From a virus: a stretch of 64,000 nucleotides of DNA. Within the stretch, counting starts at the first letter, position 1. Each line of letters begins with the position of its first letter. The position numbers were made by a program, and so were the translations under genes. The DNA lies in the UHGV virus genome UHGV-0141541; one strand, 5' to 3'. Shown here one piece after another: positions 1 to 64,000 of the stretch. The notes under the pieces were generated by a model. That model was not told the origin of the DNA. It ran no database searches and saw only the letters and a list, made by a program, of their open reading frames with translations.

Positions 1-21
1 AAATCGATACTGGAAAAAACT

Positions 22-423
22 CTAACTCGGTGGCCAGTTTTTGTTGACCACTTCAGACACCTTTAATTTTTGACCTTCAAGGATCAGCACATCATCAAGT
101 TGTACAGCCGCTTCTAAAGGGACAACTAACACAGCATCAAACAGCTCCAGACTCGCCTTACCACGACTACCAGAGCTATCAGCACGAACTGACGATTTCT
201 CATTACTCTGTTCGAACTTAACCACGCCGACATTCGTCTTCCTGACGAATTGTAATTGCGCCTCGCCGTAAACGTTCTTTGCGCCAAAGCGGTAGATCGC
301 AATTTCTGTTTGCCACGAAATATTCATGCTCTCTCTCTGTTGTTGTCGGTCGCTCTCATTACTGGCCAAAAACCCTTTCGACCAAAAGTAAATAATGCGA
401 CTGGCGTTACGCACGGCGAACAA
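22..423 (-). CDS. hypothetical protein, downstream end of head module (possible head-tail joining component)
   Basis: 133 aa ORF co-oriented with and overlapping the end of the upstream head-module gene; no motif recognised; true start may be internal (MNISWQ). Confidence 0.4.
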   Translation of the reverse strand: MFAVRNASRIIYFWSKGFLASNESDRQQQRESMNISWQTEIAIYRFGAKNVYGEAQLQFVRKTNVGVVKFEQSNEKSSVRADSSGSRGKASLELFDAVLVVPLEAAVQLDDVLILEGQKLKVSEVVNKNWPPS

Positions 424-1240
424 TCATACGGTTATTGATGTAACTGACCAGCAAGCGCCAGGTACTGCGAGCCACATGCACGTTTGCAGCTTTACCGGTA
501 CGGTACATGTTGGTTGTTTCACCGATTGACTCTGACAAAATGCCATCCTCTCGTGCTGCGGCAACATCATTGCCATTTGCGATCTCACACGCTTCGTTGA
601 CAACGGCAAGCATCAACGCTTCTTTGAAGTAGTCAGGGAACTCTTCAAACTTCTCCTGCGTCATCTTTTCCCAATCGACTAAATCATGCCGGTACGCTCC
701 ATCTGCTCCCCACGGAATGTCATACACATTCAGCATATTTTGAGGGCGATCGTATCGGTCAAAGTCGATACGTAGAATTTTGCGGATTGAGAACGGTAAA
801 GTTTTAATTCGTCTGGTAGCCTCAATGAGACGCTTGCGCATTAAGCCTTCACCATCCGACAGCAAAGTGTCCCCATTCAGCATATCGATCGCCTGCATTT
901 GAGCATCAGCGACAGTTGCAAACGACTGTTCTGGTATCGACAGTTCAAAACTATTCAGCAGAACATACATTTGCCGCTCTTCATGCGTCAGACCCGATGC
1001 AACAGCCTTCACAATGACGTACCGCAGATCTCGCTCTTTCTCAGAGAGCTGGTTATATTCAGCCGACACGACAACCGGAATCGACATTTGACCGCTGGTA
1101 ATTTCTAGCGGCTCGCCATCAACGAGAATAGCCCCGGTGCTGTCCTTTACTGTGTAGGTAGCAGATTCGATATCCAGCACGTTGAAGGCAAATGAAAGAG
1201 AAACAGCTTCACCGCTACGATACGAGTCGATCTGCGCCAT
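407..1240 (-). CDS. hypothetical structural (head completion/neck?) protein
   Basis: 277 aa ORF in head operon immediately downstream of the Ig-like and capsid genes; function inferred from position only. Confidence 0.5.
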   Translation of the reverse strand: MAQIDSYRSGEAVSLSFAFNVLDIESATYTVKDSTGAILVDGEPLEITSGQMSIPVVVSAEYNQLSEKERDLRYVIVKAVASGLTHEERQMYVLLNSFELSIPEQSFATVADAQMQAIDMLNGDTLLSDGEGLMRKRLIEATRRIKTLPFSIRKILRIDFDRYDRPQNMLNVYDIPWGADGAYRHDLVDWEKMTQEKFEEFPDYFKEALMLAVVNEACEIANGNDVAAAREDGILSESIGETTNMYRTGKAANVHVARSTWRLLVSYINNRMIVRRA

Positions 1241-1674
1241 TACTCACCGCCTTGTGCTTTCAGGATGCCGTCAATCATTTCGACAATTCCTTTCGCTTTA
1301 ACACCAACCTGATTACCAATAACTCGTAGACCGGCAATACCTTCGTTGTCTGCAATGGACTCCAGCTCTTCTCGTGTGAAAGTCTGAATCTGTTTGGCCG
1401 GTTCATCTGGTGTCCCACGTTTCATTGGCACAATGTCAGGCGCTGCTGGCTCGGTAATCAGGTCTGCGGTCAATTCACCACGATCACTGTATGCGGCAGA
1501 CGGAGAAACATTTTTGCCCTCTACTGTTGACGCTCGCATTGAAGCACAAATCCTCTGCTGATCGATAAAAGGCAACTCTGCGACGGACACCCCATTCTCG
1601 AACTGAACGCCGCACAACATTCCCGAATAACCGGAAAATTGCGGTTCTAATAAAACAATTTTTGCTGGTTTCAT
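1240..1674 (-). CDS. hypothetical protein (head module)
   Basis: 144 aa ORF, stop/start abutting neighbours in head operon. Confidence 0.5.
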   Translation of the reverse strand: MKPAKIVLLEPQFSGYSGMLCGVQFENGVSVAELPFIDQQRICASMRASTVEGKNVSPSAAYSDRGELTADLITEPAAPDIVPMKRGTPDEPAKQIQTFTREELESIADNEGIAGLRVIGNQVGVKAKGIVEMIDGILKAQGGE

Positions 1675-1718
1675 AACGCTTTCTCTCTACATGGGCGGCG
1701 AAAGCCGCCCAATATCGG

Positions 1719-2639
1719 TTATTCCTGTGCGACAGTAACTTCTACAGTCGCTGTCGCTTTGTGGCTACCATCTTGGGTAGTAACCTCGATTGTGGCAGTG
1801 CCAGCCGCAACACCAGTTACAACACCGGTTTCGCTGTCCACCGTTGCAAACTCGGTATTTTTGGATTCCCAAGTAACGGTTTTATTTGTTGCTCCTGCCG
1901 GCTCGACATTTGCGGTCAGCTGAACAGTTTTGTTTGCCTCAACGGTTGTGCTATTTGGGTCGATTTCGACACCAGTAACAGCCACAACAGGCGCAGTTAC
2001 TTCCACCGTTGCAGTTGCCTTTTTGCTGCCATCTTGGGAAACGATCTCAATCGTCGCAGTGCCAACTTCTACACCAGTAACGTTCCCGCTCTGGTCTACC
2101 GTTGCCTTGTCTTCATTTTTGGAAGACCAGGTAACTGCCTTATTCGTCGCATTTGACGGCTGAACATTCGCTTTCAGACTGACTGATTTCCCTTTCTCAA
2201 CAGAGGTTGAGTCTGGCGTTACCGTTACGGATTGAACGGCTACCGGATTTACGGTGACTTCCACTGACGCGGAAAGCTGGGTTTCCTGATCAGTTGCGGT
2301 AATTTTCACTTTGCCTGGTGCTACGCCAGTTACTAATCCAGTGCCGTTGACGGTTGCAATTTGATCATTGGCTGACTTCCAGGTGAATGAACTGGCACTC
2401 TTACCCATAGTAATACCTGCACTAAGTTGAACAGTTTTCCCAACCAAAACTGACGGTGAAGCCGGGGTTATGTTTACGGATTGGGAGAAGGGAACCGCCT
2501 GCAAACAAGCAGATAGCTGACTTTGTTGTCGCTCGGTTAAAGGTTCATCGGAGATAGAATTGGTAAATCCGGCACGGCACATATGCCCCGTAAAATCCGA
2601 AAATGCCTCTTCCGTAATCTTCATCTTTTGTTCTGGCAT
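1719..2639 (-). CDS. Ig-like (Big_2-type) domain protein, probable capsid decoration protein
   Basis: 306 aa; three repeats of the bacterial Ig-like pattern ATV(x)G(x)VTGVxxGxATIEVT; lies directly downstream of the putative major capsid gene. Confidence 0.75.
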   Translation of the reverse strand: MPEQKMKITEEAFSDFTGHMCRAGFTNSISDEPLTERQQSQLSACLQAVPFSQSVNITPASPSVLVGKTVQLSAGITMGKSASSFTWKSANDQIATVNGTGLVTGVAPGKVKITATDQETQLSASVEVTVNPVAVQSVTVTPDSTSVEKGKSVSLKANVQPSNATNKAVTWSSKNEDKATVDQSGNVTGVEVGTATIEIVSQDGSKKATATVEVTAPVVAVTGVEIDPNSTTVEANKTVQLTANVEPAGATNKTVTWESKNTEFATVDSETGVVTGVAAGTATIEVTTQDGSHKATATVEVTVAQE

Positions 2640-2651
2640 TTCTCGCTCCTA

Positions 2652-2684
2652 CAAAAAGGGTGGGCGTATAGCCCACCCTTTAAC
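2652..2684 (-). terminator. intrinsic terminator/attenuator after capsid gene
   Basis: minus-strand hairpin AAAGGGTGGGC-TATA-CGCCCACCCTTT followed by TTTTT, between capsid stop and Ig-like gene RBS. Confidence 0.5.
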
Positions 2685-2712
2685 ATAGATAATTACTTAT
2701 CTACTGCATTGA

Positions 2713-3588
2713 TTAAATTTTTACATTGGTCAATGCAGCGATAGCCTTATCGTGCTTATTCGCCAGAGAGCAGTACCACTTCACACGGGTACGTACTGCG
2801 TCTTTGTTCTGTACAGTACCAATGTTTTCAACAACGATACCTGCGTTGTCGCCGCCATACAGACCTGTAACGCCGTTCTCTTCTGACAGATGCAGGCAGT
2901 AGATGCTTGCTTTGCCAGAATCGGTCGGGATGAAGTCGTTGATGATGAACGGAACGCCGTTATGACACAGCATCGGACGACCGAAGTTCTCCATCATGAT
3001 TTCAGACGGGCCTACGTTTACTGTACGCAGCAGCGCACGGTAAGCACGCAGGTGCTCTGAACGCATCATGATGCAGTCAGCACCAAGATCTTTCACCGCA
3101 TCGACCAGTTCGTCGAACATAGAGAAAGTCATAGATGCACCGGCGATATCGATCTTCTGATCTGCGTGCATCAGGCGTGGAATGCCGTCAAACGCCTTGT
3201 TGTTGGAGCTGGAGTCACCCAAAATCAGGTTGCGACGGAACGCACGAGCCAGACCTTTAACTTTCTGACGAACCTGAATAGCCAACTGGTTGTTGGTGTC
3301 GGCCATAGTGGTCGCCAGGAATTTATCAACGTCTACGTCACCAGCCAGAATACGCAGTTTCGCAACGCATTCTTCGAAGGTTGCTGCACCTTCAGGGATG
3401 GTGTCGTTAACGTCGATGAAGGTAGCTTCACTCAGCGTTTTTTCACGGTTGTACAGATATGCCTTTGAATTAATTTTCATAAAAGGCAGGATGGCAAACA
3501 GGTCATCGCGATCGATGATAGTTTCGATCACACCCTGTTCAAGTTCGTTGTTAGACAGCTTTTCAGCTTCTTCACGCAGTAATGGCAT
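2713..3588 (-). CDS. major capsid protein (putative)
   Basis: 291 aa ORF in the order terminase - portal - scaffold - this gene - Ig-like decoration; followed by an attenuator hairpin as expected for a highly expressed capsid gene; no sequence motif verified. Confidence 0.55.
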   Translation of the reverse strand: MPLLREEAEKLSNNELEQGVIETIIDRDDLFAILPFMKINSKAYLYNREKTLSEATFIDVNDTIPEGAATFEECVAKLRILAGDVDVDKFLATTMADTNNQLAIQVRQKVKGLARAFRRNLILGDSSSNNKAFDGIPRLMHADQKIDIAGASMTFSMFDELVDAVKDLGADCIMMRSEHLRAYRALLRTVNVGPSEIMMENFGRPMLCHNGVPFIINDFIPTDSGKASIYCLHLSEENGVTGLYGGDNAGIVVENIGTVQNKDAVRTRVKWYCSLANKHDKAIAALTNVKI

Positions 3589-3613
3589 CTATCAATTCCC
3601 TTTGATTTAGATG

Positions 3614-4501
3614 TTACTTAAGTCCAATTTTCCCCAGACCGGAGGCCAACTTATCCATAGTCGACTTGTTCTTCGGTTGGGATATTGTGTAGGTCGATTT
3701 GGAATGTGAGCCTACACCCTGCTTGGCTTCGCTACGCATCAATGCGTCAGCTTCCGGATCTGCCCGCACAATGCGTTCAATCGCGGATTCAAACGGCAAC
3801 GGCTTACCTTCACCGTCAACCAGAACAGCTCGTTCTTTGTGACCTGCCGGTTTGTCATAACCCACTACGCTACCGTCTTCACCCACTTCAAAATGAGAAC
3901 CGTAGATCACGCGGGCTTTGGCCGGGGTCATCAGAACTTTGTCACGTAGGAAGAGAGAGTTACTGAAGGAAGCGCCCACGGTCATCTCGACTAATTGAGA
4001 TTTCAGTGATGCGTTTTCACTTTCCAGTGCTGCATAACGTTCGTCACGCTGTGCCAGCTCTGCCTGGTGTGCTTCGATCATCTGTTTTTTAACAGCATCG
4101 AACTCACCACGACGCTCCAGTTCAGCTTGCTCCGCCTCACGACGTGCGTTTTCTGCGGCCTGTTCAGCTTCTAAAAGCTGGCGAGCACGAGCCGGATCGA
4201 TATCACCGTACTGAGCAAGCTGATCGGCCAATGTGCGCTCTTTCTCTTTGCGCTTCATGTTCTCCTTCAGCAGTTCAGCACCAGCTTTCTTGGTTTTACG
4301 AAGTTCGGCCAGTAACTCTTCCTGAGTCATGCCAGCGTATTCGTCATCGCCCTTCGGCTGCTCTTTTTGTTCACCCTGTTTGTCAGGATCTTGTGTACTC
4401 TGCTCATTATCAGCAGCTACACCGCCAGCGCCTCCACGCTCATGCGCTTCAGCGACATCCATCAGACCACGACGGGCCAAAAGCATTTGCCACAGATTCA
4501 T
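3614..4501 (-). CDS. scaffolding protein (putative)
   Basis: 295 aa; long E/A/Q/R-rich predicted coiled coil in the N-terminal half; located between portal and capsid genes. Confidence 0.45.
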   Translation of the reverse strand: MNLWQMLLARRGLMDVAEAHERGGAGGVAADNEQSTQDPDKQGEQKEQPKGDDEYAGMTQEELLAELRKTKKAGAELLKENMKRKEKERTLADQLAQYGDIDPARARQLLEAEQAAENARREAEQAELERRGEFDAVKKQMIEAHQAELAQRDERYAALESENASLKSQLVEMTVGASFSNSLFLRDKVLMTPAKARVIYGSHFEVGEDGSVVGYDKPAGHKERAVLVDGEGKPLPFESAIERIVRADPEADALMRSEAKQGVGSHSKSTYTISQPKNKSTMDKLASGLGKIGLK

Positions 4502-4522
4502 AAAAATTCCTTTTGTTACTTA

Positions 4523-6097
4523 TCACTCGTTCTCTTGAGTAGATGAGTCCCCATTCCCTCGGGGTTGATCTTGCCCGCTTTCTTGGGCTGCACCACGATC
4601 ATAAGTAAGTACTGACTTATTTTCAAGGGTGTTTAGATCATTTTTTGGAGGAAAATTCAAGAGATCTTTATCAAATTCCTTTTTCATCGCCTCAGTAATG
4701 TTCGGGAAAATCTTCTCAATAAGCATTTCCATCTGGTGACGACGTACAGAGTCCGGTGCCTGAAGTAATGACAGTTTCTCGGCAACAGAAAATTCATCAG
4801 TAAGGCCACGAATATCGAAACTTTCTGGATACGCAATTAAAGAGTGGTCTTCGTCCAGATCTACCCCCATCCATTTCGCAACCAGTAGCATGATTTGGCG
4901 TTCAGCCCTTTCCAGACGCTCTGCTTTTGTGACAAGCAAGCTATTTACACGCTGGAAGTCATACATTTTTGCGGCACCAGATGAATTATCGATTCCCTGT
5001 GCGTTGTCCTGCTTCGTTCGCTCACCAGCTACACCAACTGAATGGTAGATTTCGTTAATCACCGTCTTAATCGTAGTGATGATCATCTGAGCTTGTTTCG
5101 GGTCTGGTGACAGATAAAACGGCTGGTTTCCACCTTCAGAATCGTAGGTGAAGACTCGCTTTGTGCCCATTTCAAGCACTTTAGTGTGGTTTTCATCACC
5201 AGGTAAAAGCGACTGTACCGGTATAGCCAACTGGCTAAATGTCTGATCCTGAATAATGGCATCAAGGTTTGACAGATAGTTTGCAACCGCACGATCAAGA
5301 TAAGCGATATCATCGATTAACGATGGGCTGAAATACGGTGATTCACTTTCTCCAATACAATCAACAGGAAACACAGGAACTACGCCGAGATTATGCTCAC
5401 CGCTATCCTCTAAAATAACTTTTGCCTGACGGCGACCTGCTCCACCAGCGCCCTTCTTCACTTCCTCACGGAACAGATACCACTCGTTTTGTGTCCACAG
5501 ACGATAACGTTGGTATTCCTGACCTGTAGAAGTAAAAGGATCTGCGTCATCACGAGCGACTTCCACAATTAACGCCCATAACATATTCCCGTCGTCGTCC
5601 CATGCCACATCCAGCATTTGCTGAGGTGAAATCCAGTAGGCGTAGGCACGAGCATCTTTCTTTTTCTCGTCAGCTACTGACTCAACATCACCACTCATTG
5701 TGCTATCAACAACAACCCAGATACGGCCGTAGATTGACGATTGCAAATCAATGGCGGCCATAAATGAGTCAATAGAGGCATTCTGGCGAGTCGCACGTTT
5801 CCAGAAATTGCGGATCTGCTCTGGTGCCTCTTCGATATTTCTATGAATGTCTTCTTTAAAGAGATATTTGTTGATGAGGTTTACCACCTCACGAGTGTGG
5901 TTGAAGCGATAAGCACGCTCAACTCGCTCCTTAAACTCCTGATCTCCCTCTTTAAAGTAACGAAAGATATTGTCTGTAAACCAACCACGCCCGCCAGCGT
6001 AAGTGCTGGCGAGGAAGTCCCAATGTTCTTTTTTCTTTTCGTATTCCGGGTGGCGTCGCGCCACCAGATCCTTAATTTGTTTGTCGTTCAATTCCAT
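4523..6097 (-). CDS. portal protein (putative)
   Basis: 524 aa ORF immediately downstream of terminase large subunit; size and position typical of portal; no motif verified. Confidence 0.55.
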   Translation of the reverse strand: MELNDKQIKDLVARRHPEYEKKKEHWDFLASTYAGGRGWFTDNIFRYFKEGDQEFKERVERAYRFNHTREVVNLINKYLFKEDIHRNIEEAPEQIRNFWKRATRQNASIDSFMAAIDLQSSIYGRIWVVVDSTMSGDVESVADEKKKDARAYAYWISPQQMLDVAWDDDGNMLWALIVEVARDDADPFTSTGQEYQRYRLWTQNEWYLFREEVKKGAGGAGRRQAKVILEDSGEHNLGVVPVFPVDCIGESESPYFSPSLIDDIAYLDRAVANYLSNLDAIIQDQTFSQLAIPVQSLLPGDENHTKVLEMGTKRVFTYDSEGGNQPFYLSPDPKQAQMIITTIKTVINEIYHSVGVAGERTKQDNAQGIDNSSGAAKMYDFQRVNSLLVTKAERLERAERQIMLLVAKWMGVDLDEDHSLIAYPESFDIRGLTDEFSVAEKLSLLQAPDSVRRHQMEMLIEKIFPNITEAMKKEFDKDLLNFPPKNDLNTLENKSVLTYDRGAAQESGQDQPRGNGDSSTQENE

Positions 6098-6123
6098 TTG
6101 AATAACCTTAGATAACCACTTAC

Positions 6124-7380
6124 CTATCGAGAACCACCAAGAATAACACGGTTTTTGACTGGATACCTACGATGTACTGGATAGCCCAATGCGTCTGCAC
6201 TATGCTCAATGCCACCTGTCTTATCCATATCTCGTGTTCCAGGCTTGTAGATGACTTTTTCCAGTGAATCAATCAAATGCTTGCACTTCGGATCGATATA
6301 CAGCCGGATATCTCCAGATGCGGACATCAGCATTCGGTTAACAGCATTAACACGATCCGCAATTGGCGGGTGCTTTTTCGAATAATCGACACGTAAGAAT
6401 CCCTTCTCTTTGAATATGTCTACGTCAGACTCCCCACGAGCATGTTGGCGATAAGCACCTGCCGGATCTGGAAATACCGTTACCTGTGATTTCCAGCGCC
6501 AGAAGCGTCTCTCAAGCTCATCACAAACTTCTGCCGTGTTAGAGGAAAAGAGCACCAATTCATCAATTGCCCATAGCTCACCATTTGGCTGAGGTTGCAA
6601 AATTACTGAAGACATCGGGTCAATGTTGAAGTCCTGCCCTACCCATATAGGCAACCGAGGGTTGAACTGAAGCGGTTTTACATGCACGTTACGATCGAAC
6701 GGGTAGTAAACGCGCCCGGACATGTTCTCAAAGCTGGCCAGGTACTCCTGAGCGAACGATTTGGGGTCCATATCGTTCTTAGCAGCTTCAATTTCCGCCG
6801 TAGGTACAAACGGAGAATCGGCAGTTACAAACTGCCAGCTCTTCCACTGTCCCTTTCTTTGCAGCTCTACGTTCTGGCCTATAGTCCACAGTTTGTGAAA
6901 TTCCGAGAAGCCTTTTGGCGTACCAATGATCAGTGCACCGCCGCGTGTCGATGAAAGAGTAGGTCGTAACACCTTGTACCAGGTGTCAGCCTTCATATCC
7001 TGAAATTCATCAAGCACTACAAAATGCAACGCTACGCCGCGCAGAGTGTCAGGCTTATCAGCACCTTTGAGGGCGATCTCCGAACCGTTCTTCAACACGA
7101 TTGTCATCGTGGTGTCGTTCTTTTTCCTAACCCACTTACGAGGCAGAACTTCCTGTAGATCGTCCCACAAAATCTGGCGAGCCATCTGGTAAGTAGGAGC
7201 GACATACCAGACCCTTTGCTTTTTTTCCTTTGCCGCCGCACGAATAATAGTGGAGATCGACAACCGGGATTTTCCCCAGCGTCGACCAGCACAAACAACT
7301 TTAAATCGATGCGGAGACTGGAAGACTTTCATCTGTCCAGAATGCAGTTGCACAAGACTGAGCGAGGACGGGATTGCCAT
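6124..7380 (-). CDS. terminase large subunit
   Basis: 418 aa; Walker A-like CAGRRWGKS, Walker B VVLDEF, C-terminal nuclease-like region; precedes portal. Confidence 0.85.
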   Translation of the reverse strand: MAIPSSLSLVQLHSGQMKVFQSPHRFKVVCAGRRWGKSRLSISTIIRAAAKEKKQRVWYVAPTYQMARQILWDDLQEVLPRKWVRKKNDTTMTIVLKNGSEIALKGADKPDTLRGVALHFVVLDEFQDMKADTWYKVLRPTLSSTRGGALIIGTPKGFSEFHKLWTIGQNVELQRKGQWKSWQFVTADSPFVPTAEIEAAKNDMDPKSFAQEYLASFENMSGRVYYPFDRNVHVKPLQFNPRLPIWVGQDFNIDPMSSVILQPQPNGELWAIDELVLFSSNTAEVCDELERRFWRWKSQVTVFPDPAGAYRQHARGESDVDIFKEKGFLRVDYSKKHPPIADRVNAVNRMLMSASGDIRLYIDPKCKHLIDSLEKVIYKPGTRDMDKTGGIEHSADALGYPVHRRYPVKNRVILGGSR

Positions 7381-8012
7381 TATTCGTCCTCCCCTTCACT
7401 TCCATCATCTGTCGCATCAAATTCGCTTAGAGCTTCTTCTTCCAACGTCTCAAGCAATTCGTCATCGATGATTTCAGGCTCGTCGTCTTCCTGACGTAAT
7501 TTCGCCACCTGGGAAGGCGTAAGCTCACCAAATACCAGGTTCGGAATTTCTTCCTCGTCATTTTCCGCATGATCCATGCCCAATGCTTTGGACGAAACTT
7601 CAAAGCATTTTGCAAGGGTATTACTGGCTCTCTGTAAGCTCTTGAGAGAATCCTCAATCGCCCCTAAAGGCTTACCCTCACGTTTGGCCGTAGTGACTTC
7701 GACCATCACCATCTGCCCCAACGCATACGCCCAGCCGTCATAACGTGTACGACGTTCTTCTATCTTTTCCGCACGGGCTTTAGCGCGAAGCTCTGCGTCA
7801 GATTTAAGAGACTCACGAACCATCTTCCCAACAGAGTCCGCGCCTTTCTCTAATCCTCGCTTTTTGAAATGTCTGGAGAGTGTTTCACGACGAATGCCGT
7901 ACTCTTCCTCCAGCTTTGAGAGTGTATATTCGCCTGACGTCCATTTGGCTTCAGCTTCGGCCCACTCCGCTGGTGTCAGGCGAGTTTTTACCTCGTCTTT
8001 TTCGACCGTCAT
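7380..8012 (-). CDS. terminase small subunit (putative)
   Basis: 210 aa, overlaps terL start by 1 nt; N-terminal helix-turn-helix-like region and very acidic C-terminus; RBS GAGGG upstream. Confidence 0.5.
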   Translation of the reverse strand: MTVEKDEVKTRLTPAEWAEAEAKWTSGEYTLSKLEEEYGIRRETLSRHFKKRGLEKGADSVGKMVRESLKSDAELRAKARAEKIEERRTRYDGWAYALGQMVMVEVTTAKREGKPLGAIEDSLKSLQRASNTLAKCFEVSSKALGMDHAENDEEEIPNLVFGELTPSQVAKLRQEDDEPEIIDDELLETLEEEALSEFDATDDGSEGEDE

Positions 8013-8124
8013 AGATCCCTCTAAAACACACAGAGCGCGTCCATGCGCTCTAAAACAACTTGTTTACTGCATCTGCTAACCAACTTGTTTTCTGGGGTGT
8101 TTAATTAGGTCTGGCATGTCTTAC

Positions 8125-8185
8125 GAAGCCTGCTTCCGTATATATTTAATAAGTTACTTATTATTTATATATACAGATGCAGGTC
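8125..8185. promoter_or_regulatory. IR-flanked AT-rich element (copy A), upstream of terminase operon
   Basis: GCCTGCTTC ... GATGCAGGTC arms around the AT-rich core TATATATTTAATAAG...TATTTATATATACAGA; near-identical to 37174-37233. Confidence 0.5.
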
Positions 8186-8207
8186 TTTAAATAAGCTCCC
8201 AGACCGA

Positions 8208-8474
8208 TTACATCACCAGTAACTTCGCTTTGGCTCGACCTAAAGTGGTTAACCCAAGAGTTCGGCGGTGATAGCGATTGTCACTGCGTTGGCGCGTATG
8301 CCCTTTCTCCACCAGCCCCTTTTTTATCAGAGCGCGAATTGAGAACTGGATACTTTGCTTGGTTGTCTTGTACGGCAAAACTTCAAGCAATTCGTCCAGG
8401 TCAAGTAGATGACCTCGCTCATAACCGAGATTGAGCGTTTTGATGATGTCCTTTTGTTTATCGGTTAACGTCAT
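8208..8474 (-). CDS. small basic putative winged-helix DNA-binding protein
   Basis: 88 aa, last gene of the ParB/ATPase/GNAT operon; helix-rich basic sequence; fold assignment is a guess. Confidence 0.4.
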   Translation of the reverse strand: MTLTDKQKDIIKTLNLGYERGHLLDLDELLEVLPYKTTKQSIQFSIRALIKKGLVEKGHTRQRSDNRYHRRTLGLTTLGRAKAKLLVM

Positions 8475-8483
8475 GGCAAATCC

Positions 8484-9374
8484 TTATGCCGGTAAAGCAA
8501 TTTCTAACGGTTTATCCAAAGGTTGTTTGTCGAATGCCAGCAGTGGCAGCGTGTCAGGCAGTCGACGGCCAAAGTCAGGGTTTCGGTACACACCATACAA
8601 CGGAGACGTAAAGCTCAGGTTGTGAATGTCCTTGAGCAGCTTCACAATGCTGGCCTCGTCCACCAGACTGTCGGCAATGTCCTGAATCGTCGTGCCACGA
8701 TTCCGCCCAGCTTTTGCCAGGGAACTGTTCTTGTGGTAGTCCGCCACCAGATCACGCAGTGCACGGCGACGACGAGACTCGCTCATTGCGAACAACTCTT
8801 TGACGATCGCCTCGTTATCACCCGGGTCGGAACGGAAATGGCGCTGGAATACACGCAGTGCACTTTCATAGCTCTTCGGTCGCTCAGGGCGGATGAACTT
8901 AAACCCTGCTTTCATGGCGAAGGGATTGTATTTGCTCATCGAGGACTGGATCTCAATGATTGGCCGGTCATGCATCCTGCTAACTAGGTTAATCATTCGA
9001 TAAGAGACGCCTACGCCACGATACTGAGTATCCACAACTGAGCGACTGATCACCGCAAAGTTGTTATTCACGTACCGACCCCAGTACTGGTTAGCCACGG
9101 TGGTATTAGTGGTTGGTTTCAACTTAGGAAACATGCGGTGGCGAGGTGCCAGCAGTAGTTTCGGGTAAGCCATAACCACGACGCCCACCAGACGGTCATC
9201 AAGTTCGCAGCGATAGTAAGTTGGCGCGAAAGGTTTGCCGTCTGTTTTGTAGTGAAGCGACTTAAGAGCGTGCCAGTCCTCTACAGTTCCCTTTGTGACA
9301 GTCATTCGCTCCAGAAAGTCCAGATGACGCGGAAACTCTTCAGGGCGGTAGCGTTTAATGATGATGTCCGTCAT
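8484..9374 (-). CDS. GNAT-family acetyltransferase domain protein with C-terminal extension
   Basis: 296 aa; GNAT motif A-like VDTQYRGVGVSYRMINLV and motif B-like NPFAMKAGFKFI; 4-nt overlap with upstream ATPase gene. Confidence 0.55.
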   Translation of the reverse strand: MTDIIIKRYRPEEFPRHLDFLERMTVTKGTVEDWHALKSLHYKTDGKPFAPTYYRCELDDRLVGVVVMAYPKLLLAPRHRMFPKLKPTTNTTVANQYWGRYVNNNFAVISRSVVDTQYRGVGVSYRMINLVSRMHDRPIIEIQSSMSKYNPFAMKAGFKFIRPERPKSYESALRVFQRHFRSDPGDNEAIVKELFAMSESRRRRALRDLVADYHKNSSLAKAGRNRGTTIQDIADSLVDEASIVKLLKDIHNLSFTSPLYGVYRNPDFGRRLPDTLPLLAFDKQPLDKPLEIALPA

Positions 9375-10036
9375 AAATGAACCTCATCATGACTACCATT
9401 GTGATATTCCACCTTCACGCGTTCTTTGTAGTGCTTGGTGATCTGCATATCCGGGCGCAGCGCGTTCTTCAGGTCTTCGTGAGTCGTCGCCACCATTACC
9501 GTCGCACCAACCTTTCGAGCGGCACGCTGGAGGTTAGATGCCACAACCTGAGCGGTTACACGGTCTAGAACAGCACCGAACTCGTCAGCAGCCCACACTT
9601 TAGCGCCTGACTCAATCAGTTTGGCAATCTTGAGACGATATTTCTGACCGTCTGACATTTCAGAAGGCTTGCGAACAAACAGATATGCATCGTTCAGACC
9701 AGCCATAGATAACAACCCAAGCGCATCGCTGGTCGTTTTGCCCAACTGATCGATGACGTTAACCTCATTATCGAAGGTAAAATCATCGATGGAGGCTACA
9801 GACAGCCCTTCATCCTTCATCTGTCGTTGCAACTCGCGCAGCACAACGGATTTGCCGGAACCGGATTGGCCGGTGATGTACACCACATCGCCCTGCTTCA
9901 CTTCCAGCTCCAGATTGTCGTAAAGCGTCCACTCTTTTTCGTCCAGGCCAAGCCCGAACGACTCAGCGATTTCCAACGTGCGCGTGGTTTTATTTACGCG
10001 TGTCTGAAACGATACGTTGATGATGTATTTGTTCAT
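9371..10036 (-). CDS. ABC-type ATPase (nucleotide-binding domain only)
   Basis: 221 aa; Walker A GQSGSGKS, ABC signature-like SDGQKYR, Walker B VWAADEFG, H-loop TTHE; no transmembrane partner adjacent. Confidence 0.7.
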   Translation of the reverse strand: MNKYIINVSFQTRVNKTTRTLEIAESFGLGLDEKEWTLYDNLELEVKQGDVVYITGQSGSGKSVVLRELQRQMKDEGLSVASIDDFTFDNEVNVIDQLGKTTSDALGLLSMAGLNDAYLFVRKPSEMSDGQKYRLKIAKLIESGAKVWAADEFGAVLDRVTAQVVASNLQRAARKVGATVMVATTHEDLKNALRPDMQITKHYKERVKVEYHNGSHDEVHL

Positions 10037-10734
10037 GCAGCCATCTCCCCGGAAGAGATCTTCTCCGCATATGCCACAAATGCGTCTACCCCGCTTTCTC
10101 CCGTCATTTCTTCCATGTGGGCAAGCAAATCACCAACAACAATGGCAGAGCCAGCAGGAAGCGTTTTAAAGCCCAATACGTCGACAACACGTACTTCTTC
10201 CGCTGCAACTTCACGACTGATCTCGGTGTGTTCATCCTTCTGTCGTTTAGTTTCTTCGCCAAGATCGATAACTAGCGAGTCGGTGTCCATTTCTTCTGTC
10301 ATGCTGCCAACGAGAACATTCAACTCACGCTCTTCAAAGCCGAAAACCTCGATATCGTCCAGAACAAGCGACTCAAGCTCTTTCTGTAGCTTAATTGCAT
10401 CGTAATCAATGCTGGCAAGTCGGTTATCTTCAAGGCGCTTCGCACGAACCTCGTCATCACTGAGATCATCGCGAACAATAACCGGTACGCGCTCAAGTCC
10501 AGCAAAAATTGCAGCCTCACGGCGGCCGTGGCCAGTAATAATTACGTCGTTCTTATCGACCGTAATTGGCTGGTCAAATCCGCGCTTTTTAATGGCTGCG
10601 GCTAGATCTCGGATCTGCTGTTCATCATGCTTTTTGGCATTCATCTCATAGGGAATAAGATCTGCCGGGTCGCGATATACGATTTCTAACTTTTTGGTCA
10701 TTACATACGCTCCTTGTAGTAGTCGACCAGCCAC
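10033..10734 (-). CDS. ParB N-terminal (ParB/Srx-like nuclease) domain protein
   Basis: 233 aa; ParB box ITGHGRREAA; acidic C-terminal half; real start may be MTKKLEIVY at 10702. Confidence 0.7.
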   Translation of the reverse strand: MAGRLLQGAYVMTKKLEIVYRDPADLIPYEMNAKKHDEQQIRDLAAAIKKRGFDQPITVDKNDVIITGHGRREAAIFAGLERVPVIVRDDLSDDEVRAKRLEDNRLASIDYDAIKLQKELESLVLDDIEVFGFEERELNVLVGSMTEEMDTDSLVIDLGEETKRQKDEHTEISREVAAEEVRVVDVLGFKTLPAGSAIVVGDLLAHMEEMTGESGVDAFVAYAEKISSGEMAA

Positions 10735-11399
10735 ACCAGAGCCTCACCAGCGTTCTCCATTTCATTACCGGTGTTAATAGCCTGCTCTTTGATGATGTTT
10801 TTTATGGTTTCTGCAACACGATCTGACGCATCGAAAGTTACTTTGAAGCGCATGGTCTGATGTTCCGCACCCACACGTTCGGTTTTCTCTCGTTTGTCGG
10901 TATCGACAGGCTCATCACTACCACGAGACAACGCCTCCAGTGCTTCAAGGTCGATTGCCGCCTCTTTTGCTAAAACCATCGAGATTTCGTCGTCATACGG
11001 GGCGATTTCAGACAGCTGATAGTCAAGTTCTGACTGAATTTCTTCAATGAAGCGTTGCAATGCGATTTGGTCGTCTTCACCGTATCGCTCGTTGTCCACC
11101 AGTGACATCTGTTTAGCTACGACATCGCTAATTTTGCCCACAGAAAGCACCGGAACCGTTGAAATTCCTTGCTCAATAGCAGCACGCCAGCGATGTTCGC
11201 CGCCGAGGATTTCAAAAAATCCATCTTCAAGTTCACGAGCCAAAATTGGCTTAAAAAAGCCCAATTTTTCGATAGAACCTTTCAGTTTTTCAAAATTCTG
11301 CGCACCAACCGAATTGGTGTTCCAGGTATTCGGGCGAAGGTTGGCAACATCAACCTGCAAAATCGTGATTTTTACATCCATTTTATTGCTACAATCCAC
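10701..11399 (-). CDS. ParB N-terminal domain protein (second copy)
   Basis: 232 aa; ParB box ILGGEHRWRAA; directly upstream of first ParB-like gene; start may be MDVKITI at 11381. Confidence 0.7.
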   Translation of the reverse strand: MDCSNKMDVKITILQVDVANLRPNTWNTNSVGAQNFEKLKGSIEKLGFFKPILARELEDGFFEILGGEHRWRAAIEQGISTVPVLSVGKISDVVAKQMSLVDNERYGEDDQIALQRFIEEIQSELDYQLSEIAPYDDEISMVLAKEAAIDLEALEALSRGSDEPVDTDKREKTERVGAEHQTMRFKVTFDASDRVAETIKNIIKEQAINTGNEMENAGEALVWLVDYYKERM

Positions 11400-11463
11400 T
11401 AAGTAATCACTTACTTATTATAATAGCCAAATAACATACAAAAGGCACTAAGGAAAGAGGTTT

Positions 11464-13023
11464 ATGACTGTTCGGATTGTATCTAACGCAGTTAATGCGC
11501 TTATTTCTGGCGCAGATGACAAGGTAAAGCAAATGGTGCAACAGATGTTGAGCTACGAAGTCGAGACTGGCGACTGGAAGGGCACAAGCACGATGTTCAA
11601 CTGGAGTAAAAACTCGTTCCCTGCTGGCTTTGCCAAGCCTGTAGCGGCGAACTTGAACAAGGCGGGCATCAAATGTGTTCATATCCGCAAAGACAAAACC
11701 CCGGCGCTTGGTAAACCAAATCCTGCGGTTAACCCATTCCCATACAATCCTGATTATGCGTATCAGGATCAGACTGTGGAAACACTGGTTCGAGAGGGAA
11801 TGATGATTGCGCAGATCGCTACTGGTGGCGGGAAATCTAACGTTGCCTGCAAAGCAGCTGCACGTATCGGTCGAATGACATTATTTTTAACAACCCGCTC
11901 TGTTCTGATGTTTCAAATGGCCGAAAACTTCCAGAGATCCATCGACTACCGCGCCGAAAATGGCGAACCGTGGTTAAAAGACCAAAAGGTTGGAGTCATT
12001 GGCTCGGGTGAGTTCCAGGTATCACGACATATCAACGTCGCTACAGTTCAAACTCTTGCAAGTTTCCTCGAAGAACCACCACGCGATGCAACACCAGATA
12101 AGAAAAGCTACCACCTCAAACGTCGGGAGTTGGTGAAACGCTTCCTTTCAAGTGTCTCTCTTCTTATTCTGGAAGAGGCGCATGAGTCTTCAGGCTCAAA
12201 TTTCTATGACATCGCCAGATTATGTGTGAACGCAGACTATCGTCTGGCGCTTACAGCCACGCCGTTCATGAAGGATTCGACGGAAGCCAACATGCGCCTG
12301 ATGGCGGTGGCCGGGCGAATTGAAATTAAAGTCACAGAAAAGTACCTGATTGATCGAGGCATTCTGGCAAAGCCGTACTTCCTTTATCATAAAGTTGCCT
12401 ACAAGCCAGACGAGGCCAGAATCAAGGCCGAACTTGCCAACAAACACCTCAATTTTAGAGTTGGTATGAGCACCGCCTACCAAAAGGCTTATCAGTTGGG
12501 GATCGTGTATAATTTGGGACGTAACGAGGCCATTGTTCGCGAAGCATTGCTCTATAAGCAACATTCTCTCAATTGTATGACTCTGGTTCGTCTTAAACGC
12601 CACGGGCAAATCCTGATGGAAATGATGAAAGAGTCCGGCCTTAGAGTTGACTTCATCTATGGGGAATCTAACCAGGCGACAAGGCAAGCAAAGCTGAACA
12701 GTTTAGCGTCTGGAGAAATAGATGTTTTAATAGGCTCGACTATTCTGGATGTCGGTGTTGATGTGCCAAGCGTTGGTGCGGTCATTCTTGCTGGTGGTGG
12801 GAAAGCAGAAGTTGAAATGAGGCAGCGTGTCGGTCGTGGCTTACGAGCCAAAAAAAATCAGGCAAACGTGTGTTTTATCACTGATTTCATTGACATTAGC
12901 AACAAATACCTGTTGTCTCACTCTTATGAGCGAAAACACATCATCGACACCACACCTGGCTTTGCAGAAGGTGTATTGCCTATTGATGGAGCATTCGATT
13001 TTGGAGTTCTGAAACGAGATTAG
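11464..13023 (+). CDS. superfamily 2 DExH helicase
   Basis: 519 aa; motif I ATGGGKS, motif II LEEAHE, motif III TATP, motif VI QRVGRGLR. Confidence 0.8.
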   Translation: MTVRIVSNAVNALISGADDKVKQMVQQMLSYEVETGDWKGTSTMFNWSKNSFPAGFAKPVAANLNKAGIKCVHIRKDKTPALGKPNPAVNPFPYNPDYAYQDQTVETLVREGMMIAQIATGGGKSNVACKAAARIGRMTLFLTTRSVLMFQMAENFQRSIDYRAENGEPWLKDQKVGVIGSGEFQVSRHINVATVQTLASFLEEPPRDATPDKKSYHLKRRELVKRFLSSVSLLILEEAHESSGSNFYDIARLCVNADYRLALTATPFMKDSTEANMRLMAVAGRIEIKVTEKYLIDRGILAKPYFLYHKVAYKPDEARIKAELANKHLNFRVGMSTAYQKAYQLGIVYNLGRNEAIVREALLYKQHSLNCMTLVRLKRHGQILMEMMKESGLRVDFIYGESNQATRQAKLNSLASGEIDVLIGSTILDVGVDVPSVGAVILAGGGKAEVEMRQRVGRGLRAKKNQANVCFITDFIDISNKYLLSHSYERKHIIDTTPGFAEGVLPIDGAFDFGVLKRD

Positions 13024-13025
13024 TT

Positions 13026-13304
13026 ATGAGCGAAAAGAAAACAACTTATTGTCAGGTAGCATTGTCTGATAAGGCCAATGACAAACTTGGAAAGTTTCAA
13101 GTGAAACTAAAAGAAAAAAATATCAAAATGTCTAAGGCTGAAGTCATAAATACCATTCTGGAACAATTGACAATGGCCGACTTTGACAAGGTTATATCTT
13201 CTGTCGGGGCTTCCGCTAAGACTCGTGAGAAAATCATGCGTATCTATGAGAACTCTAATATGACAAAGGAAGATCTCGAAACGCTATTAAGCAGATTAAA
13301 ATAA
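13026..13304 (+). CDS. hypothetical protein
   Basis: 92 aa ORF immediately after helicase stop; K/E-rich. Confidence 0.5.
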   Translation: MSEKKTTYCQVALSDKANDKLGKFQVKLKEKNIKMSKAEVINTILEQLTMADFDKVISSVGASAKTREKIMRIYENSNMTKEDLETLLSRLK

Positions 13305-13330
13305 TCACGCTATCAATTAGGGAGACAAAG

Positions 13331-13795
13331 ATGAAGTCTCCCATACTGTTCACTTTCTGTTCTAAAACTATCATGAAATACTCGCTTCTCCCTCTACTAA
13401 CGTTACCAGTGTTGATGCTTACCGCGTGCCAATCACGCCCAATATCAATCCATGACGCCAAACCAGCACCGCAGGCCAAAGTGTTCAAGTATCAAAGCGC
13501 AGCGCCAGCTACGTTGGTGGTAATGAGAGACACAGGTTTTGTAGGAGCTGGATGTGATGCTTCCATTTTCATCAACGGCGAAACTGTCGCAAAACTGGCT
13601 ACAGGCGAAAAAGCGACTTTCCATTTAAATGCCGGAGAATTAATTGTGGGTGCATCTCTTGAAGGTGCAGGTTTATGTGCTCTAAACCCCGCTCGTCAAG
13701 AGCGAGAAACGACTCTGAAGAATAGAGACACAAAAGCGTTCAGGGTGTTCACCAGCAATTCTGGTGACATCGACATTCTGCCAACAACTCTGTGA
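13331..13795 (+). CDS. putative lipoprotein
   Basis: 154 aa; RBS GGGAG; signal peptide with lipobox LTAC. Confidence 0.6.
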   Translation: MKSPILFTFCSKTIMKYSLLPLLTLPVLMLTACQSRPISIHDAKPAPQAKVFKYQSAAPATLVVMRDTGFVGAGCDASIFINGETVAKLATGEKATFHLNAGELIVGASLEGAGLCALNPARQERETTLKNRDTKAFRVFTSNSGDIDILPTTL

Positions 13796-13799
13796 TGAC

Positions 13800-14324
13800 A
13801 TGACAACCAAAGATATTACCTACGGTATCCAAGCTGAACTCTGGCCGCGAGATTACACTAACGTTGAAAAACTACTGATGTTCTGGCGCAGAGAACAAAT
13901 TCCTGTAAGGGTCACTCTCGAAGATGGCCAGGCGTTTTGCATGTACGTTTATGGCCTCATGCCATCTCGTAACAAAGTTGACCTTTGCCCAGCCCCTTTT
14001 GACAAAGAAAATCGTATAAGGCTCCCACTTGAACGCATTAGTACAATTGAATCAGGTGTGGTTGACAGTATCGCTCACGATTTCAAAGGTCGACTAACAG
14101 TTCACCCTGATTATGTCGATAATCGGCCATCACGCCGCGATTTTTTTGCAATTTGCAACCAAGCCTACAAAGCAAACAAATCTATAAGGGTGTACATGGC
14201 GGATGGCCGTGAAATTGAGGGGGTGTCAGCAGGCGCAGATGCTTGTCAGGTTACACTACGTGTCGAGAACGGTAGAAAAATAGTTGTTTTGTTCGATTGG
14301 GTTGAACGAATTTTGCCTTTTTGA
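13800..14324 (+). CDS. hypothetical protein
   Basis: ORF track 13764-14324; start moved to MTTKD just after the upstream stop. Confidence 0.5.
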   Translation: MTTKDITYGIQAELWPRDYTNVEKLLMFWRREQIPVRVTLEDGQAFCMYVYGLMPSRNKVDLCPAPFDKENRIRLPLERISTIESGVVDSIAHDFKGRLTVHPDYVDNRPSRRDFFAICNQAYKANKSIRVYMADGREIEGVSAGADACQVTLRVENGRKIVVLFDWVERILPF

Positions 14325-14327
14325 GTT

Positions 14328-14636
14328 ATGAAATCGATATTGTTACCACCATTATTTTTACTTTGCTCAGTTGCGGCAAATGCAATGGACTATAAGCCTG
14401 TCATTCAGTCGCTGATGAATGACGTGTGCTCAACGTCTCAGAATGTATCAGTTTGCATGTATCAATTTTCGGCAGCCGTAAAAGCAGGAAAAGCGATAGG
14501 TGAGAATGTGGAACTGTGTAAGAAAGTGGCAAATGAAGAACGGGCAATGTTGGATTGCGAATCTAGCGAGTCATCGGCACAGTTCGTTGATACGCTATTT
14601 GACACCAATCGTAAGGCTGTAGAGTCTGTTCAATAA
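14328..14636 (+). CDS. small secreted protein (signal peptide)
   Basis: 102 aa; N-terminal hydrophobic signal MKSILLPPLFLLCSVAANA. Confidence 0.5.
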   Translation: MKSILLPPLFLLCSVAANAMDYKPVIQSLMNDVCSTSQNVSVCMYQFSAAVKAGKAIGENVELCKKVANEERAMLDCESSESSAQFVDTLFDTNRKAVESVQ

Positions 14637-14648
14637 ATCTATAAGGTT

Positions 14649-14680
14649 AATAACCGGCTAAGTCCGGTTATTATTTTTCA
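14649..14680 (+). terminator. intrinsic terminator
   Basis: hairpin AACCGG-CTAAGT-CCGGTT followed by T-run ATTATTTTT after the 14328-14636 gene. Confidence 0.5.
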
Positions 14681-14826
14681 TATCACTTCTTTATATCTAC
14701 AAATCAAATAACCTAAATATATATAAGGTCTAAAGCCGCAATCGATTATTTATTTAGGGAACACCTTCGACGATCTCGCTTTTATTTCTAGGACTTTCAT
14801 CCCTGCAAAAAATTTTAAAAAAACAC

Positions 14827-14854
14827 TTGCAATCTTTTTTCGCGTATCGATAAT
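14827..14854 (+). promoter_or_regulatory. sigma70-like promoter of AT-rich cassette
   Basis: TTGCAA - 16 bp - GATAAT about 65 bp upstream of the 14920 start codon; read by eye, not scored. Confidence 0.35.
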
Positions 14855-14919
14855 TGAACTCGTCGAAAGCGAAGACGCTAACGACAATAAATTTTAAATT
14901 TACATAAGGAAAAATTATC

Positions 14920-15570
14920 ATGGCTAACATTATCATTTCTAAAAAGTCCATCATTGAAGCTGCATCTATTGTATCCGACGAGCTGCGCGAAAAAGCAGAT
15001 CTGGCAACTCAAACATATAACGAACATTATAAATATGGTACGCACACTAAAGCAGACAAAGCAAATATGCAAGCTGCGACCACTAAACTTGCTTACTTCA
15101 TCAACAACGTCGTAAACGCAGTAGAAGACGAAAAATTATGCTCTGTTTTCTACTATGCGATTAAAGCAAGCAAACAAGCGCCAGAAGTATTTTTCCGTGA
15201 TGCAATGACTAATAGTTATTCTCTGGAAAAACTGGTTTATCTGGTTAAATCAATTAAATCTGGTAAATGCGTTTATTCCATCGCTGATATGTCAGGATCT
15301 CGTGTATTCGCTTTAATCGATATGATTAACGACGAGATCGACACGTTCACCAATGGCGCTGTTTTCGATTTAATGAATGAAGCTAAAAAAGCGTGTGAAA
15401 TTAAATTGGACGCTGGCTATACTCAAGCCAACCAGTTGATCAATCTTTGCGAACGTCTCGGACTTGTTGAAAAAGTCAAAGGAGCTGGGAGCGCCAAAGC
15501 TGGTACGCAGCAATATCGCTTCATTAAAAATGATTTCTACAATTATTTAGCTGATGCTTTCAAAGCGTAA
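14920..15570 (+). CDS. hypothetical protein (AT-rich accessory cassette gene 1)
   Basis: 216 aa; strong RBS AGGA; markedly AT-rich relative to surrounding genes; no motif recognised. Confidence 0.6.
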   Translation: MANIIISKKSIIEAASIVSDELREKADLATQTYNEHYKYGTHTKADKANMQAATTKLAYFINNVVNAVEDEKLCSVFYYAIKASKQAPEVFFRDAMTNSYSLEKLVYLVKSIKSGKCVYSIADMSGSRVFALIDMINDEIDTFTNGAVFDLMNEAKKACEIKLDAGYTQANQLINLCERLGLVEKVKGAGSAKAGTQQYRFIKNDFYNYLADAFKA

Positions 15571-15583
15571 TTAATGGAATCAA

Positions 15584-15603
15584 GCGCCCACTATGGGCGC
15601 TTT
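15584..15603 (+). terminator. intergenic hairpin (attenuator) within cassette
   Basis: GCGCCCA-CTA-TGGGCGC followed by TTT; the identical 17-mer recurs at 16080. Confidence 0.45.
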
Positions 15604-15618
15604 AAAGGAGCTTTAAAA

Positions 15619-15822
15619 ATGGTCAGCTATGACAAGATCCGCGCAGAATATCGCGCAAAGTATCGCGCTTATAAACTGGAATTAATCGATGATTTGATCG
15701 CGCAACGCGACCAATTAAATTTTACGTTTTCTGATTTGCTTAACAGCAAGCGAGATTGCAAGCGCAAACGTGAATACTTACGTTTAAGCGCATTAATCGG
15801 AAAACTTCAAAATTCTATTTAA
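15619..15822 (+). CDS. hypothetical protein (cassette gene 2)
   Basis: ORF track 15574-15822; start moved to MVSYDK (RBS AAGGAG 9 nt upstream) because the upstream part overlaps the hairpin; 67 aa. Confidence 0.5.
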   Translation: MVSYDKIRAEYRAKYRAYKLELIDDLIAQRDQLNFTFSDLLNSKRDCKRKREYLRLSALIGKLQNSI

Positions 15823-15842
15823 TTTTTTTAAGGAGCTTAATC

Positions 15843-16073
15843 ATGTTTGTTCTTATCGCTGGCGTTAACGTCCATAACGAATATTATGTTAATCGCATCG
15901 CTGGGATCGCTGGTTACGCTGGGCGCGCAGTCGAGCTTATAGATGAAACAACGCGCAAAATTGACTTATTGAGCGACCAGGAGCGAAAAAAAGCAGACGT
16001 GAACGACGCTGATATATTTTTAATGTTAAAAGCGTTTGTAGAAATGGGATTTGAAATCAGTTTACATAAATAA
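15843..16073 (+). CDS. hypothetical protein (cassette gene 3)
   Basis: 76 aa; RBS AAGGAG; AT-rich. Confidence 0.5.
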   Translation: MFVLIAGVNVHNEYYVNRIAGIAGYAGRAVELIDETTRKIDLLSDQERKKADVNDADIFLMLKAFVEMGFEISLHK

Positions 16074-16078
16074 AATCG

Positions 16079-16103
16079 AGCGCCCACTATGGGCGCTTTT
16101 TTC
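16079..16103 (+). terminator. intrinsic terminator
   Basis: GCGCCCACTATGGGCGC hairpin followed by TTTTTT. Confidence 0.6.
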
Positions 16104-16123
16104 GTTTCCAATACTTCCACCAT

Positions 16124-16149
16124 AACGCGCCATCATTGGCGCGTTTTTT
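16124..16149 (+). terminator. second tandem intrinsic terminator
   Basis: ACGCGCC-ATCATT-GGCGCGT hairpin followed by TTTTTTA. Confidence 0.6.
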
Positions 16150-16559
16150 ATTGTCTTTAGCTCACTCCAACAACATAAAAATAAGCGCCAAAATAACGCC
16201 ATAGACGCGCTTTTATATCCTTGTCAGTACATACCCATTACTTAACACATTAACGCGCTTAAAATGAGTTATATTGCGCTATAACGTATGGCTAATCATT
16301 AATTTTTATTCTTGCTATGTGATCCGCGTTTATTTGTCGGCGCGGATCGGCATTTTGTTTTGTTCCGTATCCGCTCGCGTATTATGTGCGCGTGATTTTT
16401 CACATAATCACACCACTTAATCACGTATGTGATTACGCTACGAAAGAAATCTGGATGTCTCAGGCGACGAAAGTCATCATAATTTTCCCCGCTCACCTGT
16501 CCGACAACCGCTGGTTGGATTCCACCAGCTTCCCGATGTTTTTTCTACACAAAGGCGAA

Positions 16560-16680
16560 TGCAGCCGTTTCCCGAAAAAATCCTGGCCGTTCCCCGTCGG
16601 CTCATGAATACGTTCCTCGCCGTTTCTGAAAATTTCCCTGCGGCAGCTGGTGGCTATAGAGAAAGGGCCGTTTCTGGCCC
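16560..16680. repeat. iteron-like direct repeats, consensus GCCGTTTCCCGAA (4 copies)
   Basis: copies at about 16564, 16586, 16619 and 16668 in a noncoding stretch; same family recurs at 19690-19830. Confidence 0.6.
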
Positions 16681-16689
16681 TCTTCTCAG

Positions 16690-17172
16690 TTACACGCCAT
16701 CAAGGATGTGGATGCGGTTGCTTGCGTATACATTCAGCATAAAGTTAGCGCAAAACAGTTTCCATGTATCAACGCCAGCGGTATACGTAATGTTTTTGCA
16801 TTTAATTGCATTGTTGGCGATCCGCATCCCCTGCGATACTGCTTCATCGTCGGAAAATTTGAACGACGATTGAGTTTTAATCCAGACAGAAATCTGCGTA
16901 GCGAACTCAATCAGCTTGGACTGGCAGAATCGCCCGGAGCGCACCGGAAAGACGAACGTTCCGAATCCAGAATTTACCACATACGCTTTCTCAAATACCC
17001 GCGAGTAACGACGATTGCCAATGATGTCGCGTGCAATAATGCATTTTTCTTGTGCTGACAGTTCTACCGTCTCATTGTCGCGCCATGCACCAAGTACTCG
17101 TTTTTCAATGTCAGAGAACGTTACAGCGATATTGCCATGTGCGGGTGCGTTTACAGTAGCGATAAAATTCAT
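16690..17172 (-). CDS. hypothetical protein
   Basis: 160 aa ORF preceded by the AACAAATTGTTTTCT motif at 17194-17226. Confidence 0.5.
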   Translation of the reverse strand: MNFIATVNAPAHGNIAVTFSDIEKRVLGAWRDNETVELSAQEKCIIARDIIGNRRYSRVFEKAYVVNSGFGTFVFPVRSGRFCQSKLIEFATQISVWIKTQSSFKFSDDEAVSQGMRIANNAIKCKNITYTAGVDTWKLFCANFMLNVYASNRIHILDGV

Positions 17173-17522
17173 GATTAATTCCTTATCGTAAATAACAAAT
17201 TGTTTTCTTGTTGGCGTTAATTATCGTTGTACGAATAAGGCGTCAAAGTGGAAAGTTACGGTAGCCGGACGGGAACAGGTGGGTTTGTCGGTTGCCTGGA
17301 GGTAAGAGGTTGGTGTTTTTAGCCTGCGGGAAACAAGATGGTCATTTAAGGCCACCAATGCTGATGGCCTTAATAATTATCGCCCGATTACGCTAAGGAT
17401 CTTTTCCTCAACTGATTTGTTGTTGCGACTAAACTGCCTTGCGTATCTGATGACAGAAGAGGCGTTTTGCTTTCTGACCATCTCGGCTCTTTCCTTCAGG
17501 CGTTTCTTGAAATCGCCCATAT

Positions 17523-17897
17523 TTACCACCAGGCGCAGAAGGTCAGTCTGTTATTGTGAAAGTCGTGGTTCTTAATCAGATCTTCCACAAGCTCTTTCAA
17601 CTCCCCCACATCATGCCAGTAACCTTCATCGTACTCCTGACTGCCGAAGAAAAAACCTTCCCGGGTAGGCAAGTACTCTTCGCAATTACTTTCGTTTATG
17701 TGCATCAAATGAGCTTTCAGAAGACAAATGTCATTCATCGTTAATTCTAAAAGCTCACAATTTTCGACTTCACCTACGTTGCGCTCCATCCACCCAACGA
17801 GCGCATTGAACTTACGGAAGTAAGCAACCTGCTTTCTGGATGCCTCGTTATTCAGATCGTTTTTAGGCTGTGTCTCGATATAGATATCAAGTCCCAT
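17523..17897 (-). CDS. hypothetical protein
   Basis: ORF track 17523-17939; start moved to MGLDIY (RBS AAGGAA 6 nt upstream); W/C/H-containing C-terminus. Confidence 0.5.
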   Translation of the reverse strand: MGLDIYIETQPKNDLNNEASRKQVAYFRKFNALVGWMERNVGEVENCELLELTMNDICLLKAHLMHINESNCEEYLPTREGFFFGSQEYDEGYWHDVGELKELVEDLIKNHDFHNNRLTFCAWW

Positions 17898-18014
17898 GAT
17901 GGTTTCCTTATTAAGTTGCTTCAGTGAAATCATTTTCACAAATCAGATAAGGCAGAAAACAAATTGTTATCGGGCTTAATAAAATGGCGCGGTTTACGCG
18001 CCATTCAAAGAGGA

Positions 18015-18410
18015 TTAAGCGAATACGCTTTCAGGAATTAAGGTGTCAGCAGGAATGCCGGAGGTAATGCGCAGGCCGTACTGACCAATCCAGGTAGTGT
18101 TGGTATTCAGGCTGGAGGCGAATACGGTGTTAACCATATTCATCATGGTTTCAAACACCTCTTCATCAACCTGGCGGAAGTAGTTCTCGATTTTCAGCAG
18201 CAGCGGGTCAGTTGCATCGAAAATAGACTGGTATTGAGTCGCGTACTCGCCGCCGGAGGCATCACCTTTACGCACGATCGTACTGGCCTGGACTTCGGCA
18301 CCAGTTTCGGTGTTGTACGTAACAACGGTGATTTTTGCCACATTCTTACCTTCGGCGGTTTCAGAGGCATAGTAAACATCAACTGTCAGTTTTTCGCGTT
18401 TAACGGTCAT
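18015..18410 (-). CDS. hypothetical protein
   Basis: 131 aa; RBS GGAGAG; followed by hairpin terminator AATGGCGCG-GTTTA-CGCGCCATT. Confidence 0.5.
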   Translation of the reverse strand: MTVKREKLTVDVYYASETAEGKNVAKITVVTYNTETGAEVQASTIVRKGDASGGEYATQYQSIFDATDPLLLKIENYFRQVDEEVFETMMNMVNTVFASSLNTNTTWIGQYGLRITSGIPADTLIPESVFA

Positions 18411-18474
18411 TTCACTCTCCGTAGTGTCTTAGTTATTTTTATATTTTATAGTCGTAAGTATGTACTTACAATAC

Positions 18475-18503
18475 AAAAAGCCCCGTAAGGATGGCGGGGC
18501 TGT
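18475..18503 (-). terminator. intrinsic terminator
   Basis: minus-strand hairpin GCCCCGCC-ATCCTTA-CGGGGC followed by TTTTTG, after the 18536-18850 gene. Confidence 0.55.
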
Positions 18504-18535
18504 CGTACTGTCGACTAATTACCACTTGCACATTA

Positions 18536-18850
18536 TCAGGCTATTGCCATCACTGATGCTCTCTGAATCTCTTGCTGGGCCACGCGGTTAACTTCCATCA
18601 AAGCCAGTTCGAGCTGATGTTCCGGCCACATTCTTTGAAATGCCACCCAGCCTTTTCCACGCTGGCGACGAACATTCATTACATAACGAGTAAAGGTGTT
18701 TTTATCGAAAGACACCGCTGTTTCACGGAACAGACGAATAGAGGTTCCATTGGCAACGATGTCCAGCAAAGTTAATTGAGCAACCAGCGCAGGCTTCTCT
18801 TTTCGCTTCTGGTCTTTGTCCAGACCAAGAACCAATGATTTTTTCATCAT
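18536..18850 (-). CDS. hypothetical protein
   Basis: ORF track 18536-18877; start moved to MMKKSL (RBS GGAG) because the upstream part overlaps the conserved intergenic motif. Confidence 0.5.
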   Translation of the reverse strand: MMKKSLVLGLDKDQKRKEKPALVAQLTLLDIVANGTSIRLFRETAVSFDKNTFTRYVMNVRRQRGKGWVAFQRMWPEHQLELALMEVNRVAQQEIQRASVMAIA

Positions 18851-19000
18851 AACTCCGTAAACAACTTGTTTTCTCAATGGCGTAAATAATACCAGTAAGA
18901 AAACGGCTACAAAGCATATTGATCAGGCGCATGAGCGATATGCAGGTTCTTCCCTGCGGCTACAGAGAAGTTAAGCCAGCAATGCTGGCTTTGGTTGGGT

Positions 19001-19330
19001 TTACTCGAATACCTCAAGAAACTCCTGAACGTCCCAATGCTGGACAAGATGAAGATAGACCTTAGAAATCACGTCATTCTCGCTATCGCATGTGAAGTAG
19101 TACTTCTGGCTGCGGTTGTATGTGTCCACACAAAATTCGCTCATATCCATAAAGTCAGCATCTTCACCCAGGTCGCAAATCATCAAAGCAGGTGCGTCAT
19201 CACGAGTCATCAGCTCAAGCACCCACCGCGAATTGATCAGAGTGGAAGACCAACCTTCTAACTCATAAAACTGATCAAACTCTTTTTGAGTTAATTTCTT
19301 GATTTGGTTGATGTCGATATGTGCAAACAT
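19001..19330 (-). CDS. hypothetical acidic protein
   Basis: ORF track 19001-19351; start moved to MFAHIDIN (RBS AAGGA 7 nt upstream). Confidence 0.5.
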   Translation of the reverse strand: MFAHIDINQIKKLTQKEFDQFYELEGWSSTLINSRWVLELMTRDDAPALMICDLGEDADFMDMSEFCVDTYNRSQKYYFTCDSENDVISKVYLHLVQHWDVQEFLEVFE

Positions 19331-19342
19331 AAAGCAATCCTT

Positions 19343-19375
19343 AAACAACATGTTTTCTTATTGGTGTTATTATCG
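19343..19375 (-). promoter_or_regulatory. example of recurrent dyad motif family 1 (AACAAnTTGTTTTCT-TATTGG-N-TAATTATCG)
   Basis: AAACAACATGTTTTCTTATTGGTGTTATTATCG immediately upstream of the 19330 start; near-identical copies listed in findings. Confidence 0.5.
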
Positions 19376-19689
19376 TAATAACGCACAGGCGAAAAAGGAT
19401 TTTATTCCGGTGAATGTTGTTTTGGCAGTGAGTTTTCAGGTTCAGTACCGAGTACACTTTTTACATTATTCTGATTTAGTGGCCGAAAGTGGCTGGTGGG
19501 TAGAATAATCCTCTCCCCGGAAACCTACTGAAATCGATTGTGACCCGTTGGCTGTCTGGCACAATTACGCTGTAACTGGGTATTCAGAGGGAGTCCAACG
19601 GTAAGTTAGTCCGCCTGCACGTGAGCGCCTCTCTTCTTCCCGCACATTACAGGTGGGTAGCTGCAACTCTCCCTATCGCTATACCGGTA

Positions 19690-19830
19690 CGCCGCCGTTC
19701 CTGAACCGGCATCGAGCCTTTTCCCGAAACCCACACAGGCAACTCGACCGTTTCCCTGAAAATCCCCAGCCGTTCCCCGAAGGCAACCCAGCCGTTTCTG
19801 TAGCGGGATGCAGCCTTTTCCCTGTATGGA
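19690..19830. repeat. iteron-like direct repeats, consensus RCCGTTTCCCGAA (6 copies)
   Basis: copies at about 19693, 19715, 19745, 19767, 19789 and 19811. Confidence 0.6.
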
Positions 19831-19859
19831 CCGAAGGCTAACCGTAGGGGTGTTACGGG

Positions 19860-20780
19860 GGGATAAAATCAGGAGTTGAATAAATACGAAAAAGGAGGCG
19901 ACACCCCTCCTTCCCTCCCCACTTATACATACCTGGCTTCTTCGCTATACATGTTGTGTTTTCTTCGTGTTTTATCTGTCTCAACCTCTCTATAGGCGTT
20001 AATGCTCACTCCTTCCAGAACGTTCTATACGGCGACTATTTCTGTTGGTGAATTGGGTGTGTTGTTCTCTCTGTCGGTGTATGTGGTTTCGTTCGTTTTG
20101 CGGTGGTTCTTCTATGGGGTGTTCTCGTCGTTTTGGTGATTGTTCTTCTCCGTGTATGGAGTAATGGCAGGTGGGCGATTCCTTTCGTTATTGTGTTTGA
20201 GTTGTTTGTCTGGAGTGCGTGAAGGGCTTTTGTAGTTATTCGTGTATTGGGTAATGGCGTTTCCCGTGATTGTTATGTTTCGTGTCTTTTGGGATTGAGA
20301 GAAACCTTGCGGTTACAGGCTTCGTTGGGGTTTCAGCGGTTCAGGTGTTTCTTCGCTGTTTGGGTAATGGCGTGTCGTGGGTATCGCGCGTATGAATGTT
20401 TTCGGATTGCCTGTGAAAGTTAGGTTGGTTGTCCGGTAGCCTGGGGAGAAGAGGTGGGTCTTTTCGGTAGCCTGCCATAAAGAGGTTGGTTGTTTTGGGT
20501 AATGGCATATGTGTTATTTGGTTGTTTTGTTATGCCTGAAAATAAGTTGTTTATATGGTTGTGTAACGCAACGGGAGCGATTTTGAGCGTGTGTTTTTGT
20601 TGGTAGTGTGTTGAGTCGTCTGTGGTGAAATTTGGACGCTGTGGCGCTATCTGCTGCGTAGAATTACGGGTATAAGAAGTGATGTGTGATAACGTCAATT
20701 TTTTAGACCAAATCGGGAGAAAGCGTTGATGTTTCGTTGATCTGTTATTTAGTTGTTTTCTTATTGGTATAAACAACCAT
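19860..20780. other. GT-rich noncoding tract with internal repeats (no credible ORF)
   Basis: strong G+T excess on the given strand; repeated GGGTAATGGC (about 4 copies) and a ~60-bp unit shared with 17259-17320. Confidence 0.5.
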
Positions 20781-20895
20781 AACCTATTGATATTTAATGA
20801 TGTGATTGCTGGTATGGGAGGGTAGTAGTGGCGATCAACGGGTTCTTATAGAAAAGAATCAAATTGTGACCGCCATTATCAATAAGTTGCAACCG

Positions 20896-21501
20896 TTAGT
20901 TGTTCAGATAAACATTTGGAACACGGACGTAGAACTTACTGTTACCGGTAAGTTCCAGAGTAATGTTAATGTCATTACCATTGTCTAGTGTAGCCGTCGC
21001 TCTATAGAACTTATCAGTTACCTTTTCGTCAATATTAACCTTGATGCATTTCGCCGCAGTAGAACCATTATGCTCTTTCAGAATAGTTGTCACGACAGGA
21101 CATGCGGCTTCCTCAATGACGCCATCTTCCTGTTTCGGTATTACAATGAAGAATACGTAAGCCAGCAAGGTAACGACTATAATAAATGGCAGTCTACTGC
21201 TCTTTGTTATAGTCGCACGCTTCCATAGGTAGATTGGTATGAAAACTATTCCCCATAAAATAGCAGGTGGCTCATAGCCGGATTCCGAAATCGCCATTCT
21301 GTCAGCCACTAATAATCCGATGGCAGCTAAACTTCCAATTAATACAGCATAATTTGCATACTCTTCGTTCGGAATGCCGAAGCAAATTGGAATAAAAGCT
21401 AAAATCCACGCATAAGTGTTATTCAAAGGTTTTTTTTGTTGGTTATTGGTTTCCATCACATCCATCTCATCACTTAAATTACTTGTATATATTATCAACA
21501 T
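20896..21501 (-). CDS. multi-pass membrane protein of unknown function
   Basis: 201 aa; several hydrophobic segments; lies in an AT-rich stretch; start uncertain (M1 or MDVMET). Confidence 0.5.
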   Translation of the reverse strand: MLIIYTSNLSDEMDVMETNNQQKKPLNNTYAWILAFIPICFGIPNEEYANYAVLIGSLAAIGLLVADRMAISESGYEPPAILWGIVFIPIYLWKRATITKSSRLPFIIVVTLLAYVFFIVIPKQEDGVIEEAACPVVTTILKEHNGSTAAKCIKVNIDEKVTDKFYRATATLDNGNDINITLELTGNSKFYVRVPNVYLNN

Positions 21502-21577
21502 TTAACAAACATAACCTAAACACACAGCAGATATAGCATTACAAACTCATTGTGAAAACCATTATCATAGGAAACGA

Positions 21578-21763
21578 TTAGATGAGATGGTCTAATTCAT
21601 CATCTATCATTGCTTTGACGCTGGAGTCATTCACTCCATATTTATTTATGAGCTGTTTCAGCTCTGGCGAAAACTGAAGGTAGATATCGTGGGCGTTTTT
21701 CACTGTAGGTTCAACGCCGCGCATTTCAAGCGCCTTTAGTAGATATGAGTCTTCTTTAAGCAT
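21578..21763 (-). CDS. hypothetical small protein
   Basis: 61 aa ORF, AT-rich region. Confidence 0.35.
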   Translation of the reverse strand: MLKEDSYLLKALEMRGVEPTVKNAHDIYLQFSPELKQLINKYGVNDSSVKAMIDDELDHLI

Positions 21764-21799
21764 AAATTCTCCGTTATCTAGTATGAAGCGATTGCCGGA

Positions 21800-22099
21800 T
21801 TACCATTGCCAGCACTCAAGCCCTTCAACGACCGGTGCGCCACAATCAAAATGTACAGAGTCAAAGCCTACATCAAGTACTTTCTGAATGTTCGCAATCG
21901 CGCCCTCGGATATACCGTATCGACGCAACTCATCTTTCCAGTCATCGTCCTGTAACCCGGCGTGGACAATGCAACCGTACTCAATTTGTGAAACCCAATC
22001 CAGCTCATTGCTTGCGATCATGAATCGGCAAGCATCTTCCTCTGATGTATGAGATGAGCTGATCAATGCCACCTGGTAGGCTTGGGTAATGTTCAACAT
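21800..22099 (-). CDS. hypothetical protein
   Basis: ORF track 21800-22108; start moved to MLNITQ (RBS GGAG); motif family 1 copy at 22113-22145. Confidence 0.45.
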   Translation of the reverse strand: MLNITQAYQVALISSSHTSEEDACRFMIASNELDWVSQIEYGCIVHAGLQDDDWKDELRRYGISEGAIANIQKVLDVGFDSVHFDCGAPVVEGLECWQW

Positions 22100-22210
22100 T
22101 TCAACCACTCCAAAACAAGTTGTTTTCTTATGTGGTTTATTATCTCCATCAACAAAAGGCAGAAAACAAATTGTTTTAGGTACTGTGTAAATCAGAAGGG
22201 ATTGTGTCTA

Positions 22211-22240
22211 TATGAAAATGCCCGGCGTGTTGCCGGGCAT
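22211..22240 (-). terminator. metG intrinsic terminator
   Basis: hairpin ATGCCCGGC-AACACG-CCGGGCAT followed by TTTTCAT on the minus strand, about 20 bp after the metG stop. Confidence 0.6.
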
Positions 22241-22260
22241 TGCGAAGAGAGGTTGTTTAA

Positions 22261-24294
22261 TTACTTAACCTGGTGGCCAGGTTTAGCACCAGCATCCGGG
22301 CTTAACAGGAAGATATCTTTCCCGCCGGGGCCAGCAGCCATCACCATGCCTTCAGAGATACCGAAGCGCATTTTACGCGGAGCCAGGTTAGCCACCATAA
22401 TGGTGTGACGACCAATCAGTGCCTGTGGATCTGGATAAGCGGAACGGATGCCTGAGAAGACATTACGCTTTTCACCACCGAGATCCAGCGTCAGGCGAAG
22501 CAGTTTGTCAGAACCTTCGACAAACTCCGCGTTTTCAATCAGCGCCACACGCAGGTCAACTTTGGCGAAGTCGTCAAAGGTGATGGTTTCCTGAATCGGG
22601 TCGTCAGCCAGTGGGCCAGTTACCGGTGCAGCTGTGGCTTTCACTTCTTCTTTGGATGCTTCCACCAGTGCTTCCACCTGTTTCATATCGATACGGTTAT
22701 ACAGTGCCTTGAACGGATTCACTTTATGGCCCAGCAGCGGTTGCTGGATACCATCCCAAGTCAGTTCTGTATTCAGGAATGCTTCTGCACGTTCAGTCAG
22801 TTTCGGCAGTACCGGTTTCAGGTACGTCATCAGCACGCGGAACAGGTTAATGCCCATAGAGCAAATCGCCTGCAGATCGGCATCGCGTCCTTCCTGCTTC
22901 GCCACCACCCACGGAGCCTGTTCATCGACATAGCGGTTAGCCAGATCAGCCAGCGCCATGATTTCACGAATCGCTTTACCAAATTCGCGGCTTTCCCATG
23001 CTTCACCAATCACTTCAGCGGCATCAGTAAAGGTTTTGTACAGTTGCGGGTCAGCCAGTTCGCCTGCCAGCACACCGTCAAAACGCTTATTGATAAAGCC
23101 CGCGTTACGGGACGCCAGATTCACCACTTTGTTCACGATATCGGCATTCACGCGCTGAACGAAATCCTCCAGGTTGAGATCGATATCATCAATGCGCGAA
23201 GAGAGTTTCGCAGTGTAGTAGTAACGCAGGCTGTCAGCGTCAAAATGATTCAGCCAGGTGCTGGCTTTAATAAAGGTGCCGCGAGACTTGGACATCTTCG
23301 CACCGTTCACCGTCACATAGCCATGAACAAACAGGTTGGTCGGCTTGCGGAAGTTGCTGCCTTCCAGCATGGCAGGCCAGAACAGGCTGTGGAAGTAAAC
23401 GATATCTTTACCGATGAAGTGGTACAGCTCGGCGGTGGAGTCTTTCTTCCAGTATTCGTCGAAGCTGGTAGTGTCGCCGCGTTTGTCGCACAGATTCTTG
23501 AAGGAACCCATGTAGCCAATCGGTGCGTCCAGCCAGACGTAGAAGTATTTGCCCGGTGCGTTCGGAATTTCAAAACCGAAGTAAGGTGCGTCACGGGAGA
23601 TATCCCACTGTTGCAGGCCAGATTCAAACCACTCCTGCATTTTGTTTGCCACCTGCTCCTGCAACGCACCGCTGCGGGTCCATGCCTGCAACATTTCGCT
23701 GAAAGAAGGCAGATCAAAGAAGAAGTGTTCGGAATCACGCATTACCGGTGTAGCGCCAGAAACCACTGATTTCGGCTCGATCAGTTCCGTCGGGCTGTAG
23801 GTCGCGCCGCAGACTTCACAGTTATCGCCGTATTGATCCGGCGCTTTACATTTCGGGCATGTGCCTTTTACAAAACGGTCCGGCAGGAACATGCCTTTTT
23901 CCGGGTCGTACAGCTGAGAGATGGTGCGGTTTTTAATAAAACCGTTCTCTTTCAGGCGAGTATAGATAAGCTCGGACAACTGACGGTTCTCTTCGCTGTG
24001 CGTCGAGTGATAGTTGTCATAGCTGATGTTAAAGCCTGCGAAATCAGTCTGATGTTCCTGACTCATTTCGCCAATCATCTGTTCCGGTGTGATACCAAGC
24101 TGCTGTGCTTTCAGCATGATTGGCGTACCGTGGGCATCGTCGGCACAGATGAAATTAACCTCGTGGCCGCGCATTCGCTGGTAACGAACCCAGACATCAG
24201 CCTGGATGTGCTCCAGCATATGGCCGAGGTGGATTGAGCCGTTAGCGTACGGCAGCGCGCACGTCACCAGAATTTTCTTCGCGACTTGGGTCAT
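22261..24294 (-). CDS. metG: methionine--tRNA ligase, host-type
   Basis: 677 aa starting [26 protein letters not shown] (HIGH motif), KMSKS present, C-terminal tRNA-binding domain; the 720-aa ORF-track start is an upstream extension. Confidence 0.95.
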
Positions 24295-24451
24295 AGTAGG
24301 CATTACTTCTTTGTAGTGAAAAGGGGCTTGATAGTAACAAAATGGCCTTATGTCTGCCATGTGATAACAGCATTTCTCATAAATGATTAAATGTCGTAGC
24401 TGGAGTACACTACAAGGCGACAATTGCGCAAATTAAAATAAAGGAGACGGG

Positions 24452-25552
24452 ATGAGCGAGTCCAAATCGCCGGATGCCCTGAGAGCAATGGTAGCCGGTA
24501 CGCTGGCTAATTTTCAGCACCCAACCCTGAAACACAACCTGACTACGCTTAAAGCGTTACACCATGTTGCGTTGATGGATGACACACTGCATGTCGAACT
24601 AATCATGCCTTTCGTGTGGAATAAGCCTTTTGAAGACCTGAAAGAGCAATGTAGTGGTGATCTGCTCCGTATCACTGGCGCAAAGGCTATTGACTGGAAG
24701 CTGTCGTACAACATTGCCACGCTTAAGCGCGTCAAAAACCAACCAGGCATTAATGGCGTTAAGAACATTATCGCCGTCAGCTCAGGCAAGGGCGGCGTGG
24801 GTAAATCCTCCACGGCGGTAAACCTGGCACTGGCGTTGGCTGCTGAAGGTGCGAAAGTTGGTATTTTGGATGCCGATATCTATGGTCCATCAATTCCAAC
24901 CATGCTGGGCGCGGAAAACCAACGTCCAACCTCACCTGACGGTACTCACATGGCACCTATCATGTCTCATGGCCTGGCAACCAACTCTATTGGTTATCTG
25001 GTCACCGACGACAATGCAATGGTGTGGCGTGGACCGATGGCCAGCAAGGCGCTGATGCAGATGTTGCAGGAAACTCTATGGCCTGATCTGGACTATCTCG
25101 TTCTCGATATGCCGCCGGGCACTGGTGATATTCAGTTGACGCTGGCGCAGAACATTCCTGTAACTGGTGCGGTTGTGGTAACTACGCCGCAAGACATCGC
25201 GCTGATCGATGCGAAGAAAGGCATTGTGATGTTCGAAAAAGTCGAAGTGCCGGTACTGGGTATCGTTGAAAACATGAGTGTGCATATTTGCAGTAACTGC
25301 GGTCATCACGAGCCAATTTTTGGCACCGGTGGCGCACAGAAACTGGCCGAGAAATACAACACGCAGTTGTTAGGCCAAATGCCACTTCATATCTCTCTTC
25401 GTGAAGATCTGGATAACGGAACACCAACCGTTATTAGTCGTCCAGATAGCGAATTTACAGCTATTTATCGTGACCTCGCAGATCGCGTTGCTGCCCAAAT
25501 GTATTGGCAAGGTGAAGTAATACCTGGCGAAATCGCATTCCGCGCAGTGTGA
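24452..25552 (+). CDS. apbC: iron-sulfur cluster carrier protein ApbC/Mrp, host-type
   Basis: 366 aa; deviant Walker A SSGKGGVGKSS, CxxC motif (CSNCGH); divergent from metG with 157-bp intergenic region, the arrangement I recall for E. coli. Confidence 0.93.
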   Translation: MSESKSPDALRAMVAGTLANFQHPTLKHNLTTLKALHHVALMDDTLHVELIMPFVWNKPFEDLKEQCSGDLLRITGAKAIDWKLSYNIATLKRVKNQPGINGVKNIIAVSSGKGGVGKSSTAVNLALALAAEGAKVGILDADIYGPSIPTMLGAENQRPTSPDGTHMAPIMSHGLATNSIGYLVTDDNAMVWRGPMASKALMQMLQETLWPDLDYLVLDMPPGTGDIQLTLAQNIPVTGAVVVTTPQDIALIDAKKGIVMFEKVEVPVLGIVENMSVHICSNCGHHEPIFGTGGAQKLAEKYNTQLLGQMPLHISLREDLDNGTPTVISRPDSEFTAIYRDLADRVAAQMYWQGEVIPGEIAFRAV

Positions 25553-25553
25553 T

Positions 25554-25580
25554 AAAAAGGCGGTGCATTGCACCGCCTAA
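25554..25580. terminator. bidirectional hairpin terminator between apbC and the UmuD'-like gene
   Basis: AGGCGGTGCA-TT-GCACCGCCT flanked by A-run and T-rich sequence. Confidence 0.55.
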
Positions 25581-25589
25581 TCAGTTCTC

Positions 25590-25979
25590 CTACATCACGG
25601 GACAATCATCAAACTCGCCACTTCTTGCGTCGTTGATAATGTGAGTGATCACACCAAACACGGCATTGCTGCCCGTGCATCCATCGTCATCCTTTGGCAA
25701 TGCTTCCTTCTTACCGGTTCTTAAATCCTCCAGATGCTGACGTGGGTACTTCCGGTATCTTTTTACGCGATATTCCCCATCCAGAGCGCATACAAGCAGA
25801 GAACCATCAACCGGGGTAAGTGAGGAATCGACCACCAGCAATGCACCCTGTAATATTCCCTCACGATGATGACTATCAGCTGCCCTCATGAAGTAGGTCG
25901 CTGAAGGATGTCTAATTATCTGCTGATCAAGAGAAATACGGCTCTCAGCATAATCCGCCGCAGGAGAAGGGAAGCCCAT
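25590..25979 (-). CDS. UmuD'-like protein (P1 HumD-like), lacking the N-terminal cleavable arm
   Basis: 129 aa starting MGFPSPAADY, matching E. coli UmuD from Gly25 (the UmuD' start); ADSH in place of GDSM. Confidence 0.75.
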   Translation of the reverse strand: MGFPSPAADYAESRISLDQQIIRHPSATYFMRAADSHHREGILQGALLVVDSSLTPVDGSLLVCALDGEYRVKRYRKYPRQHLEDLRTGKKEALPKDDDGCTGSNAVFGVITHIINDARSGEFDDCPVM

Positions 25980-26152
25980 AGCGTTTTCACCTCAAAATAC
26001 TGTTTATCCATACAGTATACATTAAAGAAGCACCTTTGGTGCAAACGCGTTATGTACATCAACCACCGCTGATGACTTTGTGCGCTTTGCTACTATTCAT
26101 CACCGCTGGATCAGCGTAACCTCGTTACTAATCAATTAATAAGGAATTAGCC

Positions 26153-26629
26153 ATGCCTGCCCGCATTCCTCTCGATCCTGCATTGCCCAAAAATTTTGAC
26201 TGCACTCCTAACGAGAAACGCTCCAAAGCCCAGCTGGACGCCTGGTGGAACCATCCCTATGGAGTTACAGAACCTGACGGGAAAATTGTTGTTTATTGTC
26301 TGAATGGTGGGGCGTGGGACCGTCCATCCATGCTTTGTTTGGCAGATAACTATGATGAAGCCTGTGAACTTGCCGAAAGACAGCAGGCCAGCTGGGTAAA
26401 AACACGGTCTGAACCGACATTCATGTTTTCAAAAGAACCGCCATTTATACTGGCAAGGATGCCGCAGCGACCGGATCATCAACAAGAAATTGTTGCTGAA
26501 TTTTCCTCAAGGGATGAGATGAATCTCTTCTCATTAAGGCAGGAAGAAAGGGATCACGTCGAAGTGTCTCCAACTCTTGATCACAACCGGATGAACCTGG
26601 CCAACTCGCCTGGTACAGCAAAGAATTAG
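26153..26629 (+). CDS. hypothetical protein
   Basis: 158 aa ORF, no motif recognised. Confidence 0.5.
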   Translation: MPARIPLDPALPKNFDCTPNEKRSKAQLDAWWNHPYGVTEPDGKIVVYCLNGGAWDRPSMLCLADNYDEACELAERQQASWVKTRSEPTFMFSKEPPFILARMPQRPDHQQEIVAEFSSRDEMNLFSLRQEERDHVEVSPTLDHNRMNLANSPGTAKN

Positions 26630-26798
26630 AGATGTCTATTGCCCGACTTGAAAACGAAAAAGCCGCTATCCAAGCCCAGCATGAAGGGGTAGTGACCGGG
26701 TAGCTACGAGAACTGCCAACTATTCGGAAAAACGTACGCTAATTAGCGTACGTTTTCATTCCATTGGGCTTCAGACGCCTTCACCGTCTTGTTCTTTG

Positions 26799-27728
26799 CT
26801 ACGGATATTCGTAATGCATGTTTTCATCCGGATAAGGGTTGTCAAACGCATTTGCAGAAACACGGATCGTCAAATTATCCGATAATCCTTCGATCATCTC
26901 CAAAATCTCAGGCGGACAACTTTTGTCAAAGGTCAACACAAAGTCATAGATCAAACCGTCATCACTACTGTTTTCCTGTGTGTCCCATTCCAGCAATTCA
27001 AGATCTTCGTCTGTTATGCCAAGCTCCGCTGCCAGTCTGCTCTGAGAAGGTTTGCCATACTTTAGCTCCGGGTCAACCCTGTCGTCATTGACGCAGCCTC
27101 CAGCTTCAAGCTCGAAATCGTAAAAACCGCGCTTGCCAGCCATGCGGGGCAATATCACCTTCACAACTATATCAAGGGTGTCACCACAGAACGGCCTATC
27201 GTCCAGAGTCTCGCCCTTGTACTGGGTTTTGGCAATAGCCACCAATTTGTCACCACGATCCTCGATTTGCACATCGTCATAATAAGCATCGAAAAATTCC
27301 GCATTGGTTTCAGCCATCAAACCGGAAAGCTGGTCATCTATAAGAGATTGGCAATCGGGTAGTAAGACTTCGACAATATAGTTTTCAAGTGTGTCATGGA
27401 TCCAGACATTTCCACCACATAGCCCTTCACTGGTAAGCATGTCTGATAGAAGCCTGGCGAGGTCAATTGACTGGGTAAGGTCATTTGGCAAACCGTTGAG
27501 TTTCGAGCGTCTGTCATTCATCAACGGTATATCAGGAATGAAGATATATGCCTCTTCGAGCTGAACCAGCGGGTAGGTCTTCTCGGCCATGAGTGCCGCA
27601 TGGCTCTTGTAACCGAAAAATGCTGCAACCAGCTCTCTTGCATGTGAAGCTTTTAGTTTTTCAGTGGATTGGGAAACATGATTTTGACGTAGGAAATCTG
27701 CGCAAAGTTTTGAGAGATCGGTACTCAT
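26799..27728 (-). CDS. highly acidic hypothetical protein
   Basis: 309 aa with a large excess of D/E over K/R; no motif recognised. Confidence 0.55.
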   Translation of the reverse strand: MSTDLSKLCADFLRQNHVSQSTEKLKASHARELVAAFFGYKSHAALMAEKTYPLVQLEEAYIFIPDIPLMNDRRSKLNGLPNDLTQSIDLARLLSDMLTSEGLCGGNVWIHDTLENYIVEVLLPDCQSLIDDQLSGLMAETNAEFFDAYYDDVQIEDRGDKLVAIAKTQYKGETLDDRPFCGDTLDIVVKVILPRMAGKRGFYDFELEAGGCVNDDRVDPELKYGKPSQSRLAAELGITDEDLELLEWDTQENSSDDGLIYDFVLTFDKSCPPEILEMIEGLSDNLTIRVSANAFDNPYPDENMHYEYP

Positions 27729-28222
27729 AGTAGTGATCCTGTCTTAACAATGCTGGACTTTAAAAGTAGTGGTAAGTGTTTAAGTCACTACGCTTGCCAG
27801 CATGGTTAATAAAGATCAACTGTCATTGGCAGGTAGTTCGACTTGCTGTCTTTTAGGTCACTTACAGCCTTGGCAATCAGCTCCGATACCTAAGATACCA
27901 GAATGGCCGATTTTAGCAAGACGAATAAATGATGCTTTCAGCTAGCCATGTCCTAGCATGGCCAGATTTTGGGTGTTCGTATTTATTTCATTGACCAGCA
28001 TTATAATCGTTAATCTGGTTACTCGGAGACGGGCTGCAACATCGAGCGCAGCGCGTGAAGGTGGAAGGATAAAAGTTGGCAGTTATCTCAGCTACCCGGT
28101 CACTCTCCCATGAAGTAGTTCTGAACCGGATTAGAGAAATGCAAAACGATAACAGAGGCTAAATCGAGGTAGAAAACACATTATTTAAGGCCACTAATTG
28201 TGGCCTTAAAGGGGAGAGATGC

Positions 28223-28747
28223 TTATTGGCTATGGCTAAAAATCAAATGAGACACTTCATGTGGTTGTAGCTCGTCAAGATCCGGTGCCACAAAACCTTT
28301 TCCGAAAGACTTCACAAGTGATTCACCAGCCGCATCCTTGTCACCTATTACACGAAAGTCATACGGCAGCATTGCAAGTTGACGACGTAATCCAGCTGAG
28401 AAAGTCGAACCTAACAGCGCCCATGAATTTCCGCCCGCGTTGTGCACTGCTGCACTTTTAAAAATCGACTCAGTTATCCATATTGGGCCATCTTTTAAAG
28501 GAAGATAGGTTCCCCAAAGTAACTGTCTGCCGTGTGATCGCGTGAAATACCGGGCCATCTTCGGATTGCTATGCTGCTTAGGAGCGCCTGGTCTGTATGT
28601 CTGATACCCAGCCAACATCCCATCAAACCTGTATAGAGGGAATGTAACAACTCCTTCGCTTTCATCGATCCACTGTCTATATGGGTGTATATCATGGCGG
28701 TAGTTACGAGTCAGCAAATGAGCTTCCAGCTTTCCAAATTTGGTCAT
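28223..28747 (-). CDS. putative Toprim-domain protein (primase-like catalytic core?)
   Basis: ORF track 28223-28786; start moved to MTKFGK (RBS GAGGGA); conserved Glu in ITES plus DxD-type VIGDKDAAGE resembles a Toprim signature; weak. Confidence 0.35.
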   Translation of the reverse strand: MTKFGKLEAHLLTRNYRHDIHPYRQWIDESEGVVTFPLYRFDGMLAGYQTYRPGAPKQHSNPKMARYFTRSHGRQLLWGTYLPLKDGPIWITESIFKSAAVHNAGGNSWALLGSTFSAGLRRQLAMLPYDFRVIGDKDAAGESLVKSFGKGFVAPDLDELQPHEVSHLIFSHSQ

Positions 28748-28760
28748 AACTTCGCATCCC

Positions 28761-29615
28761 TCATAACACTTCCCATTTATCACCATATTTCTCCATAGCT
28801 CTTAGCCAGTAAACATGGCCACTAGGCATAGTGATGTGAGGCTCACCAAACTCTTCTCCATGTACATCAAAGATGTCCCCAACAGAAAATTGGGGGATTT
28901 CTGTTCCGTTTTCACCTATATGTGTAATTCGTATACGTTTCGGTTGGGATTGTCCACCTTTGAGCGAGTTGTTCACTGCTCTGGCAATTTTCTCCCGCAA
29001 TTGCTGCGTTCCGTGATACGTAACCGCAATATCCCTCAACTCGTTCACCAGTTCTCGAATCTGGTGATCTTTAAGCTCATTATTTGGGTGATTGGTAACA
29101 ACTCTGGTTAATTCACCCTTGTCTTTTGCTCTTACGTATGCAGCTCTTGTGCATTCGACCCATGTATTACCGCCTACATTAACTTCGTAGATTAGGCTGG
29201 ACTTATCTGTCAATTCGGAACAAATACGGGCCGTGGTCTGGCAACTAGAGCATTCGCAGTTATCGCGGAAACCGTGGTCTACTGGCTTCGGTTTCACATC
29301 ATCAACTTTTTCTACCCTATCGGAATTTAAATACTTCGAAGCCTTGCTATGCCAATCGCTGGTTTTAGGATCTTGTCCATCCATCAAACGCCAGGCTTCA
29401 GCGATTAACTCATAACTAGTGACTGTAGCTTCCTGCGCATCACCAATAAGTCGTGTAATCTCTCTTTCAAGCCGACCGCCTAGCTCTGTTTTAGTGCAAT
29501 GTTCTGACCAATCGCCAGCCTCAAGCAGCGCGAGAATGCTTAAAATATCGTCCAATAGATCAGTGGTATTATCGACTTCCTTCTGAAACTCACCGGCTAC
29601 TGATTTATGCATCAT
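28761..29615 (-). CDS. hypothetical protein with Cys-rich segment
   Basis: 284 aa; CECSSCQ...C cluster; overlaps the downstream Toprim-like ORF by 26 nt in another frame. Confidence 0.5.
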   Translation of the reverse strand: MMHKSVAGEFQKEVDNTTDLLDDILSILALLEAGDWSEHCTKTELGGRLEREITRLIGDAQEATVTSYELIAEAWRLMDGQDPKTSDWHSKASKYLNSDRVEKVDDVKPKPVDHGFRDNCECSSCQTTARICSELTDKSSLIYEVNVGGNTWVECTRAAYVRAKDKGELTRVVTNHPNNELKDHQIRELVNELRDIAVTYHGTQQLREKIARAVNNSLKGGQSQPKRIRITHIGENGTEIPQFSVGDIFDVHGEEFGEPHITMPSGHVYWLRAMEKYGDKWEVL

Positions 29616-29833
29616 TCGTCATCCTCATCCGAGTCATCCTCATCACAGGATGAGAGTAGTGGGTTAGTCATTCGCCCTACTTGAGTGGCGTAGCCACGCC
29701 GACAGAGATTGCGCAGCACACTGTATATTTCGAACATCTCGGTTCGTTCATCGCCAACATCAAACTCAGATGCTATAGCGTGGCATTCAGTCGCGAGAGC
29801 CGATATTTTCTGAAATAACTCTGCTTTATTCAC
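29612..29833 (-). CDS. hypothetical small acidic protein
   Basis: 73 aa, 4-nt overlaps with both neighbours. Confidence 0.4.
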   Translation of the reverse strand: MNKAELFQKISALATECHAIASEFDVGDERTEMFEIYSVLRNLCRRGYATQVGRMTNPLLSSCDEDDSDEDDE

Positions 29834-30330
29834 TCTTCGACTCCTTTACGAAGCTGTTCAGCAATACTTACGCATATCTCTGCGCCTCTAATCAGCCCCG
29901 GAACGTTCTTGTTTGGCCCAACTTCACCATCAACAAAATCAATCATCGCGTTACGAGCCATATCCACGCCTTGCGCACGTACTTCAGCCAGAAAAGCATC
30001 GGTGGCTGGAGTCTCCGTTAATTCGCTAACCCAATTATCTCCGTGTTCGTCGGCACACATCTCATCGAATGCTCGCTCAGATTCTTTCAGGGCTGCATTC
30101 TCCGCCGCTAATGCGTCTCTCTGCGCCCGCAACTTCTCAATTTCGGCAGCCATGTAGTAACCAACCATAGCGAAGACGGCAAAAGAGTTGTCTGCCTCAT
30201 CAGGCGACACTGAGGCCATTAGCAGACCATCGTAATAATCGTGACTCCCATTGGTGATCGCCACCGCATAGGAGTCGTGGTTCTCACGCTTGTGAATGAG
30301 AACTACGGGGTTTTCGATTTTGTTACTCAT
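29830..30330 (-). CDS. hypothetical protein
   Basis: 166 aa ORF. Confidence 0.5.
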   Translation of the reverse strand: MSNKIENPVVLIHKRENHDSYAVAITNGSHDYYDGLLMASVSPDEADNSFAVFAMVGYYMAAEIEKLRAQRDALAAENAALKESERAFDEMCADEHGDNWVSELTETPATDAFLAEVRAQGVDMARNAMIDFVDGEVGPNKNVPGLIRGAEICVSIAEQLRKGVEE

Positions 30331-30468
30331 GTGTTTTTCTCTTCTTTGCTGTTACATAAGCACTACCAAGTGCTGGTTTATTTTCACAAATAAGAAAAGG
30401 TAGAAAACAATTTATTTAAGGCCACAACTTATGGCCTTTATTTATTCATGCCGAAGGATTTGTAGCGT

Positions 30469-30849
30469 CTAATTGCCGGATAAAATGGGGTGAGGTGCTT
30501 GCCAGTAGGCTCCACCGGTCCATGTGAACCCCATGCGAATAAGAGTGTTTATTGCGGCTTTGGTAGACTCAGATTCGACACTGGCTTTTCGAAACTCTTG
30601 AACCTCTTTCGCCAACCTGTATGTAATTGTGCAGGGGACGATTGCAGCCCAGCCTTTCTCATGACTGTTAATGACCATCTGGATGTGACCATCCAGAATA
30701 GGTTGATTAGGCATGTTATTGAAAACGTCTGCCTGTTTTTGAATGTGAATAAAAAGCCTTGCCAGCTCCATTTGCTCACTACGAGACAAGGGATTATCAA
30801 GAGGGCTTTTTGCAAAAGCGGCTATACGCTGTGCGTCAATGCCAAACAT
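30469..30849 (-). CDS. hypothetical protein
   Basis: 126 aa ORF; followed by hairpin GGCCATAAGTTGTGGCC. Confidence 0.5.
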   Translation of the reverse strand: MFGIDAQRIAAFAKSPLDNPLSRSEQMELARLFIHIQKQADVFNNMPNQPILDGHIQMVINSHEKGWAAIVPCTITYRLAKEVQEFRKASVESESTKAAINTLIRMGFTWTGGAYWQAPHPILSGN

Positions 30850-31553
30850 CAGCGCACCTCACCATCTTTATGGCTGGAGTTAACTTCCGCCATTAAATGT
30901 CTGACGTAATCGACAAGAGAGCCACCTGGTGGAATCTGGCATTCCTCAACTAACTGGAAGTAGATATCCGCTGCATTACGTGTATTGCTACCCGCACATA
31001 TTCTTTCTTCCCGAAGTGCATGAAGCTCGTTGATCAAACGGTCACACTCTCCGTTACGCTGATCCACAACGGCCTCAAGCTCTGCGACGCATTCACCTGG
31101 CGTCTTACCTTCTTTGCGTTGGATGGTAACGACGAAATCGCCAATTGCAGGGACGTTGTAATCCAGCTCAAGGTAGTTTTTGGCACCGCTGCGGACGAAC
31201 TCACCCGCGAACATGGTGGCGAACATCGCAGAGGCCACTTCGCCGTTGAAAAGTGACTCAAGATCTAACGGAGTCCCGGCAGCAAGAGCCTCTTTTGCTG
31301 TATCCATTGCATCCATGAACCGATCAAACTCACTAGCGCGCTTTTCCATGTCTTTCCATTGCTCGCTCCAACGTTTGGCAACGAAGTCTATGAATGTTTT
31401 CGCGGATTCATCAAAATTCCCCTCAAACTTAACGATGCCTTTATCAATAATGATCTGGCCTACCGCATCCTCTGCATAACCTTTCAATGTAAACTTGAAA
31501 GGAAAATCAGAATGGCCTGTGACGTTAAAATGCTCTAACTGGAGGTTGTTCAT
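30849..31553 (-). CDS. hypothetical protein
   Basis: 234 aa ORF; motif family 2 copy about 45 nt upstream. Confidence 0.5.
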   Translation of the reverse strand: MNNLQLEHFNVTGHSDFPFKFTLKGYAEDAVGQIIIDKGIVKFEGNFDESAKTFIDFVAKRWSEQWKDMEKRASEFDRFMDAMDTAKEALAAGTPLDLESLFNGEVASAMFATMFAGEFVRSGAKNYLELDYNVPAIGDFVVTIQRKEGKTPGECVAELEAVVDQRNGECDRLINELHALREERICAGSNTRNAADIYFQLVEECQIPPGGSLVDYVRHLMAEVNSSHKDGEVR

Positions 31554-31614
31554 GTGTTTTTCTCTTATCGTTTAGTCACTAAATTCTTACACAAATTAAG
31601 TAAGTATTTACCTA

Positions 31615-33300
31615 TCATTTAACGCGTTTGAAAACGTATACGCTGACTGTGATCCCTGTGTCTTCAAACTCGTTGGTAAACGACTTCCCTCTGGCATAAA
31701 CGTAATTATCCATCGTCATCCAGTCCAGTATTGGCGCAGTGCCCGGCAATACTGCTACAAGACGCCCGCCGACTTTCAGATGCCCCAGCGCAGCCATCGT
31801 GTGCTCTCTATGACGACCAAGCGAGTACGGCGGGTTCATAACGATTTTGTCGAACTGATAACCTGCGTTGTCCTCAGACCACTTTATGAAGTCGCAGCAA
31901 ATCGTGTTCGTATACCCTTTTCCACGCAGGATATCAGCGAAGAGAGGTGCGATTTCTATGCAGGTAACATCTTCCAGATCGGCGTTAATATAGGCCAGAA
32001 GATCCCCACGTCCGGCTTGAGGCTCCAGCAGCTTCTCACCAGGCTTCAATTCAGTGGCTCTGGCAACGTACTCAGCAATCAAGCGTGGGGTAGGGTAGAA
32101 CTGGTGTGATTTTGTATCCGGTATTAAACCGGTAGCCACAATCGTATTTAGCGTATGGCCGATGTCATACGGGAACTGCCAGTGCTTTTTCTCCTGCACG
32201 CCGCCAATGAAGCTCAGTGTGCGCTCAAGCTCTTCCACATGCGACTTCTGGAGAGCTAAATCAGAGAAGTACCATACGCCTTTGTCTTTGCTCAATCGCC
32301 CGTCACGAAGCGCAGTGCGAACCGGCACGGAGATCGTCTTCTGGATTAACCCGAACTGCTTTGGTGCCCGTGTTTTTGGGGCAGTTCGGCATGGCGCGGG
32401 GATTGCAGCAGGCATACTGTAAGCCAGCACCTCATTCAACTTCCAGGCCACGTCAGGATGTATTTCAAAGTGAACGTTGCCGTTCTTGAACATCTTCACG
32501 CGCATCAGATTTCCATCGACGTTCATCCAGTCACCGGTCTGGCAGTCGTTTGCCCTATACGCAGCTGATAGCACCTCAGCAGTGCGGTTGATGGTAATAA
32601 ATTCTTTGTGCGCGAAGAAATGAAGCAAGACACGTAGATCGTCGATGTAGTCCTCTTTGCGATAGTTCACGCTAACGCTGTCCCGCCAGAAATCAGAAAT
32701 GCAGTCAGCGATTATCAGCCGCTCGCTGAAACCGTTTGTCTTATTTGTCTTGTGCGCAGGACTCAGCGCCTTAAACAAGCCATACACGCGCTCAGAGAGA
32801 TATTTGTGCCTGTCATTCAGTAAATTAAGCATCGTGGGTATGACCGTTTCTGCTTTGAACTCCGGTACACCAACGAACTCTTTAACCTTCATCTGGTAGC
32901 CGGTTCTGTCAGTTTTGATGACTTCCTGTTTGCCCTCTATAAACTGCTCGCGCCACTCATCTCGACGGGAAGCTGGCATGATCAGCAAAACGTTAGTCAT
33001 GTCCGTGACCTTCCTCCAGTACTCGGCCCAAATATTCTGTTTCACCCATTCCAGATCGACTTTATCCAACCAACCTCGATTTAAACGCGAGCGATCTTCA
33101 TCTGGTCGATGGTTTAGTCTCAGCAGGCGATTAATCATGTTGTGGCGTTCGTCGCCATAAACGAAGTCGTGTACCTGATACATGAAGGCGATCTCTTTCT
33201 CGCACTCGGCCACGATTTCGTGGATGACATTCATTTCCTGACGATAGTCGATAGCCGTGTTTGAGCTGGCATCGTCGATGATGGAAAGGGCTGTATTCAT
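31615..33300 (-). CDS. large protein with C-terminal gamma-class N6-adenine DNA methyltransferase domain
   Basis: 561 aa; motif X QFYPTP, motif I LLEPQAGRGDL, motif IV VMNPPY in the C-terminal ~200 aa; N-terminal ~350 aa unassigned. Confidence 0.7.
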   Translation of the reverse strand: MNTALSIIDDASSNTAIDYRQEMNVIHEIVAECEKEIAFMYQVHDFVYGDERHNMINRLLRLNHRPDEDRSRLNRGWLDKVDLEWVKQNIWAEYWRKVTDMTNVLLIMPASRRDEWREQFIEGKQEVIKTDRTGYQMKVKEFVGVPEFKAETVIPTMLNLLNDRHKYLSERVYGLFKALSPAHKTNKTNGFSERLIIADCISDFWRDSVSVNYRKEDYIDDLRVLLHFFAHKEFITINRTAEVLSAAYRANDCQTGDWMNVDGNLMRVKMFKNGNVHFEIHPDVAWKLNEVLAYSMPAAIPAPCRTAPKTRAPKQFGLIQKTISVPVRTALRDGRLSKDKGVWYFSDLALQKSHVEELERTLSFIGGVQEKKHWQFPYDIGHTLNTIVATGLIPDTKSHQFYPTPRLIAEYVARATELKPGEKLLEPQAGRGDLLAYINADLEDVTCIEIAPLFADILRGKGYTNTICCDFIKWSEDNAGYQFDKIVMNPPYSLGRHREHTMAALGHLKVGGRLVAVLPGTAPILDWMTMDNYVYARGKSFTNEFEDTGITVSVYVFKRVK

Positions 33301-33441
33301 AATTACACCATTAAATAATTTGTTTTCTGATTGGTGTAATTATCGCAAACTTGAAAAGGCATAAAAGCTGCATTCATAGGCGTTACAGCAGATTTAAGGC
33401 GTAAAAATGGGGGCTGTCGCCCCCTGTCGACTGGTGCTGTA

Positions 33442-34008
33442 TTAGAGTGCGTATTGCGTTTTGTGCGGCTGCTTATTCAAGTCATGGCGATGCGTGAGCT
33501 CCCGCATCATGTCTTCAAGGCGACTCTTTGTGTCGTCAAGCTGGTCGGCCATTGCACCTAAAAGCTGGCGAACGGCCATCGGATCGTCGCTGTTTAGTGA
33601 TGGCATTTTATAACCTGCTTTAGAAGACATAAGGTTGATTGCAGACATCAACATCGTTAGAGAGGATTTAAGCCCGGCAATTTCACGATCTTTGCTGGCA
33701 ATAATCGTCTCACTTTTGTTGCCGTCATCAGTTCCTTGAGTCTCGCTCACCATATCCAAAGTCGCTTGCAACTTATCAGCTCTCTCTTTTTCAGCAAGGT
33801 AATGAACACCGAAATGGTGTGCCAAAGCTACAATCTGAGTTGGCTCTTCAAAGGTGGAATTAAAATTAAGTATTGTAAACAGTCTCTCAAATATGGAAAC
33901 GTCTTCTATTCCTCGAAGAATGGCTAACATTTTGACAAGTTCATTAGCATCCATTTCTTCGAATAGGGCGTTTTGTTCATCAGCTATTGCTTTGCATTTC
34001 TCGCACAT
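33442..34008 (-). CDS. hypothetical protein
   Basis: 188 aa ORF preceded by motif family 1 copy at 34027-34058. Confidence 0.5.
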   Translation of the reverse strand: MCEKCKAIADEQNALFEEMDANELVKMLAILRGIEDVSIFERLFTILNFNSTFEEPTQIVALAHHFGVHYLAEKERADKLQATLDMVSETQGTDDGNKSETIIASKDREIAGLKSSLTMLMSAINLMSSKAGYKMPSLNSDDPMAVRQLLGAMADQLDDTKSRLEDMMRELTHRHDLNKQPHKTQYAL

Positions 34009-34305
34009 GTGTTTTCCTTAATGCTTAAACAAGTTGTTTTCTTATTGGCTTTATTGTGATGTGGCATATAAGGGGAGCAAGCTAAACGTAAAGGTGCAAA
34101 CTCTCTATTTCGGTCAACGAAACACAAGGGCCAAATGGCCCTTGTCATTAACACTTTGCTTTACGAACTAACGGATAAGCGAAGTAGATCGCCAAACCAA
34201 TGAGGACGCCATCAGAAATGACAGACATCATCTTTCCCGTAAAATCCACCAACACCGCCATCACCAGAAGAGCAATGACGATCACAAGCCGGAATCTCTC
34301 AAGCA

Positions 34306-34731
34306 TTAGAGATAAGCATCCAGTGACAACTGAAGCGCCTGGGCGATCTTTTTCAGTGCCTGCTCTTCTTGTTCACCAATGCCATCCTGATCGGCAATAT
34401 CAAGGCACAGACACAGAACATCGACCGCCTCTGGAGTACCCGCAATATCAGACAGCTCACGAATAGCCTGTGCATTAGCAGAACGAGGGGACGCTTCGTA
34501 ACGAGCACGGATATTGGCGCTCATTTGGGCAATTTCACCAGCAAACGGAGAAAACGCAGGCAGAGCTGCAATTGTCTTCTCAAGAATGGCAATTTCTTTT
34601 GCGTCACATGTGCCGTCGGCATAGGAGATCATGTACGCGCCCCACACGGTGGCCTCAACCGCATCACGGTTCTCCATTTTTTTGACTTCGATAACTGCTT
34701 TACGAGTTTTCTTTTTGAAGAAACCTAACAT
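34306..34731 (-). CDS. TerB-like domain protein (tentative)
   Basis: 141 aa; helical, ISYADG/EIAILE-type pattern reminiscent of TerB; RBS AAGGA; own upstream motif family 1 copy. Confidence 0.4.
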   Translation of the reverse strand: MLGFFKKKTRKAVIEVKKMENRDAVEATVWGAYMISYADGTCDAKEIAILEKTIAALPAFSPFAGEIAQMSANIRARYEASPRSANAQAIRELSDIAGTPEAVDVLCLCLDIADQDGIGEQEEQALKKIAQALQLSLDAYL

Positions 34732-34824
34732 GTGTTTTCCTTTTGTTATTTGTCAAAACAAGTTGTTTTCTAGTTAAATAAATTGCTTACGCAAAGACGG
34801 TCAATGCATATGCACTAACAACCG

Positions 34825-35013
34825 TCAGAAATAACCAAGTACCGAACCGACTGGAAAAATAAAAATCCCAACTACACGAGCCAAGGTCATGCCAGCCTGA
34901 AACTGGAGATCGCCAGAGCAAACAAGTTTTATAATGTTCGATACCCAACCGGCGGCCATGAGGGCAAGAATTGCCAGCCAAATTTTTCCAAAGTGATTTG
35001 AAAACCAGTTCAT
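34825..35013 (-). CDS. small two-TM membrane protein
   Basis: 62 aa with two hydrophobic segments. Confidence 0.45.
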   Translation of the reverse strand: MNWFSNHFGKIWLAILALMAAGWVSNIIKLVCSGDLQFQAGMTLARVVGIFIFPVGSVLGYF

Positions 35014-35022
35014 ACAACCGCC

Positions 35023-35517
35023 TTAGTCACAGCATGATCCTGAGTAACTGGATGAACTTGAGGTATCGCATCCACCGCCATCCCATCCAGAGTGACAGGA
35101 CGCTCCACTGGAGTGGTGGTAATTGTCGTCGACGAAGGTATGGTGATGGATGAATCCGGCATCAAAAGGCTCTGACCGGCTGGAACGGCTACCGTCGCCA
35201 GTGAAACTATAATGAGAACGTAGGCCATTGGTTTCAGCCTCTTTCTTTGAAAATTTTCCATTCGAACTGTCCTTGTTGTTTTTCTCCTTCACTAAAGGCC
35301 GTGCATTTTTCGCTTCGCGTGAAGAACCAGAGGCAACAATCGCCCCCACGTTCGCAACAACTGACGCTTGATTATCTAAACGTTCATTCAGCAACCGAAC
35401 GGTAGTCTCTAGTTCATCAAGGCGTGACATAACACGACCGCTAAATAATTCGGCCAAAATTTGACGTAAAGAACGAGGACGTTTAGTTACAGAAGTGAAA
35501 TAGGTTTGACGTGCCAT
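35023..35517 (-). CDS. hypothetical protein with coiled-coil N-terminus and S/G/C-rich tail; contains nested alternate-frame ORF
   Basis: 164 aa; nested ORF 35010-35261 encodes a Pro/Thr-rich protein with a signal-like segment. Confidence 0.45.
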   Translation of the reverse strand: MARQTYFTSVTKRPRSLRQILAELFSGRVMSRLDELETTVRLLNERLDNQASVVANVGAIVASGSSREAKNARPLVKEKNNKDSSNGKFSKKEAETNGLRSHYSFTGDGSRSSRSEPFDAGFIHHHTFVDDNYHHSSGASCHSGWDGGGCDTSSSSSYSGSCCD

Positions 35518-35665
35518 GTGGACTCCATCCAGTGTCAGAAAGAGTTGCGGCTGGCGATTGCCAGCCGCCTTTCTCGTTCCATCCTGGAACTGTGTCTTAC
35601 CGACACATTGTCATCCTGACGCCGATAAGATACATGATTTAAAATGATAGGTAAACACTTACTTA

Positions 35666-36256
35666 CTATTTGTTATAAACAAAACCAATATCTTTCTTGT
35701 GAGGCATATCTGCTGCTGAAAAAGCTGCGATCTTCGCGAGTCGATCACATATTTCATTTTCACGATGCCCGGCGTGACCTTTAACCCACTTCCAGCGAAC
35801 ATTATGTCGACTTGCGGCCTCATCCAGACGCTTCCACAGATCAACATTCTTTACCGGTTTTTTGTCAGAAGTCATCCATCCATTGCGTTTCCACCATTTC
35901 ATCCACTGTGTCATGCCGTTTTTCAGATACTGGCTATCAGAGTGCAAAATAACGTTGCATGGATATTTCAAACGCTCCAGCCCGATAAGTGCCCCCATCA
36001 TCTCCATGCGGTTATTGGTGGTGCTATGAAAACCATCTGAGAACTCGCGTTCCTCACCACGATACTGGAGAACGATACCGTAACCGCCCGGGCCACCCGG
36101 ATTTTTAAGGCAAGAGCCATCACTAAAGATTTTCACGGTTTTAAGCTGGGGATTGAACTCTACGACAGGCGTTGTGGGATTGGTGCGGGGAGAATTTTTG
36201 TTTTTGTCTTTTTTGCGAGTTTTTGCTTGCGATCGGGCTGGTGTCTTCGTCGTCAT
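35666..36256 (-). CDS. rnhA: ribonuclease H (RNase HI family) with basic N-terminal extension
   Basis: FSDGSC...GGYG...TNNRMEM...SDSQY...VKNVDLW...VKGHAGH..NE.CD pattern closely matches RNase HI; start set at MTTKTP (RBS AGGAG). Confidence 0.85.
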
Positions 36257-36837
36257 ATAAACTCCTGAATCAAGCGCCGCGCCGATTTTTCCTCGCGCGT
36301 GCGCACACGCGTGCGTGTTAATAATTATTAAAATAAACAAATTACTTCCCAGAACAGGTTTTTATAAACCTGAACTGAACGAACGAAGTGAGTGAAGTTC
36401 ACCTCGAACGAAGTGAGAGGTTGTCTTTTCAGGTAATACTCTCCCAGGGAGGTGAGTATAAAATTCCTCACCAACCTGGTCGTTTCATAACCTGAAAAGC
36501 TATGGTCTAAGTCTACTGCCAGCTTAGACTTGGGAAGTTATGGATGACAGCACCCCAGAACCGAGATCTTCCCACACTTTATGAAGGGGAGTACTGGATT
36601 CAACCTCTCGAAACACCCCAGACTCGACAATCATAAAGTGACCCTTGTCTCTGCTCACTTTGGTTCCCCCTTCCCCGACACCTATACGGCACCGGTTCTA
36701 CGCTGGTAGTGAGCTTTTTTAAACCTGACGCCAGTGACGCTTACCCCCACCCATCAGGTCGAGCCTCCAGTCTACGACTGGAAACTATCAGATCTTAGCA
36801 CTTACAATTCACTTTATGAATAGTTTGTACTTATCTA

Positions 36838-37068
36838 TCATTGTGATTGATTATTTTCTCGACCATGTAGTTGAACATTCAAGGCAAACACCTCATTGAT
36901 CAACTCACCTAAAAGCTGTTCAACAAGTTCGCGATGCTCGCCAAGATGCAAGCACTTAATTGCCCACTCGTACAAGTTGAAAGCCTGCTCACGATCTTTC
37001 ATCATTTCACGAGCCTGGGCCAGAAAATCGCTCTCTACGAGCGCAACGACATTAGTCGGGTATGACAT
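36838..37068 (-). CDS. hypothetical small protein
   Basis: ORF track 36838-37092; likely start MSYPTN; 76 aa. Confidence 0.4.
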   Translation of the reverse strand: MSYPTNVVALVESDFLAQAREMMKDREQAFNLYEWAIKCLHLGEHRELVEQLLGELINEVFALNVQLHGRENNQSQ

Positions 37069-37173
37069 GTTGGTTTCCTTAAAGTGGTTCATAAAATCGA
37101 TTTTAAAGCGTCTGGGAAGGGGGTCTAGTGGATTCTGTAGTGATGTTCAGGTCTGGGAGTCTCTGATACAAAA

Positions 37174-37233
37174 CAGCCTGCTTCCGTATATTAATAATTA
37201 ATATGTAGTTATTTATATATACAGAAGCAGGCT
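37174..37233. promoter_or_regulatory. IR-flanked AT-rich element (copy B)
   Basis: AGCCTGCTTC ... GAAGCAGGCT arms around a ~40-bp AT-rich core; near-identical copy at 8125-8185. Confidence 0.5.
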
Positions 37234-37254
37234 AATTACAGACGCCAGAACAAA

Positions 37255-37848
37255 CTAAGCAGCCTTCTTTGATGGTCTTTTTTTCCTGATCACATTCGCA
37301 GGATCATACCCTCCCAGACTTTTCATGACGTCCAAAGGGATCTTGCTTATAGAGTGCCCAGCGTCCTGACAGAATCCTCGAAAAACAACGAGCATACTGC
37401 CACCTGGGTTGATGTTTACTTCTACCTGACCCAGATTGACGTCAGGCTCGACAAACGCTACGCGGCCACCAGACAGAATAATCGTCTCATTCGCACACTC
37501 TGTTGCACGCTCATACCACTTTGTATCTAGGGATTGAGGAATTAGCATCACTGTTGTAACTCCGCGAGCCTGCTCACGTATAGCCGCATCAATCCAGGGG
37601 GAGATTTTGGAGTAGGGTGGATTGAGGAAGGCAATTGTACCTGGCTGTCCCCATTCAGATTTCAAAGCATCACGCTCAACGCCTATGAAATTAGGCAGCT
37701 TTGCATTGTCCTTGTTGCAGGCAACGTCAACATCAAATGTCACTCCAAGATAACGTTGAATGGCAGAAAACAGCCAGTCAGGTGTTCTCCAGAGGTCACG
37801 AAGAGAGTTGTCGCGCTTTCGCTGTTTGATTTTTTCGGCTGCAATCAT
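37255..37848 (-). CDS. dam: DNA N6-adenine methyltransferase (phage Dam-type)
   Basis: 197 aa; WRTPDWLF, FDVDVA, FLNPPY motifs typical of small phage Dam methylases. Confidence 0.75.
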   Translation of the reverse strand: MIAAEKIKQRKRDNSLRDLWRTPDWLFSAIQRYLGVTFDVDVACNKDNAKLPNFIGVERDALKSEWGQPGTIAFLNPPYSKISPWIDAAIREQARGVTTVMLIPQSLDTKWYERATECANETIILSGGRVAFVEPDVNLGQVEVNINPGGSMLVVFRGFCQDAGHSISKIPLDVMKSLGGYDPANVIRKKRPSKKAA

Positions 37849-38031
37849 CTTCTTTCTCGATAGGTAAGTAAATACCTATTTTTGCATTTGATTATATGTC
37901 TGGCAATCAAATAAAACGCGCCAGAAATGCAAACGAGAAGCTCTCTGGCGCGTTTTTGTGGTGCTGGGTATGTGATTGGCTTACCCAGCACTATAAAGCT
38001 CTCTATGGGCTTTATTTTCAGTAGGGGAACG

Positions 38032-38841
38032 TCATCCAATAGTGTACTCCGCGACAAACTTCTTAACGATCGGTGATTCTTCGTTCAATGTTAGATTTCC
38101 ACCGTCTCTAACGGCAATTCCTGTCGCTGGAAATACAGCCATCATTTGCCCAGCCTGAGTTGACGCAGTGTTAAGCGGATACGGTTTTTCTGGATTGCTC
38201 ATTAAAGCAATCTTAATACTATTACTTGTAGCCTTCTTTTCTGTGAGAAGGTGTCTCATGGAAATTACCGTGTAAACACTAATATCTGGACCTCCGCTAA
38301 ACCAATTAAGAAGGTTTAATATCTTATCCTTTGCTTTGACAGGCGCGTTATCGTAAGCGTCTAAGAAAATATCTTTTTCTAAGCCCGCTTTATTGAAAAA
38401 CGAATCATCTTTATCACTTAAAGTAAAACGCGGACCTCTTGCAGTACGAGCTTTTTTATTTGTATTGCTATCATTTGACTGTTGAACTTTTAATTCATCA
38501 TTAACCTCAACACACTCTTCAACCTCAATAAATCCCAATTGTTCTGGCTCGTTTTCGGCAGCTTCAACACTTTCAGCGTTAATTACGTTTATAGGCTCAT
38601 GCGCTAACTCCAACTCATTTAAAGCAGAGCTGAAATCACCTGTTTTTTCTTCATTGAACAGTTCTTCGGCAACATCATCAGAACTCATGGCTACGCCAGC
38701 ATCTAGGCCGAGCAGCAGATCGTCAATATCATCAGTATTTTCAACCTGTGCAGCTTTTTTTACTGGTTCATCAAGTGATTGCAACATGGCTGTCAGCTCG
38801 TCCAGATCATCATTTGTCATTACATTTTCAACCGAACTCAT
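38032..38841 (-). CDS. hypothetical protein with very acidic N-terminal half
   Basis: 269 aa; D/E-rich N-terminus; followed by two hairpins at 37925-37995. Confidence 0.5.
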   Translation of the reverse strand: MSSVENVMTNDDLDELTAMLQSLDEPVKKAAQVENTDDIDDLLLGLDAGVAMSSDDVAEELFNEEKTGDFSSALNELELAHEPINVINAESVEAAENEPEQLGFIEVEECVEVNDELKVQQSNDSNTNKKARTARGPRFTLSDKDDSFFNKAGLEKDIFLDAYDNAPVKAKDKILNLLNWFSGGPDISVYTVISMRHLLTEKKATSNSIKIALMSNPEKPYPLNTASTQAGQMMAVFPATGIAVRDGGNLTLNEESPIVKKFVAEYTIG

Positions 38842-38999
38842 GTAAGTCTCCTTCTGTTTGGTTACATTTGCGTTTCGATGGCTACATTTTGACTAAACCT
38901 ATCAGGCGGAAAAGTATTAAATACAGGCAGGAAATGATTGAAAGGCGACTGTTCTTTAAAAGAAAGCCTACTTTAAACTTTTTAAAGTAGGCTTTTGTT

Positions 39000-39557
39000 T
39001 TACACAATTTCAGAGGGTAATTTAAAAAATCCGTACTTATTACGTGCCTTAAAGAAGCATTGCATCATTAAGTTTGTGTCATATAAGGCACTATGTGCTT
39101 TGGCATGATCGTATATAAAGCCAAGAGAGAAGGCCAACTCTTCAAGGCGGGGACGTTTACCGTCTTCTGTGGCCCACAATCCCGATAACATAGTATCTAT
39201 AACAGGAACTTCTGGCAGTCTTACTCCATACCCTGAAAACTCGTGTCGAATAAATGGTATATCAAATGCTTCGCCGTTATGAGCAACCCACACACTACAT
39301 GCCCCCATATAAGCGCCAATTTCGCTGGCATGATTTGACAACAAAGGTTCAGCTGCGAGCTGTTCCAATGAAATGCCATGAACGGCTTGAGCTTTCGGAT
39401 CTATGTTTCTGCGAGGGTTAAAACGCATCTCCAGACTATCAATATGTCTCTGTGTCTCCAGTTCATAGCGGGTAATTGCGATTTCAATAATTTTATGACC
39501 AGCAAGGAAATCCAGTCCCGTAGACTCGATATCGATGCCTGCAACAATCGTTGTCAT
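39000..39557 (-). CDS. DnaQ-like 3'-5' exonuclease (DEDDh)
   Basis: 185 aa; Exo I GIDIESTG, Exo II HNGEAFDIPF, Exo III HSALYD. Confidence 0.75.
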   Translation of the reverse strand: MTTIVAGIDIESTGLDFLAGHKIIEIAITRYELETQRHIDSLEMRFNPRRNIDPKAQAVHGISLEQLAAEPLLSNHASEIGAYMGACSVWVAHNGEAFDIPFIRHEFSGYGVRLPEVPVIDTMLSGLWATEDGKRPRLEELAFSLGFIYDHAKAHSALYDTNLMMQCFFKARNKYGFFKLPSEIV

Positions 39558-39566
39558 CAGAACTCC

Positions 39567-39986
39567 TTACAACTTCTTAGCGCCCTTAAGTAGTGCGCTA
39601 CGTACAAATTGAGCCGCTTTTTTCAAAGTTTCTTCACTGGTTTCACAGACAATCGGATCTTTCCACTTACCTGACACAGTGTTGAGAATATTGATTTGGT
39701 TGCTATCCAGACAAACAGAGATATAAAGCACCGTGCCACCAGCCAGCATCAAATGCATAGGAAACAGAGGCTTTTTACTGCCTTCACTGAACTGAGACAT
39801 GGCGATGTTAATGGCTTCACCTACTTGTGCGCCAACAAGCCCCTGCGCAGTTTCGAATATGGCACGAATAGCCAGACGAGCCTCTCGATCGCTCATAAGC
39901 GACCGGGAATGTTCGTCCGCTACACGAATCAAAGCCTCTGTTGTTTTCCGATCCAGTTCATCTTCAAGCAACATTTCACTAAACAT
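39567..39986 (-). CDS. hypothetical protein
   Basis: 139 aa ORF. Confidence 0.5.
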   Translation of the reverse strand: MFSEMLLEDELDRKTTEALIRVADEHSRSLMSDREARLAIRAIFETAQGLVGAQVGEAINIAMSQFSEGSKKPLFPMHLMLAGGTVLYISVCLDSNQINILNTVSGKWKDPIVCETSEETLKKAAQFVRSALLKGAKKL

Positions 39987-40047
39987 TTTTTATCCTTAAC
40001 CCATTTTGAGAGTTTTATTGTCGCAATGTCGAAGAGGCGAACAATTT

Positions 40048-40692
40048 CTAATGAACGGTCACTCGGCCACAGAACCGGTTTTCTATCTTTTCTACAGCGT
40101 TATCTAGCATTCTCATCACTGATCTGGCTCTTGCTTCAACCGTGCGATACCGGTTGGAAACGACGAAGGTTTGCAGATCTCCCCTTTGCGGATGCAGGTG
40201 AATTTTTGTCAGTTCCCCGCACATCAACGCATCAATACGAGCGACATACAGACGGTCTAATGATGCTCGTTGTGATCGCAAGTAATCTCGCTCTGAGAGA
40301 GCGACTCCCGGGCGTAAGCCAGCAATGGCGTTAAAGTTTGAAATAGCAGTTTTGTGGCAAAACTTTTCGATATCGAGGGCTAACTCAATACACCGATCTT
40401 CATTTGTATGGCCGACCAAATCCAACGTGTAGGCCATAACATCAGCAGGTGTGCGATCGATAACAAAGCCTTCAACACCACGCGTAAGTAGCTCTATATG
40501 CTTTGCTATTTCCATTTGAATCTGAAGCCGCTCATATAGAGGCATAGAATCACCTACTCGAACACCGAGGCGGCTCATCAAACTTCCGACACCAGCATCC
40601 ACGTAAGGGATTCCGTAATGTTTGTCGATATATTTAGCCAGGGTTGTTTTCCCACTGCCCTGAGCACCAGTGATCCCAATCCGGTAATCCAT
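40048..40692 (-). CDS. P-loop kinase, possible dNMP kinase
   Basis: 214 aa; Walker A GITGAQGSGKTT at N-terminus; in nucleotide-metabolism block next to DHFR/ThyA; substrate unverified. Confidence 0.55.
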   Translation of the reverse strand: MDYRIGITGAQGSGKTTLAKYIDKHYGIPYVDAGVGSLMSRLGVRVGDSMPLYERLQIQMEIAKHIELLTRGVEGFVIDRTPADVMAYTLDLVGHTNEDRCIELALDIEKFCHKTAISNFNAIAGLRPGVALSERDYLRSQRASLDRLYVARIDALMCGELTKIHLHPQRGDLQTFVVSNRYRTVEARARSVMRMLDNAVEKIENRFCGRVTVH

Positions 40693-41168
40693 TACGACCT
40701 TCTGTATACGATCTGCGAAAAGCCAGGCTCTTCCTCGCTGGCTCGTTGGGTATAAGCTGTTTCAACAGGCACAAAGCCTAAGTTACGCATCATGCTTGCC
40801 GGGAAGAATGCATCGGCGTTTGGTACATCAACGCCGATGTGGGAGAGCCAAATCTCTTCAACATGCGGCATGAATAGCGAGTAAATTTGTTCCCCGCCAA
40901 TCACCCACACAGGCTCTGGTAATCGCAACACATCATCCATACCAGCAGGGTAGAATCCATTTGGTACAAAGCCATGAGAGCGCGTCAAAACGAGGTTATG
41001 ACGCTCTGGAAGAGGGCGTTTGAGACTTTCCATCGTTTTACGCCCCATAACGACAGTGGCGTTTTTGGTGAGTCTCTTAAATAGCTTCAGATCGGTAGAA
41101 CAACGCCAGGGGAGTTCATTCGCTATGCCGATCTCATAGTTACGGCCAACAGCAGCGATCATCTTCAT
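40692..41168 (-). CDS. folA: dihydrofolate reductase
   Basis: 158 aa; N-terminal IAAVGRNYEIG..LPW, VVMGRKT, VIGG matches DHFR family pattern. Confidence 0.8.
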   Translation of the reverse strand: MKMIAAVGRNYEIGIANELPWRCSTDLKLFKRLTKNATVVMGRKTMESLKRPLPERHNLVLTRSHGFVPNGFYPAGMDDVLRLPEPVWVIGGEQIYSLFMPHVEEIWLSHIGVDVPNADAFFPASMMRNLGFVPVETAYTQRASEEEPGFSQIVYRRS

Positions 41169-41578
41169 TTGCTCACCTCATAGATGACCGGTCGATGGTG
41201 AGAGTCGGCTAAAGCGGCACGGAGTCGAGGATCGTGCACCAGCGCAGCGATAAGCAGATCGCCTTTATGCTCCGCTAATGTGCGCTTAATATGCTTCTCA
41301 TAACTGGTGCCATTCGGTACGAGATGAAGCCAGTCATAATCAACGCCAAAATCTTTCAGCCATCGTTTAGTTGGCGCTTCAAGAGTTTCAGAGCGGCTAC
41401 TGATAAGCACCACTTCAGCCCCTGAGCGAGCAAAACCACGCAACATACGGCTGGTGGGGAAAATGAGTTCATCACCGGCAATGAGCTGGCCTGCATCCGC
41501 GTCAGATACTGATTTACGATGGCTGGCATTTGCCAGCACACCTTCAATTTCGCATAAGACATACATACCTCTTGCCAT
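41165..41578 (-). CDS. hypothetical protein
   Basis: ORF track 41165-41626; start moved to MARGMYV immediately after the thyA stop; HAD-like identity not supported (no DxD). Confidence 0.5.
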   Translation of the reverse strand: MARGMYVLCEIEGVLANASHRKSVSDADAGQLIAGDELIFPTSRMLRGFARSGAEVVLISSRSETLEAPTKRWLKDFGVDYDWLHLVPNGTSYEKHIKRTLAEHKGDLLIAALVHDPRLRAALADSHHRPVIYEVSK

Positions 41579-41579
41579 A

Positions 41580-42683
41580 TCACACCGCCACTGGAACCTT
41601 GATCCACGGTAGAGGGTCATAGCCAAGAATTAAAACTTCGTCCCATTTGAAATCATCCAACTCTGACCATTCATGAGGGAAAATAACGACCGGATCTGAA
41701 TGCTCTGGAGCCTGTCGTTTCATTAGCTCACACACACCTTCCATGTGGTTGTTGTACAAATGCACGTCAAAGCCAAAATGCACAAATGCACCGGCCATGT
41801 GACCCGTAATCTTCGCGAGAAAATGAGTGAGAATGCCATAGCCAGCAATATTGAATGGCATACCAACAAAAGTGTCTACGCTACGCTGTACGAGGCAGGA
41901 GTTGAGGATGCGTTTGGGGATTCCAAGTTCATCCAGTTCAGCTTCAGTAACACTGCCGTCCATCTCCAGATCGTATAGCATCTTGGTGTAGATAGACTCG
42001 TAACCGAGGCGACTGTGTTGAAGACCAATGTCAGTTGCCATCGTTAAACGGGTTTCAAAATCCAGCTCACGACTCCACAAAGAGAAGACAAAGTGGCAAG
42101 GTGGCAGTTTCATATCCTCAAGCTCGCCTACGTTCCATGCGTTAAGCATGATGCGACGATCGGTAGGGTTCGTGCGCAGTGTATCGACAATACGCTGTAG
42201 CTGATCGATTTCACGGGACAGCACTACGCGATCTTCACTGATACCCAGGTATCCCTCGACTTTGTACCCGCGTTCACGGAAAGTAGCGATCTTGCTCAGA
42301 TATTCACTATGGCTCACGATGCGGGTATCTTCCCATCGACGCCACTGCTTACCGTAAACCGGCCCCAAATCGCCATTCTCATCGGCCCATGCATCCCAAA
42401 TCTTAACGCCGTTATCCTTGAGAAATTGGATGTTGCCCGTGCCTTTCAGATACCACTCAAGTTCGACAAGCAGTGGCTTAAGATTTACCGCCTTTCCAGA
42501 AATAAGCGGCACAGTCCCACCAGTAAGCATGTAGTAAGAGGGAACGTAGCAGGTGCTTAAAGTACCAGTGCCTGTGCGATCATCAGCCTGCACGCCGCTT
42601 TTAAGCACCGTCTCAATAACTTTTGCATACGATGCGTTTGTTACCTGACCGTTCGTATGCTCACGATTCAAAAGGAGTGACAC
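41580..42683 (-). CDS. thyA: thymidylate synthase (ThyA-type) with insertions
   Basis: DRTGTGT, WADENGDLGPVYGKQWR, LPPCH (catalytic Cys), PFNIAGY; start uncertain (GTG with RBS GAGG proposed); about 100 aa longer than E. coli ThyA. Confidence 0.85.
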   Translation of the reverse strand: MSLLLNREHTNGQVTNASYAKVIETVLKSGVQADDRTGTGTLSTCYVPSYYMLTGGTVPLISGKAVNLKPLLVELEWYLKGTGNIQFLKDNGVKIWDAWADENGDLGPVYGKQWRRWEDTRIVSHSEYLSKIATFRERGYKVEGYLGISEDRVVLSREIDQLQRIVDTLRTNPTDRRIMLNAWNVGELEDMKLPPCHFVFSLWSRELDFETRLTMATDIGLQHSRLGYESIYTKMLYDLEMDGSVTEAELDELGIPKRILNSCLVQRSVDTFVGMPFNIAGYGILTHFLAKITGHMAGAFVHFGFDVHLYNNHMEGVCELMKRQAPEHSDPVVIFPHEWSELDDFKWDEVLILGYDPLPWIKVPVAV

Positions 42684-42854
42684 AAAAACCTCACAAAGAT
42701 AAGTAATCACTTATTCATTAAGTGAGTTTACATTTATTGTGGGAACAAGGCCAGATAGATAAAAAAATGGTGGCCTATGGCCACCAAAAACGAATAGTTG
42801 CTTCAGGAATTTAACGCGCCAACACAATATACATAGATAGATAACTACCTACAA

Positions 42855-43724
42855 TTATTTTTTGATCATTCCGTACATTGCTGAGGCTTTAGCTTGCTCA
42901 ACAAAGGAGGATAAATCGACATCACTATAGGTTGGAGACTTCAGAATCTTTCCATCGGAAATTCGAAAACCGATCATCTTATCGGTACCATCAGCATGGC
43001 GAAATCCCAGGTCTGAAGAGTCGTATTTGCAGTTGGCCACAGCCTGGCGACGTTCCTCGACATCAGCAGGCCATAATTTTGTCATGTTAGACCGATGAAT
43101 TTCGCCAACCAGCTCGACTACATTGATGCCGAGGAAATCAGCCAGTCGATAGGTCATCATGCACGCCACATAGATTTTGTTCATGACACGGCGCAGTTCC
43201 TGAATCAGCTCAGAATCCTTAACAGTCTTGTTCTCAAGTTTATCTGCCAGCTCTTCGAGCATACATGACGCCTCACGAGCTTCCTGAAATGGCATTGCCA
43301 TATCATCGAAAACAGTGTTACCAGGCACAAAAATTGTCTGCATAAAGCGATCAATGCTCTGTTCCTGCGTGTAATAGGTCATGCCGGTAGAAATACCACC
43401 TTTGATGGCGACCATCGTACCAACACCAACGTATAAAAAGTCGGCCATGGCATCCAGCAGTTGCTCAATATCCCCATTCATTGCGGCTGGAATACCTTCC
43501 ACTACAGCTTCTTCATGAATCAGGCTTGCACGGAGACGAAGCAGCTCTGGTGTCGGCATAACGCGTCTCGGATGCTGGAAGAGTTCATGAAACTGATCGA
43601 CCATCTTGTAAATACTTTCAGTGGCTACACCATGGCCTTCATGCAACTCATATGGTTCTGGCTTAAATCCAATGAGTCGATCGGTGGCAAGTTTCAGGTG
43701 GTCAGTCAGTTTGGTAAAGTTCAT
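42855..43724 (-). CDS. hypothetical protein, possibly MazG-like NTP pyrophosphohydrolase
   Basis: 289 aa; EExxE ... E..LDAMAD pattern loosely resembles the MazG core; weak. Confidence 0.3.
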   Translation of the reverse strand: MNFTKLTDHLKLATDRLIGFKPEPYELHEGHGVATESIYKMVDQFHELFQHPRRVMPTPELLRLRASLIHEEAVVEGIPAAMNGDIEQLLDAMADFLYVGVGTMVAIKGGISTGMTYYTQEQSIDRFMQTIFVPGNTVFDDMAMPFQEAREASCMLEELADKLENKTVKDSELIQELRRVMNKIYVACMMTYRLADFLGINVVELVGEIHRSNMTKLWPADVEERRQAVANCKYDSSDLGFRHADGTDKMIGFRISDGKILKSPTYSDVDLSSFVEQAKASAMYGMIKK

Positions 43725-43801
43725 GCTAGTTTTGTTCCTTCTTAATTCTTGTGATCCATTGTGGCCCAGCGTTGCCAGGCCACATAATGCTTTGTATCGG
43801 T

Positions 43802-44944
43802 TTACAGGTCTGCAAACTGGCTTAGAGAAGCCTTATCCACGGTAGAATCGATCTGACCTACCAGATATGTGCTTTGCTCTGCCTCTTGTGGTGCAATTTG
43901 CAGTGTGTCGGTTAACAACCACTTGTTCATCCAGACCAGCGGATCAGTGGTAACTTCTGGAAATAAAGCCTTCAGGCCAAGACGATTCATAGCCAGATTG
44001 GTTCGGTATTTTACATAGGTCTTCAGAATATCCGCGTTTAAACCAATCATCGAACCGTCTTTGAAGAGATAGTCTGCCCAGTTCATTTCTTGTTCGGCGA
44101 CTGATTTCATGGTGTCGTAAATGACGTTTTCTTCATCAGCAGCAATCTCTTTCCACAATAAACCTTCGCGACCGGTACGCATGAAGCGGATCATGCGTTC
44201 AGTTCCTTCGCAATGCAGAGCTTCATCACGGGCAATAAAGCGCATAATTTTGGTGTTACCCTCAAGCAACTTCCGTTCGCCAAAGGCAAACGTACATGCA
44301 AAACTTACATAGAAACGGATCGCCTCAAGCGCATTAATGGACACCAACGTGCGGAAAAGCTGACGATGCAAAGGGTATGGCTCCCAGCCATATTCATTTA
44401 CGTACAGACGTTCAAACTCTTTCTCACCTAACGACTGGCGCTCGCAGGTCATCCCATAAAGCCTGTCATATTCAGCAGAGATACTGATCGCTCGGTTGAT
44501 GATTTCTTCATCCGTAACAATACCGTCAAAAACAATGCTCGGATCGTCCACCATGCCACGAATAATGTGGGTGTAGCTGCGGCTATGGATAGTCTCAGAG
44601 AAAGACCATGTTTCAACCCACGTTTCCAGTTCAGGAATAGAGATAAGCGGCAGCAGCGTTGCATTTGGGCTACGTCCCTGAACTGAGTCGAGTAACGTTT
44701 GATAACGGAGATTGCTCAGAAAAATGTGACGTTCGTGGTCCCGCAGCTTCGTGTTGAAGTCGATACGATCGCTCGAAATATCAACTTCTTCCGGCCGCCA
44801 GAAGAAAGACAATTGACGTTCAATCAACTTTTCAAAATCACGGTATTTTTGCTGATCGTAACGTGCCACGTTGACAGATTGTCCGAGGAACATAGGCTCT
44901 TTGGTTGCATCATTAGCACCCAAACGGAACGTTGAATATGACAT
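43802..44944 (-). CDS. nrdB: ribonucleoside-diphosphate reductase beta subunit (class Ia)
   Basis: start set at MSYSTFRL (RBS AAGGA); long stretches match E. coli NrdB (e.g. [37 protein letters not shown]). Confidence 0.9.
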
Positions 44945-45049
44945 GTGTTTTTCCTTTTGCTTTTTGATGTGTTTAAACAAGTTGTTATCTTATTTGTTTA
45001 AACAAGGCTTACAAATCAAAGAGAAGGTGGGGTTATACCCCACCATATG

Positions 45050-47365
45050 TCAGATTTTGCAGGCTCCGTCGCACTCATCTTCTGGCTCGACGGCTACAGC
45101 TTGCGTCAGTGGATTCTGCGGTTCGTCGTCATCACGCTTTCCTGCCCCATCTCTGGTGTTGTGGTAGTAAAGCGTTTTAACTCCCATCTTGTAGGCGAGA
45201 AGCAAATCTGACAGTAGCGTCATCATTGGGACTTTATCGCCTTCAAAGCGAGAAGGGTCATAGTTGGTATTGGCTGAAATAGCCTGGTCAAAGAACTTCT
45301 GGATGATCGCCACCTTTGTCAGATAGCCGCGGTTGTCCGGCATATCCCACAGGTATTCATACTGTTCCTTCAGTTTTTCAAACTCAGGCACGACCATCTT
45401 AACGATGCCGTCCTTAGAAGATTTCACCGACACCGGGCCACGAGGCGGTTCGATGCCGTTGGTGGAATTAGTGATCTGGCTGGAAGTCTCGCATGGCATT
45501 TGTGCCGTCAGTGTGGAGTTGCGAAGGCCGTATTTTGCAATACGTTCACGCAGTTCTTCCCACGGCATCTTTAACTCAAAGTTGGTTTCGCCACTTTCGT
45601 CTAATGAAGAACGGTAATGGTCGATCGGCAACTGACCAATTGCGTACTTGGTCTGCTCAAACCAGTCACACTCACCTTTTGCTTCAGCAAGTCGGCAGCT
45701 GGCATCAAGAAGGTAATACTGGATAGCTTCGAACGTTTCATGCACCAGTTTATTGCCAGCGGTATCAGAATAACGAACGCTATTCTTTGCCAGGTAATAA
45801 GCAAAGTTGGTTACACCAATTCCCAAGCTACGACGAGCTTTGGCAGGCACTTCGGCTGCCTCCATCGGATAGTCTTGATAATCCAGTAACGAATCCAGTG
45901 CAGCAACGGCATAGAACGCCACCTCTTTAAGAGACTCCAGTGAACGGATGGCTCCGAGGTTAAAAGCGGATAAAGTGCATAGCGCGATCTCACCGTTCGG
46001 GTCGTCGGTAAATGCCAGTGGACGAGTGGGTAGAGTGATCTCCATGCACAGGTTTGACTGGCGGACAGGTGCAAGAGCAGGAATGAAAGCGCCATGCTCA
46101 TTAATATGATCGACGTTCGCAATATAAATTCGGCCCGTGGACGCTCGTTCCTGCATCAGAGATGAGAACAGCTCAATGGCAGGTACTGACTTCTTGCGAA
46201 TTGAATCATCGGCTTCGTATTTATGGTACAGCTTTTCAAACAGCTCCTGGTCTGTGAAGAAGGCTTCGTACATATCAGGCACATCATGCGGGCTGAACAG
46301 AGTGATGTTCTCGCTTCTGACGAGTCGACGGTACATTAGACGGTTACTCATGACGCCGTAATCAAGATGGCGAACGCGGTTTTCATCAATACCACGGTTA
46401 TTTTTCACCACCAGCAGACTTTCAACTTCAAGATGCCAGATCGGGTAAAACGCTGTTGCTGCGCCACCACGAACACCACCTTGCGAACAAGATTTAACAG
46501 CCGTCTGGAAATGCTTCAGGAATGGAATAACTCCGGTATGGGTGGCTTCACCATTGCGGATCTCGCTGCCCAGCGCACGGATACGGCCAAAACCAATACC
46601 AATTCCAGCACGACGTGAAACGTAGTCGATAATTGCGGCTGAAGCTGCACTAATCCCTTTCAGACTATCGCCAGACTCAATCAGCACACAACTGGAGAAC
46701 TGACGGGTTGGAGTACGGACGCCGGCCATGATTGGTGTGGGCAGAGACAGTTTGAACGTACTTGTAACGTCATAGAAACCTTTGACCATCTCCATACGTG
46801 TTTTGCCAGCGCAGTCGTCTTCCCAATTCTGGAACAGACACATGCCTACCAGCATATAGATATGTTGCGGCCCCTCATGAATCTCACCAGTAACACGGTT
46901 TTGAACGAGGTATTTGCTTTGCAACTGCACCGTAGCTGCATAGCCAAAAAGATCGTCACGTTTCGGCTTAATGTAATTGCCGAGTTCTTCGATCTCTTCA
47001 AACGAATAATGTGTCAGCAAATCCTTGTCATAAACGCCCTTGTTAACGTTCTTGACAATGTGTTGGTAGAAGTTCGGATAGTCGTAACGACCGAAGGCAT
47101 CTTTGCGGATTTTAAAAATGTTCAGGCGGGCAGCCACCTGTGAGTAATTTGGTGCTTCTGGTGAGATCAAATCAGCGGCAGATTTAACCAAAGCCTCATG
47201 CAACTGGCTGGTGGTAATCCCATCAAAAATGCTGGCCGCAGCTCCCATTGCTACAGCGGATGCGCTTACACCACGAATGCCTTCTACGCCATACATTACG
47301 ACGCGGTTGTATTTTTCTTCGGATAACGGCTCTGTTTGGCCGTTACGTTTTACGATGCTTATCAT
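45050..47365 (-). CDS. nrdA: ribonucleoside-diphosphate reductase alpha subunit (class Ia)
   Basis: 771 aa; ATP-cone N-terminus, GVRTPTRQFSSCVLIE, VRQSNLCMEI, C-terminal CDGACKI. Confidence 0.92.
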   Translation of the reverse strand: MISIVKRNGQTEPLSEEKYNRVVMYGVEGIRGVSASAVAMGAAASIFDGITTSQLHEALVKSAADLISPEAPNYSQVAARLNIFKIRKDAFGRYDYPNFYQHIVKNVNKGVYDKDLLTHYSFEEIEELGNYIKPKRDDLFGYAATVQLQSKYLVQNRVTGEIHEGPQHIYMLVGMCLFQNWEDDCAGKTRMEMVKGFYDVTSTFKLSLPTPIMAGVRTPTRQFSSCVLIESGDSLKGISAASAAIIDYVSRRAGIGIGFGRIRALGSEIRNGEATHTGVIPFLKHFQTAVKSCSQGGVRGGAATAFYPIWHLEVESLLVVKNNRGIDENRVRHLDYGVMSNRLMYRRLVRSENITLFSPHDVPDMYEAFFTDQELFEKLYHKYEADDSIRKKSVPAIELFSSLMQERASTGRIYIANVDHINEHGAFIPALAPVRQSNLCMEITLPTRPLAFTDDPNGEIALCTLSAFNLGAIRSLESLKEVAFYAVAALDSLLDYQDYPMEAAEVPAKARRSLGIGVTNFAYYLAKNSVRYSDTAGNKLVHETFEAIQYYLLDASCRLAEAKGECDWFEQTKYAIGQLPIDHYRSSLDESGETNFELKMPWEELRERIAKYGLRNSTLTAQMPCETSSQITNSTNGIEPPRGPVSVKSSKDGIVKMVVPEFEKLKEQYEYLWDMPDNRGYLTKVAIIQKFFDQAISANTNYDPSRFEGDKVPMMTLLSDLLLAYKMGVKTLYYHNTRDGAGKRDDDEPQNPLTQAVAVEPEDECDGACKI

Positions 47366-47438
47366 GTATCACCAAATAAAGAGGGCCACTAAATATAGTG
47401 GCCCATGTTAATAGATAAGCACTTACCTATCAATGAAA

Positions 47439-48008
47439 TCAAATGAGAGACTTAAGAACATCGCGCACCTGGCGGAACTGATCTGTTTGCATACCGGTAT
47501 GGATGGCAGCCACCGCATCAGCCAAATGTTCGTTTTTGTTCACGAGAACATCCTGTCCAGATTGCTTACGACGCAGCCACGGTGCTTTAGGGTGTTTTTT
47601 CGTAGCCCACTGGATAATCTCTTCTTTCGATGTAGTAAGTTTATTGCCGACAAAATGCTTGATTTCGTTTGGAGTAACCTGGATCAATGGCTTATCCACA
47701 CACGCAAGTACACCGATACAAATACCGTAAGACGTCTGCGAACGAGAGTTTTGGCTCCCAACCGGTAGCTCACAAAAAACCATATTTGCCTTATCAATGA
47801 TTGGCTTCGCAACACGCCATATTTCACTGGCTCGGCGCAGATCGTCACTGTTCACACGAACGGTCTTTTTGTTACTCCCCGCTTTAGTCTCAACAAGAGT
47901 AAGGCCGAGAATCTCAAGTTCGTCCGTCTCAAGGTCTAAAGTGCCCACAGCAAGCCCAAAGTTGCTCATTGAGGGATCAACACCAACTACGCTGATTTTT
48001 TTACTCAT
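47439..48008 (-). CDS. RuvC-like Holliday junction resolvase (phage type)
   Basis: 189 aa; N-terminal VVGVDPS..NFG and NEHLADAVA resemble RuvC-fold resolvase catalytic motifs. Confidence 0.55.
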   Translation of the reverse strand: MSKKISVVGVDPSMSNFGLAVGTLDLETDELEILGLTLVETKAGSNKKTVRVNSDDLRRASEIWRVAKPIIDKANMVFCELPVGSQNSRSQTSYGICIGVLACVDKPLIQVTPNEIKHFVGNKLTTSKEEIIQWATKKHPKAPWLRRKQSGQDVLVNKNEHLADAVAAIHTGMQTDQFRQVRDVLKSLI

Positions 48009-48017
48009 ATAGTCTCC

Positions 48018-48761
48018 TTACCATGTTCCCCATATAGGGTTTTCCAATAATCTCGCCTCCAACGAATTGGCTACTATTGCCGTTTGCAACGTTGGTTGGG
48101 GATAGTTTGCAAAGTCTGAATACTCATTTTCCTGCGTGACACGTTTATCTGCGGCATGTTTAACACCACTTGCTATGAAATGACGCATGATGCCCAACAG
48201 CCTCCGACTGTCTGCACTATCGTTTGCTAAAACATGAGGGAGCTGAAGTTCGATTTCTACCATTTCTCCATACTTACCAACAAACTGTAGTTTGTCCGCA
48301 CTGTACTTTTTATCCCTCCTTTGGATAAGGAAACCAGTAAAAGCATCACCTGGCGATGCCAAACTATCCACCCGCTTATTGGCAAGTCGAATAAGGTTCG
48401 TGAAAGCCATACAGTGATGCGCACCCATTCCCCCAAAGAACCCTTCGCTATTAATGTTAAGATCTTCAGTTTCATGGGATGCAATAAACCCAGGCCCGAC
48501 GTTGGGAAGATATCCCCCCTCAACAAAAGGATTAATCAGGATCGGCGCAATACATCCAGGTGGTAGTGATTTCAAACTTTGCATCAATGGCGTCTCGGAT
48601 ATTAGACCAAGCAACGCGGCGAATTGTACTCCGTCAATATTGTTGCTGCCCCACAGAATACGTGGAGCCGCACCATTGGAAGTATGCCCATTGATCAGTT
48701 TTATCGACTGCATCACTGCAAATACCTGCAAAAACTGCGAGCGGCTTAATTTAAACGACAT
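48018..48761 (-). CDS. hypothetical protein
   Basis: 247 aa ORF between resolvase and SbcC-like genes. Confidence 0.5.
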   Translation of the reverse strand: MSFKLSRSQFLQVFAVMQSIKLINGHTSNGAAPRILWGSNNIDGVQFAALLGLISETPLMQSLKSLPPGCIAPILINPFVEGGYLPNVGPGFIASHETEDLNINSEGFFGGMGAHHCMAFTNLIRLANKRVDSLASPGDAFTGFLIQRRDKKYSADKLQFVGKYGEMVEIELQLPHVLANDSADSRRLLGIMRHFIASGVKHAADKRVTQENEYSDFANYPQPTLQTAIVANSLEARLLENPIWGTW

Positions 48762-50667
48762 AGCTGCGCCCCTCTTTAACTTCCAGCGTAATAGTTTCCC
48801 GGAACCATGACTTCATCTCTTTATGGGAGATAATCAGCACAGTACCTCGCTCGCGAGCTTTGGACTCCAGAATACCCATGAGGCGTTCAAGACCGGCTGT
48901 ATCGAGTGCATCGTCAATTTCGTCGCCGATAAACAAATCGATGTTTTTACTCGCCCGGTTACTAACCAGATCCTGCAATGCCAAAGAACACGCAATGCGA
49001 ACCTTCCGCTTCTCACCACCAGAGAGGGTCTGGAACGACTTACTTGAACCTTTCTTCTGCACACTGATGTTGAATTTGTCGCGATACTCACCTTTTTTAG
49101 TGACATCCATCGTCGACCACTCAGCAGTAATATTCCCGTCAGACAACGTATTGAGATACTCGGCAGTGCGTGTATTCAGGAAAGGCGTAACAGACGTCAA
49201 AATATGAGAACGCACCCCGGCAGGAGAGTAGACCTGACGAGCTTTTTCCAATAGCAACGTTTGTTCCTGAATAGCCTTCAACTCATCTTTTAAGGACTTG
49301 AAGGTAGACTTACTGGATACCAAGTTATCTTCGTGTCTGGCGATAAGAGCAATAAACGGATTAATCTCTTTTGATATACGATCGACCTCAGTACGAGCAC
49401 GAGTCACAAGAGACTCAATAGCAACAACCTCCTTCTCACGATGACGCAAAGATGAGAGTTGTTTCGTAAGCTCTTCAATCCGGGCAATGATAGCCGTTAC
49501 ATCAGGTGTCGTTTTAACAAGGGCAGACTCAATGCTTAACGCTTTCTCAAGATTCGTTTTGTGTTTAGCCATTGCCTCTGCAAGTGTCTTCGCCTGACCA
49601 ATTTCCTGACGTGCTTGTTCAATGAAATTCTCCTTCACCGTTGATAGATCTTCTTCGCAGTAGGCTTTGCCACAAGTAGGGCATGGTGATCCCACTTTAG
49701 TACCAACCTCTTCTGCTTTGGTCTTAAAATTACGCGCGCGGTTCATTGCATCAGCCTGACTATTTTCTGTAGCTTTGATGCTTGCCCGAATATCAGTTAT
49801 CGCACCACGAACTTTGAGCAACTTGGCGTCATGTTCTTCTTTTGAGGCTAACTTTTTGCGCTCACTTTCGATTGCCTTCTCGGTATCACGTATCTGTTCG
49901 GGAAGAGTGCGGATCTCAAGTTCAACTTCCGTTAACTCAACTTCGGCACTGGCCAGCCCAGCCAGGGCATCGTCATAACGTTTAGAACGCTCTTGCTCCC
50001 ATGATTCAGAGGAGGCTTTCGCTGACTCAATTTCTGACTGTGTTGCCTCAATGGTCGAGATTGTCGACTCCAATTTGGTTTTAACCACATCCATACGTGC
50101 GGCAGCTGCATTAGCTCGCTCACGAGCAATAGCGTAGGCGCGTGTCAGTCTGTCAACGCCAGCGGCTTCTTCTACGATGGTTTTGAGGTTTTTGTCGGAC
50201 ATTCCAGGTAAATCTGGCATAGCTTCTTGGCTCGCATAGATGGAAGCCATGAAAACCTCTTTAGATGCACCGATCAGACGCTCGACGAACTCTTGCGTCA
50301 GCGCATCTTTGCCTTTCGTCATATCGCCGTCTTCACCACGAACGATAAGCCGATTTTTGAACTCTTTGTGTTTACGGTGACGAATGATCGCATATCTCTT
50401 GCCTTCATCCTCGATGGTTACTGCAACACGACAGTTCTTTTCATGGTCGGTAGACAACACATCGTCACCCTTCACACCATGAGCTGTTTCGCCATAAAGA
50501 CACCACATCAGGCTATTCATTAGCGTTGACTTTCCAGAGCCATTACTTGATGCGGAACTATCATCACTATTAACACCCTGAATGAGCACTAAACCACGCT
50601 GATCTAACTCGACCTCCGCGCTGGCGATAGCCATAAAATTCTCAACCTGGAGCTTTAAAAACTTCAT
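48751..50667 (-). CDS. sbcC: SbcC/Rad50-like ATPase
   Basis: 638 aa; N-terminal Walker A GSGKST, central coiled coil with CPTCGK zinc hook, C-terminal signature SGGEKRK and Walker B IGDEID. Confidence 0.8.
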   Translation of the reverse strand: MKFLKLQVENFMAIASAEVELDQRGLVLIQGVNSDDSSASSNGSGKSTLMNSLMWCLYGETAHGVKGDDVLSTDHEKNCRVAVTIEDEGKRYAIIRHRKHKEFKNRLIVRGEDGDMTKGKDALTQEFVERLIGASKEVFMASIYASQEAMPDLPGMSDKNLKTIVEEAAGVDRLTRAYAIARERANAAAARMDVVKTKLESTISTIEATQSEIESAKASSESWEQERSKRYDDALAGLASAEVELTEVELEIRTLPEQIRDTEKAIESERKKLASKEEHDAKLLKVRGAITDIRASIKATENSQADAMNRARNFKTKAEEVGTKVGSPCPTCGKAYCEEDLSTVKENFIEQARQEIGQAKTLAEAMAKHKTNLEKALSIESALVKTTPDVTAIIARIEELTKQLSSLRHREKEVVAIESLVTRARTEVDRISKEINPFIALIARHEDNLVSSKSTFKSLKDELKAIQEQTLLLEKARQVYSPAGVRSHILTSVTPFLNTRTAEYLNTLSDGNITAEWSTMDVTKKGEYRDKFNISVQKKGSSKSFQTLSGGEKRKVRIACSLALQDLVSNRASKNIDLFIGDEIDDALDTAGLERLMGILESKARERGTVLIISHKEMKSWFRETITLEVKEGRSYVV

Positions 50668-50896
50668 ATAACACCTTTGATACCGTGTGTTAGCTTTTGA
50701 CCTTCTTTCAATCTGAACTCCGTATGCGCCGGGAAGGATCTGCGCCTCAATACGCCTTTTCTGGTTAACCTTCCAAGATAAAACGCTACGGGATTTCCTT
50801 GTGGCGGGTAGGGCTTGTGAAACATCACCGTCTGGCCTCGTTCAAGTCTTTTCATCGTGATGGCAAAGTCTCGAAAGCTCCCATAACGACTTTGCC

Positions 50897-51982
50897 TCAC
50901 ACAGCCTCCGAACTCTCCGCTTCGGTGAGGATTTCCTGACACAAAATATCCAACTTGCTTAGATCAAATCCGCCGTCAGTATCGTGGACAATCTTGCAAT
51001 AAGCAGATACCGACTCTCCCAGGCTATCGATTTTGCTGGTTTCCGTTGTGCTTGCTGTCCCTTCCATCATTGATGACTTACGGATGAAGTTGCACACGAC
51101 ACCTTTTGCACCCATTGTTTTGAGGATGTTCTGGTACTTAATGCCTTCTTCATCGTTCTCAATTACGGCGCGGAAACGCACGTAGTTGCCGCGAATTTGG
51201 TCATCGGCAACATAATCTTCCAGGTTAATGAATTTAGGCGCACTGGTTTCGTAGTGACTGAAACTGCCGTCCGGGTTTACGATCATGTAACCAGCCAGAG
51301 ATCCAACATCTCCCCAATTTTGATGGGTCAGCGCACCGACACTGATAACTCCAGGAATGACCTCTTTGTGGTTGTGGTAATGCCCACTAAGCACGAGACG
51401 AAAGCCGATATCCTTTAACTCCTGCGCATCGATACCGACGTCAGGCATTGTTGGAATGGCTTTGTTAATGGATGTATGGATAACAACGTCATGATTATCA
51501 CCTTCTACGCTCTTACGTAATGCTTTCAGATCGCTGATAAGCTCTGCATGATTGTTACGCCAGCTAATCAGGTGGACAGTCACATCACCAATTTTTATTG
51601 AGTGTGGGCGTTTGCCACATACGATTACCACGCCGATAGAACTCAGCGATGCTGCTGCGTTGGCGCTATATACTGAATCGTTGGTTTCAAGATCGTGATT
51701 ACCGGCCAGCATTACTACTGTCAGATCAAGCTCGTTGATAATCCACTTGTACGTTTCAGTTACGTAATGCAAAACAGAAGGGGACACAGTTCCTCGGACG
51801 TGAAATGTATCACCGGCAACCAACATGTACTTACAACCGGCCTTCTTCATGGCGATGGCTGCTTCTTTCGTTGCTTCCAACTGTATTTCAAGTCTGGAGT
51901 TAAGCCCCTCTGCGTTCGTCGTGGAGAACGCATCCCATTTGTGGTAGTGGCAGTCAGAAATGACGCCGTATGGCAAAGTCAT
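50897..51982 (-). CDS. sbcD: SbcD/Mre11-like nuclease
   Basis: 361 aa; calcineurin-like phosphoesterase motifs ISDCHY, GDTFH, GNHD, GHYH. Confidence 0.8.
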   Translation of the reverse strand: MTLPYGVISDCHYHKWDAFSTTNAEGLNSRLEIQLEATKEAAIAMKKAGCKYMLVAGDTFHVRGTVSPSVLHYVTETYKWIINELDLTVVMLAGNHDLETNDSVYSANAAASLSSIGVVIVCGKRPHSIKIGDVTVHLISWRNNHAELISDLKALRKSVEGDNHDVVIHTSINKAIPTMPDVGIDAQELKDIGFRLVLSGHYHNHKEVIPGVISVGALTHQNWGDVGSLAGYMIVNPDGSFSHYETSAPKFINLEDYVADDQIRGNYVRFRAVIENDEEGIKYQNILKTMGAKGVVCNFIRKSSMMEGTASTTETSKIDSLGESVSAYCKIVHDTDGGFDLSKLDILCQEILTEAESSEAV

Positions 51983-52236
51983 GTGTTTTTCCTTTGTGGT
52001 TATTTTGATACAAATTTTAAGAGCAATGAGAAGGTAAACAACTATGCATAACGGTATGTTAGGAATGAAACGAACGTCTTAATATACAAAATTTATAAGT
52101 AAGTATATACCTATTTGTTGTGACGCAACTTTGCTTGTCTGTATAACTAAAAATAAGACAGGATCACTGTAGAACGCTATGAGAGCTATTTTGAGGAGGC
52201 GTAGATTCTATCTACGCCAATATACGATCTGGAGGG

Positions 52237-52881
52237 TTACAGCGCGTCAGTGGGCTTTTTACGCGCTGCGTTTATGCTTATGACGCCAGCTTTTGGACGT
52301 GGGTCAACAAGGTTAAGCTCTTCTTCGCTGTGGTATTCGAGGTCGAACTCACGTTTTACATGTCTGATGTAGATTGCGGTGAGCAGGCTATCTTTGGTCA
52401 GAAAGTGTCCGTAGGATTTGCGGATCACTTCTTCTACCTTCTCGATTTTCTCACCACCCATACAGAGATGATTAAACCGGCTGTGTTTCCGCAACATTTC
52501 GTCTACTGGGCCTGAGTAAACCTTGTCTACTTTCCCAAAACGGATGATTTTCCCTGTGTCTGCGGATACAAGGCAAATCAGCTTGTCTGGTGATAAACGA
52601 TCTCGCCACGTCACACCTGAACGGAGTGTGTTGAAGTAGGGTGCATCCAATCCGATGATCGGTTTACGAAATGCGAGCAATGGAACGTACCTGATGCAAC
52701 TGTTTAAATGAAAGTTCACACCAGCCTTATCAAGTTTAATTCTGGTTTCGTAGATCGGGCACTTCGCCGCTATACCGCAGATGTCACAAAGCAACTTCTG
52801 CTTATTCAGGTTGGAATTTGATTCGATAGTGTAGGAGCCGTTTTCAAGACGACGAACCCAGCGCGTGCGTTTTAGATCCAT
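52237..52881 (-). CDS. hypothetical protein with putative zinc ribbon
   Basis: 214 aa; CDICG...C cluster. Confidence 0.5.
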   Translation of the reverse strand: MDLKRTRWVRRLENGSYTIESNSNLNKQKLLCDICGIAAKCPIYETRIKLDKAGVNFHLNSCIRYVPLLAFRKPIIGLDAPYFNTLRSGVTWRDRLSPDKLICLVSADTGKIIRFGKVDKVYSGPVDEMLRKHSRFNHLCMGGEKIEKVEEVIRKSYGHFLTKDSLLTAIYIRHVKREFDLEYHSEEELNLVDPRPKAGVISINAARKKPTDAL

Positions 52882-53081
52882 ATGTCATTTTTCTGTGATT
52901 GTTAGCCGAGGCAACGATAACTCACCAGGTGCGCCGAAGGTAGTAAATGCCTGTTTTAATTATTCACATATCCACAGGATAGATCCTAATAAAGAGATCC
53001 ATAGATAGATCCTTGTATAGATCAAATAAGATCCCCGATCGCTGTAAGCCGCGCCACGACTGGTCTGAAGCCATGTTCATG

Positions 53082-53182
53082 TATGCTGCCAGCGGTAATT
53101 GATAGTCTGTCAACGGTTCGCCGTATGCTGCCAACTGTTTTTGGTATGCTGCCAGCGGCAAATCAAGTATGCTGTCAGCGGT
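53082..53182. repeat. iterons upstream of rep (4 copies, consensus TATGCTGYCAGCGGT)
   Basis: copies at about 53082, 53123 (degenerate), 53145 and 53168. Confidence 0.75.
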
Positions 53183-53202
53183 TGAATGACAAAGGTGTCC
53201 AC

Positions 53203-54297
53203 ATGTCCACAAAAAATAAAAAAGGTAAAAATAACAAAGAAGTAGAAGATAATCTCGACAACTTTGAAGAAGGTTCCCTTGAATTGTACACAGGGGAACT
53301 TGTCCCTAATAGCAACAATACAGTCCAACCAATTGCGTTGATGCGGCTGGGGTTGTTCGTGCCCACGCTCAAGGGGACAAAATACAGCAAGCGTAACAAG
53401 CCAAATGAGATCGATGCTTCAAAGGAGCTTGTTCAGCTCGAAGTAGCCCGTTCTGAAGGCTATTCCGATATCAAGATAACCGGTCCTCGTCTCGACATGG
53501 ATCATGATTTCAAAACGTGGGTGGGCGTTGTGCGTTCGCTGGCAGAATACGGCGAACCTAACGGTCGTGTCGAGTTAAGCATCACGAAATTTGCGAAGTT
53601 TTGTGGCTATCCATCGTCACAGATCCGCAAAACACTCCGCGACCGGCTTACAAACAGTCTTTTGAAGATCATGCGTACAACTCTGTCTTTCCAGAGAACG
53701 TATGAAGAAAAGAACGTCGACGGCTCTAACAAGATCTCGCTTCTGATGGTGCACCTCATCAATAGCGTGGACTACAACGAGCAGAAAGATACGGTGGTGT
53801 TCTATGCAGAACCGAAGCTGGCCGAACTATATCGCTTTGACCATAAGGTTCTTTTGCAGTTAAAGGTTATCAATAAGCTACCACGCAAAGAAACAGCACA
53901 GGCTCTGTACACCTTCATCGAAAGTCTTCCAACCAAGCCTGCGCCGGTATCGCTTGCTCGATTGCGTGCGCGACTCAATTTGAGTAGCAGGAATGTCAGC
54001 TCGCAGAATCAGACTATACGTAACGGCTTAAAAGCTCTCCAAGATTTGGGCTATCTCGAATATAGCGAGATTAAGCGGGGGCGGTCGATCTATATCCAGA
54101 TTCACAGCCGCAATCCAAAACTCAAAGTCGCACCGCCAAAACCTGAAGACATCGAACCCAAAAAACCAGATGAGAAAGCCGGGGAAATTGATGCTAAACA
54201 GAACATTATCAACAAGATAACTGAACTTTCGCAGAATTTGACGCCTGAAAATATCAAGATGATTGAGATCCTTTCCAATAGTCTCAAACTGCTTTGA
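53203..54297 (+). CDS. iteron-binding replication initiator (RepA-like), putative
   Basis: ORF track 53083-54297; start moved to MSTKNKKGK (RBS AAGGTG) because the N-terminal extension is encoded by the iterons; flanked by iteron arrays. Confidence 0.6.
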   Translation: MSTKNKKGKNNKEVEDNLDNFEEGSLELYTGELVPNSNNTVQPIALMRLGLFVPTLKGTKYSKRNKPNEIDASKELVQLEVARSEGYSDIKITGPRLDMDHDFKTWVGVVRSLAEYGEPNGRVELSITKFAKFCGYPSSQIRKTLRDRLTNSLLKIMRTTLSFQRTYEEKNVDGSNKISLLMVHLINSVDYNEQKDTVVFYAEPKLAELYRFDHKVLLQLKVINKLPRKETAQALYTFIESLPTKPAPVSLARLRARLNLSSRNVSSQNQTIRNGLKALQDLGYLEYSEIKRGRSIYIQIHSRNPKLKVAPPKPEDIEPKKPDEKAGEIDAKQNIINKITELSQNLTPENIKMIEILSNSLKLL

Positions 54298-54298
54298 T

Positions 54299-54830
54299 AT
54301 GCTGTCAGCGGTGAAATGTATGCTATCAGCGGCTATTTTCCTGAAAAGTATGCTGTGAACGGTTAAAAGATATGCTACCAGCGGTATAGTGAGATAAACG
54401 TATGCTGTGAGCGGTTAATCATCTATCACCACTCAATGCTCTGTCATACCTCCCCAGTGGTTACTAACCTCGAAGAGTGCATTCCATAAAGGTTTGCGCT
54501 CACTAACATTCTATTGCCATTGCGCTGATTGCTTGTAGTGAAAGGCATTTATTGCCTGCTGCTCTCTGATAGAACGTATGCTGTCAGCGGTGTTTTATTG
54601 AGGAATTTTTGTTTGGATATGCTATCAGCGGTAATTAATGGTATATGTCAGACCTTCGTATGCTGCCAGCGGTAATTTTGTTCTGGTTATACCCATACCG
54701 GGACATATTATTCATGCAATGTCTTAAGTATGCTGTCAGCGGTAAAAAATCGAGTAAAGTATGCTGTGAGCGGTGAGATAGACTCTCGATATGCTATCAG
54801 CGGCAGTTGATTGTGTATGCTGTCAGCGGT
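54299..54830. repeat. iteron array downstream of rep (about 12 copies of TATGCTGYCAGCGGT)
   Basis: copies at 54299, 54319, 54349, 54371, 54401, 54577, 54617, 54658, 54729, 54760, 54789 and 54816, irregularly spaced. Confidence 0.8.
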
Positions 54831-54877
54831 GACGACTATGAAATATGACTGCGGCACGTGCCGCAGTCAGTTTGCAT

Positions 54878-55090
54878 TTAGTGTATTTTCTTCAACAGAC
54901 CCCAAAGTGTTCCGGCTTTTGTAGTCAGTTTTCCTGTTTCTGGATCGTACATACGCCATTCACGCCGCTGGTGGACGATATACCCATCTTCACGTTCCAG
55001 ACGCTCAAGAATGCCAGGCTGCTTGAAACCCTTAGCACGCCAGTATCCGGTTGTTTTCTCGATTTCCAGACCTGCCAGTGTTAATGCCAT
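54878..55090 (-). CDS. hypothetical small protein
   Basis: 70 aa; followed by perfect palindrome GACTGCGGCAC/GTGCCGCAGTC at 54848-54869. Confidence 0.4.
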   Translation of the reverse strand: MALTLAGLEIEKTTGYWRAKGFKQPGILERLEREDGYIVHQRREWRMYDPETGKLTTKAGTLWGLLKKIH

Positions 55091-55425
55091 TATCCAACCT
55101 CCTTGCAGTCATCGAAAAGGTAGCTTTGCTGAGAAGCGTGAACGCCATAGAAGCCCTTGTATTTGTTGTATACGAAGTGGTCTTCTCCGACGCCGGTTAA
55201 TTTGCCATTACGGTTTGTGAGATATGGGGATGACAATACTCGATCGTCTCGCACAACATAGAACTGGTCGCCGCTGTCTACGACCATCGCGCCATATGGT
55301 GCTTTTATGACGTCGGTAAGAGCGCCATTCTTAACGTCGGCTACAGACATTTCACACTGATAAACAGTGGTGTCGGCCACAACGATCGAAGAAAGGAACA
55401 ACAGCGCGAATGGGATGGCCTTCAT
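55090..55425 (-). CDS. secreted protein (signal peptide)
   Basis: 111 aa; N-terminal MKAIPFALLFLSSIVVA; RBS GAGGTG. Confidence 0.5.
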   Translation of the reverse strand: MKAIPFALLFLSSIVVADTTVYQCEMSVADVKNGALTDVIKAPYGAMVVDSGDQFYVVRDDRVLSSPYLTNRNGKLTGVGEDHFVYNKYKGFYGVHASQQSYLFDDCKEVG

Positions 55426-55601
55426 GCTGCCACCTCTTTGATTACATCAAATGCTGAATTAAATACGAGCACGATAGCCAAAGCGTTTATGACTACGTCG
55501 TTCACCGGGGAAAAGACTTTACGAATGACACCAGTGAAAATGCAGTCGATGACAAAAGCTATTGACACGATGAGTAACAAGTATTCAATAAAAATCTTCA
55601 T
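55422..55601 (-). CDS. small hydrophobic membrane protein (not in ORF track, 59 aa)
   Basis: translated by hand: MKIFIEYLLLIVSIAFVIDCIFTGVIRKVFSPVNDVVINALAIVLVFNSAFDVIKEVAA; stop overlaps next start (ATGA); no clear RBS. Confidence 0.4.
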   Translation of the reverse strand: MKIFIEYLLLIVSIAFVIDCIFTGVIRKVFSPVNDVVINALAIVLVFNSAFDVIKEVAA

Positions 55602-55640
55602 GATAGGTAGATACTAACTTATATAAATTTTACTGTAAAC

Positions 55641-55916
55641 TCACTCAAAAGTGCTGATGCTTAAAATACGCTCAAGATGTGCGGCATCTTCATCACTGAT
55701 TTGTTGAGTCTCTTCTACGTACCAACAGTTGCCGTTATGCCAACAAACACCATCATCATCAATCATCACTGAATCAGCGTCATGACCTGTATATTCAACG
55801 AGAATACGCTGGATCAGCGCGTCAGTTTCTTCGTCGTTAAGGCCATCGGCTTTGACCATAAAAAGCGGAAACACGTCATAGACAGTGCTGGTAACGATTC
55901 GAACTAAAACTCTCAT
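55641..55916 (-). CDS. hypothetical acidic protein
   Basis: 91 aa ORF. Confidence 0.45.
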   Translation of the reverse strand: MRVLVRIVTSTVYDVFPLFMVKADGLNDEETDALIQRILVEYTGHDADSVMIDDDGVCWHNGNCWYVEETQQISDEDAAHLERILSISTFE

Positions 55917-55971
55917 GTGTTTTTCCTTTTGTGGTTAGTGTTTACTTATTTTGTTAGTTATGAATAGGCGA

Positions 55972-56397
55972 TCAATCTTCTTGTTTAGGGAAAAACTGTT
56001 CAATAACTCTGTCAACGGCTGTGTCTATATGGAGTAGATGCCACACAACCATATCTTTGCTTCCCATGCCTTGTGTGAATATCACGTCATACTTACGCCA
56101 TGCGCAGTGGAACCAATATGCTGAGTCATCAATTGGTAAATCCTCTCCCGCCTCTTTGAAGTATTTCAGCAGCATTGCCTGCTCTGCCGTTGGCGTTGGA
56201 CCTATTTCCTGAGCGTACATACGGATGAATCGCTGCCAGTCTGTCTCGTCGGGGGTTGGATCTGGTGGGGTCATTTCTGCGATAGCGTTTCGTAGCTGAT
56301 GCGCCCAATCAGGTTCAGGAAAGCCTTTTGCTACTTCATCATCAATAACATCCAGAGCCACGTTTGCAGCATCGTAGAGTTTCTTAATAGCTGTCAT
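55972..56397 (-). CDS. hypothetical protein
   Basis: 141 aa ORF preceded by motif family 1 copy at 56414-56445. Confidence 0.5.
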   Translation of the reverse strand: MTAIKKLYDAANVALDVIDDEVAKGFPEPDWAHQLRNAIAEMTPPDPTPDETDWQRFIRMYAQEIGPTPTAEQAMLLKYFKEAGEDLPIDDSAYWFHCAWRKYDVIFTQGMGSKDMVVWHLLHIDTAVDRVIEQFFPKQED

Positions 56398-56488
56398 GTT
56401 TTCTTATCCTTTCAAACAAATTGTTTTCTTAATAAGATAATTGCGATAAAAAAGGCGTCCAACTGGACGCCTGAACTTTTTAGGGGAG

Positions 56489-57319
56489 TTATTTCACTGT
56501 AATGAAAGGAGTGTTAGCCCCTTGAGTCATGTACTGCGGTAACTGGCCATTCCATTTATTGATGGCTTCCAGTTCCATAACGTTCGGGTTTTGACGCAGA
56601 GCTTCACCGCGCAGACGAATGGCGTCTGCTTCTGCTTGCGCACGAGCACGGATAGCATCAGCTTCACCATTAGCCTGTTCACGTAGCATATTCGCCTCAG
56701 CTTTACGTTGTTCAACTTCCTGCTGACGTTGCAGAGTACGCTGGTTAGCCGTTACTTTGGCGTTGATCGATTCAATGACGGTTTTTGGGTAATCAGGCTT
56801 TCCAACCCATGACAGGCTCAGTACCTCAATACCAACCGGAGACATCTCTTTCTGAATATCTTTCAGTGCGTTGTCCAGCAATTGTGCCTTACCACCGTCG
56901 ATAAATGAGTCAGTGGTCATACGGCTGGCCAAACGGTTTAGAGAGTCGGCAATTTTCTGACGCAGATCTGATTCGGTGATATCGTCTACGCCTTTGCGAT
57001 AGGTCTGGAACACCGTCGTTACCTTGTCACGATTAACCAGATACGCAACGCCAATTTTGTGACCAATAGCAGTACCGTCACTCATCTGGAATGTGAACGG
57101 CTCGTCGTAGGTCTTCATTTGTTTGAAGGTCGGAAATACGTAAAGTTCGGTGTTAAGACCTGTCCATTGGCGACCAACGCCAACTACTTCACCAATCCCT
57201 TTGTCTTCACCTAATTTGTTTACTTTGATGCCAACGTATCCAGGCTCCACGCGATCACAGCCAGTAAGACCCATTGTGCAAATAGCCGCCAGAGCAACTG
57301 CAAGTAAACCTTTCTTCAT
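56489..57319 (-). CDS. SPFH/band-7 domain lipoprotein
   Basis: 276 aa; lipobox LTGC; C-terminal coiled-coil region typical of prohibitin/HflC-like proteins. Confidence 0.65.
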   Translation of the reverse strand: MKKGLLAVALAAICTMGLTGCDRVEPGYVGIKVNKLGEDKGIGEVVGVGRQWTGLNTELYVFPTFKQMKTYDEPFTFQMSDGTAIGHKIGVAYLVNRDKVTTVFQTYRKGVDDITESDLRQKIADSLNRLASRMTTDSFIDGGKAQLLDNALKDIQKEMSPVGIEVLSLSWVGKPDYPKTVIESINAKVTANQRTLQRQQEVEQRKAEANMLREQANGEADAIRARAQAEADAIRLRGEALRQNPNVMELEAINKWNGQLPQYMTQGANTPFITVK

Positions 57320-57322
57320 TAC

Positions 57323-57523
57323 TTATTTCCCCTTTGCTTTGATTAATGAGTTAATAAATTTACGACCAGCAATAAGACCGATTACAGGAGCACCAAAACC
57401 AACGATAATTCCAAACATGACGGCTAAATCACTCTTGGTAGAAATCAGCGACGGAACCAGTAAACCGTAGATGAGAGCCACTGAAAGGCCTGTGGTTACT
57501 GCCAATAGATAGATTTTGATCAT
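57323..57523 (-). CDS. small two-TM membrane protein
   Basis: 66 aa, two hydrophobic helices, immediately upstream of the SPFH gene. Confidence 0.45.
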   Translation of the reverse strand: MIKIYLLAVTTGLSVALIYGLLVPSLISTKSDLAVMFGIIVGFGAPVIGLIAGRKFINSLIKAKGK

Positions 57524-57615
57524 GTGTTTTCCTATGTGGTTGTTATGCGAAAATAATAAGTAAGTACTTATATATTTTCAAGAGATAAAAAAGGCGTCCT
57601 GTGGACGCCTTGTGT

Positions 57616-58689
57616 TTACTCTTCTACTGACTCGGTGGGGGTGTCTTTTGCTCTCCGGTCGTCGATTGCCTGCAAAGCCGCAATGATTTCAGCTAGTGGC
57701 TTCTCCCGATACATCTCGACGATCTGTGATTTGGTGTATTTCTTGTCGCCAATTTCTACTCGACCGCTTGCGTTCTTTGGCAGGTATCCTTCATCCAGCA
57801 TGTACTCGACGAGCGATTCGATAACGTCGAGGCCACGAGTAGGATCGAAGTAGAATTTCCAGGTGCACTTGCCATAAGGTGGTGCAACTTTGTTTTTGAT
57901 GCACTCTGCGCCTACGTCCTGACCGATCTTCTCTTTACCATCCTTCATCACCGATGCACCGAGACGGATGCGCACAGAAGCGTAAAACTTCGGCGAATCG
58001 CCACCTGGTGACGTCGTAGGGTCGCCAAACATTACACCGATTTTTGTGCGAACCTGATTCAAGAAGATGATGCAGGCGTTGTATTTGCGTGCCCACAAAG
58101 CCAGAGTGGGGAAGTTCGCACTCGTCGCACGAGCCAGCGCCGTATTGTCATTCATGTTTAGCTGATCTTTGTCTTTGGCAGTGCCTTCAGCCATCTTTTC
58201 GAACTTCTCGGCTTTGGAGTTCGGAACCATAGACGCAAGTGAGTCCGCCACGATACAGATAGGTGCTGATTCAGGGATAAGCTCTTCATCACGTACCAAT
58301 TTAAGTATTGTGCCGATCAACTCCACAGAGTCTTCGAAGGTATCTGGCTGCTTGTATACCCACTGGCCGTCATCTTCATCTGCGTTCAGACCATTGGCGA
58401 CAGCCAGGCCAACGTCAAAACTGTTCTCATGATCGAGGAATACCGCCAGACCATCTTGTTTCTGAGCGGAGATCATTGCTGCCGTTGCCAAAAAGGTTTT
58501 CCCCGCGCTTGGCGGCCCGAATACTTCTACGATACGACCACATGGGAAACCGCCATCGTAACGACCGGAAATCGCTTTGTTTAACGGAGGAAAGCCTGTG
58601 TCAATCCAATGAGTTACTTTCTGTATTTCGTCGTTGCTACCGATTTTCTTTTTCAGAGCAAGTGCCAGTGCGGATTTTCCTTTTGCCAT
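57616..58689 (-). CDS. RecA-family recombinase
   Basis: 357 aa; GRIVEVFGPPSAGKT Walker A in RecA-like context, Walker B region IVADSL. Confidence 0.75.
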   Translation of the reverse strand: MAKGKSALALALKKKIGSNDEIQKVTHWIDTGFPPLNKAISGRYDGGFPCGRIVEVFGPPSAGKTFLATAAMISAQKQDGLAVFLDHENSFDVGLAVANGLNADEDDGQWVYKQPDTFEDSVELIGTILKLVRDEELIPESAPICIVADSLASMVPNSKAEKFEKMAEGTAKDKDQLNMNDNTALARATSANFPTLALWARKYNACIIFLNQVRTKIGVMFGDPTTSPGGDSPKFYASVRIRLGASVMKDGKEKIGQDVGAECIKNKVAPPYGKCTWKFYFDPTRGLDVIESLVEYMLDEGYLPKNASGRVEIGDKKYTKSQIVEMYREKPLAEIIAALQAIDDRRAKDTPTESVEE

Positions 58690-58691
58690 GA

Positions 58692-58964
58692 TCAGGCTCC
58701 TTTTGTTTCGTTGATTCGTTTTAAAGCGGCGGATTCGTCGAATACAATCGCATCGTGGTTAAGGAGTCTGGATACACGAGCGAGGATTTTTACGACCTGC
58801 TCGCTGACTAATCCAAACTCGCGATCTGTCGCTTTCATTCCGGCAGCGCCTAGAATTGACGGCAGCGCGATGACAGCGTACTCACCGTGATAAAAGACAA
58901 TCTCCTTTGCCAGTTGGGCAGGGGTGGTTGTAGCGCCATTAATAATTGATTTAAGCATTAGCAA
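58692..58964 (-). CDS. hypothetical small protein
   Basis: 90 aa; short overlaps with flanking FEN and RecA-like genes. Confidence 0.4.
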   Translation of the reverse strand: MLMLKSIINGATTTPAQLAKEIVFYHGEYAVIALPSILGAAGMKATDREFGLVSEQVVKILARVSRLLNHDAIVFDESAALKRINETKGA

Positions 58965-59902
58965 TACCTTTCGAATGGAAGAACAAACACTTCAAGGTCT
59001 TCAAGGAACGAACGGAAATTCAGCTCGTAGCACAGTTGCTCGAATGCTTTCACGTCACGATTGCCTTTGATTGTTTCGATTTCGGTAGGCGGAAACTTCG
59101 TCTCAATCAGGTTCATTAGCGTGATGTTTCTCTTGAACGCTTCGAGCATTCGACAGCCTGTTTTCTCGTTGAAGGCATTCTTCGCTAGTTTGTTGAAGGC
59201 GGTTTTATGGCGTCCTTTGTCAACCACTATTGAGCCGTCGTTAATGCCGCGCACCATCGTTGCGACGCTTCCCCATTCATGCAGCAGCTCTTTCGCACCG
59301 CCAGCGCCAATGCCACCAACACCGCTAATGTTGTCCGAGTTATCGCCTTGTAATGCTTTTGCTTCCAAAAATGCGCGAGGCGTGGCGAATCCTGTCAGCT
59401 CCGCAAATTGCTCAAAATTAACCTGCTTGTTTTTGGCGTCTTCACGCAGGCTTACCCAGCTTACGTTTTCACGAACTAACTGAAGCCAGTCGCTATCGCC
59501 TGTTAACAGATAGATGTGTTCAACGGTTGGCTGCGGTGCCATGCGGGATACCAGCAGCCCGGCCAGATCATCCGCTTCTGCATCTTTTGCAATGATTTGG
59601 TTAACACCAAGCGCGGTCATCATTTTGAGGATGTATGGCTTCTGGACAGAAAAGCCTTCCTTCATCTTTTTCATATCAGGATCGTCGTCGCGATTTGCTT
59701 TGTAGTCCGGGTAAAAGTCGCGACGCTTGTCACTAAATCCATCCCAAAGAATCATAGGTCGGGCATGGAGGATGGAGGCATAACGACGGACGTTCTTAAC
59801 AAAGCCGAAAGCAGCCTGAACTTCCATTTCGCCGTTGTGCAATTTGTCAGATTGTTGGTGGTAATAACCTAGGCTATTGCCATCTACGAAGAGATAATTC
59901 AC
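58958..59902 (-). CDS. 5'-3' exonuclease / flap endonuclease (FEN family)
   Basis: 314 aa; LFVDGNSL, TGDSDWLQL, helix-3-turn-helix GVGGIGAGGAKELL. Confidence 0.85.
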   Translation of the reverse strand: MNYLFVDGNSLGYYHQQSDKLHNGEMEVQAAFGFVKNVRRYASILHARPMILWDGFSDKRRDFYPDYKANRDDDPDMKKMKEGFSVQKPYILKMMTALGVNQIIAKDAEADDLAGLLVSRMAPQPTVEHIYLLTGDSDWLQLVRENVSWVSLREDAKNKQVNFEQFAELTGFATPRAFLEAKALQGDNSDNISGVGGIGAGGAKELLHEWGSVATMVRGINDGSIVVDKGRHKTAFNKLAKNAFNEKTGCRMLEAFKRNITLMNLIETKFPPTEIETIKGNRDVKAFEQLCYELNFRSFLEDLEVFVLPFERYC

Positions 59903-59963
59903 CGGTGCATTCCTTCCAAAAAAGTAAGGCGTCCGTAGACGCCTTACTGGTCACGTAATGGGA

Positions 59964-60992
59964 TTACAGAGAGTCAAGCTCTCTCAGTAGATCATCCAGA
60001 CCTTCATCTTCCGTCGCAGATGCGGCTGCTACAGATGTCGCTGCGACTGCTTCAGACTCTTTGACTGATACGGCAACGGCAGCGGAACTTGCCTCTGGTT
60101 TAAATTCAGTTTCAACGGCTCGGAGGATTTCTTCATCAACCAGACTGGTTGGTTCAGAAGCTGGGGTGTGAGCGGTTGCTACAGCAGTCGCACCCTCCGT
60201 ATGACCAGTGACAGAGCCAAATCCAGGCAGTGCCGCGGTCGATGTTTTCGCGGTAGAGGAAATTGCTGGTGCAGATGCAGAGGCAGTTGGTGCTGCGATG
60301 CCAATCAGACGACCCATAGTGCGAACTGTCGAGAGAAGACGAGTTTCATCAGCCTGATTTGCGTATGCGATCAGGTCATGCTGGGTATTCCAGAATTTAT
60401 CTTCGATATCGCCTTTGTAGACTTTACGCTTAGGCGAGACGTCATATTTGGTATCGCGACCAGAACCAGTACGTTTAATCAGGAATGCGTAGCCTTCCTC
60501 TTTGCTCAGTGGATTACCGATATCATCAGCGATGTCTTCGGTGATTGCTTTGCAGATATCATCGAATACAGTGGAAGGCAGTTCGATTAACTGGCATTTC
60601 TCTGCATCGGCGAAATCCTCACGAGCTGAAAGAATGCCGTTGACCAGGTAGCGAGGCGTGGCACGCATTTGACCGATGCGTTCTTCCATTGCTTTGTTAC
60701 CCTTGTGACGAGCGCGACCTTCCATCACCATTTCGCATAGCTGACAAGCGCGACCGTGAGTATGTTGCTCACAAATATAAGCGTTGGTTGCTTCTTTACC
60801 TTCCTCGTTCTGATACTTAACGTAGTGCATACCGAAAGTCTGGAAGAACTTACCGTTTGGGTCGTCTTTATTCGGGAAGATGCGGATATAGTTGACGCCG
60901 TCTTTTAAGCGAGTCAGATCAACGTTGTTACCACGTTTGGCGGCAATGTCTTCACGAGTTTTGTTAAGCAAATCAAGTAATGTCTTAGACAT
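59964..60992 (-). CDS. single-stranded DNA-binding protein, T4 gp32-like (tentative)
   Basis: 342 aa; His/Cys zinc site CEQHTHGRACQLC, Ala/Ser/Thr-rich linker, acidic C-terminal tail EDEGLDDLLRELDSL. Confidence 0.45.
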   Translation of the reverse strand: MSKTLLDLLNKTREDIAAKRGNNVDLTRLKDGVNYIRIFPNKDDPNGKFFQTFGMHYVKYQNEEGKEATNAYICEQHTHGRACQLCEMVMEGRARHKGNKAMEERIGQMRATPRYLVNGILSAREDFADAEKCQLIELPSTVFDDICKAITEDIADDIGNPLSKEEGYAFLIKRTGSGRDTKYDVSPKRKVYKGDIEDKFWNTQHDLIAYANQADETRLLSTVRTMGRLIGIAAPTASASAPAISSTAKTSTAALPGFGSVTGHTEGATAVATAHTPASEPTSLVDEEILRAVETEFKPEASSAAVAVSVKESEAVAATSVAAASATEDEGLDDLLRELDSL

Positions 60993-61109
60993 GTGTTTCT
61001 CCTTGTTGTGATTTGGCCGATGGCGCTATGCGCGTTGGGCTTTCGTTCATTCGTGGCTCTTTCGAGCTGTTAAATGATAGATCAGTACTTACTTATTATC
61101 TATCAAAAA

Positions 61110-61541
61110 TCAACGGGGAGTAATAAAGCGTTCAGAGCCTAATCGCTCTAATTCAACGATGGCCATCTTTGACGCCTGAACGATCATGTCTCGGCGATGC
61201 GAAAAGGCGGCGACAGCATGTTTGTATATGTCTGCGATGTGCCGTGCTTCATCCAACTTCTGCCGTTTAGACAGATACTGTGGGTTTGTTTTAACCTTAG
61301 CGTCCAGTACAGATTCGTTGAACTTAATGCCATTCATACTCAAGTTCTTACGCTCTGTGTCGTATAGCTTTGCTTCAACAGCTTCAAGGTTAAGTTTTGC
61401 TTCTGCGACACTTCTTTCTGCATGGGCGAGTTTTGAGCCATATTCCATCAACAGGCGGGGTTGTCTACGCCAGACTTCTTCCAGATTGTCTCGGTCAAAC
61501 TCGAGATCGGACATGATTTTTTCGTATATATTGGTGCTCAT
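61110..61541 (-). CDS. hypothetical protein, possibly UvsY-like recombination mediator
   Basis: 143 aa helical protein next to SSB-like and RecA-like genes; weak resemblance to T4 UvsY central region. Confidence 0.4.
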   Translation of the reverse strand: MSTNIYEKIMSDLEFDRDNLEEVWRRQPRLLMEYGSKLAHAERSVAEAKLNLEAVEAKLYDTERKNLSMNGIKFNESVLDAKVKTNPQYLSKRQKLDEARHIADIYKHAVAAFSHRRDMIVQASKMAIVELERLGSERFITPR

Positions 61542-61785
61542 TTTGATAGATTCTCACTTATCATGATGTATTGATTATAGAGCTTAAATTAACGCTAATC
61601 CAAGATAGACCGTTATGCTATCTGCTCGAACAACCATTTCTTAGGGCTTGTTAATTGCAGGAGTTTCTCCTATTGTGTTCGTGGATTTAATCGAAAGAAA
61701 TATGGGTTTTGAAAAGGATAGAATCTTCATGTTTCCGCACAGCATTTATCATTAATTATTCAAATTAAAAGGAAATATTATCCTC

Positions 61786-62376
61786 ATGTTTGATATTTAT
61801 AATTTATTAAAGCAAATAGCAGAGAACACGAAACCTGACCATTCTGCTATTTGGATTGCTGTAATATCTTCAATATCAGCTATTGCAGGCGCTGCTATTG
61901 GTGCATATTTGTTATATCGAGGCACAAACGAACAAATTAATTCTGCTGCTGCTATTGAAGATAAAAAATTAAAAGCAACTATAATTACCGCAGAAAGACT
62001 TCGTTGGCTTCAAGAGCTAAGGTCAAGAAGTAGTGAGTTTTATGCGAATCTCGATATGAATTACAACTTATTAAAACGACCGATAAATCCGCAGGCAATC
62101 CCGACATATCAACAAGCTGGGGACGAACTGGCGAAAATTGTAATGATTCAATGCAATCAGATAATTGTATTACTTAATCCTAAAAAAACTCATCAGCAAA
62201 CTATTTTTAATAAATGTAATGATGCACTTAAATTTTTCATGGAATGCGTCGAAGAAAAAAATAATGGTAATCTGAACTTTGATGATTCCAAGTATGCGGA
62301 AATAAAAAACGATTACTTTAATGCTTTAACTGAAATAGGTATTGAAACTTGGAAGCAGATAAAAGAGTTAAGTTGA
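61786..62376 (+). CDS. hypothetical membrane-anchored protein (AT-rich accessory gene)
   Basis: 196 aa; N-terminal TM segment AIWIAVISSISAIAGAAIGAYLLY; only plus-strand gene in this region; AT-rich. Confidence 0.5.
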   Translation: MFDIYNLLKQIAENTKPDHSAIWIAVISSISAIAGAAIGAYLLYRGTNEQINSAAAIEDKKLKATIITAERLRWLQELRSRSSEFYANLDMNYNLLKRPINPQAIPTYQQAGDELAKIVMIQCNQIIVLLNPKKTHQQTIFNKCNDALKFFMECVEEKNNGNLNFDDSKYAEIKNDYFNALTEIGIETWKQIKELS

Positions 62377-62437
62377 TGTCTTATTGGCGGAAGATAATTA
62401 ATAACTATCACTACACGGAATCTGCAATTAATAAATG

Positions 62438-62462
62438 AAACCCGCGATTGGCGGGTTTTTTA
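62438..62462 (+). terminator. intrinsic terminator
   Basis: AACCCGC-GATTG-GCGGGTT hairpin followed by TTTTTATTT. Confidence 0.6.
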
Positions 62463-62594
62463 TTTATGCGACTTTCTTACCCAAGATGTTGGATAGAGTG
62501 ACTCTGGTCTGGCGTTTCAGCCTGTACTATCTCACATCGCCAATCTTGTTTACTTTCATAAACTCTTTGGCCTCCTTTATGGTGTTTTCTTTAT

Positions 62595-64000
62595 TCATTT
62601 GCTAATAGTCTCCGCTACCTCTGCCAGAATTGCTTCCAGCTTTTCGCCTTCCTCTGGGCGAAAGTACAAAATATTCGGGTTAAATCCGTAGAAAACAGTC
62701 ACATCCAGCTCCGGCAGATACTCTTTGCGTCCAACCAGGTCGGATGGTTTGATCTTGTTGTTGAAGAGCGACGTTGCCCGGCTGCCACACGTCAGCACAT
62801 AGGTCGGACGCACCAGATTGATCTCTTCACGCATAAAGTCGGTGAACTGGCCGATCTCGTCTTTGGTGTAGTCTTTTTCTTTGTCTTTAACCTTCTTGCA
62901 AACGCCTGTGACATAGAGATCGCCCATGCGTAAATCTCCAGCCGTCAATAGCTTGGCCTTAAAATCGTCGTATCCGTTCTCCATAAAGTAACCGGTTCGA
63001 GCATCATTGCCGTTCGCATTGTCCAGAATGATCATGATTTTCGGCTTAATACCAATGCTGGGGCGGATTAGTTCATCACCTAAGCCCATTTCAGCCGCCA
63101 TCCGTGTCATGAGCACGTTAATCTCAGCCGAACGTTTGGGGTTCATCTCAAACGGACGTGAGGCTTTAACTGCATCTATGACAAGGTTTCCCATCAATTC
63201 AGCCTGGTCGCGGAGGCGCTCTGGATCAGTTGCTGGCAGACTACCTGGCTCGATGGATGCAAACGCCCCTACTTTTTGCAGCGATTCGCGCACTCGACTA
63301 TTACAGGCACGTTTCTCGACAGCTTCTTCGAATTGCGCAAGTGACTCGAATTTGCCGCCAACCTTTTCTCGCGCTCTCATGATGGCCTGGCAGCCATTCT
63401 CAGAACACCCCTTCACAGCAGAGAAGGGCGCATACAGCACCTGGCTGCCATCTTCAAGCGTGCGGATCTCGATTCGGTTAGATGACACGTTAACGTCTGG
63501 TGGCAATACGCGAATACCATAGGTCAGCGCATCTTTAACCAGCCCCTGGTGTTTATCTTCGCCAAGAATAGTGAGAGCAGCAGCGAAAAACTCTGCGGGA
63601 TAATGAGTTTTCAACCACATAGATTGATAACTGATTAAGGAGTAAGCAACAGAGTGTGATTTGTTGAACTGGTAGGCACCATTCTTTTCGAATGCGGTCC
63701 AGATCTCCTTCGCTTTCATCTCTGATAGCCCTGGATGTGACGCTGTAACGCGTACTGCGTTTATAGGTAGTTTTGCACCGAACTCAAGTGCCTCTTCGAC
63801 AGTTTTCAGAGTTCCGTCTTCGCATTTAAAATGTTCCGCACGGTGAATGCGCTGTGTAGTGCCATCTTCCAGCTCAACGTCGATCCAGCCAGCTTGAGCC
63901 TGAACGATGAACTTCTCACCCATGCTCTTCATTTTCTCCATGTCTTTTTTGCCGATCGCTTTACGAACGCCGTCAGCTTCAGCCATTGTGAAGCCGGCAA
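62595..64000 (-). CDS. dnaE: DNA polymerase III alpha (DnaE-type), C-terminal part; runs off the window edge
   Basis: FNKSHSVAYSLISYQSMWLKTHYPAEFFAAAL closely matches the DnaE motif; ORF has no in-window start, so 5' partial; C-terminal ~170 aa unassigned. Confidence 0.8.
   Translation of the reverse strand, partial: AGFTMAEADGVRKAIGKKDMEKMKSMGEKFIVQAQAGWIDVELEDGTTQRIHRAEHFKCEDGTLKTVEEALEFGAKLPINAVRVTASHPGLSEMKAKEIWTAFEKNGAYQFNKSHSVAYSLISYQSMWLKTHYPAEFFAAALTILGEDKHQGLVKDALTYGIRVLPPDVNVSSNRIEIRTLEDGSQVLYAPFSAVKGCSENGCQAIMRAREKVGGKFESLAQFEEAVEKRACNSRVRESLQKVGAFASIEPGSLPATDPERLRDQAELMGNLVIDAVKASRPFEMNPKRSAEINVLMTRMAAEMGLGDELIRPSIGIKPKIMIILDNANGNDARTGYFMENGYDDFKAKLLTAGDLRMGDLYVTGVCKKVKDKEKDYTKDEIGQFTDFMREEINLVRPTYVLTCGSRATSLFNNKIKPSDLVGRKEYLPELDVTVFYGFNPNILYFRPEEGEKLEAILAEVAETISK

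Follow-up and report, generated by a model that had tools for sequence, protein, structure and literature searches.

What does a single palindromic sequence do when it recurs in front of so many genes of one replicon? The stretch of DNA analysed here (the window; 64,000 nucleotides, 86% coding) belongs to an SSU5-like phage-plasmid with ~99% identity to Escherichia phage Cyrano (pLF82). The original prediction listed 13 copies of a second family of dyad-symmetric sites in the window, placed 15-50 nt upstream of the starts of replication and structural genes, and suggested a second regulator or promoter class, perhaps a temporal one.

The family, hereafter motif 2, is captured best by an 18-26 bp palindrome, (GA)TARGTAAGT/ACTTACYTA(TC), with about 15 copies in the window and about 30 per genome in Cyrano. 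Allowing at most one mismatch, TARGTA-N2-TACYTA gives 16 matches versus 0.18 in dinucleotide shuffles (n=50), and TARGTA-N6-TACYTA gives 11 versus 0.14 (n=50); the window scan yielded zero matches to the same half-sites at spacings of 0, 1, 3, 4, 5, 7, 8 and 10-12. A position weight matrix (PWM) at a threshold of at least 16 bits retrieves 14 sites from the window against 0.02 expected, and the outermost TA..TA positions are the best conserved. Motif 2 is hence a real family, far from chance, represented in the window by 14 strong sites and one atypical one. Fourteen of these 15 are non-coding (binomial P = 1.2e-11, given the 86% coding window). The distance to the next start codon runs from 2 to 130 nt, a wider range than had been proposed, with five sites (portal, ParB, dam, thyA and hyp60) at 2-18 nt. 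The sites, to which no strand is assigned, and the terminators beside some of them are as follows:

2686..2703: 18-mer core between the MCP stop and the Ig-like gene, 24.1 bits; same-junction copies in SSU5 (5472) and IMG/VR relatives, changed form in Acinetobacter
2662-2678: terminator hairpin directly after the 2686..2703 palindrome
4602..4619: 3' end of the portal ORF, upstream of a scaffold-like gene and MCP, 27 bits; next gene 100 nt downstream; within the spacer of promoter match TTGAAA-17-TATGAT (10/12); kept in relatives down to 69% portal identity
6109..6126: fills the 26-nt TerL-portal gap, portal ATG 11 nt away, 21.2 bits; palindrome at this junction also in SSU5 and the Acinetobacter relative
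11400..11417: divergent ParB-like/UvsW helicase control region, 24.8 bits; equivalent position occupied in relatives and Acinetobacter
18453..18469: atypical, a perfect 16-bp palindrome GTAAGTAnnTACTTAC with the short-spacing (N2) dyad only, 4.5 bits in the family register; overlaps promoter match TTGTAA-17-TAAAAT
31597..31614: upstream of an Ead/Ea22-like gene, 27.8 bits; SSU5 counterpart 84179
35648..35665: downstream of RNase H and upstream of hyp83, 27.3 bits; SSU5 counterpart 79905
37861..37878: dam ATG 12 nt downstream, 27.5 bits; SSU5 counterpart 77652
42700..42717: 16 nt upstream of thyA, 22.8 bits; SSU5 counterpart 72512
42834..42851: another palindrome in the MazG-thyA gap, with a terminator (42768-42786) downstream of it, 19 bits
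47412..47429: upstream of nrdA, inside promoter match TTGATA-17-TAACAT, 29.9 bits; SSU5 counterpart 67776
47383-47404: terminator hairpin following the 47412..47429 palindrome
52096..52113: upstream of sbcD, 26.4 bits; SSU5 counterpart 63081
55604..55621: annotated hyp60 start 2 nt away, inside promoter match TTTATA-16-TATCAT, 22.9 bits; SSU5 counterpart 58075
57557..57574: just after a terminator, upstream of a small membrane protein gene, 25.7 bits; within the spacer of promoter match TTGAAA-17-TATTAT (10/12); SSU5 counterpart 55696
61078..61095: between uvsY and a gp32-like ssb, inside promoter match TAGATA-17-TATCAT, 27.1 bits; SSU5 counterpart 52176

Twelve of the 13 copies in the original prediction are clear members (PWM scores of 21-30 bits). 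The remaining one, 18453-18469, is an atypical or doubtful member, present in Cyrano and with no counterpart in SSU5, and two genuine sites had been missed, namely 4602-4619 and 42834-42851, the second site before thyA. The genes had been assigned correctly (Ig-like, portal, UvsW helicase/ParB, thyA, nrdA, sbcD and dam), and the proposed separation from motif 1, which is AAACAAnTTGTTT, is borne out by differences in sequence, in placement relative to -10 boxes and in gene set. Weak PWM matches at 8150 and 37198 were rejected as members, being the AT-rich tips of a separate repeated 55-bp hairpin.

A temporal class does not agree with the genes that follow the sites. Early-type genes (nrdA, thyA, ssb, sbcD, dam and uvsW) and late genes (portal, scaffold/MCP and Ig-like in the window; tail, tail fibre and holin elsewhere in Cyrano) are preceded by motif 2 alike, and the division that it marks would thus be one between lytic and lysogen-expressed genes rather than between lytic stages. 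Conservation at homologous positions in relatives, which had been proposed as a check, was found: the motif is kept in SSU5 and many other relatives, with positions shared down to 69% portal identity. In IMG/VR the exact 20-mer occurs in SSU5-like contigs only. Among species-representative genomes it appears merely as 13 singletons in unrelated MAGs, and the exact palindrome is absent from enterobacterial representatives. This distribution makes a host regulon unlikely.

The nature of the binding partner is suggested by the variation within the sites. Half-site variants are independent of each other at positions 3/16 (Fisher P = 0.66 in Cyrano, 0.07 in SSU5) and at positions 4/15 (P = 1), and A.C mismatches between the arms are as common as G.T mismatches; this points to a dimeric DNA-binding protein and not to a base-paired RNA or DNA hairpin. 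The best explanation, with a probability of roughly 0.6, is that motif 2 constitutes the dispersed operators of the phage-plasmid's own XRE-type immunity repressor, which would keep the lytic genes silent in the plasmid state. The candidate, known as CYRAN_45 in Cyrano, is an XRE-family helix-turn-helix protein of 128 aa; its gene adjoins that of the integrase, outside the window, and is assumed to be present here from the element's 99% identity to Cyrano. Both the binding of the motif by this protein and repression through that binding are what we infer, the link of repressor to motif coming from location and from co-variation over only three lineages.

As to location, the repressor gene in Cyrano has a promoter TTTACA-16-TAATAT followed directly by CGGTAAGyACTTACCA, the sole perfect match in that genome to the 14-bp inner core of motif 2. 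In all lineages examined the core lies over the repressor gene start predicted from the promoter hexamers, and this block is invariant across repressors ranging from 100% to 56% identical, with drifting flanks. As to co-variation, a Klebsiella pneumoniae lineage with a 48% identical repressor and a similar recognition helix has a multi-copy motif that is also similar, and a tandem pair of copies precedes its repressor gene. In a distant Acinetobacter relative, whose repressor has the recognition helix IGFKRPNVLSMIK versus IGYKNANNLSLIK, the palindrome is changed to CAGTCAGTACTGACTG: CAGTCAN4TGACTG is found in 22 copies versus 0.1 expected, and no site of the E. coli type is present. The changed palindromes occupy the same junctions (TerL-portal, after MCP and ParB/UvsW), and three copies lie between the repressor gene and a divergent gene. 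The site thus co-varies with the repressor in these three lineages, a similar helix going with a similar motif and a divergent helix with a changed one. An operator regulon should have many copies of one site before lytic units, one also in the immunity region or at the promoter of the repressor itself, and a site that varies with the repressor; all three features are seen, the second in copies lying entirely outside the window and the third in the small sample of three lineages. These observations from the repressor locus and the relatives, the strongest for the repressor link, come from beyond the window. Transcription in an LF82 lysogen is consistent with the same reading: there, Cyrano expression above background includes the repressor and none of the motif 2 genes (PMC9928086). 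So is the distribution of the repressor-integrase module, which is missing in the lytic isolate SSU5 and found on ~995 plasmids, including those of Salmonella, Yersinia, Klebsiella and Acinetobacter.

The copies at the repressor gene favour prophage-repressor operators over a special promoter class. The original suggestion of a second regulator stands in the form of a dedicated sequence-specific regulator, and its promoter-class half is not favoured. Under the proposed scheme, each 18-26 bp palindrome would be bound by a repressor dimer. With the palindromes overlapping or adjoining core promoters, some 30 lytic transcription units, which serve replication, recombination, nucleotide metabolism, packaging, head, tail and lysis, would stay silent during plasmid life. 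A few sites lie in gaps too short for a promoter, where the only possible effect of a bound protein would be to obstruct transcribing RNA polymerase. At the start of the repressor gene itself, the weaker copy (9.6-12 bits) would provide negative autoregulation, and once the repressor was lost or inactivated, all units would be released together. That this copy is without the outer TA..TA counts against the operator reading, as does the rarity, among well-studied Gram-negative phages, of late structural and lysis genes under direct repressor control.

The geometry of the promoters bears on both this reading and its main rival. Sigma70-like -35/-10 consensus matches on the gene strand, from which alone start sites were predicted, overlap 8 of the 15 sites. 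The palindrome occupies the spacer at five of them (4602, 18453, 55604, 57557 and 61078), and that at 47412 covers the -35 hexamer together with most of the spacer. At dam the palindrome directly follows the promoter match TTGCCA-17-AAAAAT (TG) and so would cover the start site. Such overlap is the usual geometry of operators. A recognisable -35 is missing at most sites, with TTGAAA at 17 bp in only 2 of ~20, and this also counts against operators, since promoters like these might have too little activity to call for repression and would fit an activator-dependent design.

The rival built on that design holds that the sites are activator-dependent lytic promoters resembling the late promoters of P1, at which a phage activator bound to the palindrome near -20 would replace the missing -35, the -10 hexamer being made up of the motif's final TA and the four bases after it. 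Bound over the repressor start as well, this activator would stop repressor synthesis in lytic growth. Among -10-like elements, TAnnnT at motif positions 17-22 (45-55% of sites) is indeed alone in being enriched by position, and the P1 late promoters follow the same plan, with a 9-bp palindrome AAGTnACTT, 4 nt and a -10, the centre of motif 2 being AAGTACTT. The candidate activator is an 88-aa MarR-like winged-helix protein (8208-8474), encoded just upstream of terS as lpa is before pacA in P1, confined to the SSU5-like family and nearly invariant in its recognition helix. SSU5 retains 22 strong sites despite having no repressor. This counts against the operator reading too, being compatible with recent repressor loss but also with a positive role in lytic growth. 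However, a -10-like hexamer is as frequent on the mirror side (40-68%), and its presence on both sides marks it as part of a 26-bp palindrome rather than a directional promoter element. At the five sites 2-18 nt from a start codon, a transcript beginning ~12 nt downstream would miss the ribosome-binding site, and in Acinetobacter the distance from palindrome to TATAAT varies (2, 9 and 21 nt). Moreover, the winged-helix recognition helix is almost the same in Acinetobacter, whereas 3 of 10 half-site positions of the motif have changed; tblastn detected no Lpa homologue, and early-type genes are preceded by the motif too, not late genes alone. Taken together, an activator seems an unlikely explanation, though one to be reckoned with.

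Far less probable is that the palindromes are parS- or OB-like sites of two ParB_N proteins (10033-11381) acting as KorB-like global regulators. Both ParB_N-domain genes are conserved, one with a motif copy 18 nt before its start, and the KorB structure 8qa8 appears among weak matches. KorB binds 12 palindromes at RK2 promoters. Against this, the two proteins are acidic (pI 4.5-4.6), have only the N-terminal domain recognised and no evident helix-turn-helix, and show no link to the immunity region. Slimmer again are the chances of an RNA element, in which the transcribed palindrome would form a hairpin that is cut by RNase III or otherwise processed, stabilises the RNA or is the target of a translational repressor, such as a conserved FljA-like protein (13764-14324). 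The sites are intercistronic and near ribosome-binding sites, a 9-11 bp stem can form and the FljA-like RNA-binding protein is conserved in the SSU5-like family. However, the arms do not covary, compensatory changes that keep base pairing, as expected of structured RNA or RNase III sites, were not seen between them, and sense-strand A.C mismatches are as frequent as G.U. Conservation is at the level of sequence and highest at the outer positions, the distance to the start codon is variable, and the copies over the predicted start of the repressor gene, with the three in the Acinetobacter immunity region, have the context of DNA operators. Least probable of all are sites for a host transcription factor, for instance of the NarL/LuxR type: the half-site TACYTAT fits the NarL heptamer, TACYYMT, and the changed motif in the Acinetobacter-hosted lineage could reflect another host factor, but the half-site order is opposite to that of NarL 7-2-7 sites, the exact palindrome is restricted in IMG/VR to SSU5-like contigs and the motif is tied to the element's own repressor locus.

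The repressor-operator reading finds its closest parallels in a few known systems. Like the C1 regulon of P1, with its many dispersed operators (immC/Op sites), it would involve a plasmid prophage with lytic functions split over many small transcription units (as in the P1 annotation), each guarded by one copy of a repressor site overlapping the promoter, with copies at the repressor's own promoter too and the repressor gene adjoining that of a site-specific recombinase. Unlike the palindromic motif 2, the P1 operators are asymmetric 17-mers, and the candidate here is a small XRE-type protein, with no C1 homologue detected by tblastn (best E = 2.7); on both counts motif 2 falls outside the C1 operator family proper. 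The late genes of P1 are moreover under Lpa and not directly under C1, whereas motif 2 also precedes head, tail and lysis genes. The ~11 dispersed Lpa-dependent late promoters of P1 (-22 box AAGTnACTT plus -10) share with motif 2 an AAGT/ACTT palindrome immediately before a -10 and the lack of a -35. They differ from it in having a 9-bp box and a 4-nt gap in place of an 18-26 bp palindrome whose own sequence supplies the hexamer's TA; motif 2 has its mirror-image hexamer equally present and also stands before nrdA, thyA, ssb and dam. The best tblastn match to Lpa (E = 0.45) falls in a Cyrano gene absent from the window. The geometry, the one-sided -10 and the restriction to late genes all being absent, Lpa-dependent promoters proper were rejected.

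Mycobacteriophage L5 and other Cluster A phages carry ~24-30 stoperators per genome for the gp71 repressor, mostly in short intergenic gaps of early and late regions; a number of them are in places that have no promoter and would silence by blocking elongation, and some Cluster A prophages are extrachromosomal. Motif 2 resembles them in its many dispersed, mostly intergenic copies in early and late regions, some in promoter-less gaps. Stoperators are asymmetric 13-mers bound by monomers in strict orientation to transcription, in contrast to motif 2, which is symmetric and in about half of its copies overlaps promoter-like sequences; host phylum and repressor family differ as well. The symmetry of the sites and their flanks sets motif 2 apart from stoperators proper. 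Finally, KorA and KorB of the IncP plasmid RK2 coordinate expression of the whole replicon through palindromic operators at at least 12 promoters. Motif 2 is similar in placing putative palindromic operators at a dozen or more promoters across a replicon. The regulator would be of a different family, and the ParB-like proteins encoded here look unsuited to specific DNA binding.

Motif 2, the recurrent palindrome under study, is borne out as a genuine dyad family, with both pattern and weight-matrix counts far above expectation. The pattern TAAGTA-NN-TACTTA, with one mismatch allowed, has 11 matches in the window against 0.04 expected. When spacings of 0 to 12 were scanned with the variable positions opened to R/Y, only N2 (16 matches against 0.18) and N6 (11 against 0.14) were populated. 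A 4-nt repeat within the half-site (TARG-TAAG-T) makes these two readings of a single element, an 18-bp palindrome TARGTAAGT-ACTTACYTA that is mostly extended to GATA...TATC. At a threshold of at least 16 bits, a symmetrised PWM recovers 14 sites in the window, against 0.02 in shuffles. Twelve of the 13 sites listed in the original prediction are strong members, the exception being 18453, a shorter palindrome in another register without an SSU5 counterpart; sites 4602 and 42834 are additions to that list. Fourteen of the 15 sites are non-coding in a window that is 86% coding (P = 1.2e-11), and the gap to the next start codon is 2-130 nt rather than the 15-50 nt first described. Weak matches at 8150 and 37198 were rejected as belonging to a different repeat, a 55-bp hairpin.

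By Megablast, the window belongs to the SSU5-type phage-plasmids: it shares 99.0% identity over 8 kb with Escherichia phage Cyrano (pLF82, OV696614) and is about 77% identical to Salmonella phage SSU5. Transfer of the annotated Cyrano genes provided the gene map, in which the minus strand carries nearly all genes:

1-8000, head and packaging genes (Cyrano annotation)
~13000-31000, accessory region (Cyrano annotation)
22261-24294 (-), full-length methionyl-tRNA synthetase in the accessory region
24452-25552 (+), MinD/ParA-like ATPase in the accessory region, expressed in the LF82 lysogen
25590-25979 (-), S24 peptidase without a DNA-binding domain (UmuD/HumD-like) in the accessory region
31000-62000, T4-like replication, recombination and nucleotide-metabolism genes (Cyrano annotation)

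At 57616-58964 (-) the window has a 357-aa UvsX/RecA ORF and a separate 90-aa ORF, whereas the Cyrano 'RecA' gene is 2340 nt long (55065-57404); alignment of the two genes is limited to the 3' 850 nt (94%), and the difference suggests an insertion polymorphism, an intein or other insert. The translation-start context AGAAAACACATG is strongly over-represented throughout the window, as upstream of the starts at 31553, 57523 and 60992, and AGAAAACA occurs 23 times against 4 expected.

The remainder of Cyrano has more motif-2 sites before tail, tail-fibre, holin, helicase-region and other genes, giving about 30 in total, and in SSU5 the corresponding junctions are occupied by 22 strong sites. Conservation at homologous positions thus holds in SSU5, and it extends to the relatives in IMG/VR: among eighty recovered by their portal protein, sites persist to portal identities as low as 69%, at the junctions ParB/UvsW, TerL-portal, portal 3' end and MCP-Ig. 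More distant relatives retain the outer half-sites (ATAGGTA...TACCTAT) around a variable centre, and the two most distant lack the MCP-Ig site while keeping the terminator 3' of that position. Motif-2 sites can thus be gained or lost.

The candidate regulator is CYRAN_45, a 128-aa putative repressor of Cyrano whose gene adjoins the integrase and lies outside the window; its Pfam matches to XRE-type HTH domains are weak and under the curated cut-offs. The gene has a predicted promoter, TTTACA-16-TAATAT, followed directly by CGGTAAGCACTTACCA, which is Cyrano's only perfect match to the 14-bp inner core RGTAAGnnCTTACY. This promoter-plus-palindrome block is invariant between divergent flanks across repressor lineages ranging from 100% to 56% protein identity. 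The repressor-integrase module is found on about 995 plasmids of Escherichia, Klebsiella, Enterobacter, Salmonella, Yersinia and Acinetobacter, and is absent from SSU5. One lineage from K. pneumoniae encodes a repressor of 48% identity whose recognition helix is similar; its multi-copy motif is similar too, and two tandem copies lie upstream of the repressor gene. In an Acinetobacter phage-plasmid whose gene order is the same, the recognition helix diverges further (IGFKRPNVLSMIK against IGYKNANNLSLIK) and E. coli-type motif-2 sites are absent. This element has instead 22 copies of CAGTCAN4TGACTG, against 0.1 expected, which lie at the equivalent junctions (TerL-portal, after MCP and before a terminator, ParB/UvsW and tail genes), three copies being placed between the repressor gene and the divergent gene; there are no sites of this type in the window. 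These lineage comparisons indicate that the motif and the repressor locus change together.

The Cyrano genes whose expression exceeds background in the LF82 lysogen comprise the repressor gene, toxin-antitoxin genes, those following ParA and a small set of accessory genes (PMC9928086). None of the genes following motif-2 sites is among them in these data, whereas several of the expressed genes follow sites of motif 1, a separate dyad family. Hence, the two motifs separate lysogen-on from lysogen-silent genes, and not early from late lytic genes as the proposal of a temporal class had implied. Motif 1 (AAACAAnTTGTTT) closes a conserved stretch of about 35 nt, ..GATAATaAcgCCAAcAAGAAAACAAnTTGTTT, which places it just downstream of a -10 box. 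There are about 18 copies each in Cyrano and SSU5 and none in the Acinetobacter relative; the ParA operon, hyp101/102 and hyp108/109, all expressed in the LF82 lysogen, lie behind some of them. The copies in the window are:

8054, 17194, 17958, 18860, 22114, 22165, 34028, 34757, 44976 and 56415, motif 1

The best-supported explanation, to which we assign a probability of about 0.6, is that motif 2 constitutes the dispersed operator regulon of a prophage repressor. Such a regulon would act in the manner of the P1 C1 operators and, at sites without room for a promoter, like the stoperators of L5, the sites of its gp71 repressor. Motif 2 belongs to neither family, since its sites are symmetric and, with respect to P1, there is no C1 homologue; tblastn with P1 Lpa or C1 gave nothing significant.

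The main rival, which we consider rather improbable, is a class of promoters that depend on an activator, as those of P1 depend on Lpa. In its favor, a -35 at the correct distance from motif 2 is rare, SSU5 retains the sites, and a gene for a MarR-like winged-helix protein lies just upstream of terS. However, the flanks are symmetric. On comparing downstream flanks with mirrored upstream flanks, with -10 scores at all offsets from 11 to 60, the sole positionally enriched hexamer was a -10-like TAnnnT from motif position 17 at about half of the sites. It is equally frequent on the mirror side and is thus the edge of a 26-bp palindrome that gives no direction, by which a directional promoter element was rejected. 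Furthermore, at five sites the start codon is too near for a ribosome-binding site in a transcript starting about 12 nt downstream. The geometry around promoters is also variable: sigma70-like consensus matches on the gene strand overlap 8 of the 15 sites, with the palindrome within the 16-17 bp promoter spacer at five (4602 and 57557 score 10/12), covering the -35 hexamer and most of the spacer at 47412, and directly 3' of the -10 at 37861. Likewise, the counterpart palindromes of the Acinetobacter relative are separated from clear TATAAT boxes by 2, 9 or 21 nt. Such variation is more in keeping with an operator than with a fixed promoter module. The P1 -22 box, AAGT/ACTT, resembles the centre of motif 2 but differs in spacing.

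The winged-helix protein itself (8208-8474, minus strand) is an 88-aa basic protein encoded immediately upstream of terS, confined to SSU5-like elements and predicted to adopt a MarR/MepR-like fold (AlphaFold pLDDT 85; Foldseek probability 1.0). Its recognition helix hardly varies, and stays almost the same in the Acinetobacter relative despite the changed motif; we therefore rejected it as the motif-2 binder and retain it only within the activator alternative. Its DNA target could be the pac site or another operator.

A ParB/KorB-type explanation is unlikely. The ParB-like proteins at 10033-11381 (-) are two adjacent acidic proteins (pI 4.5-4.6) with the ParB N-terminal domain only, in which no DNA-binding domain was detected; their genes open the operon ending with terS/terL. 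Scanning about 40 small conserved proteins against Pfam and PHROGs yielded no further regulator. A host factor is also unlikely as the binder. IMG/VR contains 39 stretches with the exact 20-mer ATARGTAAGTACTTACYTAT, every one examined being SSU5-like, and the species-representative genomes (596 Gb) yielded only 13 hits, each a singleton in an unrelated MAG; no exact palindrome was found in the enterobacterial representatives. This family-specific distribution argues for an element-encoded factor.

An RNA hairpin, which would require covariation between the arms, is unlikely as none was found: left and right variable positions are independent within a genome (positions 3/16, Fisher P = 0.66 in Cyrano and 0.07 in SSU5; positions 4/15, P = 1), and A.C mismatches between the arms are as common as G.T. 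From this independence of the half-sites we conclude that motif 2 is probably recognised by a dimeric DNA-binding protein. Three junctions (2655-2683, 47383-47404 and 42768-42786) have the order stop codon, motif-2 site, terminator hairpin and next gene, with 6-11 nt from palindrome to terminator start. An antitermination set-up was rejected since distant relatives keep the terminator without the motif, making the two independent modules.

The principle of dispersed repressor operators is already well known. A more tentative and, on balance, doubtful extension of the operator reading is a stoperator-like silencing network in Gram-negative phage-plasmids, in which a small XRE repressor on about 30 symmetric sites would silence early and late lytic genes together. 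At sites without promoter room, such as the 26-nt TerL-portal gap, where the site is conserved even in Acinetobacter, the repressor would block RNA polymerase. Joint diversification of operator and repressor specificities (half-sites TARGTAAGT against TCAGTCAGT) would define immunity groups among the clinically important SSU5/pHCM2/pMT1/pKpn/Acinetobacter phage-plasmids. SSU5-like elements are common in E. coli, Salmonella (pHCM2), Yersinia pestis (pMT1), Klebsiella and Acinetobacter, and carry resistance genes. Full-text literature searches turned up no account of their operators or immunity control, and a 2024 review lists no regulatory circuit for the group. If true, these proposals would supply an operator sequence, a map of silenced transcription units and a candidate repressor, explain why SSU5, which is without the repressor module, was recovered as a phage and not a plasmid, make immunity groups predictable from sequence alone, and offer ready parts with which to induce or cure the elements experimentally and to engineer virulent derivatives for use in biocontrol.

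Two further features were observed. The protein encoded at 13764-14324 (+) is FljA-like (Pfam Flag1_repress, E = 2e-84, with a weak Hfq/LSM match) and is conserved in Cyrano and SSU5, annotated respectively as 'transcriptional regulator' and 'transcriptional repressor'; carriage of such a phase-1 flagellin repressor homologue may allow the phage-plasmid to interfere with flagellin expression in its host. The third repeat is a 55-bp near-perfect hairpin, CCTGCTTCCGTATATAT...ATATACAGAAGCAGG, present at 8129-8183 and 37176-37232 in the window, with a third Cyrano copy near 31165-31215; it is conserved in SSU5, at three copies per genome. Its AT-rich tip is the source of the weak false motif-2 matches. 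With a predicted folding energy of -31 to -45 kcal/mol in 100-nt contexts and a T run after some copies, it looks like a strong bidirectional terminator.

Follow-up and report, generated by a model that had tools for sequence, protein, structure and literature searches.

The window analysed here, 64,000 nucleotides of the virus genome UHGV-0141541, is an SSU5-like phage-plasmid with 99.6% identity to Escherichia phage CMS-2020a; the phage encodes a recombinase. Two intergenic palindromes in this window belong to a family of three copies: sites A and B lie within the window and site C lies outside it, at ~30712–30764 of CP054387. Every copy has the same orientation and is surrounded by minus-strand genes, and each site stands 80–140 nt ahead of a long operon. 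Site A is located immediately upstream of the terminase operon, as a preliminary description of this DNA had recognized, 117–171 nt before the start codon of a terS-like gene, and the packaging/structural operon follows. Site B has dam upstream and precedes a gene encoding an 84-aa protein and the RNase H operon. Site C precedes the replication operon (a gene for a 249-aa protein, then a DnaB-like helicase), and its upstream gene is variable and often divergent, as in L026 and pHCM2.

All three positions recur in relatives. pHCM2 has exactly three copies, in the same A, B and C gene contexts as CMS-2020a and the window, and 100 of 102 instances could be assigned to A, B or C from their flanks. 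Among 260 carrier E. coli genomes, the element occurs at a median of three places each, and 861 of 863 places are plasmid-borne. The site A element is found in all 49 alignable distinct regions upstream of terS-like relatives. Of the 80 loci fetched through dam, 68 carry the site B element downstream of it; two of the 12 loci lacking it are cut by contig ends and the other ten are from more distant relatives. The family consists of nested palindromes specific to SSU5-type phage-plasmids and bordering big operons, a recurring and selected element kept in the clade. A selfish miniature mobile element, MITE- or REP-like, would also be a short repeated unit with inverted-repeat flanks and an AT-rich core, but confinement to three orthologous positions on plasmids makes this scarcely credible, and neither target-site duplications nor empty sites were seen.

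A repeat search aligned copies A and B over a common unit of 57 nt (8127–8183 and 37175–37231), 81% identical without gaps. The two elements 29 kb apart are therefore real and lie where they were first placed, although calling them near-identical was generous, since only 46 of 57 positions agree. A 16-mer, GCCTGCTTCCGTATAT, and a 17-mer, TTATTTATATATACAGA, are each exact at both sites; the chance matches expected with up to three mismatches are 0.36 and 0.22, respectively, and the observed counts were reached in none of 100 shuffles. The design is nested, with outer arms GGTCTGGGAG/CTCCCAGACC enclosing inner arms CCTGYNTCYGTATATA and a self-complementary centre of ~92% AT (Table 1), and at both sites the structure begins 2–3 nt past a stop codon. 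The inverted-repeat arms of 9–10 bp first reported hold for copy B, in which AGCCTGCTTC/GAAGCAGGCT pair perfectly over 10 bp and over 18 bp when one mismatch is allowed, but not fully for copy A, whose right arm, CAGATGCAGGTC, is degenerate, with three mismatches relative to the 16-mer.

Table 1. Positions in the window of the parts of copies A and B.
Feature	Position	Strand	Sequence (sense for parts with a strand) and surroundings
Copy A, extent	8127–8185		
Copy A, inner palindrome	8129–8183	–	CCTGCATCTGTATATA-AT centre-TATATACGGAAGCAGG; flanked by the 88-aa gene (stop, 8208) and the terS-like gene (start, 8012)
Copy A, central mini-palindrome	8148–8162		AATAAGT-T-ACTTATT; read from the sequence, paired in predicted folds
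Copy A, outer 5' arm	8196–8205	–	GGTCTGGGAG; starts 2 nt past the stop codon of the 88-aa gene, pairs with 8108–8114 in the fold
Copy A, outer 3' arm	8108–8114	–	CCAGACC; from sequence and fold
Copy B, extent	37175–37233		
Copy B, inner palindrome	37177–37231	–	CCTGCTTCTGTATATA-AT centre-ATATACGGAAGCAGG; after the dam stop (37255–37257), before the 84-aa gene (start 37092)
Copy B, T-run	37168–37174	–	GTTTTGT; immediately past the stem base
Copy B, outer 5' arm	37243–37251	–	GTTCTGGCG; 3 nt past the dam stop codon; from sequence and fold
Copy B, outer 3' arm	37150–37159	–	CTCCCAGACC; from sequence and fold

From its position, copy A had been proposed as a late-operon promoter, at which packaging/head transcription would start, and the idea could by extension apply to the whole family. 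The distance to the terS-like start and the presence of –10-like hexamers in the AT-rich centre are compatible with this proposal. However, our scan detected no sense-strand sigma-70 site in or beside A or B and a single weak match at C (ATGACC-16-AATAAT, 9/12, reaching into the element, where 1.4 are expected in shuffles), and the genes after B and C are not late genes, making a promoter very unlikely. Between copy A and the terS-like gene stands a different recurrent motif, AAACAAGTTGTTT (about 16 sites), which is a more typical recurrent 5' signal and a better promoter or operator candidate than copy A. We consider it highly improbable that copy A is a packaging site (cos or pac), an idea suggested by the linear GenBank records of SSU5 and Cyrano, which both end at window position 8146/8147, in the centre of copy A and adjoining the terS-like gene. 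Three copies would cut the chromosome, and only A adjoins that gene. IMG/VR contigs break at B and C too (L236, L271, L296 and L309), so these ends have the look of assemblies interrupted by a repeat, and another virion-derived record begins at a gene start. In addition, the TerL protein has matches to Terminase_6N and Terminase_3, which are generally associated with headful packaging rather than with lambda-type cos terminases.

Transcribed from the minus strand, the copies are predicted to fold stably on a GC-containing stem base, with energies between –29.7 and –44.2 kcal/mol and z-scores from –6 to –8; copy A has –44.2 kcal/mol (z = –8.0) and copy B –37.6 kcal/mol (z = –6.0). An RNase III site calls for about two turns of largely uninterrupted dsRNA (20 bp or more), and the predicted inner hairpin has ~26 bp, more with the outer arms. 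The complementarity is kept in relatives. When 17 stem pairs were scored in 32 diverse sequences, pairing was found in 89.3% of cells compared with 85.1 ± 0.7% after shuffling (reached in 0 of 500), and sliding the partners dropped it to 32–46%. Both sides have changed in nine stem pairs where 5.0 ± 1.2 are expected, with compensated variants such as CTTTCG/CGAAAG and CGTCTG/CAGACG, and flank-to-flank pairing exceeds the shuffled control in all 28 distinct site A sequences. In a distant relative, L286, the arms are of another sequence, GCCTTGCTCCCATA/TATGGGAGCAAGGC, yet complementary at 14 of 14 positions, and the outer repeat, CCGCAGTG/CACTGCGG, also differs while staying complementary. Rfam gave no match in the window at the gathering threshold; below it, matches were weak and limited to eukaryotic miRNA-precursor hairpins.

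Pairing is not all that is conserved. At 13 of the 16 arm positions there is almost no variation, in contrast to the diverging flanks, and the variable position 9 shows no covariation within the clade (CC 20, TT 10, TC 32, CT 11); the sequence is therefore selected beyond the need of a plain hairpin. Since conservation is far stronger in the arms than in the sequence around them, a sequence-specific binding partner, as first envisaged, is conceivable. In one form of this idea, a protein of the phage or its host would bind the double-stranded DNA at an operator, a silencer or a partition-type site, comparable to the stoperators of L5, the dispersed centromeres of N15 or the KorB sites of RK2. 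Palindromic half-sites with invariant positions in three dispersed orthologous copies, together with ParB/Srx-family genes ~2–3 kb upstream of site A, would fit such a site, as would the lack of a consistent strand bias when sense and antisense fold energies are compared. G.U pairs are in excess on the sense strand (44:13), which could be a mutational bias. We nevertheless regard a DNA site as unlikely. Within the clade, the arms lie anywhere from 49 to 57 nt apart, and in distant clades ~65–85 bp apart; a loop can absorb such variation, which speaks against a rigid dimeric DNA site. Moreover, the flanking pairs at the stem base covary, the T-run described below is strand-specific, and the element decays in Klebsiella oxytoca where canonical terminators adjoin. 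An IHF consensus is lacking as well: the four matches to WATCAANNNNTTR in the window all lie away from the elements.

The strand-specific feature is a T-run, defined as at least five T in the 8 nt past the sense-strand 3' arm and counted over distinct sequences. It is present on the sense strand in 19 of 28 sequences at site B and 35 of 40 at site C, compared with 0 of 28 and 16 of 40 on the opposite strand, and it is kept while the remaining tail diverges. Site A of the SSU5 clade has no such run on the sense strand (0/31), though its conservation equals that of B and C. In pHCM2, site C is terminator-like in our scan on the sense strand only (three overlapping matches, 0.2 expected). Relatives add to this picture. 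At site A, K. oxytoca and K. michiganensis have long T-runs (T5–T8), and the corresponding position is occupied by an ordinary terminator in relatives from Acinetobacter and Aeromonas. At site B of K. oxytoca, the 3' half of the element alone is left with a canonical terminator adjoining, and at its site C a canonical terminator accompanies a decayed element. Short canonical terminators are also used elsewhere in the phage, for example at 38960–38998. The preliminary description had set a simple terminator aside because the loop seemed too long; the centre is self-complementary, however, and the central mini-palindrome of copy A leaves an effective terminal loop of 3–5 nt. With the T-runs at B and C, the scan of pHCM2 and the plain terminators of distant relatives, that dismissal no longer stands.

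The strand-specific T-run and the replacement by plain terminators would be unexpected if the elements were lytic replication origins, with the AT-only centre as an unwinding element between inverted initiator sites, as in oriS/oriL of HSV or the two origins of SPP1. A centre of this AT content between GC-containing inverted boxes, three copies per ~110-kb genome and the location of site C directly upstream of the replication module recommend the idea. Yet the 249-aa protein has no recognizable initiator domain and the cumulative GC skew of pHCM2 has no inflection at A, B or C, although this skew is dominated by transcription direction and is uninformative at best. Origins are thus quite improbable.

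Our preferred interpretation, to which we give an even chance, is that the elements are sequence-conserved hairpin terminators or insulators, possibly also targets of RNase III or of an antiterminator. The minus-strand transcript of each copy would fold into a long irregular hairpin whose stem has a GC-containing base (CCUGYNUCYG/CRGAAGCAGG), lengthened by covarying flanking pairs, and an AU-rich upper part. At B and C, the U-run directly after this hairpin would make it an intrinsic terminator or insulator between adjoining operons, with site B standing between nucleotide metabolism/dam and RNase H, and site C between the accessory-gene slot and the replication operon. At site A, where the hairpin has no U-run, a role in protecting or processing 3' ends would be likelier than efficient termination. 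Because the outer 3' arm lies downstream of the U-run, the full duplex of ~110 nt would form in read-through transcripts only, where it would suit RNase III, as in the sib/tI element of phage lambda. Several observations sit less easily with termination: site A lacks a T-run in the SSU5 clade although it is equally conserved; the gene upstream of C is often divergent, leaving no obvious transcript there to stop, and no sigma-70-like promoter was found upstream of that site; the arm sequence is kept more strictly than pairing alone would need, and the fold energies have no consistent strand bias; and short canonical terminators exist elsewhere in the phage, against which the elaborate design of these three sites stands out.

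Comparison with known systems places these hairpins close to several classes. Like intrinsic terminators, A and B have a hairpin with a GC-containing stem base right past a stop codon on the transcribed strand, B and C have a U-run after it, and relatives have ordinary terminators in the same places. Unlike intrinsic terminators, the elements have a stem two to three times the usual length that becomes AU-rich in its upper half, an arm sequence shared by the three sites in different host genera and a second inverted repeat enclosing the hairpin; site A has no U-run in the SSU5 clade. The lambda sib/tI retroregulator is a terminator that turns into an RNase III site in read-through transcripts, and the outer 3' arm past the U-run would similarly extend the duplex to ~45 bp in read-through RNA only; the SSU5-type elements differ in having three copies instead of one, no linkage to int and no sequence similarity, and their cleavage is a prediction. 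The RNase III sites of phage T7 also form a set of related intergenic hairpins that share one orientation inside long polycistronic transcripts of the phage, but they have no sequence relation to the present elements, whose processing is likewise predicted, and to our knowledge they lack U-runs. REP/BIME sequences of enterobacteria and the paired DUS/USS terminators of Neisseria and Haemophilus are conserved extragenic palindromes that double as terminators or mRNA stabilizers. Our elements resemble them as sequence-conserved palindromes downstream of genes and differ from them in having three copies at fixed orthologous positions in one phage-plasmid group and an AT-only centre, with no associated transposase or uptake system. 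Finally, lambda nut and HK022 put are clade-specific RNA hairpins that recur in a single orientation before long operons; the elements described here are much larger and are followed by U-runs at B and C, and a cognate factor is only putative.

A tentative and rather unlikely reading would extend the terminator interpretation without excluding it: the three hairpins could be recognition sites for a dedicated termination regulator, a nut-, put- or RAT-like regulon heading three long lytic operons, in which a phage-encoded or RNA polymerase-directed antitermination/termination factor would gate read-through between the plasmid and lytic states. The arm sequence, beyond its pairing, is conserved over sites and hosts, and the arms shift in concert between clades and sites, the 3' arms of K. 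oxytoca being TATAGGAGCCAGGC, TACAGAGCCAGGC and TACAGAGTCAGGC at its three sites and TACGGAAGCAGGC in the SSU5 clade. A long operon follows each site, and a second terminator-like hairpin lies directly before the ribosome-binding site of the terS-like gene. On the other hand, Pfam and PHROG gave no informative match for the small neighbouring proteins, which offer no candidate factor, the window contains no isolated half-sites elsewhere, and gene conversion among the three repeats of this recombinase-encoding phage could also give concerted evolution. If such a regulon did exist, the hairpins would serve as terminators or attenuators, and a putative SSU5-specific factor for antitermination or processing, co-evolving with the arms, would gate the passage from plasmid maintenance to lytic growth, and the read-through RNA might also be cut in the manner of sib.

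Direct reading and a repeat search both found the two inverted-repeat, AT-rich elements, copies A and B, where the preliminary description had placed them. In the repeat search of the window they form one ungapped family of 57 nt with 81% identity; a common 16-mer and a common 17-mer each occur exactly at both sites, and with up to three mismatches the observed counts (chance expectation 0.36 and 0.22 matches, respectively) were reached in 0 of 100 shuffles. The arms of copy B are perfect over 10 bp and extend to 18 bp with one mismatch, and the right arm of copy A has three mismatches. Two properties had been missed: the centre of the element is self-complementary, and around every copy there is a further, outer inverted repeat, GGTCTGGGAG/CTCCCAGACC. 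A search for further copies in the genome returned a third, copy C, in the same orientation but outside the window (see the table). The original observation is thereby confirmed and extended: the element is a nested palindrome, occurs three times and is conserved throughout the phage-plasmid lineage. A and B lie in sequence of the SSU5-like phage-plasmid type: Escherichia phage CMS-2020a, PhiR41_1 and Cyrano (pLF82) are 98-99.6% identical to the regions around them, and Salmonella phage SSU5 and several Klebsiella phages are about 78-88% identical.

Positions of the element copies and of neighbouring sequence features
Feature	Sequence	Position	Remark
Copy A	window	8127-8183	
Copy B	window	37175-37231	
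Copy C	CP054387	about 30712-30764	CMS-2020a
Three copies in pHCM2	pHCM2	36.0, 66.4, 91.2 kb	complete plasmid
Accessory-gene slot at site C	L006	23770-25500	also left flanks of L290-L369
AAACAAGTTGTTT palindrome	window	8053-8065, 8078-8090, 17193, 17957, 18859, 19343, 20540, 22113, 22164, 30405, 33313, 34027, 34756, 44975, 56414	13 bp
GAGCGCATGGACGCGCTC hairpin plus TGTGTGTTTTAG	window	8031-8052	minus strand
TAAGTAAGTACTTACTTA palindromes	window	4602, 11400, 31597, 35648, 37861, 42700, 52096, 57557, 61074	repeat families D10, D11, D15
TAAGTAAGTACTTACTTA palindrome	L006	23609-23630	
AAGAAAGCCTACTTTAAA...TTTAAAGTAGGCTTTTGT palindrome	window	38960-38998	
GTATGCTGTCAGCGGT-type direct repeats	window	53080-54820	repeat families D1, D5, D6

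The complete pHCM2 plasmid of S. Typhi has exactly three copies, an answer obtained both with a profile derived from the element and, independently, with a generic search for any palindrome that has GC arms and an AT-rich centre. With 126 nt around copy A as the query, matches were obtained in 800 plasmid records, which come from Klebsiella, Escherichia, Enterobacter, Yersinia (pMT1), Salmonella, Citrobacter and Cronobacter. Among complete E. coli genomes, 260 of 5,426 are carriers, with a median of three places per carrier genome; 861 of the 863 places are on plasmids, and 100 of the 102 instances found in IMG/VR by an arm 15-mer scan were assigned by their flanks to the three orthologous sites. 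Position and distribution therefore reject a mobile repeat, and the element belongs to a single phage-plasmid lineage, in which its three sites are fixed. When a distant clade was searched with its own arm 15-mer, only homologues of site B appeared, besides about 100 chance matches. Five unrelated IMG/VR contigs (L406, L419, L440, L454 and L465), which came up by chance in a scan with a distant relative's arm, have in common a hairpin of about 105 nt, GCCTTGCTCCCATATCG...GGGAGCGAGGC, with TAAATGCTCG ahead of it.

The genes flanking A and B are all on the minus strand, so the minus strand is the mRNA sense. Site A follows an 88-aa gene that closes the ParB/Srx-ABC ATPase cluster, and 3' of it come a terS-like DNA-binding protein, TerL and a roughly 28-kb structural operon. 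Site B has dam upstream, with an 84-aa gene and RNase H downstream, and site C lies ahead of the replication module (a 249-aa protein and a DnaB-like helicase). Upstream, site C is flanked by a hypervariable slot for accessory genes, which was seen in at least 12 contexts, including a KAP-family NTPase in CMS-2020a and a divergent gene in pHCM2 and L026; the junction of the slot often coincides exactly with the palindrome's 5' arm. Read 5' to 3' in the sense direction, a stop codon (2-3 nt before the outer arm at A and B) is followed by the first outer arm, a spacer of 12-27 nt, the inner arm CCTG(C/T)(T/A/G)TC(C/T)GTATATA, a partly palindromic centre of about 92% AT, the inner arm TATATAC(G/A)GAAGCAGG, a spacer of 12-20 nt and the second outer arm. 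The minus-strand RNA hairpins predicted for the three copies have energies of -44.2, -37.6 and -29.7 kcal/mol (z = -8.0, -6.0 and -6.1), and flank-to-flank pairing exceeded the shuffled control in 28/28 distinct sequences at A, 27/29 at B and 28/39 at C. Rfam, at gathering and permissive thresholds, returned no family for the element. The window also holds a second palindrome family, TAAGTAAGTACTTACTTA, of which at least one copy, that in L006, is situated just 5' of a ribosome-binding site; copies A and C have a centre, AATAAGTNACTTATT, that looks like a compacted version of this palindrome.

A protein-binding site was one of the two functions first proposed for the element. Within the clade the two arms are 49 to 57 nt apart, and in distant clades the distance varies more, which favours a single-stranded hairpin, because a loop tolerates variable spacing and a protein dimer on two duplex half-sites does not. 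A T-run follows the sense-strand 3' arm in 19/28 distinct sequences at B and 35/40 at C, against 0/28 and 16/40 on the other strand, and it is kept while the remaining tail varies (ctgttttgt, ctttttaag, cttttcctt, tcttttaaaag, tctttttctat and others). Site A has a T-run in 0/31 sequences within the SSU5 clade; the K. oxytoca and K. michiganensis site A has the element plus T5-T8 runs, and Acinetobacter and Aeromonas relatives have plain terminators at this position. In K. oxytoca, site B keeps the 3' half alone, adjoined by a canonical terminator, and at site C a canonical terminator accompanies an element of poor complementarity. In pHCM2 the centre is fully palindromic, and by consensus scan site C of this plasmid is terminator-like on the sense strand only. 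Fold energy shows no consistent bias between sense and antisense, and G.U pairs are in excess on the sense strand (44:13), which may be mutational bias. Variable spacing and the strand-specific T-run thus disfavour a double-stranded DNA protein site and, together with the positional equivalence to ordinary terminators, speak for a hairpin formed by the sense transcript as a single strand. Neither element of the window has a match to the IHF consensus. A short canonical terminator-like palindrome, AAGAAAGCCTACTTTAAA...TTTAAAGTAGGCTTTTGT, indicates that the phage uses ordinary terminators as well.

Homologues were collected by searches with flanking proteins, so that sampling was unbiased towards the arms; a contig search with the terS-like protein gave 4 loci only. 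The inner arms of these homologues hardly vary, with changes at positions 5, 6, 8 and 9 only, and the adjoining spacers diverge freely. Position 9, the main variable position, shows no covariation within the clade (CC 20, TT 10, TC 32, CT 11). Compensated arm variants do occur (CTTTCG/CGAAAG and CGTCTG/CAGACG), and three stem-extending pairs below the conserved arms covary among AU, GC, GU and CG. Across 32 diverse sequences, the paired share of stem cells is 89.3%, compared with 85.1 +/- 0.7 in shuffles (0/500 reach the observed value) and with 32-46% once the partners are slid, and 9 of 17 pairs are changed on both sides (5.0 +/- 1.2 expected; 1/500 shuffles). In the distant relative L286, whose dam is 61% identical, different arms complementary at 14/14 positions, GCCTTGCTCCCATA/TATGGGAGCAAGGC, flank a 55-nt AT-rich centre, and the outer repeat, CCGCAGTG/CACTGCGG, is likewise different yet complementary; L287 and L371 resemble it. 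As judged from these comparisons, the palindromic structure has been preserved, and in the SSU5 clade so has its sequence. A plain terminator does not explain why the arm sequence is conserved across sites and hosts and changes in concert between clades; these properties suggest either that the three repeats undergo gene conversion or that a specific factor is involved, for instance an antiterminator or a processing protein. Pfam and PHROG searches of the neighbouring small proteins were uninformative and gave no candidate factor.

The other function first proposed, a late-operon promoter at copy A, is not supported. Neither A nor B has a sigma-70-type site in the sense direction, the single match at site C is at chance level, scans upstream of the divergent site C contexts likewise gave nothing beyond chance, and the genes that follow B and C are not late genes. 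A signal that looks more like a promoter or operator is the palindrome AAACAAGTTGTTT, which has 33 matches in the window (about 16 sites, both strands counted) against 3.2 expected; two of its copies lie in the interval from A to the terS-like gene, at 41 and 66 nt upstream of the ATG at 8012. Where checked, it lies about 25-50 nt 5' of a minus-strand start codon, as with the copy at 34756, which precedes the ATG at 34731 by about 25 nt, and it is likely a phage operator, promoter or translational-operator motif. The terS-like ribosome-binding site is preceded, at a distance of 10 nt, by a terminator-like hairpin, GAGCGCATGGACGCGCTC plus TGTGTGTTTTAG, which is kept in essentially all 49 aligned relatives, a few with single stem changes; in L163 and L164 the stem has changed from GCGC/GCGC to GCAC/GTGC, a compensatory substitution. 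An analogous hairpin, with a T8 run, is present in an Acinetobacter relative. The hairpin before the terS-like gene may be a leader attenuator of the late operon.

The records of SSU5 (NC_018843; L003 and L004) and Cyrano (OV696614) are opened inside the loop of copy A, which suggested a cos site. We reject this reading: the genome has three copies, TerL is of the Terminase_6N/Terminase_3 (T4-like/PBSX) type, IMG/VR contigs also break in or next to B and C (L236, L271, L296 and L309), and another phage record starts at a gene start. The SSU5 and Cyrano ends are most simply assembly breaks at the repeat. In the literature searched, neither the element nor the termini of SSU5 were found described. 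The anatomy is also compatible with a replication origin, a reading that gained no positive support; GC skew is featureless and uninformative as an origin test. Elsewhere in the window, direct-repeat arrays of the GTATGCTGTCAGCGGT type are presumably the iterons of the plasmid replication origin.

The best-supported reading, in which we have moderate confidence, is that the three sites form a family of sequence-conserved hairpin terminators or insulators. Sites B and C would act as such between operons, and site A, which has no U-run in the SSU5 clade, would more likely be a 3'-end-protecting or processing hairpin. Because the 3' outer arm comes after the U-run, the full extended duplex would form only in read-through transcripts, where it would suit RNase III. 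A duplex offered to RNase III only by read-through RNA is the logic of lambda sib/tI, and it is in this respect that the element may be likened to it. A dedicated factor that reads the three sites is a possibility: if arm conservation reflects such a factor, the element would belong to a new antitermination or processing circuit, and if not, the three sites would merely be unusually elaborate terminators.

SSU5-type phage-plasmids are widespread, including pHCM2 in S. Typhi, pMT1 in Y. pestis, pLF82/Cyrano and many Klebsiella and Enterobacter plasmids, and to our knowledge their gene regulation is essentially unstudied. The three-copy hairpin would define their transcription units and explain why assemblies and database records tend to break there. 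A conserved hairpin at each major operon border would also offer a handle on how about 100 kb of lytic genes are silenced and partitioned in the plasmid state.

Follow-up and report, generated by a model that had tools for sequence, protein, structure and literature searches.

A compact ParB-ABC ATPase-GNAT operon beside the terminase genes of an SSU5-like phage-plasmid, possibly devoted to acylation of phage DNA

What would bring two ParB-like proteins, an ABC-type ATPase and an acetyltransferase-like protein together in one phage operon next to the packaging genes? The question is raised by five co-directional minus-strand open reading frames at 8208-11381/11399 of the window (the whole 64,000-nucleotide stretch of virus genome UHGV-0141541 that was analysed). 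These adjoin the packaging genes of an SSU5-like phage-plasmid. Their products are two paralogous proteins of the ParB/Srx fold, an ATPase of ABC type, a basic protein with a GNAT fold and a further protein that is small and basic. The earlier note took the combination to be undescribed, and it has so far stayed that way: it matches none of the systems described in Pfam, NCBIfam, PADLOC or PHROGs, a full-text literature search yielded no paper testing the function of a ParB-ABC-GNAT module, and the five proteins were not assigned by any profile search to a partition or modification system already known. The genes and their surroundings, in order of position, are:

4523-6097, minus strand: portal, downstream of the module, after the TerS-like gene and TerL
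6124-7380, minus strand: TerL (Pfam Terminase_6N/6C, phrog_867 and terminase PHROGs, assigned to the TerS/TerL/portal block as a whole)
7380-8012, minus strand: TerS-like (same block-wide assignment)
8013-8207 (195 bp), no strand: regulatory spacer separating TerS from the wHTH gene, with palindromes and a hairpin
8208-8474, minus strand: small basic protein, probably a winged helix-turn-helix (wHTH) protein (88 aa; pI 10.2; phrog_900, E 2e-45)
8484-9374, minus strand: GNAT-fold acyltransferase-like protein (296 aa; basic, pI 9.8)
9371-10036, minus strand: stand-alone ABC-type ATPase (221 aa; Pfam ABC_tran, E 6e-13)
10033-10701, minus strand: ParB-like 2 (222 aa; Pfam ParB_N, E 1.4e-8; phrog_930, E 2e-112)
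10701-11381, minus strand: ParB-like 1 (226 aa from ATG, the frame being extendable to a GTG at 11399; Pfam ParB_N, E 3e-13)
11382-11463, no strand: spacer from which ParB-like 1 and the UvsW-like helicase gene diverge, containing an 18-bp palindrome
11464-13023, plus strand: UvsW-like SF2 helicase (Pfam ResIII/DEAD/Helicase_C), divergent from the operon

The block is as compact and as close to the terminase genes as had been described, with TerS, TerL and portal following it. The claim that 4-nt overlaps couple all of its genes holds for two of the four junctions: ParB2/ABC and ABC/GNAT are joined by ATGA overlaps, whereas ParB1 and ParB2 overlap by a single nucleotide (TAATG) and 9 nt separate the GNAT gene from the wHTH gene. 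ParB-like 1 could start at the GTG at 11399; related records annotate the ATG at 11381. Since every gene matches a full-length PHROG family and the gene order is kept in distant phages, the arrangement is not due to chance.

The tandem ParB N-terminal domains are readily verified. Both proteins belong to the ParB/Srx superfamily (Pfam PF02195) by their N-terminal ParB/sulfiredoxin fold and arginine-rich nucleotide-binding motif; the matched stretches cover Box II, at which GEHRWRAA of ParB-like 1 aligns to GERRYRAA of Spo0J. In ParB-like 1 this domain is followed by a helical middle, then a linker that is acidic and disordered and, at the C-terminus, a strand and two helices that resemble a ribbon-helix-helix; ParB-like 2 is its paralog and has the same layout. 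Pfam detects ParB_N in both proteins and neither the ParB HTH nor the ParB C-terminal domain, a ParB-like query scores 43 bits against the 58-bit cutoff of TIGR00180 (NCBIfam), and neither N-terminus (MDVKITILQ, MTKKLEIVY) contains an LG[KR]GL-type ParA-stimulating motif. Both proteins are strongly acidic (pI 4.55 for ParB-like 1, 4.53 for ParB-like 2), and the net acidic composition of their strand-helix-helix C-terminal domains argues against direct DNA binding by those domains. The N-terminal part of ParB-like 2 is closest to the ParB domain found in fusions with phage DNA methyltransferases (phrog_498, 'DNA methyltransferase', E 4e-32 over residues 11-165); its invariant features are GHGR, N93, G177 and G201, with N93 lying in a DN[RK] motif whose aspartate is not invariant. 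Here a ParB-like protein lacking a canonical DNA-binding domain is encoded beside a predicted enzyme of nucleic-acid-modifying type, an arrangement characteristic of ParB-assisted DNA modification systems (5mYOX-ParB, DpdAB, ParB-MTase fusions).

The third gene encodes an ABC superfamily ATPase (ABC_tran, 50 bits against a cutoff of 25) in which GQSGSGKS (Walker A), MSDGQKYR (a signature-like SDGQ), VWAADEF (Walker B DE), AVLDR and TTHED (H-loop) can be recognised and show conservation in ten family members. It falls in a phage-specific clade with the signature DEF[GT][AS]V[LV]DR and H.D...L.PD. That it has no transporter partner, as first proposed, follows from the fact that no hydrophobic stretch in any of the five operon proteins is long enough to span a membrane as a helix; the six neighbouring proteins that were checked contain no hydrophobic run of more than 8 residues. 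The fourth protein likewise is what it had been called, a GNAT-fold protein (residues ~1-165, an alpha/beta fold with the CoA pyrophosphate-binding loop Q/R-x-x-G-x-G/A) with a C-terminal extension, which is conserved. For the fifth, the predicted small basic wHTH protein, basicity is plain and the wHTH assignment comes from weak profile matches (NCBIfam Sta1/Lrs14, E 0.003-0.004; LexA DNA-binding domain, E 0.05-0.07), so that it is probably a winged helix-turn-helix protein. BLASTP finds its ortholog at the same position in five of six distant relatives (in RHEph10 a small ORF at that position gave no BLASTP match), and the gene is confined to the SSU5-like lineage.

The ATPase and the GNAT-like protein belong together. 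The first aligns to the N-terminal half of a fused protein, P0185, with 49% identity over 213 aa (BLASTP, E 4e-68), and the second to its C-terminal half with 26% identity (E 1e-14); the gene order ABC then GNAT is the domain order of the fused protein. A profile search of 1.84 billion proteins returned 899 relatives, fused ones among them at E 1e-27 to 1e-15. Most of the distant relatives among the matches listed are ~450-500 aa long, with the GNAT-like match at residues ~200-480, and in all ten relatives scanned with Pfam an ABC_tran domain lies N-terminal to that match. By alignment, the two window genes are the split form of a single fused ABC-GNAT protein that is widespread in phages. JGI names close GNAT relatives 'ABC-type ATPase with/fused to a predicted acetyltransferase domain', a JGI/GenBank name that we take to denote COG2401, a family of phages and archaea; a literature search gave no paper on the fused family.

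The earlier note made co-conservation of the five genes a test of its proposal, and co-conserved they are, at 31-58% identity across distant relatives and colinear, together with the flanking helicase and packaging genes, in phage relatives from Pseudomonas, Rhizobium, Stenotrophomonas and Xanthomonas. The ATPase (53-58% identical in distant relatives) is about as conserved as the large terminase (54-61%), that is, at the level of a core gene. In this lineage the UvsW-like helicase is always adjacent to ParB-like 1 (same position, 40-52% identity in six distant relatives) and TerS-TerL-portal is always colinear with the module. The ParB-ABC-GNAT order also recurs far outside the SSU5-like lineage: it precedes the terminase in Lactococcus P335, Gordonia, Rhodococcus and Leptospira phages, while Streptococcus 315.4 has ParB and ABC before the terminase without GNAT. 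A terminase lies downstream of the module in the SSU5-like, P335, 315.4, Sisko, LE4 and SL25 lineages. ParB is directly upstream in all 77 SSU5-like loci with enough upstream sequence (80 were fetched), in 20/20 P335-like loci and in 35/51 Sisko-like loci (only 32 of the 51 extend 700 nt or more upstream); it is present in Jace and LE4 as well, and is adjacent to ABC-GNAT in at least four lineages. ParB is not obligatory, because one large fused ABC-GNAT lineage has none nearby in any of 72 loci. The surroundings vary in other ways. ABC-GNAT is fused to a family B DNA polymerase on at least 24 contigs and is also placed within replication modules, far from any terminase; in one IMG/VR lineage (80 loci fetched, the gene placeable in 72) TerL is directly upstream of it in 43 of the 72. 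A Formyl_trans_N gene accompanies 45/51 Sisko-like loci and occurs in a Porphyromonas phage, Jace has a PanD (aspartate decarboxylase) neighbour, a Mom-family gene and methyltransferases stand beside a distant homolog, and 315.4 has a neighbouring ASCH domain; ASCH proteins hydrolyse N4-acylcytosine (PMC6972931). The five genes are best explained as one functional module of the phage core genome that is neither a transporter nor a partition system.

The flanks of the operon are rich in symmetrical sequence. An 18-bp palindrome, TAAGTAATCACTTACTTA, occupies 11400-11417 between ParB-like 1 and the helicase; its class, TAAGTAA-N4-TTACTTA, occurs at 9 places in the window (0.17 expected), nearly all of them intergenic, and the dyad is conserved among SSU5-like relatives. 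At the other end, between the wHTH gene and TerS, lies an imperfect palindrome of ~55 bp (8129-8183, centre 8155), whose centre varies in SSU5-like relatives with its symmetry kept. Two copies of a 13-bp palindrome, AAACAAnTTGTTT, follow at 8053-8065 and 8078-8090 (15 sites in the window against 0.57 expected), and just before the TerS ribosome-binding site a minus-strand GC hairpin is succeeded by a T-rich run (8031-8052). The hairpin stem covaries in SSU5-like relatives, GAGCGC/GCGCTC giving way to GAGCAC/GTGCTC or CGGCGC/GCGCCG.

What is the module for? Of the functions suggested earlier, a DNA-modifying or packaging-linked role is favoured by these data and partition is disfavoured. The reading that we prefer, with a probability of roughly 0.4, is that the module carries out ATP-dependent, ParB-assisted acylation of phage DNA before packaging. 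The ATPase would dimerise on ATP, bringing two GNAT domains onto phage DNA, and the GNAT domain would acylate an exocyclic amino group of a base in DNA (N4 of cytosine, for instance, or N6 of adenine), in the simplest case with acetyl drawn from acetyl-CoA. The two ParB paralogs would form a nucleotide-switched dimer holding or activating the enzyme on double-stranded DNA, a role modelled on that of ParB with phage thymine dioxygenases and of DpdB with DpdA. Timing would be controlled by the wHTH protein and the operon-flanking palindromes, the mark being placed after replication and ahead of packaging by the adjacent terminase, and it would protect phage DNA in the next host.

Several features support DNA acylation: the links to DNA-tracking machines (the family B polymerase fusion, the replication modules, the adjacency to TerL); formyltransferase, PanD, Mom-like, methyltransferase and ASCH neighbours of the kinds typical of base-modification pathways; the recurrence of a ParB partner across phyla; the charge of the GNAT protein (pI 9.8) set against that of the ParBs (pI 4.5); and the split-gene relationship to fused ABC-GNAT together with the core-gene level of ATPase conservation. 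Against it stand the lineage that lacks ParB, the lack of GNAT in 315.4, the acidic ParB C-terminal domains, and the terminator-like hairpin that separates the operon from TerS. Adjacency to the terminase may reflect no more than the fact that late-acting genes of DNA metabolism usually close the replication module, and the literature searches gave no report of acyl modification in SSU5-like virion DNA. A broader version of the proposal is more speculative and, on balance, doubtful: ParB-ABC-GNAT might be an unrecognised, widespread phage machine that writes a post-replication acyl mark on DNA bases, N4-acetylcytosine being one candidate. Its ATPase would provide energy for reaching the base, and the enzyme would travel along the genome on ParB clamps, with a fused polymerase or with the terminase. 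Formyltransferase, PanD or ASCH proteins encoded nearby would, in certain lineages, elaborate the mark or remove it. If that were true, N4-acetylcytosine in DNA would be the counterpart of the TmcA/NAT10 modification of RNA.

The nearness to TerS and TerL, in at least six unrelated lineages directly downstream and in the 43 IMG/VR loci as neighbour, also suits a packaging accessory complex, in which the ParB-like proteins (possibly nucleases) and the ATPase would act at a site near the terminase genes to aid start-site recognition or cutting by TerS/TerL, with GNAT as a regulator that might, for instance, acetylate a protein of the packaging machinery. In 20/72 loci no more than 300 bp separate the fused gene from a contig end, and the SSU5 and Cyrano records have their opening at window position 8146/8147, no more than 10 bp from the midpoint of the conserved ~55-bp palindrome; the point at which a record starts may, however, be mere convention. 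The phages in question already carry a TerS-like gene, formyltransferase, PanD and Mom-like neighbours have no obvious part in packaging, and ABC-GNAT is found in replication modules and joined to polymerase, far from terminase. We consider this explanation unlikely. Somewhat less probable still is acylation of a protein, an aminoacyl-tRNA or a tRNA base for host takeover or counter-defence, with ATP spent on substrate remodelling and the ParBs as regulators. The recurrent partners (ParB, family B polymerase, terminase) handle DNA, conservation like that of core genes is unusual for counter-defence genes, and PADLOC-DB yields no significant full-length match to a defence or anti-defence component, the hits being confined to short P-loop stretches (mad3, PtuA) and to MTase_II models that match the ParB part.

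It is improbable that the operon is a KorB-KorA-like device for late-operon transcription control, with ParBs as nucleotide-dependent clamps at the flanking palindromes, acting with the wHTH protein, and ABC-GNAT as cargo or modulator: ABC-GNAT, the most conserved part, would go unexplained and occurs elsewhere without ParB or wHTH, the wHTH gene is limited to one lineage, and the ParBs are acidic and without the KorB/ParB HTH. Partition of the phage-plasmid by the two ParB-like proteins as centromere-binding proteins is what many records annotate, the duplicated ParB genes of related phage-plasmids have been counted as partition genes (PMC7969092), and a ParA-like gene lies 3-4 kb away or less in some Rhizobium relatives. 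Yet no ParA is present in the operon or among the large ORFs scanned at 53-64 kb of the window, the close relative Cyrano has a separate ParA and small downstream gene ~27 kb away, and the ParBs lack the N-terminal motif and the domains described above. Moreover, a ParB-ABC-GNAT unit is found in a 3.27-Mb contig with flagellar genes on one side, in what looks like an integrated prophage, and related units occur in Streptococcus prophage 315.4 (ParB and ABC) and Lactococcus phage P335. To our knowledge neither of these two is a phage-plasmid, and partition seems very improbable. If the labels 'ABC transporter ATP-binding subunit' and 'ABC transporter' of GenBank and PHROGs were right, the operon would be a transporter moron (accessory cargo of the phage genome). 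This reading can practically be dismissed, as the operon has no membrane protein, hydrophobic segment or permease alongside or fused, the gene labelled 'ATP-binding subunit' (phrog_886) encodes the GNAT-fold protein and no ATPase, and the ATPase is a member of a clade that is specific to phages and is fused to GNAT domains.

How does the module compare with systems that are known? With ParABS it shares the ParB/Srx N-terminal fold; the window ParBs differ in having no ParA partner, ParB HTH or canonical C-terminal domain, in being acidic and in occurring in non-plasmid phages too. Membership of ParABS was rejected for want of an adjacent ParA gene (Walker or actin-type), an HTH, a dimerisation domain or a ParA-stimulating peptide. 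The Mom protein of phage Mu, a GNAT-fold adenine N6 methylcarbamoylase, resembles the window GNAT protein at the level of fold and no closer (no match to the Mom family, Pfam PF25680, at E up to 10), and Mom acts without an ABC ATPase or ParB partner. TmcA and NAT10 are ATP-dependent N4-acetylcytidine synthases in which an ATPase is coupled to a GNAT domain that acetylates an exocyclic amine in nucleic acid. The pairing of ATPase with GNAT is shared and makes a helpful model of a possible mechanism for the module, but TmcA combines a RecD-like helicase ATPase with a tRNA-binding domain and has tRNA as its substrate, and no homology of TmcA/NAT10 to the window proteins was detected beyond the GNAT fold.

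For ParB as helper of a modifying enzyme there is precedent. ParB-methyltransferase and ParB-acetyltransferase fusions exist (PMC12704722). According to the summary in PMC12839542, the ParB-like ATPase DpdB is needed for 7-deazaguanine DNA modification by DpdA, giving ATP-dependent help to a base-modifying enzyme; the window differs in having a separate ABC ATPase besides its ParBs, and a GNAT catalytic fold instead of a tRNA-guanine transglycosylase. On double-stranded DNA, a thymine dioxygenase (5mYOX) depends on and is activated by a phage ParB that has no obvious DNA-binding domain (PMC13229309); like the window ParBs, this protein has an N-terminal nucleotide-binding fold and a C-terminal domain and is encoded beside its enzyme. 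The enzyme in the window is an ABC ATPase with a predicted GNAT acyltransferase in place of an Fe/2-oxoglutarate dioxygenase, and the ParBs are two paralogs. The fused ABC-GNAT proteins are direct homologs, both window genes aligning to their two halves, with the difference that in the window the protein is split into two overlapping genes.

Between 7380 and 11399 the window shares 98-99% identity with Escherichia phages CMS-2020a, PhiR41_1 and Cyrano and 80-85% with Salmonella phage SSU5 and Klebsiella phage-plasmids; it therefore belongs to an SSU5-like phage-plasmid of ~108 kb. A Rep3-type initiator (53083-54297) and T4-like recombination and replication genes are also present. The module reads, in order of transcription, as follows, with the GNAT-like gene between the last two entries:

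10701-11381 (from the ATG annotated in related records) or to a GTG at 11399, minus strand: ParB-like 1, above the Pfam ParB_N threshold
10033-10701, minus strand: ParB-like 2, above the Pfam ParB_N threshold
9371-10036, minus strand: ABC-type ATPase, identified by Pfam, all catalytic motifs present
8208-8474, minus strand: small basic protein of 88 residues with weak winged-helix (wHTH) matches

All five proteins have a full-length PHROG family match, and the packaging genes (TerS-like, TerL and portal) begin past a 195-bp spacer. The earlier note had the five genes coupled throughout by 4-nt overlaps. The compact block is confirmed, as are 4-nt ATGA overlaps at two of its four junctions; the other two are a 1-nt overlap and a 9-nt gap.

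Judged by sequence, a single enzyme is here divided between the ATPase and the GNAT-like protein. Searched against 1.84 billion representative proteins, a GNAT-like family profile retrieves 899 matches: stand-alone proteins of ~290-320 aa, which constitute the close family, and distant relatives that, among the matches listed, are mostly ~450-500 aa long and matched over approximately residues 200-480. Pfam places ABC_tran N-terminal to the GNAT match in 10 of 10 fused relatives scanned, and the ABC-then-GNAT gene order of the window is the domain order of these proteins. Against P0185, a fused ABC-GNAT protein, the window ATPase is 49% identical to the N-terminal half (213 residues) and the GNAT-like protein 26% identical to the C-terminal half. 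Ten ATPases from very different phages align as a single dedicated clade with the motifs DEF[GT][AS]V[LV]DR and H.D...L.PD. The JGI product name for close relatives is 'ABC-type ATPase with predicted acetyltransferase domain', which we take to be equivalent to COG2401; the database label that the GNAT-fold gene widely carries, 'ABC transporter ATP-binding subunit', is wrong. A second Cyrano gene labelled 'ABC transporter ATP-binding protein' (window 40048-40692, minus strand) was rejected as a paralog of the ATPase, having no ABC signature by eye; with its single P-loop, GAQGSGKTT, and its place within a thymidylate synthase/DHFR cluster, it looks like a nucleotide-kinase-type P-loop protein.

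Profile libraries and papers yielded no description of the module or of the ABC-GNAT family: the PDB sequence search with the GNAT-like profile returned coiled-coil noise only, PADLOC and NCBIfam searches of the module proteins gave no specific match, and literature searches (COG2401; ParB with GNAT and ABC ATPase; SSU5 DNA modification) found no paper on either. The sole text found with ParB-like and ABC genes adjacent is the gene table of the Leptospira phage LE3/LE4 genome paper, which lists ParB-like ORF12, ABC ORF13 (366 aa) and TerL ORF17 (PMC6078989).

Past its N-terminal domain, ParB-like 1 has a helical middle, a disordered acidic linker and a confidently predicted C-terminal extended segment with two helices, which resembles a ribbon-helix-helix and carries the conserved motifs RF(K) and NxGxAL. 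(The homolog search for this protein was swamped by Klebsiella clusters at 87% identity; a rerun with the ortholog of Pseudomonas phage nickie gave a diverse alignment.) ParB-like 2 has the same layout, and over residues 1-165 it matches the ParB moiety of ParB-methyltransferase fusion proteins from phages (E 4e-32). Both proteins have variants of the arginine-rich nucleotide-binding motif (GGEHRWRAA and GHGRREAA); neither a ParB helix-turn-helix nor a ParA-stimulating N-terminal peptide is detectable in either. Both are strongly acidic (pI 4.5), the C-terminal domain of ParB-like 2 having 2 basic against 7 acidic residues, in contrast to the basic GNAT (pI 9.8) and wHTH (pI 10.2) proteins.

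The association of ParB with ABC-GNAT extends far beyond SSU5-like elements, the module being spread through phages of Proteobacteria, Firmicutes, Actinobacteria, Spirochaetes and Bacteroidetes. In Lactococcus phage P335, Orf23 (ParB_N), Orf24 (ABC) and Orf25 (GNAT) overlap, two genes upstream of TerS-TerL. Streptococcus prophage 315.4 has, in order, ParB_N, ABC, a small ORF, an ASCH-domain gene, a DUF5681 gene that is presumably TerS-like, and TerL. Gordonia phage Sisko opens with gp1, ParB-like by annotation (Pfam detected no domain in it), gp2, a fused ABC-GNAT, gp3, a Pfam formyltransferase (Formyl_trans_N) mis-annotated as a tRNA methyltransferase, and gp4, the terminase. In Rhodococcus/Gordonia phage Jace, ParB and ABC-GNAT are followed by an aspartate decarboxylase (PanD, E 2e-33). 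The formyltransferase recurs after ABC-GNAT in 45 of 51 Sisko-like loci and in one Porphyromonas phage. The two formyltransferase genes and the PanD gene that follow ABC-GNAT in these three phages lie at:

L177, 1814-2464
L181, 5086-5559
L180, 5092-5517

Among IMG/VR loci, the gene immediately upstream encodes a ParB domain in 20/20 P335-like loci, in 77/77 SSU5-like loci whose upstream sequence is long enough (80 fetched), and in 35/51 Sisko-like loci, only 32 of which have at least 700 nt of upstream sequence; in a lineage in which ABC-GNAT follows TerL, a ParB gene is nearby in 0/72. On these counts, ParB is a frequent partner of ABC-GNAT across lineages and not an obligatory one. A first IMG/VR scan with the close-family alignment had returned near-identical SSU5-like loci only and is uninformative on independence.

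Other settings of ABC-GNAT include replication modules and terminases. A 1260-aa protein of metagenomic phages (locus L008, 8001-11783; also L009 and L010), identical on at least 24 contigs, is a family B DNA polymerase, with exonuclease and polymerase domains, fused to ABC-GNAT in a replication module with Prim-Pol and RecA. ABC-GNAT also occurs in an SPbeta-like replication module and, in Nonlabens phage P12024S, between primase and helicase. It is directly upstream of TerL in Pseudoalteromonas phage SL25. In the TerL lineage (L094-L173; 80 loci fetched, the gene placeable in 72) the fused gene is directly downstream of TerL in 43/72 loci, and in 20/72 it is the last gene, no more than 300 bp from a contig end and never at the upstream end, which suggests that it sits at a genome terminus. 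At locus L012 (6346-7822) the start of a distant stand-alone GNAT homolog is overlapped by a Mom-family gene (PF25680, E 6e-6, narrowly below the cutoff), in a cluster that also includes a separate ABC ATPase and two genes of methyltransferase type. The variable neighbours (formyltransferase, PanD, ASCH, Mom-like protein, methyltransferases) belong to kinds of gene known from base-modification pathways.

Within the SSU5-like lineage, a nine-gene order (helicase on the opposite strand, ParB1, ParB2, ABC, GNAT, wHTH, TerS, TerL, portal) is kept in distant relatives: Pseudomonas phage nickie, Rhizobium phages RHEph10 and RHph_X66, Stenotrophomonas phage ANB28, Xanthomonas phage JGB6, and a locus inside a 3.27-Mb contig that has flagellar genes on one side and looks like an integrated prophage. 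Identities to the window proteins across the six are 53-58% for the ATPase, 54-61% for TerL, 47-51% for the portal, 36-44% for GNAT, 31-39% for ParB1, 33-43% for ParB2, 31-57% for wHTH and 27-32% for TerS. BLASTP matches the wHTH protein in five of the six; in RHEph10 a small ORF occupies its position and BLASTP gave no match. Small additional ORFs separate the ATPase gene from the GNAT gene in some relatives, which keep the order and not the tight overlap. The ATPase behaves like a core gene; the earlier note's proposal that the five genes form one unit therefore survives a comparison in which they might have parted company. The JGB6 record has two or three annotated CDSs in place of one for each of its helicase, ParB, terminase and major capsid genes, suggesting many indel errors.

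Conserved dyad-symmetric sites flank the operon on either side. The ParB1-helicase intergenic region carries TAAGTAATCACTTACTTA. The 18-bp palindrome class to which this belongs, TAAGTAA-N4-TTACTTA, is represented 9 times in the window (0.17 expected), almost always in intergenic sequence upstream of operons, and is a second regulon-type motif marking the start of the ParB operon. The exact core TAAGTnACTTA alone is not enriched (2 window sites against 1.75 expected) and was dropped as a shared operator in favor of the longer, enriched dyad. A 13-bp palindrome, AAACAAnTTGTTT, is found 15 times in the window at no more than one mismatch (0.57 expected). Most copies sit 5-40 nt ahead of the start of a minus-strand gene; two copies precede TerS, and the motif looks like the operator of a phage-wide regulator.

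TAAGTAA-N4-TTACTTA sites: 4602, 11400, 31597, 35648, 42700, 52096, 57557; partial, 8143/8150
AAACAAnTTGTTT sites: 8053-8065, 8078-8090, 17193, 17957, 18859, 19343, 20540, 22113, 22164, 30405, 33313, 34027, 34756, 44975, 56414

The spacer before TerS contains an imperfect ~55-bp palindrome (8129-8183). Its outer arms, CCTGCTTCCG/CGGAAGCAGG, are conserved, and the sequence of its AT-rich centre is altered in relatives with retention of symmetry. The SSU5 and Cyrano GenBank records open no more than 10 bp from this centre, at window 8146/8147: the palindrome may be a packaging start site, or the records may simply begin there by convention. A GC hairpin followed by TGTGTGTTTT (8031-8052, minus strand) immediately precedes the ribosome-binding site of TerS. 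Its stem changes on both sides in SSU5-like relatives (GAGCGC/GCGCTC, GAGCAC/GTGCTC, CGGCGC/GCGCCG), and it probably terminates or attenuates transcription between the module and the packaging operon; the hairpin with its T-rich tail suggests that the five genes are their own transcription unit, ending or attenuated before TerS.

From gene content, folds, the split and fused forms, conservation and neighbourhoods, all of which are observed, we infer a mechanism. The ATPase, dimerised on ATP, would position two GNAT domains on DNA, and these would move an acyl group onto a base; the two paralogous ParB proteins, probably paired as a heterodimer, would keep the enzyme on duplex DNA or activate it there, depending on nucleotide; the acyl mark would be written ahead of packaging. 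That the module acylates phage DNA in this ATP-dependent, ParB-assisted way is a tentative reading, to which we assign a probability of about 0.4. TmcA/NAT10, an ATPase-coupled GNAT, acetylates N4 of cytidine in tRNA, an analogy that shows such chemistry to be feasible. ASCH proteins hydrolyse N4-acylcytosine (PMC6972931), so the ASCH neighbour in 315.4 loosely fits DNA acylation. A Cyrano gene annotated as ASCH (window 52237-52881) was set aside as a link to acyl-cytosine here, Pfam failing to confirm the domain.

An accessory role in packaging is consistent with the proximity to the terminase and with the palindrome where the SSU5 and Cyrano records open; it does not fit the replication modules and polymerase fusions in which ABC-GNAT is also found, and we consider it unlikely. 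Somewhat less likely again is that ABC-GNAT acylates protein or tRNA: DNA is the preferred substrate mainly because the enzyme is recurrently coupled, physically or genetically, to ParB, DNA polymerase and terminase, three machines that track DNA. That the ParBs serve as KorB/KorA-like regulators is improbable, since it leaves the enzyme unexplained. Plasmid partition by ParB1 and ParB2 is very improbable: no ParA was found in the operon or in the scanned parts of the window; in the relative Cyrano, ParA is encoded separately, together with a small partner gene of its own; and the unit also occurs in prophage 315.4 and phage P335, neither of which, we take it, is a phage-plasmid, and in the prophage-like locus of the 3.27-Mb contig. 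A role as an ABC transporter is excluded for practical purposes, and no membrane-helix-like segment is found in any module protein.

In the Cyrano record the ParA (222 aa) and the following 119-aa gene, annotated as a RelE/ParE toxin, lie at 29307-30334, outside the window; the latter could instead encode the centromere-binding component of a type Ib partition system. The Cyrano 'MinD' gene (window 24452-25552, 366 aa) was rejected as a partition ATPase: it reads as Mrp/ApbC-type and adjoins methionyl-tRNA synthetase, a pair that resembles host mrp-metG and has the look of a fragment captured from a host chromosome.

If DNA acylation is correct, acylated bases made by an ATP-driven GNAT enzyme would be a new chemical class of phage DNA modification. 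A protective mark would be relevant to host range, to the evasion of restriction and CRISPR, and to artefacts in sequencing. The carriers include SSU5/pHCM2/pKpn-type phage-plasmids, common in clinical E. coli, Klebsiella and Salmonella, as well as dairy, streptococcal, actinobacterial and spirochaete phages. Annotation routinely takes the ParB genes of the module for plasmid partition genes, and surveys count them as such; whether or not the mechanism is right, partition and transporter labels can mislead phage-plasmid classification and annotation. The interest lies in the breadth across five phyla with core-gene-like conservation, and in a hypothesis open to mass spectrometry.

The nearest known systems are those in which ParB assists DNA modification. 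The ParB1/ParB2 layout is that described for the ParB that activates phage thymine dioxygenases on double-stranded DNA. A fold survey (PMC12704722) records ParB fused to methyltransferases in phages and a ParB-acetyltransferase fusion that binds GTP, and DpdB, a ParB-like ATPase, helps DpdA to put 7-deazaguanine into DNA, as summarised in PMC12839542. The present module, if it modifies DNA, would be a third independent example of ParB-fold proteins that work for base-modifying enzymes instead of for segregation, and it differs from the others in its enzyme and in the addition of an ABC ATPase.
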